Below are positions 1 to 64,000 of a stretch of DNA of 64,000 nt, piece by piece. The DNA is taken from positions 186,001 through 250,000 of the forward strand of contig NW_003314326.1 of the NCBI RefSeq assembly GCF_000143415.4, given 5' to 3'. Position numbers and translations under genes: made by a program. The notes beneath the pieces are model-generated. The model saw nothing but the letters and a program-made list of their open reading frames with translations, did no database searches and was not told where the DNA came from. The number at the start of each line of letters is the position of its first letter. Position 1 is the first letter of the stretch. This DNA comes from Selaginella moellendorffii. Its lineage: Eukaryota > Plantae > Lycopodiophyta.

Positions 1-884
1 TCCGACCCTGGGTTGCTCGCATCGATCTTGTAAGCTTTCCGGGGCGTTGTCATGTCCTCGGGCCTTTGCCAGCAGAAGTGATCCGTGAATCCATCACCCA
101 CCTTAGTGAAAGGAAGTTGTGAGATACACAAGTAGAGCATGGTTAACTTTTTTTACCTCGCCCCAGAGCACATTGGGCTGTGGGTGTGCCTTGACGAGGT
201 AGTCGGCCCCCCATTTGATGGCGTCGAGGGTGTAGCCGAGCTGACCACTCGACTGGAGCTGCTTGTGGAACTCGATGGCGCTCCACGACATCATGGTGAT
301 GGTGAAGGCCATGGGCAGACCAAACTTGACATTGTCGCCCGCGTCGTAATACCCTCCAACCAAATCCACCTGGTAGTTCCAGCGCCACCATCAATCACCA
401 CAACGCAAAGTACTCAATTCGCAAAGGCACATCCGAAAGGGAAAGATATCCTAGAATGCAGCTATCTACACGCGAAAGTGCTCAAGCAAGCCAAGAAGCA
501 ACAACTAAGCTACAGTCGCTAGCTGCTGTTGGCACCACCACAACAACGACATCTCAGCCGACATATATATCCACACAAGACTGGAAGATCTAGCATCCTA
601 TCATGAGCTAACGACAACTATATAGATCAATCTCTCGACACCAGCATACCACATTCTCGCGCACTGCTTACCCCCTGAGATTTGCCATCCAAGAGTGCTG
701 AATCGGAGCGCCAGGCCGCCCTCTGGTCCGTGGGGAGCCGCCCAGATCTCTGCGCCTCGTAAAACAGGATGCTCTTGCTCAGCGCATCCTTGTAATCAAA
801 GGCCGACTGCCCGGCGCTGGCCAGGAGCAGCACGGCCCACCCCAGCACCCACATTCTGCCCGATCTTGCTGCTGCTGCTGCCAT
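1..884 (-). CDS. Glycoside hydrolase family 9 endo-1,4-beta-glucanase (5' part; continues off the window start)
   Basis: Exons ~884-672 (signal peptide + [22 protein letters not shown]), 369-157 ([22 protein letters not shown]...IKWGADYL) and 101-1 ([21 protein letters not shown]). GT-AG introns; classic GH9 motifs. Confidence 0.95.
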
Positions 885-1681
885 CTTTGTGCTGGAGTGG
901 AGGCTCTTCCTCCTCGGCCCTGGTACTGCGACCTCCACTCAATCGATAAGTTACAACTCACAGCAGCAGTAGAAGGAGCATTCTAAGGAAAAGAGCGATG
1001 CGAGATGTGGAAGCGCCTCTATGTTTAGCATGAGAGAGCTGCTGCTGGCTGGGTTTGCTGTGTTTCCTTGTTCTGTCTTGAATGCCCAAGCGAGAATGGG
1101 GGGCGAAGCGAGCTCGAACTCGTCAGCTCCAGACCATGGCAGCAGCAGCAGCAGCAGTAGCAGCAGCGGCGGCCAGGCAAAACAACAAAAGAAATGGAAA
1201 GCGACGCACACTCCTTCCTCTCTCTCTCGCGATGGAGTGTGTGTGTGTGTGGAGTGGCCTCCCTTTAAAAGCTTTAACAGTTAGTTATCCCACAATCAAG
1301 TTATTCGCCCTAACTTGGATGCTGACTTAAGCCCTAAATCGGCCGGCGGTTACCTCTCGGCGGCTTTGAATGCGGGCGGCATATACCCCGGTTCCCATCC
1401 GACGGCCCACATTCGCCCATCCCAGCTCACTGGTATACAGTCTTCAGACAATGCAGATTTATAAGAGTTGTTGCAAGTTGCAGGGAAGAATCGGATCAAT
1501 CCCTTCGCTTTTGCTGCCTTAGCGTTTTTCCCAACCAGATCTTTCGAGCCGACTGACCTATGTCACCGATTGCCGCCGCGTGTCGCGATCGGGACGCCAG
1601 GGATATTCCTCCCCGCGCTTAAATATGCGCTCTTTTGGCAAGAAGCCCTTCTTCAAGTTCTTCTGACATAAGCCAGCAGCA

Positions 1682-2017
1682 ATGGGTAAGAAAGACGCGG
1701 CAAAGGGCCACCACCATCACGGTCACGGTCATGGTCATGGCGGCTATCCCACCGGCTATCCTCCACAAGGTAGTAAGATCTCTCGAGTTTAGCTGGAGAT
1801 TTTCCCCCTCTCAAATCCTTTTCTTGGCACCGGGCAGGCTATTATCCACAGCAGCAGTACTACGGTCCGCCAAGGAGGCATGGAGGCGGTGGATTCCTCC
1901 GAGGCTGGTAAGTAAAAGCTCAAGCTTCTATTTCTTCCATTTTGCGGATCTCAGGAGTTTACTTTCATCAGCTTGGCTGCCCTGTGTTGCTGCTGCCTGG
2001 TGGACGAGTGCTTCTAA
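1682..2017 (+). CDS. CYSTM cysteine-rich tail-anchored peptide with a His/Gly-rich N-terminus
   Basis: Three exons splice to MGKKDAAKGHHHHGHGHGHGGYPTGYPPQGYYPQQQYYGPPRRHGGGGFLRGCLAALCCCCLVDECF*. GYPPQ repeats plus the GCLAALCCCC motif. Not captured as one ORF in the track. Confidence 0.9.
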
Positions 2018-2340
2018 GATCCATCGTTCCTAGTCATAGATTAAGAAAAAAAAATGTCGTTTATACGAGCGACTCCACACCCGTGTAATGTACATAATCA
2101 TCCATGAACATCAAACCGGCCTATTGAAGCTATGATCCCACCTTTTTGACGCGCAGCGCGCGCTTTCTCTTGCTTTAATAGACAATGCGAATCGCATCTT
2201 TTTGCTTTAATCGCCCAAGTCAAGCACCCCATTTGTCCCCACCAGTGCCGTCCTTCCACGTAAACCGCCACAAGTCATCCGAAAGAGCATCGCTTTTTAA
2301 GCTCCCGTTGGAGAGTTTCTTAGTGCAAAGCGAAGAAACG

Positions 2341-2657
2341 ATGGGGAAAGACTACGAGACTCCATATCCACCGCAAGGTTATCCTCCTCAAGGTACTCTC
2401 CAAAATTTCCACTTTGGGTCATCAAGGTCTCCTCCGCTGTGCAGGCTATTACCAGCAGCCTCCTCCTGTTGCTCCTCCTCCACAGTACTACTCTCAAGCA
2501 CCGCCTCGGAGAAGCGGTGGATTCCTCCAAGGATGGTAAATCTCTTTCCAGTAGTCTACAGATCGCTTACATTGTGATTTGCAGTCTCGCAGCACTGTGC
2601 TGCTGTTGCCTGTTGGATGAATGCTGCTGTGATCCCACCATTCTTATCGACTGCTGA
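2341..2657 (+). CDS. CYSTM peptide (tandem paralog)
   Basis: Three exons: MGKDYETPYPPQGYPPQG / YYQQPPPVAPPPQYYSQAPPRRSGGFLQG / CLAALCCCCLLDECCCDPTILIDC*. Same intron positions as the upstream copy. Confidence 0.9.
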
Positions 2658-2730
2658 AGCAGTGCCTTCTCGTTGAATTCGCACCTGTTCTTATAATACA
2701 AGCCAAAGATTAAGGTATCTCATCGTGTGA

Positions 2731-5523
2731 TCATCGTGTGTGTGCGTCTGAGAGTAGCACATAGGCCGCTCCCTCGTTAGGATCCATGCCAAGAACATTT
2801 GTGGCGGCAATGGCTCCCTGCCTGGTGTTCTTGTGGTTCCTACACGCCGCGAGCAGGCACTTCCAGTCGAGAACATCGGGTGCGAAGGGCATGCTTGCAA
2901 GCAGTTCTCTGGCAGCATCCAAATGCCCCGCTCTCCCAAGCACGTCCAGCACGCAGCTGAAGTGCTGCTTCACCGGGCGCACTCCATAGTCTGTAGGCAT
3001 CGATACCAGGCAGCTGCGGCAATCTCGCAAGTCGCCAGTGTGGCTGAGAGCTGCCAGCGCCGACACGAAGCAAGCCTCGTCCGGAACCTCGCTAGCTTTC
3101 ATCTCCTCGAAGATCGCCACCACCGACGTGAAGTCGCCGCAATCCGCGTGAGCCGCCAGTACTGCACTCCACGACACTGTGCTCCGCTCCGGCATGGTGG
3201 CGAAGAGCTTGCGTAGCTCTACGAGACGCCCGCAGGCGGCCAACCCGGTGAGCATAGCATTCCAGGACACAACGTCCCGCTGCGGCATAGCGTCAAAGCA
3301 ACACTTGGCATCTTCAAGCTGCCCGTTGTGCGCATAAGCAGTAAGCATAGCTGTGTCGGCGACGACGTCACTATACGGGATGCTGGCGTGGATCAGCTTT
3401 GCCTCCTCCAGGTACCCGGTGTGGGCATACGAGCACAGCAGGCAATTCCAAGACGTCACGTCCCTCTCGGGCATCTCGTCAAACGTGCGCTTGGCACTCT
3501 CCAGGTGCTCTTTCCCTTTGATGGAGTATGCCGACAGCAGCGCGTTCCACGATACGAGATTCCGCTGCTGCATCGCATCAAACACCTCCTTGGCCTTTCG
3601 GGCATCTTGCTCCCCAGCCGCCGCTAACATCGTATTCCACCACCCGATGTCCTTGCTCTGATTGTCATGCTCGTGTGGGAGCTCAAAGGTGTGCCGCGAG
3701 GAGGACTGGAGATGGAGGTGGAGGTGGAGGATAAGATTCCATGACACACTATTCCATCTCGACATGCTGTCGAATGTCTTCTTGGCGTTTTCAGCGTCAC
3801 CGGCTTGCACATACGATGTCAGCAACGAGTTCCACGACACAATGTCCCGCTGCGGCATGGAGTCAAACAGCCCCTTGGCATGCCCAGTGTGGGCGTATGC
3901 GGCTAGTAAGACGTTCCACGCCACCACATTCCGCTCCGGCGTCGCGTCGAACACCCGCTTCGCAGATTCTACATCACCGACGCGGGCGTACCCGGCAGCC
4001 ATGCTCGCCCAGGACACCTGATTTCTCTTTGGCATCGCAGAGAAGACGAGCTCGGCATCTCGCAGCTCGCCAGCGTGAACGTAGCCACCAAGCAACGCGT
4101 TGTAGGAGATGACGTCCCGTTCAGGCATGGAGTCAAAGGCGGACTTGGCCTCAAGAAGATGGCCCCTGGAAGCCAAGGCCGAGATCATGGCATTGTGAGA
4201 CACGAGATCGTGCTGTGGCATGGCAGCAAAGCTCTGTCGGGCACTTTCCAGCTGCGGATCATTCAGCTGTGCATAGCCGGACAGCATCGCGTTCCAAGAG
4301 ACCAGATCGTGCTGCTCCATCTCCTGGTGAAACAAGAGCTTCGCTCTGTCCATGAGGCCATGTCTCGTGTACAATGCCAGCATCGAATTCCAAGAGACAA
4401 GATCTCGCAGTGGAATCTCAGTGGCAAACATTTTCTCCGCTCCATCGACGTCGCCATCGTGTGCTGAAGCCGTGAGCATGGCGTTCCATGATATCAAGCT
4501 CCTCGCAGGCATGGTTAGAAAGAGCTCCTGTGCTTCCTCCAAAAGCCCGAGTTGGGCATATGCAGCTAGCATGGCATTCCAAGACACAAGATCTTTTGCA
4601 GGCATCTGGTCAAAACACTGTCGCGTTTTACTTATGTTCCCCATTTTCGTATGAGCTGTGAGGAAAGAATTCCACGAGATTATGTTGTGGCGGGGCATAG
4701 CGTCCATAAGCTTGCGCGCTTCACAAAGATCTCCGCTTTGGGCATATGCAGAGAGCATGGTGTTCCAGGAGATCAGATTTTTAGCATGCATGCGTGAAAA
4801 CAATCTCCTTGCATCATCGTAGTCTCCGGCTAGAGCCAGCGCAGCCAGCATTGCATTCCATGAGATAAGATCCCATTCGGGCATACTAGCAAAGACCTGC
4901 TTGGCAAGATGCAGTTCTCCAGCTTGGGAATACGCGGTGAGCATCACATTTCCAGACGCCACGTCCCGGTCGTTCATGGAATCAAACATCCTCCTGGCTT
5001 GCTGGAGGCGTCCAGCTTGGGTGTAGGCAGCCAGCATCGTGTTCTTACACACCACATCCTTAAACTGGACAGGCATCCTTGCAAAAACGCTCTCCGCTTT
5101 GACAAGATGCCCGCTTCGGGAGAATGCCGTGAGCATCGCAGTCCACGACACCAGATTTCTCCCTTCCATCGAGTTGAACAGGCGCTCCATCTCTTGCAGT
5201 CGCCCATTGCCGGCATACGCAGCCAAGAGCGCATTGCTGGCGGCGTGGTGGTGGCCACGATCACCGGGGATGGCATCGAACACCTTGCGAGCTTCCTCTA
5301 CGCTCCCGCATCGGCCATACATGGCGATGAGCCGAGAGGAGAGCTGGCAATCCTGATCATCGCGTAGCATCCCGGATCGACCGAGCTGGGCGTGGATCCG
5401 GCGGGCCGCGGTCAGTTGCGTGCACGAGTGGATGAGAGCAATACATTCCGACCGCGACGGAGGCGGTGGCGACGCTACTGCTGCTGATGCTGCTGTGTGG
5501 AAGGCGGCATCACGCTGTGTCAT
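2731..5523 (-). CDS. PLS-class pentatricopeptide repeat protein with E extension, no DYW
   Basis: 930-aa intronless ORF with tandem ~31-aa repeats (SWNAMLxAYA...A++F++MP). C-terminal HFSCVLDVLGRAG...WKCLLAAC...YVLLS. Confidence 0.95.
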   Translation of the reverse strand: MTQRDAAFHTAASAAVASPPPPSRSECIALIHSCTQLTAARRIHAQLGRSGMLRDDQDCQLSSRLIAMYGRCGSVEEARKVFDAIPGDRGHHHAASNALLAAYAGNGRLQEMERLFNSMEGRNLVSWTAMLTAFSRSGHLVKAESVFARMPVQFKDVVCKNTMLAAYTQAGRLQQARRMFDSMNDRDVASGNVMLTAYSQAGELHLAKQVFASMPEWDLISWNAMLAALALAGDYDDARRLFSRMHAKNLISWNTMLSAYAQSGDLCEARKLMDAMPRHNIISWNSFLTAHTKMGNISKTRQCFDQMPAKDLVSWNAMLAAYAQLGLLEEAQELFLTMPARSLISWNAMLTASAHDGDVDGAEKMFATEIPLRDLVSWNSMLALYTRHGLMDRAKLLFHQEMEQHDLVSWNAMLSGYAQLNDPQLESARQSFAAMPQHDLVSHNAMISALASRGHLLEAKSAFDSMPERDVISYNALLGGYVHAGELRDAELVFSAMPKRNQVSWASMAAGYARVGDVESAKRVFDATPERNVVAWNVLLAAYAHTGHAKGLFDSMPQRDIVSWNSLLTSYVQAGDAENAKKTFDSMSRWNSVSWNLILHLHLHLQSSSRHTFELPHEHDNQSKDIGWWNTMLAAAGEQDARKAKEVFDAMQQRNLVSWNALLSAYSIKGKEHLESAKRTFDEMPERDVTSWNCLLCSYAHTGYLEEAKLIHASIPYSDVVADTAMLTAYAHNGQLEDAKCCFDAMPQRDVVSWNAMLTGLAACGRLVELRKLFATMPERSTVSWSAVLAAHADCGDFTSVVAIFEEMKASEVPDEACFVSALAALSHTGDLRDCRSCLVSMPTDYGVRPVKQHFSCVLDVLGRAGHLDAARELLASMPFAPDVLDWKCLLAACRNHKNTRQGAIAATNVLGMDPNEGAAYVLLSDAHTR

Positions 5524-5650
5524 GCCTTGGCCAGCGCCATAGCTGATCGATCACTCGATGAAAAGAAAAACGAGTAAAAGTGGCAAGTCAAACATCGGTA
5601 GATGGAGGAAGGTCCATCGAAGAGCACTATTTGTGGCTCTAGCCTAGCCC

Positions 5651-6727
5651 ATGATTCCCCTCCTCATTCTCATCTTGTGGGCGATCGCGGGCGACGCTGA
5701 TCCAGCAATTGCGCCACTGGGGATCCGCCGACATATCTCGAGCTTGCTCGGGGGCAGTAGCAGTGGTCGCCCTAGCAGCGGTGGTAGCAACAGCATGGTC
5801 ATGGATGTGTTCTACGTCTCTCACGGCTCGCCCATGCTGCCGTTCGAGGAGATCCCCGCCAGGGATTTCTTCAAGGGCATGGCCAAGCTGGTGAAGCACA
5901 AGCCCAAGGCGATTCTCATGGTGTCCGGCCACTGGGAGACCCGGGATCCGATGGTGAGCACCACAGCGCGCAACCCTACCATTCACGACTTCTACGGCTT
6001 CCCTCGCGAGCTCTACGAGGTGAGATCTCTTCGCCCAGTAGGAAAAGAAGTCTCACCAGAGGGACGATTGTGGCACAGCTCAAGTACGAGGCACCCGGTG
6101 CTCCCGACGTAGCAAGGCGAGCCAAGCAGCTCCTCCAGGACGCTGGATTCAAGCAAGCCGGCGAGGATCCCAAGCGAGGCCTGGATCACGGTGCATGGGT
6201 TCCACTGTGGCTGGCCTTCCCCGACGCCGACATTCCAGTCTTCCAGCTCTCGCTCCAGTCGCACAAGGACGCCGCCTATCACTACCGGCTGGGCCGCGCG
6301 TTAACTCCGCTCACCCGCGAGGGCGTTCTTATCATCGGATCCGGGACTACCACGCACAACCTCCGGCACATGCTGCCCACCGTCCCGGACTGGGGGAAGG
6401 CCTTCGACGACTGGCTCTACGACTGCTTGATCCACCAGAGGTACGCGCACAAAAGCAAAGTTGGCTAGCAATGAATGAAGAACTGATGCTCTTTCTCACA
6501 GATATGACGAAGTCACGCAGTTCATGGACAAGGCGCCGTATGCCAAGCTCAACCATCCAACACCCGACCATTTCCTTCCATTGTTGGTGGCATTAGGAGC
6601 CGCTGGAGAGGGCGCTACGGCTCAAGCAATCCACAGGAGCTGGCATGGAAGCTTCTCCATGGCTAGCTATGTCTTCAAGCCTGCTGTTGGAGCTCCTGGG
6701 CCACAACAACAACAACAAGAGCTATGA
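5651..6727 (+). CDS. LigB-family extradiol ring-cleavage dioxygenase (4,5-DOPA dioxygenase-like, non-betalain HNLR type)
   Basis: Motifs FYVSHGSP, SGHWET, TIHDFYGFP, RGLDHGAWVPL, GSGTTTHNLR, HPTPDHFLPL across 3 exons. Start could be 5651 or the downstream ATGs near 5795-5801. Confidence 0.93.
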
Positions 6728-6867
6728 CTGCTGGTACACAGTTGGGTGTGAGAAAGAATAAACTCTCTTGACAGGGCGTTGGGCATTTCTCACCCCCGCA
6801 GCTTTTCAGCGCTACTAGACAGTGAAGAAATGCGAGCTCTTTGTTTGTCAAGGAATCGCGTGTTTGT

Positions 6868-8309
6868 CTATCCTTCCATGAGACCTCTCAAGGTGACGGG
6901 GCTGCTAACCGGGGCAGCAGCCTCGGCCGGGATGGCCAGAGACTGCACCAGCAAGTCCGACACGTCCCGCATGGAGGGCCGGCTTGAAGACTCCCTCTGC
7001 GTGCACAACCGCGCCAGCTCGCAAACCGAGTAGAGCTCCATGGGGCACACGTTGCTCATCGACTTGTCCACCAGATCCATCATCCTGTCCCGGCTTTGTA
7101 GGAACTGCTGCGCCTGTTCAGCACCACAAACAACATGAGCTCTTTCTTGCACAAGAGTGTGAGAGAGATTGCGTACCCATTCCACAAGCATGCCGGTCTC
7201 CTCGGAGAAGGCCTGCTTTCCCGATAGAACCTCGAGCAGCAGCACACCAAAGGAGAACACATCCCCGGCTCGGCTGTACACTCCCCGGTGCACTATCTCC
7301 GGGTCCACGTAGCCACCCGTCTTGCGAACCAGTGCCAGCTCCGAGCTCCCAGCAATAGGCACCCTCCCCAGCCCTGTGATCTGCTCAGCTTTCCAAGGCA
7401 TTCTCAATTTTCTCAGAAACTAAAGAAAGGAAAGAGTTCCCTCATACACCATAGCCCATACCTTTGCGGCAAAGTCTTCAGTGAGGAGTATGTTGCGAGA
7501 CCTCAAGTCACCGTGTATGACTGGAGGGTTGCATAGGTGGTGGAGGTATGCCAAGCCGTATGCAGCACCTACGATAATGCGCATTCTTTGCTTCCACGAG
7601 AGGTTCTCGTCTCCTGAAACCAGGGACTCGGGGGGTCAGTTCTTCCCCCGAGACTAACGTACGTACTTATCGAGTTGCCATACCCGTATGCAGGTTCTCA
7701 AATAGCGTACCATTGGGAGCGTATTGGAAGAGGAGCATCCTGTAGGACACAGTTTTCAGAAAAACGAGCTACAGTTTCCATGCCTACCTCTCTTGTTTCT
7801 CGTCGCAGATGCCCACGAGGTTTGCCAAATGCTGGTGGTGAACGCGTGAGAGAAGCTCCATCTGGAAGCAGCAGCCGATTTATTGGGCATCTGCGCGGCC
7901 GCGGCTGCAAGAGAAGGGAAGACGCTCGTACCTGGAACCGGAAGCTGGCTTCCACATCCGAGCACTCGGAAACATCTTGCTTGAGTTTCTTGACAGCCAC
8001 CTCCATTCCATCCGAGAGAATTCCCTTGTAAACCCGGTTGGTGCTCCCCTGCCCGATGAGGTTACTAAACCCCTCGCTCAGTAGCTCCACTTCCTGGAGC
8101 GTGAAGCTCAGAACGTGTCCTCTAACAGCGCCCTTGACCAGGCTCTCCTTCCCCTTGGTGCCGCCGCCGGAAGCGACGGGAAGGACGTGGTGCTTGCCGG
8201 CCTTGAGCCTCCGGTGGATCATGATGAGCAGCTGGAAGATGGACACGACGAACACTGCCGCGGAGATGACAGACGCTGCTCCAACAATCCCAAATATCCA
8301 TGTTGCCAT
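6868..8309 (-). CDS. Membrane-anchored receptor-like kinase lacking an ectodomain; probable pseudokinase
   Basis: N-terminal hydrophobic helix; IGQGSTNRVYKG, VAVKKL, LSWKQRMRIIVGAAYGLAYLH, IHGDLRSRNILL, ITGLG at the DFG position, GYVDPE, DVFSFGVLLLE, RPSM. Multi-exon. Confidence 0.88.
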
Positions 8310-9216
8310 AGCTAGCTCTCGAGCATCCCAGATCTACGTCTCACCTCTCCACATTCCCTGTCTTTTCAAAGCAGATGACCATTGCAGATTCTCGAGAAAG
8401 AGTGACGTCTCCGCGAGCCTGCATTGCCTTCGCCCCTGTTCGTCACCACGAAAAACATTTAATCTTTTGAGCCATCGTCCATTCCAAAGATCACTGACCT
8501 GGCCGATGCGAGAGCAGCAGCAGCAGCAGCAGCACTGGACAGCACTACTGGTGCGATATTCCGATCATGAGAGTTATGGATCATGGACCACCAAACTCCC
8601 CAGAGGCGAGGCAGTAGTGAGGAGCATCCATCAGTCCCTCTCACTTTGCCTCGCCTTTCTCCACTGTGTGCCTGCCACTTCCCTTGTTTGCTTTGATTAG
8701 AGTATTCGCTAAGGAGACTACCTTGAGAAAAAAATTCCAGGAGACAGCTTCGCTCCATGTGTCCGTCACTCTGGATGACGATGACCCACACCAACGTATA
8801 ATTTATGAAGTGAGTTGCGCCCTTTCTCTTTCTCTTTCTCTTTGGAGATTTAACTCCATGTCCATGCTTTGCTTCACTTTTGTTCCAAAAGGAGAAGGGA
8901 AATGGCTGTATTGTCTGCTTGTCCGTGTCGTCATCGGCATTCATCCATAGGTGTACGTAGCCACCTTGTCTATTCCAACTTTTGCCAATGTACCACCTTT
9001 GCCTTTTTCCTGCCTCGAAACTTTATTTCCTGTCAAGCCAGCCTCAGAAGAAAAGGATTGAAAACAGGAGAAACGAACGCACCGAGGGACGACGATCTAG
9101 TAGCTGGTTAGTTGGAGCAAGCCCGTGCTTTGCTTTGTAGGTGGAGCACGCATAAGTTGCATGGAGCCTGGCTTTTAAGCAGTAGCCAAGTGAGATAATC
9201 GCGCCTCTGGGATGCC

Positions 9217-10343
9217 ATGAACAGCAGGAAAGTAATCTGGTACTCCTACGTGCTCTGGAGCAGCCTGCTCGGCGACAGCCAAGCACAAGGTGCGTAGCAT
9301 TTTCCTCCGTTTCCTGGTGTTTGCTTGGTGGAGCCTTAACTTCATCCAAAGTTATGGCAGTAGCTCCTCCACAGTTTGGAGTGAACTATGGCCGCGTCGC
9401 CAGCAACCTTCCCAGGCCAGCCGATGTTGCCAACCTGGTGGCCGGGGAAGGGATCAGCAGGGTGAGGATTCTGGACATAGAGCCAGCGGTTCTTCGGGCA
9501 TTTGCACGCTTTGGATCCCCGGTGAGAATGTCCGTCACCCTGCCCACCGAAATGATCTTCGACGTGGCCATGAGCGAGAGCTGCGCGCGTGCGTGGTTCT
9601 ACCAGCACATCTTCCCTTACAGAGCCCAGATCGAGACCATCCTCGTCGGCAACGAGATCCTCACGCTGCACCAAGAGATGGCCAGGCTCCTGGTCCCGGC
9701 CATGGAAAACTTGCACCGCGTGTTGGTCAGCGTCGGGATGAGCCGAGCCATCCGGGTTTCCACAGCTCACGCCATGGACATCCTGGACAGCACCGATCCT
9801 CCTTCCAGCGGATCGTTTGGGAGCAAGTACCGCGAGACCCTGCGAAGAATGCTCTACTTTCTGCTCGTCACAAACTCCTCCTTCACTGTCAACGTCTACC
9901 CATACTACGTCTACCAGCAGGACAAAGGCCGCACTGTCTCTCTCGACTACGCGCTTGGAAACGTGAGCGCCGACGCCATGATGGATCCACACACTGGCCT
10001 CAACTACACCAGCCTGCTCAAAGCTCAGCTGGACGCCGTCTACTCGGCCATGACCAAGCTGGGCTACGGCGGGGTGCGACTCGTGGTGTCCGAGACGGGC
10101 TGGCCGTCGAGCGGAGGATTTGGGGCCAGCAAGAAGAAATCCTGTCACTTCTTCTGCAACCTCCTTCAGGAGGTTTCTAGCGGAGCTGGGACGCCCTTGA
10201 GACCACACCACCCTATTCAGGCTTACCACTTTGCGCTCTTCAACGAGAACCTCAAGCGCGGCGCCGTGGAGCAAAACTTTGGTATCTTCTACCCCAACAT
10301 GACCAGGGTTTACCCATGCATTTGCTCCGAGGGAGTTGACTAA
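9217..10343 (+). CDS. GH17 beta-1,3-glucanase
   Basis: FGVNYGRVASNLP, ILVGNE, VSTAH, VNVYPY, VVSETGWPS, FALFNENLK, EQNFGIF. A short first exon from 9217 with a phase-1 intron is inferred; alternative start 9354. Confidence 0.92.
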
Positions 10344-10555
10344 ATGACCATGCAGTCTACCATGGTCAAACGCACACTGATGACTAAGCGTGGAAATGAA
10401 AAAGCCTGTGCCCTGCGCGTGTGTGTGCGCTTGCAATGGATGTAGGATCAGCCACAAGGCATGGCCTTCCTAACAGCTCGCTCGTACACAGAGAAAACTC
10501 TTAAAGTCAGCGGCATGAGGAGAGCCAAGAGAAAACTCGCCACAAACTTGTAAGC

Positions 10556-10867
10556 ATGACGGCTGTGCTGGCATCTTTGGCCGCAGTGGTGGTAGTATCG
10601 CTGCTGCTGATGAATGCCGGTGGACAACAGCGTCCGGAGCCAAATTGCGCGACGGGGCGGACGGCGACGATTCTGAGCTACTGCCTGCCCACTGTTCTCC
10701 ACGAGAGCCCGCCAAATAGCACCGTCTCACGCCTCTGTTGCAACACTCTGGCTACTTACACCTGGGACTGCCTGTGCGCCCTTGGCCCGCACCAGTTTAG
10801 ATGGTTCCTCGTCTTCATGGAGGACGTCACCACCTTGTGTGGAGCCCCAGTTATCGGCTGCAAGTAA
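10556..10867 (+). CDS. Secreted 8-cysteine-motif protein (nsLTP/prolamin superfamily)
   Basis: Signal peptide followed by C-C-CC-CxC-C-C spacing in 103 aa. Confidence 0.8.
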   Translation: MTAVLASLAAVVVVSLLLMNAGGQQRPEPNCATGRTATILSYCLPTVLHESPPNSTVSRLCCNTLATYTWDCLCALGPHQFRWFLVFMEDVTTLCGAPVIGCK

Positions 10868-11054
10868 GTACTATACTAGCTCCAGATTCTAGTTTAGTGT
10901 GATGCTTCATATTGTATTGGTTGTTTTTCTCAGTTTCTCCACACGCAAGAAAATCACAGGCAACGAGAGTACACAACACGAATGATCCGCTCAAAGTAAC
11001 GCTAGTGCTCTCTAGAATCAAAATAATTTTCGGAATGAGAAGTTAGTGCTTGAA

Positions 11055-12173
11055 TCAGAAAGTGATATCGTAGACCTTGGACATGTCCGGCCTAAACACC
11101 CCAAAGTTCTGCTCCGTCACGCCGGGCTTCTGGTTCTCGTTGAAGAGAGAGAAGATGTAAGCCTGCACGGGAGTGTTGGGCTTGAGAGGAGTGCCAGCGT
11201 TTGCAGCAACACGCTGGATCAAGTTCCTGTTAAAAGTGGCAGCATTGTCGAGCGAGGCACCAAAGTCACCCGCAGACGGCCAGCCGCTCTCGCTCAGCAC
11301 GATGCCAACGTCGTCGTGGTTGAGCTTCCGCATGGCCGAGTAGACCGTGTCGAGCTGAGCGTCCAACAAGTTGGAGTAGTGCAAGCCCGAGTTGGAGTCA
11401 TCGAAACCCGCGGCTCCCGGCTGGAGCAGAGAGTAGTCGAGCGCAAGGTTCTGTCCCTTGTCATCCCTGTAGGCGAAGTATGGATAGGCGTTGACAAGGA
11501 GGTAGGAGCCTGTGCGTGCCAAGAAGTCGAGCACCGGTTGCATGACACTGCCTCCGATGTCACTCCGAAACATGCCAGCCGACGGAGGGAACGCCGCATT
11601 AGCATCCAGAATGTCCATGGCGTGAGCCGTGGACACTTTGACTCTGGAAGCCACTCCCATGTTGACGAGCGACGTGTAGATGTTGTTCATGGCCGGGACG
11701 AGCTGCGGGTTGAGTTCCGGGTTGTATTTGATCACCTCGTTCCCAACAATGACGACCGAGACGATGGACCCGTACGGCATGACGTTCCCGGCGATCCATC
11801 CGTCGGCAGCGGCTTGAGACGAGGCAACCCCGGCAATCTCACCGTTGCCAAGAGTTATAGCCACCGGAATGCCTTGGCGCGCGAAGGCTTGGATGGCAGC
11901 GGGATCGGCATCAAATATCCGAACCATGCCAATGTTTTGGGACTTGACCAGCTGAGCAACTGCGTCTGGAGCTGGAAGGTTGTCGGCGATTCTGCCATAA
12001 TTGACACCGATCGCTTGTGTCCCTGCAAACACGGAAGAAACATTTGGTATGCCAGGCAGTACGTAAAAGAGAAATCTAAAATCTATCCTGTCACACACAC
12101 CTGCGATCTTGCAGCAAAGAATAAACGCGGCCAGCACAAGCTCCATACTGACAGACGGTGCCATCTCCCCCAA
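11055..12173 (-). CDS. GH17 beta-1,3-glucanase
   Basis: Signal-peptide exon, short in-frame intron (~12024-12101), then IGVNYGRIADNLP, IVGNE, VNAYPYF, LSESGWPS, FSLFNENQKPG, EQNFGVF. Confidence 0.95.
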   Translation of the reverse strand: MGEMAPSVSMELVLAAFILCCKIAGVCDRIDFRFLFYVLPGIPNVSSVFAGTQAIGVNYGRIADNLPAPDAVAQLVKSQNIGMVRIFDADPAAIQAFARQGIPVAITLGNGEIAGVASSQAAADGWIAGNVMPYGSIVSVVIVGNEVIKYNPELNPQLVPAMNNIYTSLVNMGVASRVKVSTAHAMDILDANAAFPPSAGMFRSDIGGSVMQPVLDFLARTGSYLLVNAYPYFAYRDDKGQNLALDYSLLQPGAAGFDDSNSGLHYSNLLDAQLDTVYSAMRKLNHDDVGIVLSESGWPSAGDFGASLDNAATFNRNLIQRVAANAGTPLKPNTPVQAYIFSLFNENQKPGVTEQNFGVFRPDMSKVYDITF

Positions 12174-12547
12174 AAATCAAGGCTTGCAACTCGAGCGAAA
12201 ACATCGTGACTCACACGTCTACTTGTCATCGTCAAAAAGCGTGTCGGTGGACCCGGACAAGTTGGTAGCGGCCACAAATCTCTTTTGGACAGCCAGTGGC
12301 TGAAATGCCACGCACTGAATAAGTGCTCCACCGGCATCCTTGAAACTATGATATCAGCCCTGTGCATCCGTATAGAATGGATTCTCACTCATCTTGGGCA
12401 TAGATCTAAAGACTAGATATGGTCTGGCTACCTGGGCAGCAAGCAAGCATCACACCGTTAGACAGACCAAAGCTCGTAAGTACCTTGAGTGCGGGGGGAC
12501 CGCACAAGAACTTTTTAGAAAGAGCTGGAGTACGTAGAAGACTGGAG

Positions 12548-13857
12548 CTACCAGTGCAAACTGGAGCTCCCCAAGCGAAGCAACGGGTGCGAGAAATACG
12601 CCCCCAAAGTCAGTGCTGTGATGATCAAGTAAGGTAGCCTCAGGAATTCCTTGTAGAAATCCCGTGGCAGCTTCTGTCGGCCTTGAGCTATAGCCACGAA
12701 GGGCACTACACTCGTTCTCTGCCTCACGGCCTCGAAGGCGTCGCCGTAGCGAAGGGAAAGTCGTCTGTCACCGTTCCACACTCCGAAAAGGTGGTGAGCG
12801 AGAAGCCCGATGGACGTGGTCAGCGTGAAGGAGCTGCCGATCCATAGCGTGTGAGCAAAACACCACATGAACTGTCCAACCATCTGCGGGTCGAGCAGAG
12901 GAAAGGATTCATTTACAACACTGGAATGAATTCGAGCTTGGACTGTGTAGCATACCTGGGGATGCCGGGTGATTCTCATGATCCCAGTCTCCCACATATG
13001 AAGCTTGGGCTTGTCGACAGCAGCAACTTCGAGCAGATTAAACGTGGACGGATAGAGGAAGAAGAATGACGTAAACGAGAGAAGCCACACCAGCTGATGG
13101 ACTCCAGGAACGTCTTGGACGTGCCATAGCTGCGCACCTTCGTATCTATGGTTGATAAAATACACCTGCGCGAACAAGTGGAGCGTAAATAAGCGCACGA
13201 CTGGAAGATGTTTCGTGCTTGGTGACTGACCACGGCAGAAACTGCCAGCGGAAGCGACAGTCCAGCAAAAACAACTCGGTACGCCCTCTCGCCGATGAGC
13301 TGCTCGCCTCGGTCGCGAAAACTGGCCAGGCCACTGTGGACCAGAGCGAAAATGGCGAGCATAGCGGTGATCACGAGCTGCAAAGACACTTATCTCATGA
13401 AGAAAGAAACAAGAAAAATAGAAGAAAGATGTACCTCGGGAGAATTGTTGGTGAGCGTGGAGAGCCAGTCGACGTAAGCGGTTCCATAGCCCGTGCTTGG
13501 ATCGAGCCACGCGAAGTAGAGAACCACGGTGACGGCGGCAAGAATGGCTGTAAAGTAGAGCCAGGACGAAAGCTTCTGGCTCTGGAGCTCAAACACCGCA
13601 GAGTCTTCACCCACGAGCGGAGGAGGACTTTGGTCATCGGCGCTCGCGGACGGTAGCACCTCGGACTCGTTGGAGACGCGAGCAAAGACAAGAACTCGTC
13701 CAAGCCCATGGTAGCGTCGTGATATGGATGTTGGTGCTCCACCAATGCCAAAGCCACGAGCACCACCTCCTAGGTTATTTACCTTTGTGATGCGCTGTTG
13801 GGCGATGGACGGGCGAGCTACAAGGGCGCAGCGCAGGCACTGCGCAGCCACGGCCAT
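12548..13857 (-). CDS. Z-ISO: 15-cis-zeta-carotene isomerase (NnrU family), chloroplast
   Basis: Transit peptide, LVGEDSAVFEL, FALVHSGLA, YFINHRY, KPKLHMWETGIMRITRHPQ, AHHLFGVWNGDRRL, FLRLPY...YFSHPL. Multi-exon. Confidence 0.95.
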
Positions 13858-14189
13858 GGCCTCCTCGCTCCTCCTTGCTTAGCCTCTGTTTAGCTCATTA
13901 TTCCACTCACCACATTTTCTGGTGATAACATTCCAGCGCAAGAGATTCCTGGCGAATCGGACGAACGCGCCGCGAAGGGTAAAATAGTCGCCGTAAAAAC
14001 TCTCAATGTTGACGTGGTAATTTCTCCCAGCCATCATCCCGAGAATTACGGGAACATCCCTTCTATCCAGGACAGGTATCTTCTATCATCTCCTTAATGA
14101 GCAAAGTATGAGCTAAGTAACGCGGCATTGGCCGCGACCCTACAGCAACGTGCAGCCTGTTTGACTAGCCTCCTAGGCTTTTTAGATTC

Positions 14190-14277
14190 GATCCCAAGTT
14201 TCTGGACTACTCATCACTCTCTCCATCGCATTGATCCCAAGTTTCCGGAGCTCTACTCATCATTCTCTCCATCGCAT
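14190..14277. repeat. Two-copy ~45 bp imperfect tandem repeat upstream of the U-box gene
   Basis: gatcccaagtttc..ctactcatca.tctctccatcgcat occurs twice back to back. Confidence 0.8.
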
Positions 14278-14310
14278 CGATCATTCCATTCCACTCCATA
14301 GCTTGGGTCG

Positions 14311-17300
14311 ATGATGGTGATCGAGCACATAGATCTGGTGGCCGATGCGCTCAAGCTCGCCTATCGCATCGTGAGGAACTACCAGGATGTCCCCAAGCAG
14401 AGAGGTAAATGCCGGGAGCTGATTGACCAGGTCTGTAGGCTGGCTGGCCTCCTCCAGGAGCTCCAAAACTCGCGAACGCCGCAAGCGCCACTCACCCCTC
14501 AGGCCAAGGCATGCTTCGAGGGCCTCAACAAATGCCTCGAGGACGCCTACAGGTATCTTTCTTCCATCCGCACTCAAAAATCGCAAGCTCGAGTGGCTTG
14601 GCAGGGTTTTGGAGAAGACATCGAGGGCCAGCATTCTCCGCTACATTTTCATGAGCAAGGAGGTTGACGAAGATTTGAGCGTCGTGTCCGGCAGTATAGA
14701 TGGCTTCCTCAAGTCCGTCCCGCTGGTGTGCTTGACGGTGACTGTAAGAATACTAAGAACTGTGTGTTTGCAGATCCAATTCACGCAAGCAACGGCAATC
14801 CAAGCCGACGTGAAGGAGCTGGCGAGCGCATTCTCCAAGCTGAGCACGGAGCTCCAGCATAAGAGCGCGTACACGCAAGAGCAGCAAGACCTTGCGGACG
14901 AGGTATGTTTTCCTGCCATGTAGCGAGCGAGAGTGTTCGAGCTTTGGTTGCAGGTGTTGTCGATATTGCGGAGCAGGACTGAAGATGAACAAGAGAGCAC
15001 CTTGGACAAGCTTCTAGCGTGGCTCGCGGAGAAATTCGAGTCGGACATGGAGACCGTGCGCAGGGAATGGCAGGTAAAGTACTCTCTTGCCGATCGAAAA
15101 GTTTGCCAAATGAAAAGTCTCGTTTCAGGACATGAAGCGATCGAAGAGCGATTTGATGACACAAGTCGGCACGACTTCTTCTTCCAAGCAAAGGATTGAA
15201 GAAAAGCTCTTGGAGCAGATCATCTTCTGCATCGACGAGCTCGAAGTTAATGGCAAAGTCTTGGAGGTGGACGCGGCTGGCATCCCAGGAGAGTTTCTTT
15301 GCTCCGTCTGTCACGACTTGATGAAGCGACCGGTCCTCCTCACGTCCGGCCACTCCTACTGTAGGCACTGCATCGAGCGGTGCTTTGGCAACGGTCCTGC
15401 CGTCTGTCCAAACTCGAGAGCTCTTGTGCAACCCGACTTGCTCATCGACAACATTGCCTTGCGAAATGCCATCGCCAGGTTCGTGTCTCGCGTTATCTGA
15501 CTTCATCTTAAAAACCACCCATGCATGTCTTTCTAGGTGGAAGCAAACAGCTTCTCCTGCGCACGCCGAGGATGTTGACGAACCAGTTGTGGACGTGGTG
15601 GAGAGAAGCTACGACGAGGGCTTCGTTCTCCAGACGGTCTCGGAGCTCGAGTCCGACAACCATATCAAGCAGCTCAGGGCGCTCAACTGCCTGCTCGAAG
15701 TCGCGTCATCCACAAGTGGAGCAGCATCAATCCTCAAGTCCGGAGGCACAGCACAGCTTGTAAAGCTGCTCAAGTCATCCAGGAGAATGGTGGTGGAGAA
15801 AACCGCAGCTATTCTTGCGCTCATGACTTCCAGACAAGCTACTGCCGATGATACAGGACAGGTTGTGAGCGAGATCTTTGAGCACTGCTTGGATCTGGTC
15901 ACCACAGGAACGGGGACGGTTCGACTGAAATCCGCCGAGACCATCACCAACTTGCTATCGATTCCCGAGGCGACGGAGTTCCTCCTCTCTCAGGTGGGAA
16001 TTATTTCATCCTTCGCGGCACTGGCTACCGAGTCTGAAGATGGCATGGACATTTCCCTTCGATGCCTCCGGAAGCTATCGAGAAACAAGGACGCAAGTTT
16101 TAGCGGTGACTCCTCTTTGGTAGCATGTCTCCTCGATCTTCTCAAGTCGGAGGAAGATTGCATCGTTCAAGAGTCGGTTCTGGCACTCAAGTCCGCAGTG
16201 TCTTCCGGATCGTCTCGAGCTTGCGCGGTTTTGAAGAAGAAGAATGCTGTATCTCACCTGGTTCGCTGCGCAGCTTCATTATCCGGGGACTCTCAGGAAG
16301 CCGCAATCACAGTACTGGAGCACTTTGCCAAGAACGAAGGCTTCAGTGACTTGGTCGAAGCGGGATACCACAGATTCATCGTGCAGCTGGTTTCGGCATT
16401 TCATCCCTCGGACAACGCGCGTCTGCTCGCGAGCATACTCCGTCTGTCGACCGGCTGTCTAGACTTGCAGCAGGACTGGAGTTTCGAACTTGGTGACGTG
16501 CAAAGGCTGACGTCTCGCCTCATGGATACGCTCCAAGTCAAGGACTGCACGGCCGAGGCGCTCGAGCTCCTCAAAACGCTGTGTTCCAAGGATCCCGCAT
16601 GCAAGGAGCTTGTGGTCGAAAACGATGGCGTCACAGTTCTGCTGGTGCTTGCAGTCTCGCCACGCTCAACGTGCAGGAAGGGAGCTCTTGCTGTGCTCAC
16701 AACTCTCCTACGCTCGAGTGCATGCCAGGAGGAGTTTTCCAGAGCTGGAGGGATTGGAGTGCTTGGCAACACCATACAGACAGATGACAGTGCCGAGTGC
16801 GTCACGGAGGCTATGATATCGCTGGGACTCTTGGCAGGCAACGGCAAGCTGAGGCATCTGGCACTTAAGAGCTTGGATCTTTACAAGCTCCTGTGCTGTT
16901 GCATCGACGAGAACTTCCCCGAGCAGTGCAGAGAATCAGCCGCGTCTCTTGCGCTGTGGTCACTGACCGAGAGGAGCGATGTCATAGTGTCGAAGCCAAG
17001 CCTCAAGCAGCTTGGCTACGTGCTACAGCATGGCCGCAGCAAAACCATCAGAACGAAGGTGGCGGAGATATTGCTGGTGCACGCTAGCAGAGGAGGAGAG
17101 GAGGGACTGGCAAGCCTGGGCGGATCGAGCCGGCTCCATCTCGTAGAGCTGGCGGATGAAGCAGGAGAAACATACAGAGAGCTGCTACTCTCCTTTGTGA
17201 GCCGCAGCAGACCATGTACGCAGGAGGAGATCCCGCTCCTCCTTGAAGCGTTCTCGAGGAGCGAGTACATGGACGACGCGGTAGCATCGATCAGAATGCT

Positions 17301-18637
17301 GGTGGAGAGCAGCACCTCGTCTCACTCGGTGCTTTTGGCAGCTGGTTTCGGACACACCGGCTTGGAAGCTCTCAAGTCTGGCCGCTGCGGGGAGCCATGC
17401 ATTGACGATATCTCTGCGTCGCTGGTTCTTCTTTATTCCTGCTGCAGCCAGCAGCAGTGCGAAGCGTCGCCGAAATACGTCCAAGGGCTGATGAAGCTCC
17501 TGACGATGGATGCCCCAGGCAGCGTGACAAGAGCAGCAGTGTGCTTACTCTCCTCTTTCGCCCACCCCGACAGTGCATGCCTCCAGGGTCCGCTGAAAAC
17601 TTCTTCGCACGCGATCAAGCCGCTCTTGTCCGTGCTGCCACAGGCGAGGCTTGAGGCTCTGGAGTTGCTCTCCATCGCCGTGGAGGATTCTTCCCTGAAG
17701 GTAGAGCTTTACAGGCAAGGTGCCATTCCAAAGCTGATAGAGTGCCTTTCTCCGGACAACGATCGGGTACAGGTACGCTGCCTGTTCGGCAGAACATATG
17801 CTGACACTGACTTTATCTTTGCAGGAGTTGGCAATCTCCATTCTCTTGAAAATCGGTGCACTGAGCGAGGCCATGGAAGGTATCCGCGGCAGCATGATCT
17901 CCAACGGGATCATGGACCACTTGCTCGACATCCTCCGGAAGACTGGCGAGAGATCACAAGCCGCGGTCGTAAACAGTGCCTGTCTCATCCGCAACCTCGC
18001 CCGCAGCCTTACTTCCGGAACCGATAACGCACTCAGGACCTTGCTGGCCGTCTACAGGTTCTGCCTCACTAACAGCCCCCGGGAAGGCTACGTTGAGAGG
18101 ATAACGTACGTGATCTCCGCTCTGGAGACGCTCACCGTTCCGGGCACTCAGCAACTGAAGCTGCTGCTGAGAGACAGCATCCCCATCCTCGTCAAGCCGC
18201 TGCAGGAAGACTACGCCAGCCAAGGTGACCCCGACGAGAAGATCAAGAGGAGCGCCCTGGCAATCCTGGCAAGCCTGTTGCAGGAAGCAAGCCTGTGCAA
18301 AGAAGTGCGCAGCATGCTTCTCACCCGTGCCTCCGTGTTGGCCTTGAGGAATATCATGGACAAGTCCGGCAGCAACGAGTGCAAGACGCGCGCTCTCAAT
18401 CTCTTGGCCAAGCTCATGACCTCCGCCTCCAGCTTGAAGGAGGTAAGCAAGATGATGCGCGAGGATGACTGCATCAGCGTGGTGTTTAGACTCACGCAGC
18501 TACACGAGTGCTCCATCCCTGCCACCAAGTTAATCGAGTTGATGAAGCATGACAGGAGTACGAGAACTTACATCGAGGGAAACTTGTTCCCATGGCAAAG
18601 AACCACCTCGGCACCGGCAATGAGCAGAGGTGTGTAG
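14311..18637 (+). CDS. U-box/RING-like E3 ligase with an N-terminal helical (UND/MCAfunc/MLKL-like) domain and a long ARM-repeat region
   Basis: IPGEFLCSVCHDLMKRPVLLTSGHSYCRHCIERCF...CP...NIALRNAIARW, followed by >900 aa of ARM-like helical repeats (GGTAQLVKLL, GAIPKLIECL). About 7 exons with GT-AG introns. Confidence 0.85.
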
Positions 18638-18688
18638 AAAAAGTAGACACAGTGTTGTACACTCCAATGTGTATAAACAAGAATATTT

Positions 18689-19533
18689 TCATTTTCTCGG
18701 CCTGAAGGGCAGCACAAAGGATATCGACTTTCCTGGTTTGGTACCTGTGAAAAAATACCTTTCAAATCAATGATCGAGACTAGAACAAGACGCTCACTTA
18801 CATTCTTTCGAGCACTGGTTGACACACGAGCCGATGACTCGCTTGGTGTCATCCGGATCTAGAACGTAGCCTGTTGTTCCGTTGACATGACGAAGGTGTC
18901 GAGCGATAGCAGCTTTGCAAACCATGCTACAAGGCTGTGAGCACGACTCCTCTCTCGATTGCCCCTCTCCTTTACCGCAGCAAGGCTCCCCCAGCAGCGT
19001 CACCTGCATTTTCCTGAGATGCCATCCACACTTTCTCAAAAGTGGTAAACCTTCAATCCGGCTGGAACTGCCTGAAGCTCCGGGCTTTCCAAGCTGGATT
19101 CCAAAACATTCATGCTAGATAGATTCATGGAGACAAGCAAGAGTTAGGATCAGCAATCTTCAAAGATAGAGCTTCTCCTACCATGCTGACGCCGTGAAGC
19201 CCTTTCTCCGAGCGACAATCTTCCCCTCCACAATCTGCTCGATAAAATACTTCTTGCTGACAAGACAAAGCTGAGAAAGACGAAAAAGAGGATTACCTAC
19301 AAGATGCTTCCATAGATTGTGAATGGCTCCACCGGATCGCGCTCCACTCGCTGCTCTTGCTGCTGCTGCTGCTGTTGCTGCTGGCCCCCAAGCCAGTCGA
19401 ATGCAAGCGCTTGTGATGGCGGCGGATGGAGCACGAGTGCCGCGCAGCTGGCCAGAGACACGAGCGCGCTCCTGGTGTGCGGAGGAGCGCTTCGATGCCC
19501 AGGCCAAGGCACCGGATTGCTCGCCATAGCCAT
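18689..19533 (-). CDS. Uncharacterised Cys-rich protein, probably thylakoid-lumen targeted
   Basis: Five exons splice in frame: 19533-19301, 19256-19182, 19114-19051, 19003-18802, 18744-18689. Hydrophobic stretch ending SQALA, then RDPVEPFTIYGSIFKKYFIE...CSQPCSMVC...CVNQCSKECTKPGKSISFVLPFRPRK*. Confidence 0.75.
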
Positions 19534-19600
19534 AAAATAATTTAAAAAGAGAGATAGATTAGGGTTCCCTGCCTAAGGAATTGAATGGCTCGCGTCGTGG

Positions 19601-21709
19601 ATGCGCACCATCGTGTGTGGGCGCAAGCATGCTGCTGTAAGTCTCTTGCTCGCGCATCGCCTCCCAGATCTTGCTGCTCGCGACGTCTCCACCAAGGCAG
19701 CAGGTCAGCTGCTGTGCGCGCTCAAGGCATGCGGCAGCATTGGCGATGTGGAGCTGGGGAGGAAGCTCCACTGCGATGCTGCCCACGACGCCATTGTCAC
19801 CGGCATTCACGTAGCAAACACGCTGCTGAGCATGTACGCGAGATGCGGCAGCCCCGCGGATGCTCGCGCCGTCTTCGTGGCCATCCCGCGCCCTGATCTC
19901 GTCTCCTGGAACGCGCTCGTCCTGGGCCTGGCGATCAACGCTGGCTACCAAGCCGAGGCTCTTCACTTGGTGGAGGAGCTCATGCCGGCTTGTGATGCCC
20001 GGACCTTTGTAGCGGCAATGGTGGCTTGTGCGAGCCTGGCAGCACGACAAGGAGATCGCGATGGCCTGGAGTTGCTGGACAGGGCCATGGCTCTACACTC
20101 CCGGGCTCTGAGTAGCGGCAACATGGACTTGTTTGTGGCCAACTCCGCGGTGGATATGTATACCAAGTGTGGCAGCTTGCTGGATTCCAGGATGGTCTTC
20201 GATAGGATGCCGTGCCATAGCTTGGTGTCGTGGAATTCCTTGATATCGGCCTGTGTCGACAACGAGGAAGCCGAGCTCGGGCTCCAGCTCTTCCACACAG
20301 TGTCGGATCATGGATGGGAGCCGAATGCTCGGACGTTTGTGGCTGCTCTTTCCTGCTGCTCGTCACTCATATCCAAGCAAGGCAGTACTCCCGGAGAACC
20401 AAACGTAGTATGTTGGAAGGAGGAGGTTGCGAAAATCCACTCTCAAGCTGCTGGGACCGGCTGTGACTCGCAACTCTTTGTAGCAAACTGTTTGATCGAC
20501 GTGTACGCGAGCTGCGGCAGCTTGCTAGAGGCTCGAGCGGTGTTCAACAAGATGCAAGTCCGTAGCGTCGTCTCGTGGACAGCTCTACTTTTTGGATACG
20601 TCCACAACGGGGAAAGCAGGGCCGGACTGGAGCTGTTTTCGCGCATGCAAGCTCAAGGCTCCGTAACTCCAAATGCCTGCACGTTTGTAGCGGCTCTCAT
20701 GGCTGTCTCGGCTCTGGCGGAAGAAGAAGCAGGCAAGCTTGTCCGTGGAAGGCTTGTCAAAGTGAGCAGCCTGGAGTACGGGATGGGTTTACACTCCCAG
20801 CTTTGCAAGGACGCGGCTGCAGTGACGGACATATATGTGGGAAACAGCATCCTTGTCATGTACACCAAGTGTGGCAGCATGCTGGATGCTCGTTGCGTCT
20901 TTGATACCATCTCCACTTGGGACACCGCATCGTGGAACTCGCTTCTCCTCGGCTACGCTGAGAATGGAGAGGCAGAACTATGCCTGGAACTGTTCGCAGC
21001 CATGAAGCCATCAGTCGTTGCAATCGCCCCGGATGCTCGGACTCTCGTTGCTGCACTCGTTGCTTGCGGGAGCCTTACTTCACTTCAAACTGGAAAGTTT
21101 CTCCACGGGGAGATTTGCAGGCACGGAATGGAGAGGGACGTGTTCTTGGCAAACAGCCTCATTGACTTGTACAGCAAATGCGGGAGCCTAGCCAATGCAG
21201 AACAGGTTTTCGATTCGACAAGCACCAAAAACTCGGTGACTTGGAGTTCACTGATTGCGGGATATTGTCAAGCAGGAGACGGAAATGATGGAGCCGCTTT
21301 CGCGCTTGAGCTCTTGTCCCTGATGCGTGAACTTGGCCTGGAACCCAATGATGTTACCTTTCTGTCGCTTCTCACGGGATGCAGCCGAGCGGGGCTTGTT
21401 AACAAGGGAAGGCAGTGCTTCCGAGCTATGATCTCGCAACACAGGATCAAGCCTCGCATCGAACACTACCACTGCATGATCGATATGCTGGGCCGTGCTA
21501 ATCGCCTGGAGGAGGCCATGTCAACGCTGGAATCCATGCCTTTCTGTGCAACTCAAGTCACCTGGACTATCATCTTGGCAGCGTGTCACAAATGGAACAA
21601 CGTAGAGCTGGGGACAAGGGCTTACCACAAGCTGCTTGACATGGACGAGAGCCAGATCGCGGCATACGTGCTCATGTCCAACATCTACGGGATCAATGCA
21701 AGAGCTTGA
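19601..21709 (+). CDS. PLS-class PPR protein with E extension
   Basis: 702-aa intronless ORF with P-L-S triplets; HYHCMIDMLGRAN...WTIILAAC...YVLMSNIY. Confidence 0.95.
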   Translation: MRTIVCGRKHAAVSLLLAHRLPDLAARDVSTKAAGQLLCALKACGSIGDVELGRKLHCDAAHDAIVTGIHVANTLLSMYARCGSPADARAVFVAIPRPDLVSWNALVLGLAINAGYQAEALHLVEELMPACDARTFVAAMVACASLAARQGDRDGLELLDRAMALHSRALSSGNMDLFVANSAVDMYTKCGSLLDSRMVFDRMPCHSLVSWNSLISACVDNEEAELGLQLFHTVSDHGWEPNARTFVAALSCCSSLISKQGSTPGEPNVVCWKEEVAKIHSQAAGTGCDSQLFVANCLIDVYASCGSLLEARAVFNKMQVRSVVSWTALLFGYVHNGESRAGLELFSRMQAQGSVTPNACTFVAALMAVSALAEEEAGKLVRGRLVKVSSLEYGMGLHSQLCKDAAAVTDIYVGNSILVMYTKCGSMLDARCVFDTISTWDTASWNSLLLGYAENGEAELCLELFAAMKPSVVAIAPDARTLVAALVACGSLTSLQTGKFLHGEICRHGMERDVFLANSLIDLYSKCGSLANAEQVFDSTSTKNSVTWSSLIAGYCQAGDGNDGAAFALELLSLMRELGLEPNDVTFLSLLTGCSRAGLVNKGRQCFRAMISQHRIKPRIEHYHCMIDMLGRANRLEEAMSTLESMPFCATQVTWTIILAACHKWNNVELGTRAYHKLLDMDESQIAAYVLMSNIYGINARA

Positions 21710-21971
21710 GTCGGTCCGATGAGCAGCAAACAATGCAGCCCAAGCAACGGAGTCGGGAGTGAATGACATGGTTATAGCTACACGTTAAGGCTTGATGTGA
21801 ATCAGCCAACTCCTTTCTCAGTTCTCTGATATGCTTCCATACTCTCAGGGCTTATGCTCTTTGCGTGTGAGTATGTGTGGCTCCAGCTTGTACTAGTAGT
21901 AAGTTCTTCCCTCTTGCTGCTTCACTTCCGTGTCTTTGATGATGACGTGCTGCTGATCACTTATGGTCCAA
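21660..21971. repeat. Left copy of a direct duplication (PPR/PPR junction plus decayed PPD4 3' end)
   Basis: 21660-21772 matches 23354-23477, and 21784-21971 matches 24774-25080 with deletions (gttaaggcttgatgtgaatcagccaactc; gtgtggctccagct.gtact.gtagtaagttct). Confidence 0.9.
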
Positions 21972-21984
21972 GAATACAAAGGTT

Positions 21985-23225
21985 ATGTGTGGAAGAAAGG
22001 TATATAAGAAGCGCTTTTCATATATACATATTGTCATGGGCTCCATGTTGGCTCGGCACGGGTGCTCGAGTTCGGTGGTGTACTCAAGTAGATTTTTCAA
22101 CCGGGAGATGGAGATAGCTAAGGTGGACAAGTTGTTGCAGCCGTCAGTCTTCGGTGACGCTGGGAAGGTTGTGACCATTCTCGGTCCCAAGGATTCGGGT
22201 AAGACGGCAGTGATTCGCGAGTTCCGCCGTAGGCAGAGCTTGGGGCTGGTCTCGGGGGTGTCTTCCTACATCCATTTGCGGCAGAGTTACAACTTGTCCC
22301 CCGCGAACTTTGCCAACACTTTGTGGACGAGCCTTGGGCAGTCTCTGGGGCAGAAAATCGACGCCGATGCAAATATGAAAACTCTGAAGCATCAGATTGG
22401 TTGCAAGTCATGGGGTATTGATATTGACGACAAGTTATTCAAGGTTACCACTCCTCAAAGAACCGCCTTGCATAGTAGGGAGCGGGCTGATGCAATGGCA
22501 ATGGTGTTTGAGGCTTTACCCCACTACTGCATGGACGTGGTGAGGGATTTTCTGAATGGCTACACTGGTGGCTTTCCAACGGCTTTCATCGATGAAGCCA
22601 ACGTTCTTCAATACTGGCATTCTCGCGAGATGGATGAGCTGATGCGGCAGATAGTCAGGTTCTCCAAGCAAGAGTGTGTTGCAAACGTTGTCTTGCTATC
22701 GTCTGAGAACTTCTTCACGCAGTGGGATTGATCACATGCTGGATGTCCAAGGTCACCGAACGAGATCTGTGACCATAGGAAACTTCCCCAAGGATGAGTC
22801 TCTGGCTTTTGTGGGACAGCAAGCCGGGCCCGAGAGACTGGCCAAGGTGCAAGTTCTGTGGGACGAGGTGTTCGACCACATCGAATTCTGCGAACAGGTA
22901 AAGTGCGCTCATGTGGATAAAGTGGAGGAGGCATGGGAGGCCTGGAAGGAAGTAACAATTGGCTGTGAACTCAACGAAAGTTTTTTCTCTCGACATGACA
23001 AATGGACGCGAAAGACGTTCCTTGAAGTCTTGAAAAAGGTCGTGATGGTATTGTCCCGTATGCGGAGCTCCTTGAGCACCAGGATACTGTAAACTCTATG
23101 TTAGAACGCAACCTGCTGCAGTACAGGACTAATTGGACCTGTCATGGATGTGGCTGTCAAGTGGAACTACCCGATCATCATCCCAAGCAATGGCCATGAA
23201 AAAGCTTCTCTCTCTCAACTCTTGA
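21985..23225 (+). pseudogene. Frameshifted intronless P-loop NTPase (archaeal-ATPase/STAND-like) with a C-terminal helical domain
   Basis: FFNREMEI, Walker A GPKDSGKT, Walker B AFIDEAN, NVVLLSSE. Frameshifts near 22725 (FFTQW/IDHML...VTIGNFPKDES) and 23040 (DGIVPYAELL...SMLERNLLQYR). Confidence 0.75.
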
Positions 23226-23390
23226 TATGACTCTACCCTTTGTTCTTTCCTTTTTCAAGGAAATAAAAATGTGCGTCACGGCTGACAAATCGTTATGCCT
23301 TTCTTATGCAGCTCATCTTCGCAGCGGGAGAACGCTTTTCCGCACGCTGGTGACGGCATACGCGTGTGCTCATGTCCAACATTTCCGGCA

Positions 23391-24623
23391 TCAATGCCCA
23401 AGGAAAGAGCTTGAATGGATTCGATGAGCAGCAAACAATGCAGCCCAAGCAACGGAGTCAGGAATGAATGGCATGGTGTCAAGGAGCTCCTGTGCCATCT
23501 CTACACGTCCAGCTCGCCCCAAGAGGCACACCACGGAGCAGAAGTGCTCCATTGCAGGAGCTATTCCATGGTCGCCCGCCATGAGCAGGAACAAATGCCG
23601 GGCTTGTTCAAGAAGACCAACATCGTTGCTAGCAGCTAGAACACTCAACACTGACCTCTGGCTCACGTCCGCCCCTTCCATTGTCATGGTGCGAAGCAGC
23701 TGGATCGATTGCGTGTAGCTGCGGCGTTGCGACTGTGCCGCTCCCATGATGTTCCAGGAAACTGTATCACGCTCGGGCATGGAATCAAACACTTGTTTTA
23801 CAAACTCGACGTTTCCGTACTGGCAATTGATTTGGAGCAATCCGGTCCAGGACACCAAATCTCGCTCCGGCATTGAGTCGAACACCAGCTTTACGCCCTT
23901 CAAGTCGCCATTGCGGCAATATGCAACGAGGAGAACGTTCCATGTTACCAACGTCGACTCGGGCATCTTCTCAAAGGTGGTCATTGCCGCTTCCAAATGC
24001 CCAGAAGCGGCATAAGTGTAAACCATAGCCGTCCATGCCACGACATCGCACTGGGACATAGAAGAAAACACGCATGCCGCATTTTCTACGTGCCCCGCGC
24101 TTGCAAAAGCACGCAGCATGGTGGTCCAAGACGCAAGATCCTTTTCCGGCATCGAGTCATACGTGTGCTTTGCAGCGTGTAGATGCCTGTTTGAGGCATA
24201 CGCCGCAAGCAAAGCGTTCCATGTCACAGTGTTGCGCTCCGGCATTAAATCAAACAGGGCTTGAGCCTCATAAACGTTACCTCGTTTTGAGTAGGAGTGG
24301 ATCATAACTGTCCAAGAGACGACGTTTCTGGCCGGCATCCGATCAAACAGAACTCTAGCTTTCTCCATATGCCCATTACGGACATATGCCTCGAGCACAA
24401 TGGTCCACGAGAACACGTTGGGTCCGGCCATGCAACAGAAGACACGCTCAACCTCGTCGAGGCAGCGACACCTACTGTACATCTTCATCACCAAGTTGAT
24501 GAGATATGTGTCATCGCCAAGCCCGCTCGCCACCATCTGCCTGTGGAGCAGTCGAATGCGCGACGGCTCTGTGGAGCTCCCCAGAAGCGAGCTGAAGCGC
24601 CTCCGTGTGCAAGCGAGTTCCAT
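23391..24623 (-). CDS. PLS-class PPR protein, E region truncated
   Basis: 410-aa ORF of ~31-aa repeats; HFCSVVCLLGRAG...DSVAWAALFAAH, then an early stop. Confidence 0.88.
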   Translation of the reverse strand: MELACTRRRFSSLLGSSTEPSRIRLLHRQMVASGLGDDTYLINLVMKMYSRCRCLDEVERVFCCMAGPNVFSWTIVLEAYVRNGHMEKARVLFDRMPARNVVSWTVMIHSYSKRGNVYEAQALFDLMPERNTVTWNALLAAYASNRHLHAAKHTYDSMPEKDLASWTTMLRAFASAGHVENAACVFSSMSQCDVVAWTAMVYTYAASGHLEAAMTTFEKMPESTLVTWNVLLVAYCRNGDLKGVKLVFDSMPERDLVSWTGLLQINCQYGNVEFVKQVFDSMPERDTVSWNIMGAAQSQRRSYTQSIQLLRTMTMEGADVSQRSVLSVLAASNDVGLLEQARHLFLLMAGDHGIAPAMEHFCSVVCLLGRAGRVEMAQELLDTMPFIPDSVAWAALFAAHRIHSSSFLGH

Positions 24624-24791
24624 GTACCGCTAAGCTAAGCCATTGCCGTGTGTCACGGCCTCTAAGAAAGTGACAATCGTTTCCAAGGTGTCTGTCTATA
24701 GTGAACAAATGCCGCCACCTGGTATCGCTCTATAGAAACATCTGGACTCTTGTAATCTACAACTAGAAACAATGTTAAGGCTTGATGTGAA

Positions 24792-25783
24792 TCAGCCAAC
24801 TCTGAACGAATCCTGGATGCTTCGCAGTTCCCTGGCATGCTTCCGCCATTGGAGTCCTACACAAAGAGAGAGAGATAGATTGGAACACAGAACTTCGTGA
24901 GAAGAAAAACTTACCGCTCGCGTTGACAGACATGAGATAGAGCCTGTTCCCAGCGGCTGTTGCCGTGATGAGTACGTGTGGCTCCAGCTCGTACTGGTAG
25001 TAAGTTCTCCCATCGTACTGCTTCACTTCCATGTCTTTGACGCTGCCCTCGATGTTCTTGCCGGTCACCTCTGGCCCGAACGCGTCGATCACCTTCTCTG
25101 GTGGTCCGATCTCTTCGATCTTGGCATTGTCATCGATTGCTGCCACCATCCAAATCGATATGAGTCTAGATGCTTTGAGACACTCTAGCTACTCACTGTC
25201 TGAAAATCTCCTCACGGGAGCCACAACGACTGCGATGCTGCCTTCTTCGCTGCTGGCAAACCGGAGGTCAATCTCGGTTCCACCCAGGTCCGCTATAGAC
25301 ACGGGAACCTGTGCATTACGAAAGTATATTGCGGATGGACATGGAGAATGTTCACGGAGCCTACCTCTTGCCAGTTTTGTGGAACTCGGAAAGAGTATGG
25401 TATCATGGGACTCCAGCCCACGCCATGGCCGCCAGATTTCTCATCGGGTCTTCGGTACGTTCTGATGCCTGTACAATGAAAGATGTGATCTTGGAATCAA
25501 TGGAAATTTCACTCTCACCATTCTCGTCAGGAAGGGAAAGGCCGGGAACGCGTCCCGCAAGGAGGGTTTGTGACACCGCGATTGCCTCTTGGTGGTGGAC
25601 GCAGCTTTGGTGGAGAATGAGCGATCCTCCAGCCAGGAGGAAATTCCTGCGGTGGGTGCTATGAAAACCATTACCACACTCGCCTTGCACATCGCCCGAG
25701 GAAAGAGCTCGCGCTAGTACTCGCAATCGCAATCGTAGCGCCGGCACGCAGCCAAGGCGTCCACCACCGCAAGCCAGGGCCAT
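24792..25783 (-). CDS. PPD4: PsbP domain-containing protein 4, thylakoid lumen
   Basis: RR-type transit peptide, AGRVPGLSLPDENG, RTYRRPDEKSGGHGVGWSP, VPVSIADLGGTEIDLRF, FGPEV, HVLITATAAGNRLYL, GLQWRKH. Confidence 0.92.
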
Positions 25784-25879
25784 CACTTGGACCTAGAATA
25801 TGCGAATCTCGATTGCATTTGGTTGGAGAAATCCTGGATGATAAAGTTGCAAATTATAACACTTGAGTGAAATATCCAG

Positions 25880-26190
25880 GAGCGATCATTCCGCATGAAT
25901 GGTGTTTTTGCAGGCAACGTCGATCTTCCTCCCTGCCACACCTGGAACGGCTAAAGGTCGTCGCGCCAAAGATAAAGAAATCCGCATATAAAGTCCAAAG
26001 TTCTCGCAGGGTACTTGTTATGGTTGTAGAAAATGAGCAAGATAGCATCCCAGTGGTCAGCTTGGCCAAAGTTCTTGCAGGGTACTTGTTATGGTTGTAG
26101 AAAATGAGCAAGATAGCATCCCCAATGGTCAGCAACAACTTGTCTATCTCCATCTCCCGGTTGACAATATCTCGAAAACGCGCTCACACA
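25880..26190 (-). pseudogene. Highly decayed, inverted remnant of the same P-loop NTPase family
   Basis: Minus strand reads tcaaccgggagatggagatagacaagttgttgc, versus ttcaaccgggagatggagatagctaaggtggacaagttgttgc at ~22096-22139. Weaker matches to ~22288-22365 follow. Confidence 0.65.
25995..26133. repeat. Two-copy 71-bp tandem repeat
   Basis: ccaaagttct(c/t)gcagggtacttgttatggttgtagaaaatgagcaagatagcatccc at 25995 and 26066. Confidence 0.9.
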
Positions 26191-26287
26191 AAAAGAATCA
26201 GGAGCGATCTCGGCCGTTGAACGCTTGAAGAATCCACGGCGAGGTGGTTACGCCTTTATATTGCTGACTTGGCACTACTGTGGTGGC

Positions 26288-26297
26288 GCCACGTGTC
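26288..26297. promoter_or_regulatory. G-box/ABRE-like motif upstream of CPR
   Basis: GCCACGTGTC about 250 bp before the CPR ATG. Motif match only. Confidence 0.35.
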
Positions 26298-26539
26298 AGT
26301 CAAAGGCGCCAGGTCTGGTAGGTGTGAACGGTGGCTGGCCGCGTGGACTGGTTGCAGTAGTGTTGTGGAATTGTGGGCAGCGCAAATCCCCCATTCTTTT
26401 TGTGGAGGGCTCCTGGGGCTGGGAAGCGAATTGGAGGAACAAGAGATCAATCCCTCCTCCCTCCTCTGCTATTTCCGGCCCAGCGATAGCTTCATTCTCA
26501 TCGATTTTTAGGTCTTCATTTTAAGCGCGCTCGCAGCAA

Positions 26540-29500
26540 ATGGAGCAGATGGGCGGAGGAATGGAGTCGTCGAGCCTGGATTTCGTGCTGGCGCTCTTGG
26601 GCGTCAAGGGGATGGCGTCCACCAACATCTCCCCGCTCACCCTGCTGCTGTCGGCGCTGCTCCTCGTGGCCGGGGCGCTCTTCCTCTGGTGGAAGGCAGC
26701 TGATGCCGGCAAGCGCGTGGCGGAGCCGCCCACAGTGGTGACGCCAATTGTGGAAGCCGAGGAGGAGGAGGCCGATGATCTAGCAGGCTACACGAGCAAA
26801 GTGACCGTCTTCTTTGGCACCCAAACCGGAACCGCGGAAGGTTTTGCAAAGGTGTGGTTTTTGTTTATATTTCTCGCTCCCTCTTTTTGGCGTCTTCGCT
26901 CCAGCCAGCTTCCGGGATTGATTTTTCGTGTTCTTCTAGGCCCTGGTCGAGGAAGCAAAGTCTCGATACGACAGGGTTCTCTTCAAGGCCGTCGACTTGG
27001 TAAACTTCTTTTCTTCGTTCTTTCCAGTCTTTCTAAAGGCTACTCTTTGTTCCAGGACAACTACGCAGCGGACGACGACCACTATCGGCTCAGGCTCAAG
27101 AAGGAGAAGCTGGCCATCTTTATGCTCGCAACGTGAGAATCTCGTGTGGAGTTTAATAATCTCTGCCAAGCAGCGTTTTGTGAACTGTGCATCTTTGTGT
27201 TCTTTGCAGGTATGGTGACGGAGAACCGACGGACAATGCGGCCAGGTTCTACAAATTCCTTACGGAGGTAGAAGACTCTTTTTCTTTTCCTTGGAATCTT
27301 TAAGTAAGATCGATCGACTTGCAGGGTGGTGACGAAAGAGGCTTGTGGCTGAACGAGATGACTTACGCGGTGTTTGGTCTGGGCAACCGCCAGTACGAGT
27401 ACTTCAACAAGGTAGACCGACCGTTCATCCTTTTGCGATTGCTGATAGTTAAAACTTGATCTCGTCACAAGGTTGGAAAGGACGTGGACGAGGAATTGGA
27501 GAAGCAAGGTGCCAAAAGGCTTGTTCCCTGTGGAGTTGGCGATGACGACCAATGCATCGAAGACGATTTCTCCGCCTGGTACGACTCTCTAAGTGCTAGT
27601 GCTTAAAGGCTTACGCGTGTTTCTACACACAGGCGCGAGCAGCTATGGCCGGAGCTTGACGCTTTGCTTCGGAACGAGGACGACGTTGCCATTCCTTCCA
27701 CTACCACTTACACGGCAGCTGTCAGCGAATACCGAGTTGTAATTCATGAGAAGCTAGCAAAACTCGTCGAAGGGAGCTTTCTCCCGGTGGAAAACGGTGG
27801 GCCTGTCGTTATTGATATGAACCATCCTTGTCGGTGAGAGCCTCTTTTCATCTTGTTGCTTTTAGTTCTCCTCTCATTTATTGTGCCCGGGATTCCAGAG
27901 CCATCGTGGCCGCTCGGAAAGAGCTCCATACGCCCTTGTCCGACAGATCGTGCACCCACTTGGAGTTCGACATAGCTGCGACTGGCATCAGGTACGCTAA
28001 AGCCCTCTCTTTTATCTCAAGCTCACACATATAAGTCTTGTGATTTTATTTAGTTACGAGACTGGAGACCATGTTGGTGTGTACGCTGAGAATTGTCACG
28101 ACGTTGTGGAGGAGGCTGCCAATCTTCTAGATTATACGCTGGACACAGTCTTTTCACTTCACACAGACACGGAAGATGGCACTCCGTTGCCTGGTAGCCT
28201 TCTTCCGCCATTTCCCACACCCTGCACTCTAAGAACTGCCTTGGCTCGTTATGCCGACTTGCAAACTCCTCCTCGCAAGGTAATGCACATCGGCCACCCC
28301 AAGTTTCTGTTCTCCTAACCTTTGCTTTTTGTCTGTGTAGGCTGTGCTTGCTGTCCTTGCGGCATATACATCAGAGACTAGCCATGCAGACCGTTTGAAG
28401 CACCTAGCATCGCTGCAAGGAAAGGTTGGTTGTGATCGTACAGGGTTTACATTTTCCAGCTTGTCTTGACTTTGGTGATGTTTTCCTGCAGGAGGACTAT
28501 TCGCAATACATTTCTTCGTGTCAAAGGACCCTGCTGGAGGTTTTGGCTGACTTTTCCTCTGTCAAGCTGCCACTCGGGGTCTTCTTCGCTTCAGTGGCTC
28601 CGCGTTTGATGCCAAGATATTATTCCATCTCGTCCTCTCCAAAGTACGTCCTTTCTCGCCTACTCCTGTGCTCACTGTCATTGCTGCGCAGGTTTGCGCC
28701 CACTAGGATTCACGTCACTTGCGCGTTAGTTCATGGACCAAGTCCAACTGGCCGCCTGTTTAGAGGAGTTTGCTCTACATGGATGAAGGTTTGAAATTTT
28801 TTTTCAAGTGTCCGTCTCTAACTAGGAAACGCTTGTGTGACAGAATGCTCGCTCCGCCGAAGAGGCCGGCGATGACTGCAGCTGGGCTCCTATATTTGTG
28901 CGACAATCAAACTTCAAGCTTCCTGCGGACCCGAAAATTCCCATCGTGATGATAGGACCTGGCACCGGCCTGGCACCTTTCAGAGGATTCCTCCAGGTGT
29001 TTTTTTCTTGTGTGATTTATTTTATTCCTGGAACTCATTTCTGTTACTTCTCAGGAAAGAGCTGCTCTACAAGATTCGGGTGAACAACTGGGGCCCTCGG
29101 TTCTTTTCTTTGGATGCCGCAATCGGAATCAGGTAAATGTGTTTCTCGTTTTTTGTGTTGTTTTGTCCGCAACGCCCAGTCTTGTGAGCAGGATTTCATT
29201 TACGAGCGCGAACTGAACGAGTATGTGAGCAGAGGAACTTTGGCAAACCTGTACGTGGCCTTTTCGCGAGAGGGCTCCACCAAGGAATACGTCCAACACA
29301 AGATGCAAGACAAGGTGCGTTTGTTATCTCCTGTATCTCTCTCGTCTCATACTGCTTGTTTTGTTGTTCCTTCTTTCAGGCTACTGACTTGTGGAGACTT
29401 CTGTCTAACGGGGCCTACTTGTATGTCTGCGGCGATGCCAAAGGAATGGCTCGCGACGTTCACAAGATGCTGCTTACCATTGTCCAAACCGAGGTGAGTT

Positions 29501-29618
29501 TTTGTGCTTACCACCGATGCAAAAGTCAACTTTTTCTTGGCAGGGCAACGTCAAGGAAGCTGAGGCTTTTGTCAAGCAACTGCAAAACGATGGTCGATAT
29601 TTGAGAGACGTCTGGTGA
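26540..29618 (+). CDS. CPR: NADPH-cytochrome P450 reductase
   Basis: N-terminal membrane anchor, [88 protein letters not shown], terminal YLRDVW*. Many short introns. Confidence 0.97.
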
Positions 29619-29822
29619 TTGCTTTACCTGCGAAGTGATTGAAACAAGGAAACGACGTACACTACGAATTTTGTAGTTAGCATTCATTGAGAGACGAATT
29701 GTCTCTTGCTGTATTCAACCGACTCCAAACCATTTCACCCATTAATTAACGCAACTTCATACTTTGTGCTTGCGAAGTAAACGTGAATCAATCTCAATGC
29801 AATAACACTTTGTTCACTTGAG

Positions 29823-32800
29823 CTACTTGTGCTCATGGTATACGAGAAACTCCAGCTCGAAGATCCGTTCCTGGTGCTTCTTGTTCAGCTCTCGCAGCTC
29901 CGCCATGGCCTTGTGAAGATCTGCGTTAGCAAGCTGGAGTTGCTCCAGCTTCGCATTGCACTGCTCCAGCTGCTTTTCCAACTCCGCCTTACCATTCTTT
30001 GTCTCCGCCTCCAGCTTGGCCATGCGATCCATCACTTCATCTTGCATCGCCGCCAGGAGGCCTTCCGCATGGAGCTTTTTCTCCTTCGCATCTTTTACCT
30101 CGGCCTGGAGACTAAGCTTTTGCTCCCTGGTATCTTTCACCTCGGCCTGCAAACTAAGCTTTTGGTCCCGGGCGTCTCTCACCTGGGCCTCCAACTCTTT
30201 AACCTCCCCCGACAAGGCAGTATACTTGGCCACCAATCCCTTCCCCGCATCCGTGGACACGTTCACCGTGGGTGGCAAACCTGGTGTCAGCTGCGCCCAC
30301 TCCGCAACCGTGAGCCCCTCGAGACCATCTGTATGTAACAGGTTAGTTCACCGTGGAAGAAGACTCGCGGCACCTATGACATAGTGAACGAAGTCTTTGG
30401 GATCAAGCACGCTCCTCGTGGGGAGAAGCTTCTGTGCACTCCTCAGGCATTCCTCGACCGTGGCTTTGGCTGGCGCTGCCAACTTTGCTACCTTTGTGAA
30501 GGCTAAGTCCGGCTCCATAAACTCGACACATATCCTCACCTGTGCATCCTGTGTTACGTGGGAAAGTATGTGAGAATCCCAAGCGTTACCTCATCAGGGC
30601 CAACAGAAGGGTCCACGGTAGCCTTCGCTTTACCTTTGTGCTTCTCGCGCTTCTTGTTACCCATACTACCTCGTCAAAAACCCTACCCCCGACCCTCTTT
30701 ATGGCGGAGAATCACTCCACAATGGGACTGTCCTCCACATCATCTTGAACGTCTGGTACTGACTTTGGTTCTCCCAGTGTGTCACCTTCCTCCTGAAGAA
30801 GGGCCTCCTCGTCACCTTCTTGCATCTGCTGTGACGCTGGCTGCTCTTCCTCGTCTTGTCCACAGAAGCGAAGCACAAACTGCCTGAACGTCTGCACCGC
30901 GGAGTTGACGTCCACCTTCTGCTGCATTAAGTCTTGCAGCACCTCCTTTGAGAAATCATACTCGTCTTTGCTTGCGTTCACTTTTTCTGGGTCGATATCA
31001 TCTTGGACCTGTGGAAATGGCAAAACGTGTGACGATGAGTTGATAGTAGTGAATAAATTTCCATAGATTGCTAGTTACCTGTGACCAGGTCTTCTTGAGA
31101 AGGTCGAATACAGTGCTGGCAGGCGCTTCAATGCCGTGGTTATAGGCTATTTGAGCAAAGGCCTGTGGACTGATGCTGTCTCCTCCATCCGGCATCATCA
31201 ATAGTGTCTCCCTGAACATCCTGATTGCACTTTGCTGCGAGATCGATGAATCTGCAGTAGTGACAATCTCTCGGAACTCGCTGAACGTCAAAACTCCATC
31301 TTGATTTGCGTCTCCGGCAATGAACAGATTCTCCAGCTCGGTTGCCTGAGATACTTTAACATCAAAACCACGTAAAATCAGAAGGCCTTAATACCTTATC
31401 CTTGGGAACTGGCTTGCTGACTTGAATGCTCTTTCTCCGTTCGTCTTGTATGGTGTCCTGGATAAACAAGAATAGCGAGGACTCTCAGAAGCTGTATCTC
31501 CTTTTCTTTTCCTGTTCTTACCATCTTATGTGGATAGACCGCTAGTATCGCCTCCACAAGCAGGTCCCAATCAACTTTTCGTACTTCACTTTCCTTCACA
31601 AGCTTCCTGATCTGCAAAGTTCACAACTTTTACTTTGAAAGGAAAACAGCAAAGTCAAGACTTACCTCTGGTGACGCCTTTTCAGTCACTGCATTCTTTG
31701 CAACGTACTTCTCCACGAACGACAATGCTGCTCCCTGGCTTCCAAAGTAGGCAACGAGATTGGGCTCGTCGGCAATGAAAGCGTACTGGGATGCATTCAA
31801 GAATATAAGACCGTCGTCTTGGTCAGATGGAAGCAGCACTCCTGTTTTGCTTGAAGCTCGCTGAAGGATTTTAAGGTAGAGATAGAGATCGGGCTCGCTG
31901 TAGTTGTTGGTTTCGTCCATACCAACAAACCGGCTGAAGACTCTGATCTGCCAGGACGTAGAAAAGCATATTAGAAACTTCTCCATTACGGCTTTAATGC
32001 CTGCCTACTTTATGATGCTTCTCAATCTCCTTGTTGGTGATGAGTGTCTTGACCGTCTTAAAAACACCAAAGATCGCTGACTCGCTGAGACCTTTGAGTC
32101 CATACTGATTAAGCATGAAATCATAGACAAACTCGCAACAAGTTTGCCGCTCATTATTGCAAGAGTCATCGACAGAATCTGCGACAATTTTGCTCACGTA
32201 CACCGACGCAATTAGCTTTGTTAGCTGCAGAACCGGAAGAGTATCTATAGATCAGGCCGAAGAAACAAAATAACAGAAAGAAGACGATGCTTTACCTGCC
32301 GAACGTTGAAAAATTTTACAGTCTTGGGCGGGTTGTAAATCTTCATCATCTTTGCAAACCCGAGAGGCACGTAAGACTTGAGCTGGGAACCAAATTTGCT
32401 TCCTTTGGATTTCCTGCTCTTCCTCATCTCACTGGGCCTGCCGCTGCTTGGGCCGCCCTCTATGAAAGAAACTTTTGCGCCCTCTACGGCAACAGAACCC
32501 CGCTTCCCTTGCATCAAGCTCTTGTGCCGCTGCATAAACTTCTCCCTGAACTTGTCGCCCAAAACTGTTCCAGTCATCTCGCAATACTTTTTGAGAAGGA
32601 CCTCAATCTTCTCTGCCAATGCACCCTCCATCGGGAGCCTGTCGAGCAAGCCTATAGTGTCCACCGCAAGTGTCTCGAACTCTTTCAAGCGTTCGACGAT
32701 TGGGGGGCCTTCGGCTTTGTCCTTGCCAGCAGCTTCGGGATCAACCCATCCCCCAGCTAGAGCTTTCAAGTCGTCAGCACTCAGCTCAGCTTGTGGAGCT

Positions 32801-35445
32801 GCTCCTCCTGCTTCTGCTTCTGCTCCAGCTCCCTCTGCCTCTGCCTTGACCTCTTTTTCCACCTCCTCACCACCTTTTTCTTTGGCCTCGACTATCTTCT
32901 TTGGTGGAAATATATTTGGCGGCGCGCTTTGGCATCTTCTCAGTCCCTTGCTGGGATCGGTCTGTGTGTAATCGTCTCGTCGATTTGTCTCTGAAACAGG
33001 CACCGCTGTCTGCTGCTTTTCACCTTCCTCAAGTTGCTGGAGCTCTTCTTCTGTCAGCTGTTCAGTAGATTCATCGGCTCCTGCTTTTTTGCCAGCTTCT
33101 GCTCCCTCGGTTTGTGCACCTTCGGCAGTAGCTCCTCCGGCCTCAAGTTTCTTGCGCTCCTCCTCCTGTCTCTTCAGCTCGAGTTGCTTTTTAAGTTCCT
33201 CCTCCTGCTGCTTCAGTTCCTCTTCCGTGGGTTCGTGCGTGTATCTGAACGATATCGACCGCTTTTTCAGGTTGACGAGATACTCGTTCCGGGATCTGGG
33301 TGACATGTTCTCCGTGCGACACAGCCGACACCTCTTGATCTTCCTCATCTCAATGTCCTTGTCTTTGAGTTTGGCCCGTATAACGTCATACTGGTCCCTG
33401 TAAAAGTCGTGATCGGAAAGCATCCGCGACAGGTGATCTTTCGCCCCTTCTAGATCATCTCGTAGCCGCTTCATTTCATCTTCTGTAGCATTGAGCTTTG
33501 GTTCCGCTCGCACAAGAACCTGAGCGTGCATGCAAATAGACTAGTTAAGGTTTGTAAGGTTAGCACGCTTTCGACTAGTACCTGATTGAAAATACGTAGC
33601 AATTGCCTCCAAAGATGGAGAAGGAGGTTTCCACGCTCTTCGCAATGGATATCCACCTGCCATGTTTATCTAACTCCAACAGTAGAGCCATGAAAGAAGA
33701 ATATTTGCACACATACCTGACGAACGATTTCTAGGAAGGCAATAGAATGAAGAACAAACGCGGCTTCCACGTTCTCAAAACGTCCATCCACTTTCTCACA
33801 ATGGTTCTTTTGCATTGCATGCTGCAGCCAATCTCCGAGCAGTTGCACGTCCTCTCTTTTACCTGGCTGTTTGAATACAAATAATCACACCCGAGGTTTT
33901 TCGACTACTGCAAAGTATTACCTGAAGAGCAGGAAAGACAACCGTATACCATCTCTTATCGAATGGACTGTAGGTGAACTTGCAGTCGGGTCTTCCCAGA
34001 AGTTCTGGCTGCCAGACAAAAACGTTATCAACCGGTATGACTGACAGTGCGAAGAGTACCTGGACGACATACTTGTTCACAACATAGTCCTCGACGGGAA
34101 TGTAAGAAGGCAGAGAAGAAGGAGGTGGAGCAGCGCTCTTGTGTGGTTCCAGGGACTGCTGCTGATCCTGCGGAGGGTCGTCCTTTGCTTGTTTTTCAAC
34201 AGCTACAGGCTCGTTGTCGACTTCAGTGAGATGAGCAGCAGCAGCAGGAGCAGCAGGCTCAGCGTCCTTGGCGCTAACATCTTCGTGCTTGCTTCCTTCG
34301 ACCTCGTCAACATTCTTAGAGAGCTCGGTACCTTGGTCACCAGGGATTGGAGAGACGACTGGATTAGTGCACTCGACAAAACGGATTATGAGCTCCCTGA
34401 CTTTCTCGAGTAGAAGCCGGTCCTTGACTAAGAAACCAGCCTCCGGCGGAACCCTGTTCACCCTGGCTTCCATGGCTTCCCACTCGGCTCTTATCTCGCG
34501 GACGTGCTCGCCTGCAAGTTGAGGGATGGATTCCATCTGCGTCAGACGAGTGCTGTGTGAAGCTGCTATAAACGAGGAGTCCAGTTAACGGTTCATCGAT
34601 GCCACGAGCTCACAAGAACAAAAAAGAAAAGTTACCTGGATGAACATCTCGCGGATTTCCGTGTCTTTGAGACCAATCGCTTGGAGCAGCCACTGCTTTG
34701 CACTGATTGGAACAGTCGCCGAGGCCACAGTCCCGGACTTGGTCTTCCGTATAGCATGAGGAACGTTCGACTTTCTCCCGGCGCCATAGTCCGGAGGTCT
34801 CAAGTGAGGAACTGCTCGAACGCCTTCTCTGGAAGCCCCGGTGAGCTTGGTGAGATAGTCCGGAACTTTCATAAGGAGTCCTCTCTTGCAGAAGGTGTCC
34901 ACCACCTCCTCTCTCTCCACGACTTTGTCGCGTGGCTTGCTTCCAGAGGAGTAGCCGCCGGGGATCCTCGGCGTCCTCACCGCAGCACACGCCTGGAGCC
35001 TCTCACTCACAAGCTCGGCCATGTCCGCCGCCTTGGAGCTCCCGCAAGTGGAGCTCGCAACCTCCCTAGCGGCGGCAGCTCCCACCCTCCGCCCCCTCCT
35101 CTCCTCCTGGACGTGCTCCTTCCTCTGGAACCCCGTGTGCTCGTGGCTGGACAGGCGAGTGGGAGTGGTGGACGGACCTCTGTGCGATGCAATGCGGCCC
35201 AAATCCACCGACGCCGATCGCTTGAACACATCGTGGGAGAAGGCCGAGCGAGACGACGCCTGACCCACCTCGAATGCCCGCCTGCTGGGCGACGGCGATC
35301 GATGCGACACGGTCGCCCTTGCCAATGCCGCCCCTTCCTCGCGGCTTGGGATGCATCGCTTGAGCTTCAGCACGGATCCGCGCAGCCACGACGAGTTGAT
35401 GCCGCTGCCCTTGTCCTGCGGCGCCGGAAACTTGTCCAGCAGCAT
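29823..35445 (-). CDS. Large coiled-coil protein with an axonemal dynein light chain-like domain, a TSNAXIP1-like helical region and an EF-hand (probable flagellar protein)
   Basis: REDVQLLGDWLQHAM...AFLEIVRQVDIHCEERGNLL (Ax_dynein_light-like); YVSKIVADSVDD...EFVYDFMLNQYGL...IRVFSRFVG; GDANQDGVLTFSEF; C-terminal coiled coil with 14-aa repeats. Many exons; the last exons may belong to a separate gene. Confidence 0.7.
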
Positions 35446-35473
35446 CGCGCATTCTTCTCCTCCTCCCCCACGC

Positions 35474-35500
35474 TAGGGTTTAATCCCTCCAAAACCCTAA
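35474..35500. promoter_or_regulatory. Oppositely oriented telo-box pair in a ~140-bp bidirectional promoter
   Basis: TAGGGTTT (35474-35481) and AAACCCTAA (35492-35500) lie between divergent starts at 35445 and 35584. Confidence 0.55.
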
Positions 35501-35583
35501 ATAACGACCGTATTGCCGGCTGAAGTGTCATCTTGCGGTTTGAACCCTGGACCTCCTTTTTGGTTTTCGCCCTAATCGTGGCC

Positions 35584-36622
35584 ATGGCCGTCTTGATTTG
35601 TGTGCGTCATGGTGAGACGACATGGAACGCCAGCGGGAAGCTCCAGGTATGTGTGTGTCGATCGATCGATCGGCTACCATGGCATTGACGATCATGGATC
35701 CTATTTTTTTTTCTTTCTTTTTTGTTGTTTTTTTTCTTCTTGTCAGGGACAATTGGAGACCGATCTAAACGACGCTGGAAGGAAGCAAGCATCCGCTGTA
35801 TGTTGAAAAGACTAGAATGCAGCCAAGAGTCTGTGGAGGTCAGGATGATCAAAGCGATCTCTCTCATTTTTGTCTTTTGGTTTTCGTCCTCTCAGCTTGC
35901 GGAACATTTGGCTAAACAAAGCTCGCAGAAGATCACAGCGGTTTACTCGTCGGATCTTCGCCGTGCATCAGACACGGCCCAGACAATCGCTGAAAAGCTG
36001 GGATTGTCACAGGTAGAGCATGCTTCTCCCATGTGTTCTTGAGAATGTCAAACGTTTTCTTATGGCTTTTGCAGGTGAGCACGACACCACTGCTTCGAGA
36101 GCGGCATTTGGGCAGGCTCCAAGGCCTGACGCCAAAGCAAGCTCGCGAGAGAGAAGCCCACGCGTTTAAGATACTCGCCTCTTCGTCCGGCGACGAACCC
36201 ATCCCGGTGAGAACTAAGGCTCAGTGTTGTGAGTGAGCTCACAGATGGTTTTCTCAGGGTGGAGGGGAGAGCTTCGGTGAGATGCGCGATCGCGCGGCAA
36301 GAGCGGCTGAAGACATTGCTCGGCAGCACGAAGGTATTCCTAGATCTTCTCCGATCGACACACCCGTTTGATGAGTGTGTGGTCTCTTCTCTTTCTTCAA
36401 GGCGAGAGAGTGGTGGTGGTGACGCACGGTGGTGTTCTTCAGTCCATGCATGTCACCGCGACGGGCAAGCCAGCGCCGGGCCGTGTCCCCAACGCGTCGA
36501 TCAATGTCTTGAGCATCTCTAGCGACAACCAGTGGAAGTTCCAGTCGTGGTGCGACGTGGAGCATCTCAAGGGCGTTGGCTTCTTGTCCTCGGCATTTGG
36601 AGGTGGCGCCAAGTCGGGCTGA
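35584..36622 (+). CDS. Histidine phosphatase / phosphoglycerate mutase-like protein
   Basis: MAVLICVRHGETTWNASGKLQ/GQLETDLNDAGRKQA, VYSSDLRRASDTA, LRERHLGRLQG, GGGES, VVVTHGG, WCDVEHL...FGGGAKSG*. Confidence 0.93.
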
Positions 36623-36654
36623 CCCTCTCTTCTTTCCAATTGAGACTCTCCATT

Positions 36655-36855
36655 CTTTAGCAGCCTACGGTCCTGTGCTTGCACTGTCCATGCTCGAATC
36701 CTCAGTGGAAGATGCGTCTTTCTGATCCCGGAAAAGGCAGAGATCCGAACATCATGATCCAGGCGTATGCCCGGAATGCGTATACTGCTCAAGCCATGAA
36801 TTTCTTTCACCAAACAGGTCACTTGGACTCCTGAAACGTAATCACTCGCAAATGA
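36655..36855 (+). pseudogene. Decayed duplicate of the 5' end of the PPR gene at 39763
   Basis: gcagcctacggtcctgtgcttgc...tcatgatccaggcgtatgcccggaatgcgtatactgc..agccatgaatttctttcacca matches ~39776-40165 with many deletions. Confidence 0.9.
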
Positions 36856-36899
36856 ACGTAAGGAGTGTGTGCATCTTTACATCAGCATAAATTCTAGGA

Positions 36900-39083
36900 A
36901 TATTCACTATCTTTGTTGGGTGATGGAATCTATACGCTCGGCTTCACCGAGCTGGGTAAGGCTCTGGATAAGGAGTATCCAGTTTTCAATGGCGAACTCG
37001 GAGCTGCCATCACGAAGCACCAAATCACTGGGCGAGTGTTTCTTTATCTCGACCGCAACCACTGGACAGCCTGTGGTTTGACATTCGGGGCTGCCCTGCA
37101 GCTCGAGCTGCCGAGAGATCGTTTTCTAAAAGGTAGCCGTGTTTTAATAGTTTTTCTGAAGCACAGCACAAATCAACATCTTTATCAATGGCAGCCACAT
37201 GTCTCATGAAACTCTCCATGCGAGGCTTGGTGATATGGACTTTTTCACTGTTCTGACTCGTCCTGTCGTCAGCTTGGAGCTCCATTTCAGGCCAGCAATC
37301 TGTTTGTTTCTTCAGATGGAAAGGAAACCATCGTTCGAGTATATGGGCCGTGACATCGCGCCGAGAGTGGAAAGCTTCATCATGAACAGCCTCCTTGCCG
37401 AAGATGGGCGATCAGTAGATGCACCAACTTTCGCCGTGATCACTGGCACAGCGGGCTCCGGAAAGACAACTTGCGTAATGGCTGCTGTTGTGAACATGCA
37501 TCGGAGGTTTGCAAAGGCTCGTGAGAAGAGCCCCGTTCCTCCTTTCTGGGAAGCTGTAGTACCAAAGGAAGATGGAGAGGCTGATGGAGACGAGATGGAA
37601 GCGGAAGAGGAAGCACAGGACAGCTACTGTACGTGGATTGCTCACAGTTTGTCAATGATCCTTTCATGACGCTGAGAAACAGTCTGCTCCTGGCTTACAT
37701 AGACGACAAGCAGGATATGCAACACATTCTTGCTGCTGAAGACTACAGAAACTTGGAGGAATTTATTCGACTCAGGACATCCCGGGATCGCGTCTATGTT
37801 GTAGTTGACGATGCCAATGCCACTGGTGTGGACAAGGACGGTGGAAGTCAAACAGGAATTAGGAAGCCTTCAGTGGCGAAACGTACAGATGCCAGGGATA
37901 AGGTCGTGGCTGTGCAATTTGTCTGCTATCTCGTTGTCTGCTTTTCTGTGACGAGTGGGATCAGGAAGGACCTTGAGCACGATAAACGGCCAGCAGACTT
38001 TTTTATATGTGGAGGATACGAGGTAAGTGCGTGTGAGCTCATGGCTGCGTTTGTTTCCTACTGTAGGCTCGTGAATTGTGCAAGTATCTAGACCACCAAA
38101 AGTTACAAGTTTCAGTCAAGGAGCTTGCGGACTTGATGTGGTGGACTGGTTTCGTGCCGAGTCTGGTCTACCGGTATCTCTTTGGAGACGTGGAACAGGT
38201 GGTAGGGGATATGTCATGGCGTTGCTGGCTAAGACGTTGAAGGAGAAAAAAGATACTGACGCTCGCACTGAGATTGAAAAGTGGTCATGTTCGACAGGCT
38301 CGAATAGGATGGAACGCTGAGATGGCTACGATATTGGCTGCTGCGTTATACAGACCGCTTCTCACGTTGAATAACGGGGCCCAGCTCGTTATAGATCCGG
38401 AGGTCGTTGTGACTGGCGAGGACATTTGTGAGGAGTACCCGAACAAGAGAGTTCTGATTATTCCCAAGGAGTTCAACCACCTCAGGGCGCGTACGTATTA
38501 TGTAGCTGGGGGACTCGTGGTTGTGATCCAGGTATCGGTGGCAACAAACGCGATCAGGATCCACGCCGAGGCGAGGGAACTGGCTGGACAAATTTTCTGC
38601 GAATTGGCTGAAAAGTCCGCAGGTCGCAAGTGCTTCTGGCATGGGTTGTTCATGGTGACGCATGGGGATATGAAAAAAGGTGAGGATGTGTACGACGAAG
38701 TTGTGTCTACATTCGGTGGTTTTAGTAGTGCTCTCAAGGCCGTCGATGGACATTGCGATGTTCTGAAAGGAAGGGTTCCAAGAGAGGAGGTTTGCTTTGT
38801 TTGATTTCATGTAGATTGAAGACTGATTTGTTATTGTTTCAGGATTCGTGCGTTGAGTGTTCTGTTACTTTGGTGAAGAAGAGCGTGGTGACTGGGTTCA
38901 ATGCGGTGTTTGCAATGGCTGGGTTCACAGACTTTGTGCTGGTGAGAGGTACACTGGGCCCGAAAATGTTTTCCAGTGCCTTTTCTGTGATGCGACACCG
39001 GCATTGCATCGAAGAAAAGGGGTCCAGTCACGTCGAAGAAGAGGAAGGTAGAGGGAGATGTTGGCAACAACATCCGCATTAAA
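36900..39083 (+). pseudogene. Frameshifted Crinkler/CR-like gene: SAM-like header, P-loop NTPase, nuclease-like segment, PHD finger
   Basis: ITKHQITGRVFLYLDRNHWTACGLTFGAALQLE (SAM-like); YMGRD...VITGTAGSGKTT; VYVVVDDAN; ESGLPV; IIPKEFNH...VVIQVSVA; CVEC/DWVQCGVCNGWVHRLC...FQCLFC (C4HC3). Frameshifts near 37625 and 38868; introns present. Confidence 0.65.
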
Positions 39084-39459
39084 ACCTGATGTGCATCACT
39101 GATCCACTTGTGATGGAAGGATCGGATTGCTGGCGACTCTGGCGACTCTGGCGACTCTGCAAAAATTACTTCATGTCTCAATCAAATTCTCTTCATTCTG
39201 CATTTGTCAAGTGCCCTGCAAACATTTCTCCTCGCGACGAAAGATGTTCATCAGCTCCTGGGAGACCTTCAAGGCATCCGTGAGCAAGAGAGGATGCTGT
39301 TAGCAACTTTCGGCGGTAAACAACTCGTATAGCTTTTTATTCGAGCCCTGGGATCTTCTAATCCAGATTCAATCCGGACATGCTCAAGAGGGAATCTTTG
39401 TCAATGGTACTTAGCGATCTTATCCCTCGAAGGAGCAATCTATGAAGGCTTTGGGCCAT

Positions 39460-39720
39460 AGCAAGCTCGCGTGAGAGAAGCACACGCGTTTCGCCTCGAC
39501 GGGGTGAGAACTGCCTCTAAGTAGCGATATCTGTCACTGTGAGTGAGCTGCAAGAGCACAAATGCCCTACACCGAGTGTGGTATGTGTCTGTTCTTTAGT
39601 GGTGGTGACGCACGGTCACGGTCACGGGCAAGGCAGCCGCTTCGTTCAATGTCTTGAGCATCTCTAGCGACAACCAGTCGTGGTGCGACGTGGAGCATTT
39701 CCTTGTCCTCGGGACCCCTC
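39460..39720 (+). pseudogene. Decayed duplicate of the 3' half of the histidine phosphatase gene
   Basis: agcaagctcgcgtgagagaagcacacgcgttt, gtggtggtgacgcacggt and tcaatgtcttgagcatctctagcgacaaccagtcgtggtgcgacgtggagcat match 36137-36625. Confidence 0.92.
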
Positions 39721-39762
39721 CATTCCATCCAAAGAATCCACACTCACAATTCCTTAGAATGA

Positions 39763-41514
39763 ATGAGCATTGCCCGCAGCCTCCGGTCCTGTGCTTGCCT
39801 TGCGGAGGCACGGCAGCTCCACGCTCGAATCATCGGCAGTGGAAGCGGCTTCTTTCTCGTCAATCTCTTGATCCAGGCGTACGGCAGATGTGGCAGCCCG
39901 GAAGAGGCAAGGATGGTGTTGGACCACGAGATCCAAGAGCCCAACATCTTCTCGTTGAATTTCATGATCCAGGCATATGCCCGGAATGGGTATACTGCGG
40001 AGGCCATGGATTTCTTTCACCAGATGCCGCGGAGGGACGTGGTTACCTGGACGTCAATGGTTGCGCTTTTTATGCATGCAAGGCACAAGCAAGAAGCTCA
40101 GACATTCTTCTTAAAAATGCCACAGCGGAATGCAATCACTTGGAATGTGCTACTCGCAGCAAATGCCCAGAATGGAGATGAGAGATCTCTTGCAAAGGCT
40201 ACCTTTGATGCTATGCCCGCTCGGACCATCATCTCTTGGAATACAATGCTACAGGCGGGGTTGGATCCGTGCGCAGTGAGTGATGTGTTTCACAAGATGC
40301 CAGCGCGTGATGGTGTTTCCTGGGACTTGGCAGCCTACCACAACCGGGATGCCAAACACTGGTTTGACAACAACCCGGAGAAATCCCATGTCTCGTGGAA
40401 CATCCTCCATGCACGAACGGATGATTTAGAGCACTGCAAACTTGTCTACGAGAGAATGCCCGCACACGGGGTCCTGTCGTCCACTGCCATGATCCAAGAA
40501 TTCTCTTTGAAAGGGGAGATCAGTAGAGCACAAAGTGTGTTTCATTCGATGCATGCGCGCAGCCTCGTCACATGGAACACGATGATCTCAGCGTACTCGC
40601 AAGCGTTTCAGGTACGTCAAGCACAAGATCTGTTTGATCGAGCTCCGCAGCGAGATGTCATCTCTTGGACTTCCATGTTTCAGGCTCTTGCGACCTTCGG
40701 GAAACTTTCGGATGCCAAGGCGGCATTCGACGATATGCCGGAGAAGAATGTAGTTTCCTGGACGGGGTTACTACTTCTATACTCTCGTGCCGAGAGCCTC
40801 GACCGTTCCAAAGCAGCGTTTGATCGAATGCCCAGGCACGACCTTGCTGGATGGAACGCCATTATAGCAGCGTATGCTCGAAACGGGCATCTCAAGGAAG
40901 CGAGGCAGCTCTTTGAAGAGCTGATGCCGGAGAGAGGAACTTGGTCTTGCAGTTGCTTGATCGATGCCTACGCGCGGCACGGCCAGCTGCAAGACGCGAA
41001 GAAACTCTTTGATGATCCTTTGAACACCAGAGACGTTGCCTCGTGGAACTCCATGATGGAGGCGTATGCCCTCGACGAGCACAGCACGGCGACCATCCAG
41101 CTCTTCCGTGAGATGCAGCTCGACGGTACCACCCCGGACGGCATATCGTTTACCACCATTCTGGCGGCATGCAGCCACCTTGGGCGTCCACAGGACGCGC
41201 AGCGCTACTTGGAGTCCATGGCCGGTGACTATGGACTAGAGCCGGAGCGAGATCACTACATCTGCGTTATAGACAACCTGGGACGAGTGGGAAGGCTCGA
41301 ACACGCCGAGGAGCTCGTTAGTTACATGCCATCTCTGGAGCTGGACGGTGGCCATTTTGCCTGGAAAACATTGCTAGGAGCTTGTAGGAACCATGGCGAT
41401 CTGGGACGGGGATGTTACGTGGCCAAGCACGCTCTAGAGCTGGATCCGCAATGGGCATCGCTTTACTCTCTCCTATCAAACATTGTCGTTGAATCATTGA
41501 ATGCTCAAGAATGA
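39763..41514 (+). CDS. PLS-class PPR protein with E extension (some repeats shortened)
   Basis: 583-aa intronless ORF; HYICVIDNLGRVG...WKTLLGAC...YSLLSNI. Confidence 0.92.
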   Translation: MSIARSLRSCACLAEARQLHARIIGSGSGFFLVNLLIQAYGRCGSPEEARMVLDHEIQEPNIFSLNFMIQAYARNGYTAEAMDFFHQMPRRDVVTWTSMVALFMHARHKQEAQTFFLKMPQRNAITWNVLLAANAQNGDERSLAKATFDAMPARTIISWNTMLQAGLDPCAVSDVFHKMPARDGVSWDLAAYHNRDAKHWFDNNPEKSHVSWNILHARTDDLEHCKLVYERMPAHGVLSSTAMIQEFSLKGEISRAQSVFHSMHARSLVTWNTMISAYSQAFQVRQAQDLFDRAPQRDVISWTSMFQALATFGKLSDAKAAFDDMPEKNVVSWTGLLLLYSRAESLDRSKAAFDRMPRHDLAGWNAIIAAYARNGHLKEARQLFEELMPERGTWSCSCLIDAYARHGQLQDAKKLFDDPLNTRDVASWNSMMEAYALDEHSTATIQLFREMQLDGTTPDGISFTTILAACSHLGRPQDAQRYLESMAGDYGLEPERDHYICVIDNLGRVGRLEHAEELVSYMPSLELDGGHFAWKTLLGACRNHGDLGRGCYVAKHALELDPQWASLYSLLSNIVVESLNAQE

Positions 41515-41524
41515 GAGAGATACA

Positions 41525-42121
41525 CTAGCCGTCAAAATCATCATCGTTATGATCGAGCTCCAAGACATCATCATCACTGTCGCTGTAAACTTCAATGTGA
41601 TCAAGAGCTCCGTCGTCCCTGAGCTTCCGGAGTTCTCCTCTCACGTCTTTGGAAACCGCAAGCTTCCGGAGGATCTCGGCCACGTTGGAGAGCTGGCAGT
41701 CATCATCGTTATCGCCCTCATAGCTTTCGATCATAATGGCGTTATCCACAACATGATCTGGTATCAAATCCCGGTCGTCGTCCACCAGCACCACCTTGCT
41801 CAAATCCCGACCAAGCTTGGTCACGTCCTTGGTTAGATCTGCTCCAAAGTCCATGTTTGATAGTAAGTGCGAGAACTCGGATCCTTTGCACTGGAGCTGC
41901 CGCAACGCGTTGGCTGCGTAGTCACTAGGAGCGCTAGTCCACAACACAAGCTCGTAGATGTCCGCCATATCCTTTAGAAACTGATCCACTCCTGGCCGCT
42001 TGGATATGTGCAATCGATCGCTAGTCAAGGGCCATAACAACGTCCCATCCATGTCCAGGACCAACGTCGCGGGCTTGGAACTTGGTGGAAGAAGAGGACT
42101 AGCTCGCCATTCACTCGCCAT
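41525..42121 (-). CDS. Intronless SCP/FCP1-like (NIF) HAD phosphatase
   Basis: TLVLDMDGTL, KRPGVDQFL, YELVLWTSA, KDVTKLGRDLSKVVLVDD, DVRGEL. The likely start is MASEW at 42121; the upstream part of the track ORF is antisense to a PPR. Confidence 0.9.
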   Translation of the reverse strand: MASEWRASPLLPPSSKPATLVLDMDGTLLWPLTSDRLHISKRPGVDQFLKDMADIYELVLWTSAPSDYAANALRQLQCKGSEFSHLLSNMDFGADLTKDVTKLGRDLSKVVLVDDDRDLIPDHVVDNAIMIESYEGDNDDDCQLSNVAEILRKLAVSKDVRGELRKLRDDGALDHIEVYSDSDDDVLELDHNDDDFDG

Positions 42122-42170
42122 CGAATGAAACTCCTCCAACCTAGATTTCTCTCGCGGGGCCCTTATTTGT

Positions 42171-44861
42171 ATGAGGCCGTGGCAATTGGTGCGCACGAGA
42201 TCCATCCATGGTTTGAGCGCTCTCCAGGAGCAAGACGCGTTTGCGCAGCTCGTGCGATCCTGCCGAGACATATCCCAGGCCAAACACCTCCATTCTAGCA
42301 TTCTCTCCAGCGTGCACGCTACCAACACCTTCCTCGTGAACCTCATCGTCCAAATGTATGGCCGATGCGGCGATGTAAACAGCGCTAGGCAGGTTTTCGA
42401 TTCGCTTCGGCAGCCCAATCTCTTCTCCTGGAACATCATGATCCAGGCATATGCCCAAAACGGGCAACTCCACGACGCCAAGCTCATTTTCGATGCGGTT
42501 CCTTGCAAGGATGTTGTCTCCTGGAACGCGATGATAGCGATTTTCGTTCTAGCTGGAGATGTCGAGGGAGCTCATTATGTCTTTGATTGCATGGACCACC
42601 GAAACGTGGTGTCGTGGAACACGATATTAGCAGCATATACCGAGTTTGGGCATATTGGAACTGTTCTTTTTCTCTTTGAAAGAATGCCTCAAACAAACGC
42701 GATATCGACCAATACTCTTATTCAAGCTCTTGCTTGCTCCCACCGTCTTGATGAATCCAAGTCCCTTTTTGATTTGATGCCCGTTAGAACGGTTGTTTCA
42801 TGGAACACACTCCTGCAGGCTTATACCTACAGCGGGCAGCCGGAGCTAGTGACCATCATCTATCTCCGGATGCCTCATTGGGACGTCATCTCGTGCTCAT
42901 CGTTGATCGCTGTGTCTGACAAAGACGATCGCTTGGGTTATGGCAAGCAGTCCTTTGATCAAATGCCTCACCGAAACATCATCTCCTGGACCGCCATGTT
43001 TCAGGCGTATGCCCAAACGGGACATCTCCATTCTGCTACAGAGGTGTTTTACAAGATGCCCGAGTGGAATCTAGTGTCCATGAATGCACTGCTCCAAGCG
43101 TCCGCAGATCTAGATAGTTTAGAAGTTTCCCAGGAAGTGTTTGCATGGATGCCGGACCGGGATGCAGTGTCGTGGACAGTGATGCTCCAAGCAAATGCTC
43201 AAGCTGGAGATTTATCCACAGCAGCAGCCATCTTCAATGAAATGCCGTGCCGGACCATGGTCTCCTGGAACTCCATGTTGCAAATCTTAAGCCAGAGGGT
43301 CGACTCCATCACCGATGCCAAGCTCGTGTTTGATCTCATCCCCCAGCACGACACCATCTCCTGGACAACGATGATCGCGGCATTCGCCCAGGCCGGATGC
43401 GTGGACGAGGCCTGGGACGTGTTCGCCAGCATACCACAGCACAGCTCCATCTCCTGGACCGCCATGATCGCGGCTTTCACTCACAACGGATTCACGAGCG
43501 AGGCACTGCGACACTTCGAGTCGATGCCCGAGCAAGGGCTGGCAGCCAAGAACACTATCATCTCTTGCCATGCCGAGGCCACGGGCGAGATGAGCTCGAG
43601 CAAGCACGTCTTCGATGAGATGAGCCAACGAGACGTGGTTACTTGGACGGCCATGATTGGGGGATACGGTCAGGTGGACGCTCCAGATGAAGCCACGGCG
43701 GTGTTTGAGCGAATGCCACAGTGGGATCTCGTTGCCTGGAACGCGCTCATCCAGGCCTACGCGCAAAATGGCGGGGTCGATGGTAGCAAGAGGCTGTTCG
43801 ATGCGATGCCGCAGAGGAATCGAGTGTCGTGGAGCACGATGGTGCAACTGGTTGCCGGGGAGGATCCGGCGGCCGGGCGATTGATGCTGGAGAAGATGCC
43901 CCGCCAGGACGCCGTCGCCTGGACTGCCGTCGTCGCGGCATACGCGCAGCTGGGTCGACTGCTTGAGATCGGTGATCTCTTCGACAGCGTGCATTGCGTG
44001 GACGTGGTGGCGTGGAATGCGATGATCCAAGCCAACTGCAAGGACTCCAACCTCGAGGGCGCCAAGGCTGTGTTTGATCGGATGCCCAAAAGGAATGTTG
44101 TGTCTTGGAATTCAGTTGTGTCAGCAAATGCCCAAAGAGGGTATCTTGAGACTGCGAAACTGGTGTTTGACTCTATGCCCAGCCGAGATGTGGTGTCGTG
44201 GAACGTTATGGTTGCGGGCTATGCTCAGAAAGGGTTTCTAGAGGAAGCTCGGTTCTTGCTGGAGCAGCTTCCACAGGGCGATGCAACGTCGTGGAACACC
44301 ATGTTTGATGCATATGCCTTGAATGGGCAATGCTCAAAGGCGCTGGAGCTCTTTCCACTCATGAACTTGGAAGGAGTTGTGGCCAACGAGGTGAGCTTTG
44401 TTAGTATTCTCGCCGCTTGCAGCCACTTGGGACTTGTCAAGGAAGGATGGCACCACTTCACTTGCATGACCGACGATGTGGGACTATCGCCCACTCGCGA
44501 GCACTACCTTTGTATGGTGGACATGCTCGCTCGCTCCGGGCGGCTTTGGGACGCGGAGAACTTGATAGGAACAATGCCATTCCCTCCTGATGGTGTGGCC
44601 TGGGGGACTTTGCTAGCGGCTTGCCGAAACAATGTCGATGTGGAGCGCGGAGCACGAGCAGCCGAGGAGGCACTCCAGCACGAGTACGACGTCTCCGGCC
44701 CCTACATGCTACTCTGCAGCATGCAGGCGGTAGCGGCTCACTGCACAGGCTTTGAGACAAGGGCTCATCGGCAAACTGGCTTAGTTTATCATGAGTTAGA
44801 GAGCTCGAGCTTTTACAACGAAGAACGATCAAGCACGAGAGTTACGAGCGTTCGATCATGA
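42171..44861 (+). CDS. PLS-class PPR protein with E extension
   Basis: 896-aa intronless ORF of ~31-aa repeats; HYLCMVDMLARSG...WGTLLAAC...YMLLCS. Confidence 0.95.
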   Translation: MRPWQLVRTRSIHGLSALQEQDAFAQLVRSCRDISQAKHLHSSILSSVHATNTFLVNLIVQMYGRCGDVNSARQVFDSLRQPNLFSWNIMIQAYAQNGQLHDAKLIFDAVPCKDVVSWNAMIAIFVLAGDVEGAHYVFDCMDHRNVVSWNTILAAYTEFGHIGTVLFLFERMPQTNAISTNTLIQALACSHRLDESKSLFDLMPVRTVVSWNTLLQAYTYSGQPELVTIIYLRMPHWDVISCSSLIAVSDKDDRLGYGKQSFDQMPHRNIISWTAMFQAYAQTGHLHSATEVFYKMPEWNLVSMNALLQASADLDSLEVSQEVFAWMPDRDAVSWTVMLQANAQAGDLSTAAAIFNEMPCRTMVSWNSMLQILSQRVDSITDAKLVFDLIPQHDTISWTTMIAAFAQAGCVDEAWDVFASIPQHSSISWTAMIAAFTHNGFTSEALRHFESMPEQGLAAKNTIISCHAEATGEMSSSKHVFDEMSQRDVVTWTAMIGGYGQVDAPDEATAVFERMPQWDLVAWNALIQAYAQNGGVDGSKRLFDAMPQRNRVSWSTMVQLVAGEDPAAGRLMLEKMPRQDAVAWTAVVAAYAQLGRLLEIGDLFDSVHCVDVVAWNAMIQANCKDSNLEGAKAVFDRMPKRNVVSWNSVVSANAQRGYLETAKLVFDSMPSRDVVSWNVMVAGYAQKGFLEEARFLLEQLPQGDATSWNTMFDAYALNGQCSKALELFPLMNLEGVVANEVSFVSILAACSHLGLVKEGWHHFTCMTDDVGLSPTREHYLCMVDMLARSGRLWDAENLIGTMPFPPDGVAWGTLLAACRNNVDVERGARAAEEALQHEYDVSGPYMLLCSMQAVAAHCTGFETRAHRQTGLVYHELESSSFYNEERSSTRVTSVRS

Positions 44862-45290
44862 CGACGACGAGGAGCTCAGCCCCTGCAAGCAATTGAAGTT
44901 GAAGCTGTATGCCTCGTAGCGCATGTAGCACACGTCGGTGCTCGTCTTCATGCACAGCCTAGCTCCCTTGGAGAGGGGCGCTGCTCGATCGAGATTCGCC
45001 TTGATAGTCTGCAAGCATCCCTTGCAGTTACTGCCTTTGATGCAGAGGGCGAAGCCACTGACAGTGTTGGGCGACTGGCCGTGGCTAAACTCCGAAGAGA
45101 CAGCCTGGGGAGCATGATCCAGCAGGACTTGATACACATCTAGCCAGTTCTGCTGGAACGGACTTCCCAAGCTCGTGTTACCTGTGTTGTAGTACATGAG
45201 GTTTGTTCCAATGTCGTCGGGACAACCGTCGGAGGCGTCTCCGAAGCTCATGGCGTGGATCAGCAGCAAGATGATGGCGAGGAGAGTCAT
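44856..45290 (-). CDS. Secreted single-domain DUF26 / ginkbilobin-2-like protein
   Basis: Signal peptide; SPFQQN, VSGFALC..CKGCL, GAR, CYMRYEAYSF. Confidence 0.85.
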   Translation of the reverse strand: MTLLAIILLLIHAMSFGDASDGCPDDIGTNLMYYNTGNTSLGSPFQQNWLDVYQVLLDHAPQAVSSEFSHGQSPNTVSGFALCIKGSNCKGCLQTIKANLDRAAPLSKGARLCMKTSTDVCYMRYEAYSFNFNCLQGLSSSSSS

Positions 45291-46009
45291 CCTGACCAGA
45301 TTTTACTAAGTACCACTTACTCGCTCGCTCTTCACAACGAAACTAGGCGAGCTTTATATCCACAAGGAAGCTTGACTTAGTCCCAAGTTGGAGCGAGCAC
45401 CACTGAAAATGACTCGATGCAATAGCTTAATGCAAGCACATCCTTTTCTCCATGGCTAGAATCGTGCTTCTCATTCAGGTAGTTAGCAGTGGAATCGTGA
45501 AAAGAGCAAGCCTCGGATCGGAAACTTTTCGACTAGAGGTCCACCGTGACGCTGGGACTGTCCGGCTTGATCCATTCCACTTCGAGGTAGGCCAGTGCCT
45601 TGTCAACTGGGCAGGCATATGGCGGCAAGCAACGACGATACGGCACTGTCTCGGCCTTGTTCGTCATCCCGCATTTCATGGAAGAATTGAGCTCCATTGT
45701 CGGCTCTAGCCAGACACCAACGAACTCCGTGTAACCAAAATCTGCCGGGCATCAGCCATACAAACACACTTCGTGAGCGCTTCGATGATCCTGGAGCGGC
45801 AGACACGAGCGTGGTGGAGGGATATGAGAGACGAAGAATCCATGACAAGTTTGCCGCCCGTGATAGCGGCAACGAATGCGGCGGACACGACGCCAAATCC
45901 GTGCATGCCTGGAGGCTCGTCACCTTTCTCTTCCTCTTTGGATTGTTCGAGTAAATCGTCACGCTGGGACTCGATTGAAACTTGCCAAGAACACGAACTT
46001 ACTTTTCTC

Positions 46010-47440
46010 CTAGTTCCGCCTGTGCTTGCGACTGAGATCGAGCGCCAGTGGCCTTCCAATGCTCCGGCGCATCCACAGGCACGCCCTGGGCGACGGATCC
46101 GAAGCCCCCAACGAATCCAATCGCTTGAGCGTCAAGGCGGCCGCTTTCTTGACACACACATCCACCGCCACGGGCCGTAGGTGTTGCTCTTCGTGATATG
46201 ATCGATCCTGCTCGTCGCCGTGATGGCGACGATCCGGTGCCAAATTGCTGGAATTGCTAGCGGCAGCCAGCGCCTGGCACACCTCGATTGCGAGCTGGCG
46301 GTGTTGGGCGATAACATCCGCGGCAGCAGTGGTACCGGTGGATCCCCTGCCGGTGGGACTGTTACTCCTTGAATCCGAGTGCTCCTCGTGATCTTCCTCC
46401 TCGGATTCCTCCTCCTTGGCTGCTGCAACTTGTTCTCGATCGTGATTTCCATCTTGGTCTTCTTTATCTTGGTGACTTGCAGCAACTTCGGAGCTCACAG
46501 GCGGAGGATCCTCTTCATGAATAGAATCCCTGGCAAAGTCCGTTAGATCGATCTCATAGCTGGTGTCTGGATCTTGGTCCTTGCAAGTGCTCGTCACCAC
46601 AGATTCCTGGACTGCCCGCACGGCGGCATCAAACAGCTCGCCCCCTTTCCTACTCGAGTTGGATCTGGCGAAGCGAGCAGGGGATGCCAAGGGCGACGAG
46701 ATGGACGACCTCTTGCTCTTGCTGCGCAGCAGCAATCCACCAGAGCTCCGGCCATTGCAGTAGATGGAAGAAGGGGCCGGCTGCGTTGCGGGTAGTGCTT
46801 TGCTGTTCTTGAGCTTCTTCTTCTTCTTGGAGGAGGAGGAAGACGATGATCTCACCTTTACCTGTCCAATGCAAGTCACCTGTGGAGACGTTGGTTCGCT
46901 GTAGCTCCCTCGAGCAGAATCCGCCGGAACTCTAGAGAAAGTTGGCCCGCCTTTGGTACTGCCGCATCTCATGCTCCCTCCGCCGCCACCGCCGCCACCT
47001 CCTCCTCCGGATGCCACCATCATCATCTCCGCCACAGCGGCAGCACCATGGCCGGGATGATCCGCGAGAACCAACTTGGGAATGAGGCCCAGCGAGCTCC
47101 TCGTCTTGCTACTCCGGCTCCCGGGGAAGCAACCCAGGAAGTGGTGGCCAAAGTAGCTCCGCTTGCTGGGCGCGGCATACCTGGTGCTCGACCCACCGTT
47201 TCGGATGCTTCCCTGCCTCTCCATCATCATCATCCCGCTGCCATTCATCGCCTTGGAGCTCAGCCCCCGCTGCTGCTGCTGCTGGCCGCCACTGCTGTAA
47301 GTGAGCGTTTCACACATGACCCGCGAGTAGTCCCGGCTAGACGATTTCTTGAGCACAATATGTGGATCATGGTCGCTGTGATTCACGGCCTCTTCGTCCC
47401 CTCCGCCTTCGGATGCTCCGCCTGACGATCCTGCCGCCAT
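46010..47440 (-). CDS. Plant-specific disordered protein with the EPTSPxVTCIGQVK motif
   Basis: Long intronless Ser/Gly-rich ORF with EPTSPQVTCIGQVKV and C-terminal PSPRACLWMRRS. First ATG at 47440. Confidence 0.8.
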   Translation of the reverse strand: MAAGSSGGASEGGGDEEAVNHSDHDPHIVLKKSSSRDYSRVMCETLTYSSGGQQQQQRGLSSKAMNGSGMMMMERQGSIRNGGSSTRYAAPSKRSYFGHHFLGCFPGSRSSKTRSSLGLIPKLVLADHPGHGAAAVAEMMMVASGGGGGGGGGGGSMRCGSTKGGPTFSRVPADSARGSYSEPTSPQVTCIGQVKVRSSSSSSSKKKKKLKNSKALPATQPAPSSIYCNGRSSGGLLLRSKSKRSSISSPLASPARFARSNSSRKGGELFDAAVRAVQESVVTSTCKDQDPDTSYEIDLTDFARDSIHEEDPPPVSSEVAASHQDKEDQDGNHDREQVAAAKEEESEEEDHEEHSDSRSNSPTGRGSTGTTAAADVIAQHRQLAIEVCQALAAASNSSNLAPDRRHHGDEQDRSYHEEQHLRPVAVDVCVKKAAALTLKRLDSLGASDPSPRACLWMRRSIGRPLALDLSRKHRRN

Positions 47441-48619
47441 GATAGCTTGTGTGAGTGACGGCTTCTCCGGCTTCTTGGGCAATGCGAGGGGGAGAGAGAT
47501 AGAATCCAATGCTAGCTAGGATAGGATCTACACCTCTCCAGCCTCCAGGCCTTCCTTCCAGCTATAGCTACTTAGCTATCTAACAAGTGAGTGATAGACT
47601 CCTCCTCTCTCTCTCTCTCATTCTCAGCTCACACTCACACTAAAGCATGCTTGGCCTCGTTGTTTTTGCTCGCTCATCACTGATCAGGGCTTTCATCGTC
47701 CGAGTTAGTTGGAGCCAGTTCATAAACAGGCATCTCTCTACCTAAAAAACACTCGCTCTCGATCTCGATCGACGCCATCACTAAACAATTGGTAACCAGG
47801 CGTCGGGGATTGAGTAGGACATTAGATATTGATATTTCTATCTCTCCTCCATGTTGATGGTGGGGTGGAAGGAATTAGCGGCGAGGTTTGCTCAGGGAAA
47901 ATCCCCCCGGCCACCTCCATCTCCATCCAAACACCAAAAAGCAAACAAGCGCAAACAAGGCACACAGCAGTGATCTTGTTTTGTCAGGCCAGGGGACCGA
48001 CGTTGACACGCTGCATACACCCCCCTGTAGCCATATACAATACAATACAATATACACCTGTGTAAATATGTGTATAAAAAAGGTGACTGACTGCTCCTGG
48101 GCTTCGCTTTTGCTCTCGGTCCAACGATCGATTCCCTCCACCAGCAAAGAAATGCCATGCATGCCGGCCTTGTGGACAAGTTTGGCAGCCCAGCAACACG
48201 ATCACACGGGTTAGGGAAGCCAGACTTGACCGGGGAAAAGGTGGCGCAACTCCTTCAAGTTGGTGGCCTTGGCCTTCGGTCAAATCATTCGCGTTTCGGA
48301 GGAAGGGATTTGAAGAGAAAGAATATCAAATGCTGTGCCATGCTGGTGTTTGTCCAATGGTGGCGTACGCATGAGCGTAAATAATGTGGGTGGTGGTCAG
48401 ACCCCGGCCTGGATGCGATCATGCGATGCGATGCCATGAGAAATTGTTTTGGACGTACAAGAAGAAACAAACAAACGAGAGGAGCTCTGCCAGATTTTAC
48501 TTCACATAACATGGCCAGCTCAGTCTAAGCAGCGACTTTGACACGGTCTTCCACGCTTCGACCTCGAATATTTTCAAAACTTCAAATAAACCCCGCGAAG
48601 ATAACGCTGTTCTTGATTG

Positions 48620-50566
48620 TCAAAGAGAGAAAGTGATCCAATCCATCGCTACTCCCTCTCGATCTCCCTGCCAGATCAACTCGGACAGCAGCGAATACAC
48701 CGCGGTGTCCTCGTCGTCGAGCTCCACCACACGCGCCGCCGCGCGGCCGCCGCGATCGCTGTCACCGTGGTTCCTGCAAGCTCCCAGCAAGCTCCTCCAT
48801 GAGACCGCATCAGGAGGCACCGGCATGGCGGCGATCACCCCCTCCGCCGCCGCCAGTTCCCCCGTCCGGCCCAGCAGATCCACGATGCAATTGTAGTGTC
48901 CCCTCGCGGGGCGGAGGTCCGAGTACTCGTTCATCAGTCGCAAGTAGCCGCAGGCCTCGGACACAACTCCGATGTGAGCACACGCGGCCAAGATGGACGT
49001 GAAGCTCGCCTCGTCCGGAACCATGCCCTCAAGATTCATGACGTGGAAGAGCGCCAGCGCCTCTCTGCAGCCCCAGACGTTTCGGGCATACGCCTCGAGG
49101 ACGACGTTCCATGACACGAGGTTCTTCCACGGCATGGCCTCGAACGCTTGCCTCGCCTCGGAAAGGATCCCGTGGTGGGCATACGCCGACACCATGCCCG
49201 TCCACGAGATGACGGTCCTCCACGGCATGAGCAGGAACGTTCTCTTAGCCTCTTCCAGGAGCTTGCTCTGGGCGTAGATCATGAGCAGCGCCGTCCACGA
49301 CACCACATCCCGCTCAGGCATTCCGTGGAATGTGTCCACTGCCTCGCTCAGTTGCCTGCGCTCGGCGTACGCTTGTAAGATCACGTTGCACGAAGGGACG
49401 CTCCACTTGGGGATTCTTGAAAAGGCCTGGATTCCCAGCTCCAGTTCCTCGTTCTGGGTATACGCCGCCACCACCGCATTCCACGAGACGATGTTCTTCT
49501 CGGGCATCTCGTCAAACACGAGCTTCATCTCCTGGGTATGCCCCTTTTGGGCATACGCCGTCAGCATTGCGGTCCACGCCACTACGTCCTTGTAGGCCAT
49601 GCTGTCAAACGCCGTCTTGGCCTTGTCCAGATGCCCGTTCAGGGCATACGCGTGGAACATGGCGTTTGTGAGCGATCGCTCCTGCCGGGCGGACGCAAAT
49701 GCCAGCTCCGCCCGTCTCACGTCCCCGCACTCGCCGTAGGCCTGTATCATCACCTGCCACGTACGCCAGTCCCGCTGGGGCATCCGCCACGCGACCCCCA
49801 TTGACCGCTCGTATTGACCGTTGACGGCATAGCCGTGGATGAGCGCGTTCCATGTCACCACATTTCGCTGCGGCATGGCGTCAAACATGGCCTTCGCCTC
49901 GTCAAGCCGGTCCTCCTCCACGTATGCCGCCAGCAGGGACGTCCATGAGACCACGTCCCACTCGGGCGCCAGGTGGAACGCCACGCTGGCCTCGTCAAGA
50001 TGACCAAACTGGGCAAGCCCGTGCATGATAACGTTCCACGACTGGATGTTCCTCTCGGGCATGACTTGGAAGAGCCACGAAGCCTCGTCCACGAGGCCAG
50101 CGTTAGCTTTTGCCGACACAAGGCAATTCCAGGCGCTTAGATCCCACTGCGGGGTCTTGTGAAAGATCTCTGTAGCCTTCTCCAAATGCCCATGTTGGTG
50201 AAATGCGGTAACCATGGTATTCCACGAGATAACGTCCCTCTCCGGCATACCCTGGAAGCTCGCCAGCGCTTCCCCCAGATGTCTGTTCTGTGCAAGGAGA
50301 TGGATCATCGTGTTCCACGCACAGACGCTTGGGTTGTCTAGCTGCTGGAAGAGCGAGCGCGCATCGTCGACGCTGCCGCATCGCCCATACATGTGGAGAA
50401 GGAGATTGCTCAGCTGCTTGTCCTGCGCAAACCGGCTGGTGAGAATTTGCTCGTGAATTCGTCTTCCCTCCGCGAGATCCCTGGTTCGCGTGCATGATCT
50501 CACAGATCCCACCAGGCACATCCATTCCTTCTTGGTCGCTGACTCAGCCGCGAGCCATCGTAGCAT
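48620..50566 (-). CDS. PLS-class PPR protein with E extension
   Basis: 648-aa intronless ORF; HYNCIVDLLGRTG...WRSLLGAC...YSLLS. Confidence 0.95.
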   Translation of the reverse strand: MLRWLAAESATKKEWMCLVGSVRSCTRTRDLAEGRRIHEQILTSRFAQDKQLSNLLLHMYGRCGSVDDARSLFQQLDNPSVCAWNTMIHLLAQNRHLGEALASFQGMPERDVISWNTMVTAFHQHGHLEKATEIFHKTPQWDLSAWNCLVSAKANAGLVDEASWLFQVMPERNIQSWNVIMHGLAQFGHLDEASVAFHLAPEWDVVSWTSLLAAYVEEDRLDEAKAMFDAMPQRNVVTWNALIHGYAVNGQYERSMGVAWRMPQRDWRTWQVMIQAYGECGDVRRAELAFASARQERSLTNAMFHAYALNGHLDKAKTAFDSMAYKDVVAWTAMLTAYAQKGHTQEMKLVFDEMPEKNIVSWNAVVAAYTQNEELELGIQAFSRIPKWSVPSCNVILQAYAERRQLSEAVDTFHGMPERDVVSWTALLMIYAQSKLLEEAKRTFLLMPWRTVISWTGMVSAYAHHGILSEARQAFEAMPWKNLVSWNVVLEAYARNVWGCREALALFHVMNLEGMVPDEASFTSILAACAHIGVVSEACGYLRLMNEYSDLRPARGHYNCIVDLLGRTGELAAAEGVIAAMPVPPDAVSWRSLLGACRNHGDSDRGGRAAARVVELDDEDTAVYSLLSELIWQGDREGVAMDWITFSL

Positions 50567-50598
50567 GAATCACTCCTTCCTCTGTGATCGATCGCTCA

Positions 50599-52989
50599 CT
50601 AGCCACATTGGCTGGAGATCGTCGAGAGCAGCAAATAGTGAGATGGGTTACTGGAATCTATCTCCATGGCACGCCCAGCGGCAAATCTCGCCCTCTCCAT
50701 GTCCTGGTGGATCCGGCAAGCCCCCAAGAGAGCTCCCCACGCTATGGTGCTCGGGGAGATGGGCATGCTCGTCACTATCTCCTCGGCCAGCTCCATCTTG
50801 CCGGCTCGCCCAAGCATATCGATCACGCAAGAGTAGTGTTCCTTGGATGGAACCACGCGAAAGTCATCCACCATCGACACGAAAACCTGGCGAGCTCGGC
50901 TCATCGATCCGACATGACTACAAGCGGACAAGACCGTCATCAGCGTGATCTCGTCGGGTGGAGCGCCCTCCAAGATCATTGTCTGGAACGCATCCAGAGC
51001 CTCGGTGTGGAATCCATTCGAGTCGTAGGCCTTGATCATCGCGTTCCACGACACGGCATTCCTCTCGGGCATCTCCTCGAAAAGACTCCTCGCCTCGTCC
51101 ATATACCCCTTTTGGGCATACACGGAAACAATGGCCGTCCACGTTATCACACTCCTCTCCGGCATCTCCTCAAAGAGAGCTCGAGCTCGATCCAAATGCC
51201 CATTCTGGGCATTTCCCACAATCACCACCGTGACCGTCACCGTGCTCCACTCGGGCATTCGCTGGAATCCAGCCTCGGCCTCCTGGAGCCGATCGTTCTG
51301 CGAGAGCGCTGCGATTACCGCAGTCCAGGAGACGCCATCTCGCTCCTCGGCTGCATCAAAGAGCTCCTTGGCTTGCTGCGGGCATTCAAACCGAGCGTAA
51401 GCGGAGATCATCGTGTTCCAAGACAGGAGCGCGTTGCTGGGCAATCGATCAAACACGAGCTTCGTCTCGGCGAGCTCCCCGGCCTGGGACAAGGAGTGGA
51501 GTAGCCACGTCCAGTGGCTCCTCCCGCGCTCGGGCATGGAATCAAAAACTTGCCTGGCTCTGGCAGTGTCGGATCTCCTCACAAACGCATTGAAGAGCGC
51601 GTTCCAAGTCGCCACCCTGTGCTGTGGCATCCGCTGGAACATGAGCTCCGCTTGATCCGCGTGACCGGCCTCGGCGTGAGCTTGCATCATGCACGTCCAC
51701 GACACCACGTCCCTGTGAGGCATCGAATCGAACAAGCTCTTGCAGTGGGCTTCGTGGTGCTCTTGGCCATCGCTGCTGATGTTCTTGGCATCTGCTGCGA
51801 GGAGAGAATTCAGCGTCACCAGGTTCATAGCCGGCATTCGATCGTATAGCATCTTGGCCTCGTCGGTCTGCCCGGCTTCGACGTAAGCTTGCATCATCGC
51901 GTTCCAAGACAAGAGGTCGCGCTTGGCCATCCTCTCGAAAAAGAGGCTCTCGGCCTCTCTCACCATGGCACCTGTGTGAGCGTACGCTGCGATCATTCCA
52001 TTCCACGAGGAAAGATCTTTCACTGGCGCTTTCTGGAACAGGCTCTCGGCTTCCTCGATCATCCCATTCTGCGCGTAGGCCTGGATCATGGCGTTCCACG
52101 ACACAACGTCCCGGTAGGGGATCTTGAGGAAGAAACTCTCGGCGCCCTCGACGCAACCATCGTTAGCAAAGGCCGCGATCATCGTCCCCCACGAGACCTC
52201 GGTCCGGCAGGGCATGCTGTCGAACCCGGCCTTTGCTCCCTCGGGATCGCCCTTGAAAGCGTGAGCGGCCAACAACACATTCCACGACACCACGCTGCGA
52301 TCAAGCATAGCATCGAAGATCTCTTTGGCCTTGTCGTAATGCTCACTGTGAACGTAAGCAGTCATCATAGTCGTGCTTGCAATCGGGCTCCAAACTGGGA
52401 TCTTCTCAAACACTTCGCGAGCGTTGTGCACAAGCCCGTTCTGGGCAAATGCTTGTATCATCCCGTTCCACGACACAATATTCCTCTCCAACGAAGAATC
52501 AAACATTCTCTTTGAAGTATTAACTTCTCCATTCGATGCATACGCAGATATCATAGCATTGCACGACACAAAATTCCACTGAGGTGTTAGAAAGAAAGCT
52601 CTTTCAGAAAATTCCAAATGCCCACCTTGGGCAACTGCTGCTATAATGGCATTCCAAGAAACCACGTCTCGCACGGGCATCCGATCGAAAATCTTCTGCA
52701 CCTCCTGGACGGCGCCATTGTCGGCGTAGGCTTGGATCATGATATTCCAGGAGAAGACATTGGGCTCCTGGGTCGCTGCAAACACGGCCTCGGCATCTTG
52801 AGGGCGGCCGCATTTTCCATACATCTGGACGAGGAGATTGCGGAGGAAAGTGTTGTGGGCGTGATCGCTGGCTTGGATCTGAGCGTGGATGCGCTTTCCC
52901 TCTGCCAAATCCTTGGCCGCCGCGCAATGCTTGAGGCTCCTGGCAAAAAGATCTTGCTGTTGCTTCCGCTGCAACAAAGCTAGGCTCAT
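50599..52989 (-). CDS. PLS-class PPR protein with E extension
   Basis: 796-aa intronless ORF; HYSCVIDMLGRAG...WGALLGAC...YLLLS. Confidence 0.95.
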   Translation of the reverse strand: MSLALLQRKQQQDLFARSLKHCAAAKDLAEGKRIHAQIQASDHAHNTFLRNLLVQMYGKCGRPQDAEAVFAATQEPNVFSWNIMIQAYADNGAVQEVQKIFDRMPVRDVVSWNAIIAAVAQGGHLEFSERAFFLTPQWNFVSCNAMISAYASNGEVNTSKRMFDSSLERNIVSWNGMIQAFAQNGLVHNAREVFEKIPVWSPIASTTMMTAYVHSEHYDKAKEIFDAMLDRSVVSWNVLLAAHAFKGDPEGAKAGFDSMPCRTEVSWGTMIAAFANDGCVEGAESFFLKIPYRDVVSWNAMIQAYAQNGMIEEAESLFQKAPVKDLSSWNGMIAAYAHTGAMVREAESLFFERMAKRDLLSWNAMMQAYVEAGQTDEAKMLYDRMPAMNLVTLNSLLAADAKNISSDGQEHHEAHCKSLFDSMPHRDVVSWTCMMQAHAEAGHADQAELMFQRMPQHRVATWNALFNAFVRRSDTARARQVFDSMPERGRSHWTWLLHSLSQAGELAETKLVFDRLPSNALLSWNTMISAYARFECPQQAKELFDAAEERDGVSWTAVIAALSQNDRLQEAEAGFQRMPEWSTVTVTVVIVGNAQNGHLDRARALFEEMPERSVITWTAIVSVYAQKGYMDEARSLFEEMPERNAVSWNAMIKAYDSNGFHTEALDAFQTMILEGAPPDEITLMTVLSACSHVGSMSRARQVFVSMVDDFRVVPSKEHYSCVIDMLGRAGKMELAEEIVTSMPISPSTIAWGALLGACRIHQDMERARFAAGRAMEIDSSNPSHYLLLSTISSQCG

Positions 52990-53124
52990 ATCCTTCCCGG
53001 GCCATGGGCGCGGCTACAGGTGTGCCGTGGGACGTCGCAGACCCATGGCGCGATCAACACACCGTGTGCGCGGGAATAAAGGCCATAATTTGAAAAGGGG
53101 CCCTAGGGTTCGTGGTCAGTGGCG

Positions 53125-55071
53125 ATGGCGAAAGACGTGGGAATTCTCGCAATGGAGGTCTACTTTCCCGGCGTGTGCGTCAACCAGGTACTGTGATCTT
53201 TCATGTGGATCCATGATCGATGATTGACGATCGATCGAGCGATCGCTTTTCAGGTAGACTTGGCGAGGTTTGACAAAGTGCCGCCAAAGTACTACACCGA
53301 AGGCTTGGGACAGGAGCGCCTGGCTTTCTGCGAGGACACCGAAGATGTGATCTCCATGAGGTGCTACGATCGCACAAGTTCTCTCAGGGAACGCAAGCCT
53401 CTTCATTAGAATTCTCGTTCTAAGTTTGTTTGATAGCTTGACAGTGGTCAAATCGCTCTTGGAGAATTATAACATATCTCCTTCAAGCATTGGACGGCTC
53501 GAGGTTGGAAGCGAGACCGTGATTGACAAGAGCAAGTCCATCAAAAGCTACCTCATGCCTTTGTTCGAGGTGAGATGAGACTGAGATCGTCATTCATCTT
53601 TGGTCTATGTAACGTTGGTTAAAAACCTGGACAGGAGAACAGTGGCATTGAAGGCGTTGACTCCACCAATGCTTGCTATGGAGGAACCGCAGCGCTCTTC
53701 AACTGTGTCAACTGGATCGAAAGTCGCTCATGGGACGGAAGGCTTGCGATCGTTGTAGCCGCAGACATTGCGGTAAGTTTTCGATCATGGAGCTAAACCG
53801 GTGACCAGCACGTCAATTGCAGGTTTATGCTGAAGGCACTGCTCGTCCCAGCGGCGGTGCTGGTGCGGTTGCCATGCTTGTAGGACCGAACGCGCCGCTT
53901 GTTCTCGAACGAAGCTATACCGGAACGTACATGGCTCACGTCTATGATTTCTACAAGCCTGACTTAAGCAGTGAATATCCGGTACATTGCTACATCTCCG
54001 TCGTTTTCCTTTTTATTTTCTCACTTTGAATTGTGCTGTCGTCCAGGTGGTCGACTCCAAACTATCCCAAAAGTGCTACCTCAAGGCATTAGATGTGTGC
54101 TACAAGAGATACTGTGAAAGGTGTGAATCGTGTTTCGTTATCGCGCATGCTTCTTAAACATGGATGCAGATACGAGAGCATCGAGGCGAGACCGTTCACT
54201 GTCCAGGAAGCAGACTTTCTAGTCTTCCATGCACCTTTTAACAAGGTTTGGATCCTTTGGCGATTTCCGATGTATTCATTTAGTCTATTCCAGCTCGTTC
54301 GGAGAAGTTTTGAGCGGCTGCTGTGGAATGACTACCAGCGGGACTGCAGGTATCTCTTTACAAAACCTTGTTCTTGACTATGGCGTATTCACCGTAGGAC
54401 CTTGTGTACAGTTCTCTGGGAGAAGATGGAGAAAAACTCAAACCATTTCAAGGATTGACGGCAGACAGCATCGTCAGCAATGCAAGTCTCAAAGAGGTGA
54501 ATTACAAATCTGTGGAGTTTTTTTCTCACGGGCCGAATGTCTCTTACAGGTCATGAAAGCTGTAGCGGAGCCTGGATATGATGCAAAGGTTTCCCCTTCG
54601 ACGCTGATTCCGAGACGAGTCGGCAATACGTATTGCGCATCACTGTATGCTGGCCTAGCTTCCCTGGTCCACAACAAGGCCAGCTTACTCGACGATGGCC
54701 AAAGCATTCTCATGTTCTCGTATGGAAGCGGGCTGGCATCGTCTCTCTTTTCCATCCGCGTCAGAAGAGTGGAAGGTGTTCACAGCTTGGAGAACGTGGC
54801 CAAGACAATGGCAATCTCAGAGAAACTCGATTCTTGTGTTGCGGTACGCTGTCTTTCTTCGTTCTTATCACATATAAATTGTAATTTATGTTCGGCACGG
54901 CAGGTTTCTCCAGAAAAGTTTGTGGAGACGATGAAGATAATGGAGAGCCGATATGGTTCCAAAGACTTCGTCCCAATGGGTGATTTGGCAACTGTTAGGC
55001 CGGGAGCATTCTACTTGGCTGGAGTAGACTCTCTATATCGCAGGACCTACGAAAGACGAGCTCTAACTTGA
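53125..55071 (+). CDS. HMGS: 3-hydroxy-3-methylglutaryl-CoA synthase
   Basis: [51 protein letters not shown] (catalytic Cys), [40 protein letters not shown]. About 10 exons. Confidence 0.96.
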
Positions 55072-55229
55072 GTTAGAACTTCGAAGAGATTTTGTCACCG
55101 AAAACTTCGTATTAAAAGATCTCAAAAATGGTAGTCCGATAAAACCAGTAACGAGGATTCTCACGCTCGAATTCTCATCTGTTCTAGCCGGATCACGACG
55201 CCATAAAAAAATCGTGTCAAACATGTCAA

Positions 55230-56075
55230 CGAGCCCGTTGCGGACGTATGCTTGAATAGTCCCATTCCACATACGATTTTCCGTTCCAACACCCAAGACA
55301 AGGACGGATTCCTGGCAGCTAGCGTCCCCGTAGAATCCATGGGAAGCGTTTTCATACTCGATGAGCTTCACGGCATTGCCAGCGTCTTGGCAGAGATCAT
55401 TTGTGACACGACACCAAGTTCCATTTCGGTGTCAAAGAAATAACCCGCTCTTAAGAACACAAATGCCCCTATTGGGCAGCTGCTGCAACGATAGCGTTTC
55501 AAGAGACCACGTCTCGCACGGGCATTCGATTATACACCGGGAATGTCTGGAGACATACAGAAAACACGCCCTCGGCGACAAGCACTACTGGCGACGTTAA
55601 GGCGGTTCACTCCTCAGGCATTCTAGCTCAGTCGTCCCTCCAGGCTTGGGATCACTTGATCCAGACTCGGCGTTGCCTGTGCAATCAGGGCAAGAATCGC
55701 CACTAGAAACACAAAACACTATGTGAGATCTGGTAGGAATTGCAGGGATCATGTAACAGCTTTAAAAGGCCAACAGGAAACATGCGACATCAGTCTGTCT
55801 CGTCCCCTGGCATGCCTGGAGTATATTCTCCTGCATATTGGCGGGAAGATTTCCACCAATACTCTGCAACACTAGAATTCGTTGCAATGTTTAGGACAAA
55901 CCTTAACAAGAATACAAATGCTCGCTCTACAAAGATGGCGCCCCTGGTAGTATGCTACATTGGGCTCGCGATTTATAGCAAACCAGCCCTGGGCAGTGTT
56001 GAGGGCACTTGCCAAAGGAGCTGGCGAATCCTTGGCCGCCGCGCAACGCCTGTCAAAAAGATCTTCCTGTTAAAG
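55230..56075 (-). pseudogene. Decayed duplicate of the 5' part of PPR 50599-52989, interrupted by ~400 bp of unrelated DNA
   Basis: accacgtctcgcacgggcat (~55506 vs ~52661) and aatccttggccgccgcgcaa...aaaaagatctt.ctgtt (~56027 vs ~52908). Confidence 0.8.
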
Positions 56076-56279
56076 TATCGCATATCCTGTCATGGTCATC
56101 GTTGTCACGAAACCAGAGGAGGAGATCCGGGCCATCCGATCCCGATCTAACGGCTCTAACTGACTGCTTCTTCATTTACAAAATTGTACAAGCCACTCCT
56201 TTGTCTCTGTAACAAAAGATAGCGCTCCTTTTCCACGCCAAGCGAGCGAGCGAGCTAGCTAGCTGCCTATAGCCTCTAC

Positions 56280-58319
56280 CTAGAACTGGCACGACGTTCC
56301 CAGTCTCATCTGCTGTAGCCGGATCATCGCGCTCCCCTTCTCCGCGTTGTGTCGCTCCAAAACTTGGCCACAAACGCTGTGGAAGCATCGCATGAAAGCG
56401 TTCCATTCCCTGTCGCACAGGCTCGACAGGGCCAAGGACGTCTCCGCCGGCCGGGCAGTGCTGCGCTTGTGCGCGGACGCCGATGCAAACCCCTTGGAGG
56501 AGGCTCGCTTCTTCTTGGCTTTCTTCTTCTTAAAGTTCATTCGACCGATGCTGCTGCTGGGTGTGGTGACGCAGCTGGAGCAGCAGCCTCTGGATCGATC
56601 CAGGCCGAGATCGAGATCGTCATCGTCATCGTCCTCACCATCGCCATCGTCTTCCTCCTCCTCCTCTCTCACTGGCTGCATCTCGGACACCGACCGGAAG
56701 AGCTGCTTCTTCACTGGCGAAGTTCGTGGCGAGTTCTTCGCGTCGCTAGCAGCTCGCGATGGAGAGATTAGCTGCAACTGCTGCTGCTGCTGCTCGTCCA
56801 TGTCGATCTCAAACACCTGTTCCTCGTCGTCGTCATCTTCTTCATGTCCGCCACCCTTCTCGTTCTCGGACTCGTCCGTCACCAATTGCGATCCGGCTAG
56901 CGCTGACTCCTGTGCCGCCTGATCTCTGGCCACTGTACACATCTTCTCCAGCTCGCTGCTGCACGTCTCGCCACTGTCGTCCAGCTCCCTGCTCATCATC
57001 GACCCGACTTCCGCCAGGCACAGCCCGGCCTCGGCCGCTCGCTTCAGGAAGCTCGTGCACAGGATCATCATCCGGATGCACGCTTCCTTGAGCATGGGGA
57101 GCTGCTTCCTCAGCATGTCCGCGTCCTTGGCCGGATCCAACACCCGGATGTAGTCGAGCTCCTCCTCGGAGAACGGGAAGGAAGCCTGCGGCCAATGCAG
57201 CCACTCAAAGTATGGATCTTCGATGCTCTCCGGGAGGCATAGGCCGTGATCGATTGGGATGAGCTCCACCGAGTTACACATGTTGGTGGTGGCCGCGGCG
57301 GCGGTGTTGTGGCGGACGAGGATGTTCCCGGCATGGCGATCCGTGTTGAAGAGCCGGACGTCGAGGATTCCCACGCGGTGGACTGCCGAGGCCGGGAAGC
57401 GCGAGCAGCCGCATTCGCTGGCCTCGTAGTCGTGCTCCACGAACTCCTGGAACGATCCAATCTTGGCGAGCTTGCTCCCGGACCGACTCCACGCCGAGTT
57501 GATGTGGAAGATGGGATGCACGGCCTTGACAAGAACAGTGGCCGGCACCTGGGCGAAGTGGCCGTGATCCAGGAGATACGCGGCCACCTCGCGAATGCCA
57601 GTCTCGCCGACGCGGATGGATCGACTGAGCCCCGCCTGTCCGAGGCGGCGGCCCACGAATCCTCGCGGATTGTTGGGCGCCAGTGGCTCCTCGTCCGCTG
57701 GCTTGACGATGGCGATCTTCTTGCCGTGGCGGTCTCGGAAGTAGTAGGCTCCTCCCAGTCCTCCCTGCGCTGGGAGCGGCTCCACGCCACGCTCGATCCC
57801 GGCGCAGCTCTCCTGGATGAGGCGCTTGATCCTGGCGCAGCAGCTCCATCCGCCCACGATCTCGAACGGCCCGCGGCTGTCCTCCTCCTCCTCCTCCCCC
57901 CCGAGAAAGATTGCCGCATTGCTCTCTTTCTTGGACGGGCAGAGGCACGGCGTGGAGAAGCTCCGGTGGATGGTGCTGCTGCGCGCCAGCAGCACGGGCG
58001 AGTCGCAGCGCAGCTCGCTCACGTCGTCCTCGAGGACGTGATCCCCGAAAGAAAGATCGCTGTTCTCCGTGGAGATGCGCAGCACCGCCTGGATCTTCTT
58101 CTTGATCGACTGGACCTTGTCGCTGCGGTGGACCTCCATCCCCAGCACGCTGCCGTTGTCCGTCTGGACAAAGATCCGCCGCCTCCATCCCTGCTGCTTC
58201 TTCCACTGCTGCTTACCTTGCCCATCGCCCCCGCCGCCGCCGCCCCCTCCATGCAGCAGCCGCGCCTCTTGCTCGAGCTCGGGCATCGCCATAGCCAGGG
58301 ATGGAGCTTCCGGCGGCAT
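56280..58319 (-). CDS. Type II phosphatidylinositol 4-kinase gamma with an N-terminal ubiquitin-like domain
   Basis: RRRIFVQT, HRSFSTPCL, GGLGGAYYF, KPADEEP, REVAAYLLDH, LDVRLFNTDRHAGNILV, PIDHGLCLP, terminal RLGTSCQF. Likely start 58319; the track ORF extends through the CT-rich 5' UTR. Confidence 0.95.
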   Translation of the reverse strand: MPPEAPSLAMAMPELEQEARLLHGGGGGGGGDGQGKQQWKKQQGWRRRIFVQTDNGSVLGMEVHRSDKVQSIKKKIQAVLRISTENSDLSFGDHVLEDDVSELRCDSPVLLARSSTIHRSFSTPCLCPSKKESNAAIFLGGEEEEEDSRGPFEIVGGWSCCARIKRLIQESCAGIERGVEPLPAQGGLGGAYYFRDRHGKKIAIVKPADEEPLAPNNPRGFVGRRLGQAGLSRSIRVGETGIREVAAYLLDHGHFAQVPATVLVKAVHPIFHINSAWSRSGSKLAKIGSFQEFVEHDYEASECGCSRFPASAVHRVGILDVRLFNTDRHAGNILVRHNTAAAATTNMCNSVELIPIDHGLCLPESIEDPYFEWLHWPQASFPFSEEELDYIRVLDPAKDADMLRKQLPMLKEACIRMMILCTSFLKRAAEAGLCLAEVGSMMSRELDDSGETCSSELEKMCTVARDQAAQESALAGSQLVTDESENEKGGGHEEDDDDEEQVFEIDMDEQQQQQLQLISPSRAASDAKNSPRTSPVKKQLFRSVSEMQPVREEEEEDDGDGEDDDDDDLDLGLDRSRGCCSSCVTTPSSSIGRMNFKKKKAKKKRASSKGFASASAHKRSTARPAETSLALSSLCDREWNAFMRCFHSVCGQVLERHNAEKGSAMIRLQQMRLGTSCQF

Positions 58320-58856
58320 TCTCGATCGATCTCTCCGCGCCGGGAGCTGGGAGGCGAGGGAGGAGGATTGAAAGAGAGAAACAAGAAGAACGCTCTCCTC
58401 CGCCTCTCTCTTTCTCTCTCTCTCTCCTTTTCTTTCTCGTCCTCCTCTCTGGAGCGTAGCAGAGGTAGGTTGGCTGGCTGCGTTGGCCGGTCGGGGGTTC
58501 GAGTCTCGCCGGCTACGCCCGACGTTAGAGCTGCCGCCATGCATCTCGGGATCGATTCCTCTCCCACTCGCCAAGGCTTTCTTCTCTCTTTGTTTGCATG
58601 AGAGAGAGAACGAATTTTGGATGAGGAGGATGGGTCCAATGTCGCTGTCACCATGACGACAAAGTACGCTCTTACGATGTGATTGCATTTGCCAATTTTT
58701 TTGTATGGTGCATTGGTCCATCTGTCTAAATGCCAAAGTGCCCTCCCTCATCTTTAGGAAAGGGGGAATATCTTTCGAATTACTACCGGGTCAAACCTTC
58801 TAACTGGCGGGGAGGCGTTCGATTCCCGCGACTGGCAATTCTCAAGAAGCTTGGCT

Positions 58857-60154
58857 ATGGCGTTTGCCCTCGCAGCGTCTCCTCTTCCCTCCAGGCCCGG
58901 CAGTCTGCCGCGGCTGAGGAGAAATCGCAATCTCGTCGTGGTGCCAGTGCGATGTCGGTCGCAATTGCAATCGCAGCATCGCCGCCTGGTGCTGCGGCTG
59001 TGCGCCACCACAGAGACGAAAGAAGCTGAGAAAGAAGAAGAGGACGCGCTCGCTGCTGATGAATCCGGAGGAGCCAGTGGCCGCATTGGCGATGGCAATG
59101 GAGATTCCGGCGATGGCGGCGGGGATGGATTGAGGTGGCTGTCCAATGCGCCAGTGTATGTTCTATGGGCGGGATTGATTGGGTACGCTTTCACCATGGC
59201 TCCAAACCAAACACCGGTAAGAGGATAGCTTAGAGGATTGGAGTTTTTCTTCCTTTCTCGATGGTTTCCAGTTCCACCACCAATTCCATTCAGTACAGGG
59301 ATCAATTGTTCGTGGAGAAGCTGCTGCTCTTGCGAGGCGACGAAGGTTTCTCGATCAACCCGGTGCTTGTCACAGTCTGGTTTAGCATGGGCCTTCTTCC
59401 ACTCATCTATGCGATGCTTCTCATCCCCACTGGAAGAAGGTAGGTACTTGAAGTTTCGATTTGGAAGAACAAAGCTCACGAAACTTTGCCACTTCCAGTG
59501 AGAAAGGTGGCGTTCCTGTGTGGCCGTTTTCTCTCGTTTCTTTCTTCACGGGGATTTTTGCCTTGTTGCCGTACTTTGGGCTGTGGAATCCACCGCCACC
59601 CCGCGTAACCAAGCAAGAGCTCAGCACCTGGCCTCTCGTGGTGCTGGAATCAAAAATCTTGTCTTTTGTAAGTTTGTCTCGATTTCTTCCTCAACTCTTA
59701 GTGTGATTTTGATTTTTTTTTTCCTTCTCGATCGATGTGTATCCAGTTTGTAGCCGCTTGCGCGCTTGGACTGGCCGCGAAAGCAGCGCTTTCCAACAGT
59801 GAGAGCTGGAGTCAGTACTTAGGATTTTTCCGAGAGAGCCGATTTGTAAGGATTTCAAGTTGCCGAGTTTGGCGTGACTTGGATCACCGGTTTTTTGTGC
59901 AGATTCACGTGATGAGCATCGACTTTGTCTTGCTTAATCTGCTCGTGGTCTTCTGGGTGTTCAACGATATCACGTTTCGGAGGTAACTCGAGTCGAGTCG
60001 AGCTTGTGAGCACTGATAGAATCTTCATCTTCATTGGTGCTTTTCCAGGTCCAATAACTCATGGCTGATTCCAGTGTCCATCATTCCACTCGTTGGTCCT
60101 GCATTATATCTCCTCTTGAGACCCGGCTTGCCGCCTCAAATGGTCGACGAGTAA
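58857..60154 (+). CDS. Conserved plastid integral membrane protein of unknown function (cyanobacterial-type)
   Basis: Transit peptide; APNQTP/YRDQ...PLIYAMLLIPTGR/VPVWPF...FALLPYFGLW/FFRESRF/IHVMSIDF...ND/IPLVGPALYLLLRP. Six exons. Confidence 0.85.
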
Positions 60155-60257
60155 TGTTTTGTATCCAGGCAATCAATCTTTTTCTGGTCGGTCGAGATTT
60201 CCGGGAATTCGTTGGGCTTGCCGCTTTTGCATTCGTTGTCGGCACTGTCATGTCAAA

Positions 60258-60445
60258 GTGCACATCTTCAATTCCCAATCAAGCTTCGAGTTGATCGCGT
60301 CCACGATCACGGGACACTTGCAGCTCACACGTATTGGTTTTGGTCTTTTGCTTTGCTTCAAGACAAACTTGGTTACCTCTGCTCTCGTCAATCCGAAGTT
60401 CCTGCAATGAGTTTCGATCAAATTTTACTCCCAGTTGAAAGTTCT
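60258..60445 (-). pseudogene. Decayed duplicate of the APX 3' end and its downstream flank
   Basis: LGVKFD..RIDES versus [19 protein letters not shown]; tcttcaatt.ccaat.aa.cttcga and gtccacgatcac match ~62357-62575. Confidence 0.85.
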
Positions 60446-60850
60446 GAGATCGTGCCGTGATCTCTGGCATATGGCCCTCCTGGGAACAAACTTTCTCATC
60501 TTTCGTAAGTGCTATGACAGGGTCCACCTAGAGGAAATTTTTCAAGGGGGAGAATTTTTAACCTCTTGTTCCAGAATCTATAATTTATAAATTATTCCCA
60601 TGGTCTCAATAAGGAGTTTGAAGAGTAAATGTTTTATAACAGCTTATAAAAAATCTATAGTGTCCATTAACTTTCTCTTCTTTTTCGGATACCAGCGTGG
60701 GCACTCCACACTGACGAAGCTCTTCACTAGAGAACCCCCGCAGTTCATCGATTTCATCGATTCTCTCCTTCAGTAAAACTTCCATCGCTTTGTCTACCAG
60801 TTCACCTTTTCCTCGCGACACCAGGAAATCCTGACCGTCCGTTTGTCATT
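60279..60850 (-). pseudogene. Small SAM-like-domain ORF divergent from the NTPase, possibly spliced onto the APX-derived remnant
   Basis: DFLVSRG...KAMEVLLKERIDEIDELRGFSSEELRQCGVPTL, then a GT donor; AG acceptor at ~60528. No clean upstream ATG. Confidence 0.4.
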
Positions 60851-60897
60851 TGTATACTATAAGTCCCGAAGAACCCTAATTCCTTTTACGTAGCGCA

Positions 60898-61975
60898 ATG
60901 AAGCAACTTGTGGGCAGGGAGAGGGAGCTGCGCGACTTGCTAGGCTACGTGGAACGGCGCATAGATAAGATTGTGCTTCTGCAGGGGCCGGAGCTCTCCG
61001 GCAAGACGGCTCTTCTGCGGGAGCTTCGGGCTGTCATGGCTTCCAAGTATGGCAGAACGATCCCCGTCTACCACCTCGATCTCACTTGTTTCAGGATGAC
61101 GGATGTTCTCGAGTGGATCCAAGGTACCGACAATTTTCTCATGGAAGATTCCAAAGACTTGACAATCCTAGAGGTGATAGAGGAGATACTAGCTAGTGAG
61201 CATCAGCTCCAGCCAGTTTTTATCATCGACCAGGCTGAAAGGATTCCCGAGATCTTTCCACAGCCACGGGCACTGATAGAAGTCCTTGCGAAGATTGCAC
61301 GGGAGAGGAGAGGGGTGGTGATCCTGGCGAGTCTAGACGACTCTTTGCGGGAGGATTGGCATGACCAAGTTCTTCCCTTTCACTTGGGATACTTCAGCGA
61401 GAAGGCCGCTAGGGCGTTTCTTCGTAAGCGAAGGGCAGCGGAGGACAGGAGACCGTGGTGGCAGCGGTGGTGGTCGAGGAGAGATCTAGTTAGTGACGAG
61501 GAATGGCGCGAGATATACCCCGTTTGTGGTGGCTGCCCCAGGTTGCTTGGATTTTGCGTCTCCCCATACCCGAATCTTAGCGCAATAGTTGGCTCCGTGG
61601 TTGGGGGCGTACACACCGGACTGGAAGGCAGGGATGGCGAGTAAGTGATAGATATCTTGTTTCTAAGAAGTGCTTGGATCTAATCATTTGTGTTTTTGAT
61701 GGTGATCATCTAGGTGGGAGGGGGACAAGTACCGAAGGGTGGCGGAGCTGCTCGTGGAGAACGAAGGGAGCTTGGAGTGGTCTGTTGTTCTGGACAAGGT
61801 GTTTGGCAAGGATGTGAGCGAGGGGAGCTCTCAGCTCCGGGCCATGGCTGCTCGCAACATGATAAACGTCGAGTACTTGCCCGAGTCCAAGACCAAAGTG
61901 GTGATGGCTGGAAGTCCTGCGTATCTTTACGCCATGAGACTCGTGCTGGAAGGGAGAGATGAGCCGGATGTCTGA
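60898..61975 (+). CDS. P-loop NTPase (archaeal-ATPase/STAND-like) with a C-terminal winged-helix-like region; apparently intact
   Basis: LVGREREL, Walker A GPELSGKT, Walker B FIIDQAE, VILAS, LGYFSEKAARAFL, CGGCPRLL. One intron (61641-61713) restores the frame to WEGDKY...LRAMAARNMI...AGSPAYLYAMR. Confidence 0.82.
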
Positions 61976-62046
61976 CAATTCCTTCGTTCTATTCTTAAGT
62001 TTGATTTGATCTGGATGAACAAAACTATTGTTATTACAAAAACAGT

Positions 62047-62330
62047 AGAAAGGTGGCGTTCCTGTGTGGCCCTTTTCTCTCGCGAATGCTGGGTAGCCAA
62101 GCACGAACTCAGCACCTGGGCTGCTCGTGGAGCTCGAATAAAAAATCTTGTCTCGACTGTTTTAGATCTTTGTGAACAGCACGATCGATACGCGTACGCT
62201 TTATGGACACTTGCGGGCTTGGACTGGCCGCCAAAACAGCGCTTTCCAACAGTGAGAGCACGAGCTTGTGACAAATCCGACACTTGTCCAGTAATCTCAT
62301 CTCAGCTTGCATCTTTGGAGACTATTGTCC
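62047..62330 (+). pseudogene. Decayed duplicate of the 3' half of the plastid membrane protein gene
   Basis: gaaaggtggcgttcctgtgtggcc, ctcagcacctgg, aaaaatcttgtct, gcttggactggccgc and cagcgctttccaacagtgagagc match ~59501-60125. Confidence 0.92.
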
Positions 62331-62460
62331 GGAAAGAGCGATCGTTGTCAACACTAGTGCGCGTCTTCAATTGCCAATTAAACTTCGACTTCGTCCACGA
62401 TCACACTTGATCACGGGTATTATTCTTTTACTCTTTTCGCAAAAACTGTACTGGTTATGC

Positions 62461-63925
62461 CTAACTTGTGCTCTCGTCGATCCGGATTCCCTGCAACCAC
62501 ATCAGTCAGCCAACAAGGAGGAGAACAAGAGCTACAAACTTGAGGTGGATCGAATTTGGCTCCCAGTTCACTCAGCTTGGCATGCGCTTGAGCATAGTCC
62601 TTGAAGAACGCGTCCTGATCCTTGGCGTAGAGCTCGGCATGCTCCTGGAGATATACATTGAGATAAGTTTTTCTAATTTTCTTAAGTTGGTCTATTCTTT
62701 ACCTTGAATCCTGGATCTTCGAAAAGGACTGCGTCAGTTGGCAAGACGAGAAGATCTTCGTCTCTTTTCTCCTTGATATCCTGCATACGATACAACCGGC
62801 GTTCACTACTATCCAAATTTTTTTTTCGTCCTTGGAATAAAGTCTACCTTGAAATATGAATTGTCAAATTTCAGCCATTCCACAGTCCAGGACTGGCCTC
62901 CTGGAGCTCCAGGTCCGTCTTTCTATCATGGTCTCAAGCATCAAAATGTCATCGAAGCTTCTGAAAGAACCACTTTCGTTACCGTGTATTTCGTTTCCTT
63001 TTTTCCCCAGCCACTCCGTTCTGGTCTAGATCGTCCCAAGGTATGAGCACCTGACAGGGCAACAATGTCCTTGGTATATCAAGGCGATGAGTAAAAGTCT
63101 GCTCAAGCCAGGAAAATTCTTCAAAGCGGAAAGCGCACCTTGTCATCCAGTCCCATCCTGTGAAACACTTTGCGAAGGTGCTCGGAAGGATTTGGGGGTC
63201 CGGCACCTGGAAAGAAAATTAATTCCAGGCGTCAAAGAAACGGACATCATTTGTCGAAGTCCAAGTTGGCTAGCGCTTGGAAAACTCATTCTTACTTGGA
63301 AGGTTACCCTCCTTCGGGCATTGCTCTGGGCCTACGGTATCAACTCTTCCATATCGCATTGGAATCCGGGGTCCTCCAGCCATCTGATTCCATCACCTTT
63401 AGAAGTTTAGGCCGGCTTCTTTGTTCTTTCTTGATAAGTTTACCTCTATGGCGGTGGCGCTTGCAAGCTGGAAAAGATCGGCATAGCTTACTGCGGTGAA
63501 TTTCTCCTTCACGGGATTAAGCAGCTTGAGAGCATTTATGAGTCCTGCCGTAAGTTCGAAGGGATCGTTCCAAGCTTTTCGCAAGTTCCTAAAAGTTACC
63601 AGCATTCGCTCCATGTTCCAACTCGATAGGGAAGCGCAGGCTTCCATTGGCACCACCACACTTGGGCCACTCGCTGATGTTCTTGTCATACGTTCCAGCG
63701 TCGTGCCATCCCAATCTAATCTGTCGATTTGAAAGAGCTCACAAGGTTTGATCGTTGAAAAATAAAGAAAACAGTGCGAGTGTTTTTTTTGACACTTACT
63801 ACTATAGGATTGCAATGCATTTTCGTGATCACTTCCTTGATCGCTTCCCTCGCTCCCACTAGCTGATCGAGCTGAGACGCGATCCTCTGGGACGATTCCA
63901 CGGCGGCGGCTCCACTCCCAGACAT
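62461..63925 (-). CDS. APX: Chloroplast-type L-ascorbate peroxidase (5' end probably extends beyond the window)
   Basis: [120 protein letters not shown]. No C-terminal thylakoid anchor seen. Confidence 0.95.
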
Positions 63926-64000
63926 GGCAAAAGTTCTGATCCTCCGCGAGCAGGCCTGATCGGTTGCAAACACGATCCATCGACATCGAGAAAGAGAGGA

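Follow-up and report, generated by a model that had tools for sequence, protein, structure and literature searches.

How does a complete gene come to stand between two direct copies of the junction of its neighbours, with both neighbours left intact? In the gene-dense 64 kb window of Selaginella moellendorffii analysed here (GL377630.1:186001-250000; positions below are those of the window), the original prediction had noted this arrangement around three P-loop NTPase genes and explained it by a selfish or mobile family of NTPase elements. We sought duplications by blastn self-comparison and gapped local alignment, at both the DNA and six-frame protein levels, and used GL377637.1 as the second haplotype.

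Four genes between duplicated junctions

Self-comparison of the window identified four single genes, three encoding P-loop NTPases and one encoding HMG-CoA synthase, each located between two direct junction copies. The three predicted NTPase sites were borne out by both alignment methods: their junction copies are direct, collinear and reciprocally decayed, with patches approximately 80-90% identical, and gene calls place an intact gene A and a decayed piece of gene B in the left copy and the reverse in the right copy. The duplicated segments are about 1.7, 0.7, 1.05 and 0.6-0.9 kb long at loci 1, 2, 3 and 4, respectively, with breakpoints blurred by ~20% divergence and indels. At all four loci the inserted gene (the cargo) lies at the joint of the two copies, and no fragment of a duplicate is split off on either side. 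No further local direct duplication was found in the 64 kb at the DNA or six-frame protein level.

Exactly three ORFs in the window contain a Walker A motif. These are the three NTPase cargoes, so every NTPase cassette of the window does occupy such a site, as had been claimed. The layout was found for 3/3 NTPases against 1 of ~25 other genes (Fisher's test, p ~0.001), in a window that had been picked for the pattern. Subject to that preselection, this excess hints at a bias in the cargo, which a purely passive model can accommodate only by invoking gene-family turnover. The limits of the cassettes needed revision; the cassettes themselves were confirmed, but they are better placed at 21945-23353, 36829-39444 and 60511-62004.

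Locus 1 lies between two PPR genes, the second followed by a PsbP gene. In the left junction copy, J1 (21660..21944), a 702-aa PPR gene ends intact, with its stop at 21709. This copy also holds decayed remnants of two other genes, namely a 3' stub of a 410-aa PPR gene, whose 1.3 kb body is missing, and part of the last PsbP exon. In the right copy, J2 (23354..25040), the 702-aa gene is represented by a decayed 3' stub, whereas the 410-aa gene (23391-24623, on the minus strand) and the 3' end of PsbP are intact. Between 21660-21944 and 23354-25040 the patches are 83-100% identical (E 1e-30, 3e-20), namely 21660-21772 v 23354-23477 (83%), 21784-21812 v 24774-24802, and 21856-21939 v 24956-25040 (86%). 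The duplication expected here is therefore present, but not at the extent claimed, as the duplicated piece of gene A is merely ~50 bp. The cargo, ins1 (21945..23353, plus strand; SELMODRAFT_424070), is an ATPase_2/AAA_16-type P-loop NTPase pseudogene, on the basis of Pfam, paralog and haplotype comparisons. It scores 35.3 bits for ATPase_2 (cut-off 33.2), has GPKDSGKT as its Walker A motif and carries a frameshift near 22725-22748 relative to its paralog P0012.

At locus 2, the left copy (36121..36828) contains the intact last exons of a His_Phos_1 phosphatase gene, the intergenic spacer and the decayed first ~170 bp of a 583-aa PPR gene, and the right copy (39445..40052) contains decayed last phosphatase exons, the spacer and the intact PPR start (ATG at 39763). 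The two copies are 82.5% identical over 707 aligned columns. They enclose ins2 (36829..39444, plus strand; SELMODRAFT_424075), a multi-exon NTPase-PHD gene of Crinkler-like type, with its Walker A motif at 37445 and GT-AG introns. The ins2 protein has the same order of parts as its Selaginella relatives P0008 and P0009, with a conserved domain and then a PHD finger after the P-loop NTPase. Among the ins2-type NTPase-PHD proteins compared, there was no Crinkler header, nor any Pfam match on P0005. The protein-atlas neighbours of ins2 include Mucoromycota clusters (feature similarity 0.89-0.93), one of them annotated as Crinkler (N-terminal family), which serves as a lead only, and its AlphaFold model has a mean pLDDT of 33, too low for reading a nuclease fold. 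The two haplotypes differ in ins2 by ~3% and by many frame-breaking indels, that is, indels that are not multiples of three.

At locus 3, the left copy (59455..60510, start approximate) preserves intact the final four exons and the 3' UTR of a gene for a 319-aa membrane protein, alongside a decayed APX 3' end; in the right copy (62005..62656), decayed membrane-protein exons, which now form APX 3' UTR, adjoin the intact APX 3' end. Identity is 79% over 681 columns. RNA-type contigs show the 3' UTRs of both neighbours crossing the decayed copies and stopping at ~60450-60605 and 62008, which are the cargo borders; the duplication thus preserved both transcription units. The duplicated segment corresponds roughly to the overlap of the two neighbours' transcripts. 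The cargo, ins3 (60511..62004, plus strand; SELMODRAFT_424082), is an intact two-exon STAND-type NTPase gene (exons 60898-61640 and 61714-61975) with GPELSGKT as its Walker A motif and Pfam matches to AAA_16 (35.2 bits, cut-off 32.6), ATPase_2 (34.5, cut-off 33.2) and NACHT (27.5, cut-off 26.7). Low-level RNA contigs cover it, indicating weak transcription. Its pN/pS between haplotypes was 0.22, compared with 0.10-0.24 in neighbouring PPR genes, and ins3 is under purifying selection, as are its neighbours.

Locus 4 has the same layout and had been missed previously. Here the duplication falls within a PPR gene (50599-52989, minus strand), and the cargo (53008..55210, plus strand) is a complete, intron-containing HMG-CoA synthase gene (53125-55071, 450 aa), not an NTPase. 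The left copy (52400..53007) covers 590 bp at the intact 5' end of the PPR gene together with 18 bp upstream. It matches the right copy (55211..56095), where a 5' portion of this PPR gene recurs in decayed form, upstream of a PI3/PI4-kinase gene's 3' end. The right copy shares 64% amino-acid identity with PPR 50599-52989, compared with 38-46% for other PPR genes.

Haplotypes and assembly

All four layouts also occur on the second haplotype. At locus 3, contigs from independent public runs bridge two junctions, a DNA-run contig joining the left copy to the cargo and an RNA-type contig joining the cargo to the right copy. The presence of the layouts in both haplotypes, together with these bridged borders, rules out an assembly artefact.

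The haplotypes are in the same state at every locus except locus 1, where haplotype 2 lacks 21815-23068 and with it most of ins1. This loss is an imprecise deletion of 1254 bp, flanked by microhomology, which leaves both junction copies in place, now 466 bp apart; we therefore rejected it as an empty-site allele. At none of the four loci did either haplotype show an exact empty site carrying the junction once, and no joint skipping the cargo was present in a DNA run. The comparison of haplotypes, from which empty sites had been anticipated, thus yielded none.

Origin of the layout

At loci 2 and 3 the intergenic spacer between genes A and B is present in both copies. A and B were therefore direct neighbours at the time of duplication, and the cargo was originally absent. 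A cargo standing between two copies of a unique junction, with reciprocal decay of those copies, indicates that the insertion was probably duplicative and made use of a template switch or a break with widely staggered ends. The inserted pieces are 1.4-2.6 kb long and consist of one gene with minimal flanks. The location of the cargo at the joint in 4/4 loci, with no duplicate piece split off, argues for one step. We infer both the single-step insertion and its molecular route, whether a staggered break with capture or template switching.

The account that we favour, with moderate confidence, is that every locus stems from a single old and passive insertion of gene-sized DNA into the junction of two tightly packed neighbours, carried out by host break repair or replication and not driven by the cargo. 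The target would have been opened by two nicks, or entered by a template switch, 0.6-1.7 kb apart, and fill-in or re-copying would have left the segment duplicated on both sides of the cargo. Selection would then have retained A in the left copy and B in the right, the redundant halves being lost through small deletions. Since the genes of this region abut or overlap, an insertion leaves both neighbours whole only if it duplicates the junction they share, and this would account for the kilobase duplications at the events that survived. In this respect the original prediction held up: the joint resembles a giant target-site duplication, with the cargo at the joint of the duplicated junction in every case and both neighbours surviving. 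A model in which convergent genes are nicked at their poly-A sites, suggested by locus 3, was rejected as a general explanation, as the locus 2 genes lie in tandem and locus 4 lies within one gene. A retrocopy origin was also rejected, as the cargoes retain GT-AG introns and have no poly-A tail.

The same footprint could have formed in two steps. The A-B junction would first have been duplicated in simple tandem fashion, for example through asymmetric nicks, and a cargo would later have arrived in DNA that was by then redundant and could receive it harmlessly. Rice insertions commonly take the form of tandem duplications of 10-1000 bp, as summarised in PMC7407515; redundant junction halves would offer a neutral landing pad, and locus 1 of haplotype 2, after its deletion, resembles a bare junction pair. 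However, neither the 64 kb window nor ~75 kb of other loci contained a kilobase tandem duplication free of cargo, and a random later insertion would rarely hit the joint, as all four cargoes do, without ever splitting a redundant piece. We regard two steps as unlikely.

It is more doubtful still that a larger block of A, B and cargo was duplicated in tandem, and that deletions subsequently eliminated one of the cargo copies along with the bulk of the superfluous A and B sequence. Deletion is active here, as seen in the 1254-bp loss in haplotype 2 and the missing 1.3 kb PPR body in J1, and L008 provides an instance of an NTPase gene copied by local segmental duplication. However, block duplication requires at least three precise events per locus, at four loci; the remnants are exactly junction-proximal and contiguous with the intergenic spacer; and DNA and protein self-comparison detected no trace of a second cargo copy. 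A single passive insertion thus remains our preferred reading of each locus.

Are the NTPase cassettes a mobile family?

That the cassettes are a self-mobilising or selfish family, whose own proteins make widely staggered cuts and so produce giant target-site duplications, is very improbable and largely refuted, despite the layout around 3/3 NTPases of the window and the NTPase-PHD family membership of ins2 with its Crinkler-type atlas lead. The three cassettes have no DNA in common, and their protein likeness is limited to the P-loop (Walker A). In protein searches (word-index and exhaustive HMMER), each NTPase cargo was single-copy per haplotype: ins2 and ins3 matched only their own alleles, and ins1 matched its own allele and one 39% paralog, the best paralog of any of the three. 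Neither a donor or parent copy nor an ortholog outside S. moellendorffii was found in these searches.

There are no terminal inverted repeats at the insert borders, and the borders show no mutual similarity. Pfam detected only ATPase_2, AAA_16, NACHT, nSTAND5 and a weak PHD/C1-type zinc finger in the NTPase cargoes, with no transposase, integrase or reverse transcriptase. Border inspection and Pfam therefore agree with the earlier observation that inverted repeats, transposase and reverse transcriptase are lacking. In ins1 and ins3 Pfam detected no nuclease, nor any second domain beside the ATPase_2/AAA_16/NACHT-like NTPase. The target duplications, at ~0.6-1.7 kb, have no characteristic length, a HMG-CoA synthase gene has the same layout, and ins3 evolves as a constrained host gene. 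CpG depletion was rejected as a sign of transposon-like silencing of the cargoes, as CpG observed/expected ratios do not discriminate the cargoes (0.77-0.83 for the NTPases, 1.02 for HMG-CoA synthase) from their neighbours (0.83-1.0).

Outside the window, we selected four NTPase gene copies (in L006 and L007, and two in L008) by homology alone, regardless of architecture. The layout was found around 0/4 of these, including a young duplicate with 96.5% identity. L007 has a similar pair of 0.5 kb around a 4.1 kb RtcB-containing segment, which adjoins the NTPase gene and does not enclose one.

Thus, that the NTPases moved themselves is not supported, as nothing in these data shows it. The cargoes look like ordinary host genes at differing stages of life and death, most of them from fast-turnover, immune-like NTPase families. 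We give very little credence to a broader version, in which STAND- and Crinkler-like cassettes would descend, as relics, from eukaryotic mobile genes of a new class that made giant target-site duplications via kilobase-spaced nicks, using their own NTPase/nuclease or a dedicated host pathway; such relics would be old, diverged and partly domesticated, and their family resemblance would consequently be hidden.

Comparison with known systems

Transposon target-site duplications are short and of fixed length per family, the elements have defined ends and many copies, and LINE-1 gives rise to rare long duplications. The Selaginella loci resemble transposon insertions, including those of LINE-1, in the direct duplication of the target, but their cargoes have no defined ends, fixed duplication length or poly-A, and they keep introns. 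A transposon origin has been proposed for the Crinkler-type module of an NTPase and a restriction-endonuclease fold; compared with this module, ins2 shows an NTPase-PHD likeness, whereas ins1 and ins3 are plain NTPases. Template switching by FoSTeS/MMBIR generates duplication-insertion-duplication structures in one event in human structural variants, with the donor staying in place. The outcome is alike, but no donor was found for the NTPase cargoes.

Asymmetric nicks have been held responsible for rice insertions that take the form of tandem duplications (Vaughn and Bennetzen 2014, as summarised in PMC7407515); in these patch-mediated double-strand breaks, fill-in and end joining duplicate the target, and some events include ectopic filler. 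Those described there total 10-1000 bp and whole genes are rare among them, whereas the Selaginella filler is a complete gene of 1.4-2.6 kb.

The closest precedent is the transposed genes of Arabidopsis, which occupy non-ancestral positions and are flanked by direct repeats of 15-400 bp that are homologous to the target and mostly genic (Woodhouse, Pedersen and Freeling 2010; PMC2869330). The fast-turnover F-box, LRR and defensin families are over-represented among them, and the authors prefer circle excision with homologous re-insertion, while also discussing a long target-site duplication (PMC2869330). Both systems involve single ordinary genes and target-derived, mostly genic repeats; in Selaginella, too, the cargo genes are not transposons and one repeat copy is the working end of a neighbouring gene. 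Unlike the Arabidopsis repeats, those in Selaginella are 0.6-1.7 kb long and span a whole gene junction, and their reciprocal decay keeps both neighbours intact. The junction sequence is unique, which makes homology-driven circle integration unlikely at these loci.

The Selaginella loci are unusually clear footprints of the relocation of single non-transposon genes in a plant genome. They also suggest a simple rule for compact genomes, whereby an insertion between neighbours with common UTRs or promoters survives only if it duplicates the common sequence, and large duplications stay visible. Selaginella, with two diverged assembled haplotypes, would be a good place to measure this genome-wide, and the view of NTPase and Crinkler-like genes would not change unless the cargo bias holds in an unbiased scan.

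Direct duplications of gene junctions

The 64-kb window lies on Selaginella moellendorffii scaffold GL377630.1 at 186001-250000. We searched it for duplications by repeat search, sensitive self-blastn and gapped local alignment. All three NTPase ORFs, ins1 (21945-23353), ins2 (36829-39444) and ins3 (60511-62004), proved to be flanked by direct repeats that are collinear. These are the only P-loop ORFs in the window by Walker A scan. At locus 1, where the neighbours are a 702-aa PPR gene and a 410-aa PPR gene with PsbP, 21660-21944 is repeated directly within 23354-25040 as patches of 83-100% identity (E down to 1e-30), and the 1.3-kb body of the 410-aa PPR gene is gone from the left copy. At locus 2, between a His_Phos_1 phosphatase gene and a 583-aa PPR gene, 36121-36828 matches 39445-40052 directly at 82.5% over 707 aligned columns, and at locus 3, between a membrane-protein gene and APX, about 59455-60510 matches 62005-62656, also directly, at 79% over 681 columns. 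By public annotation and sequence, the left copy at each of these loci holds the working end of one neighbour (A) and a broken piece of the other (B); in the right copy it is A that is broken and B that keeps its working end. Alignments, public gene calls and sequence thus uphold the reciprocally decayed layout that the original prediction had described at the three NTPase loci. At loci 2 and 3 the short intergenic spacer between A and B is present in both copies, so A and B were direct neighbours when the duplication occurred, and the present cargo was then absent between them.

A fourth duplication, missed by that prediction, encloses a different kind of cargo (53008-55210). Here 52400-53007 recurs in decayed form at 55211-56095, and the two copies are separated by an HMG-CoA synthase gene (53125-55071, 450 aa) that is complete and has introns. 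The duplicated piece covers the 5' 590 bp of a PPR gene (50599-52989); the decayed copy has 64% amino acid identity to this gene, versus 38-46% to other PPR genes. DNA and six-frame protein comparison of the 64 kb revealed no local direct duplications beyond these four loci, aside from a short tandem of a 71-bp unit (25995-26133, 96-98% identity), the sole cargo-free local duplication in the window. An old inverted pair of glycosyl hydrolase family 17 genes (9378-12008, 37-48% amino acid identity) is unrelated to the finding.

Association of the layout with NTPase genes

Within the window the layout surrounds all three NTPases versus one of ~25 other genes (Fisher p about 0.001). For comparison, NTPase loci were picked by homology alone, ignoring architecture: L006, which encodes P0012, the ins1 paralog; L007 (GL377630.1, about 458-463 kb), which encodes P0015, a relative of ins2; and L008 (GL377565.1), which encodes P0013 and carries its local duplicate (2634-5184 and 9833-12379, 96.5% identical). 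The original prediction had proposed comparing the flanks of further family members; direct flank duplications were found around none of these four gene copies, two of them in L008. For the window and extra loci together, the counts are 3/7 NTPases versus 2/~42 others (p about 0.02). Since the 0/4 comes from the sample that was not selected for the pattern, enrichment of the layout at NTPase genes is not established.

L007 does contain a direct pair of about 0.5 kb (3645-4173 and 8309-8742, 82% in blocks), which lies beside the NTPase rather than around it. The 4.1-kb segment bracketed by the pair carries an RtcB gene that lacks introns and is bordered by a sucrose-phosphatase gene and the NTPase-PHD gene; the layout of pair and segment is identical on haplotype 2. 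The segment may represent a fifth duplicative insertion, with a shared promoter region as its target; the repeats, which gave no Pfam match, may also derive from a transposon. In L008 (1-12379), an older inverted copy of the upstream gene region (1-2512 and 6632-8482, 86-92%) lies beside the young NTPase-PHD duplication.

Condition of the NTPase cargoes

The three NTPase cargoes differ in state. ins1 (SELMODRAFT_424070) matches ATPase_2 and AAA_16 in Pfam, and its sole paralog is P0012, at 39% identity. Relative to P0012 it has a frameshift near 22725-22748, which the public model (22654-22720) masks by calling a 65-nt intron in a stretch across which homology to P0012 continues. The second assembled haplotype of the region, on GL377637.1, was compared as L002, L003 and L005. 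In it, 1254 bp of the window sequence (21815-23068) are missing, with the breakpoint at L003 12214/12222, CTCCTT microhomology on both sides and ~8 filler bases. The deletion takes most of ins1 and the right part of the left copy, and both junction copies remain. What haplotype 2 shows at locus 1 is not an empty site but a pseudogene removed by an imprecise deletion.

In the multi-exon gene ins2 (SELMODRAFT_424075) a Walker A motif is combined with a conserved middle domain and a PHD-like finger; its public model (37199-37478) places the start downstream of the gene's own Walker A (37445). Of its two distant relatives in Selaginella, one was looked up in a protein atlas and led to Mucoromycota clusters, one of them Crinkler-annotated, which we treat as a lead only. 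A structure model made to examine ins2 for a nuclease fold came out at pLDDT 33, too low for use. Between haplotypes (compared with L005), 36829-39444 diverges by about 3-5% with ~20 indels, most of a length not divisible by three, whereas the flanking genes, even their decayed junction pieces, are 98.5-99.3% identical. Given these frame-breaking indels, at least one allele is probably dead, and the divergence points to relaxed constraint or to a raised mutation rate limited to the cargo.

ins3 (SELMODRAFT_424082) scores above Pfam cut-offs for AAA_16, ATPase_2 and NACHT and is intact in both haplotypes, with a pN/pS between haplotypes of 0.22, versus 0.10-0.24 in neighbouring PPR genes. One run gave RNA-type contigs over the gene, at low depth.

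Transcripts at locus 3

At locus 3 the border between left copy and cargo is spanned by a DNA-run contig and that between cargo and right copy by an RNA-type contig; no contig from the independent runs skips the insert. In spliced contigs, the membrane-protein transcript crosses the decayed APX piece and stops at about 60450-60605, and the APX transcript crosses the decayed membrane-protein exons and stops at 62008. The 3' UTRs of both genes are thus the decayed duplication halves (60155-60605 and 62008-62460 in RNA-type contigs), and both transcripts terminate no more than about 100 bp from the cargo borders. It follows that the duplicated segment corresponds roughly to the stretch over which two convergent transcripts once overlapped, which fits a duplication that preserved two overlapping transcription units.

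Origin of the insertions

The simplest history would be one event per locus. Staggered nicks, or a template switch during replication, would have opened the target at two sites separated by 0.6-1.7 kb. Gene-sized DNA would have been captured or copied into the opening, leaving the segment between the two sites on both sides of the cargo. Selection could account for the large size of the duplications, since in a tightly packed genome both neighbours would survive only where the event duplicated the junction they share.

Alternatively, the junction may have been duplicated first and the cargo inserted later. However, the cargo sits at the joint in 4/4 loci, splitting neither redundant half, and about 140 kb (the window and the other loci) contain no kilobase tandem duplication free of cargo. 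On these patterns a single step appears favoured, with breakpoints blurred by ~20% divergence. For transposed Arabidopsis genes the preferred model is a circle that integrates through homology (PMC2869330). That route is unlikely here, because a circle from elsewhere would lack the unique gene junction of which the repeats consist.

The original prediction saw in these loci a mobile or selfish family of NTPase elements, and most results speak against it. ins1, ins2 and ins3 share no DNA, and their protein likeness is limited to the P-loop. Protein searches recovered no close paralog or allele-independent copy of any NTPase cargo, the duplicated length varies by locus, and one cargo is an HMG-CoA synthase gene. 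That prediction's own failure to see inverted repeats, transposase or reverse transcriptase was repeated when the cargo borders were compared and the NTPase cargoes searched with Pfam, which also gave no integrase. Retrocopy origin is ruled out, the cargoes being intron-bearing and without poly-A tails.

Relation to known gene insertions

Transposed genes in Arabidopsis are often flanked by direct repeats of 15-400 bp that match the target site and consist mainly of genic sequence, and fast-turnover families are over-represented among these genes (Woodhouse et al., PMC2869330). Insertions in rice, as Vaughn and Bennetzen (2014) are cited in PMC7407515, are commonly tandem duplications ascribed to asymmetric nicks. 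Compared with these cases, the Selaginella loci are a kilobase-scale, junction-spanning and reciprocally decayed version, in a lycophyte. We see them as a form of this gene-insertion phenomenon rather than as a new mobile element.
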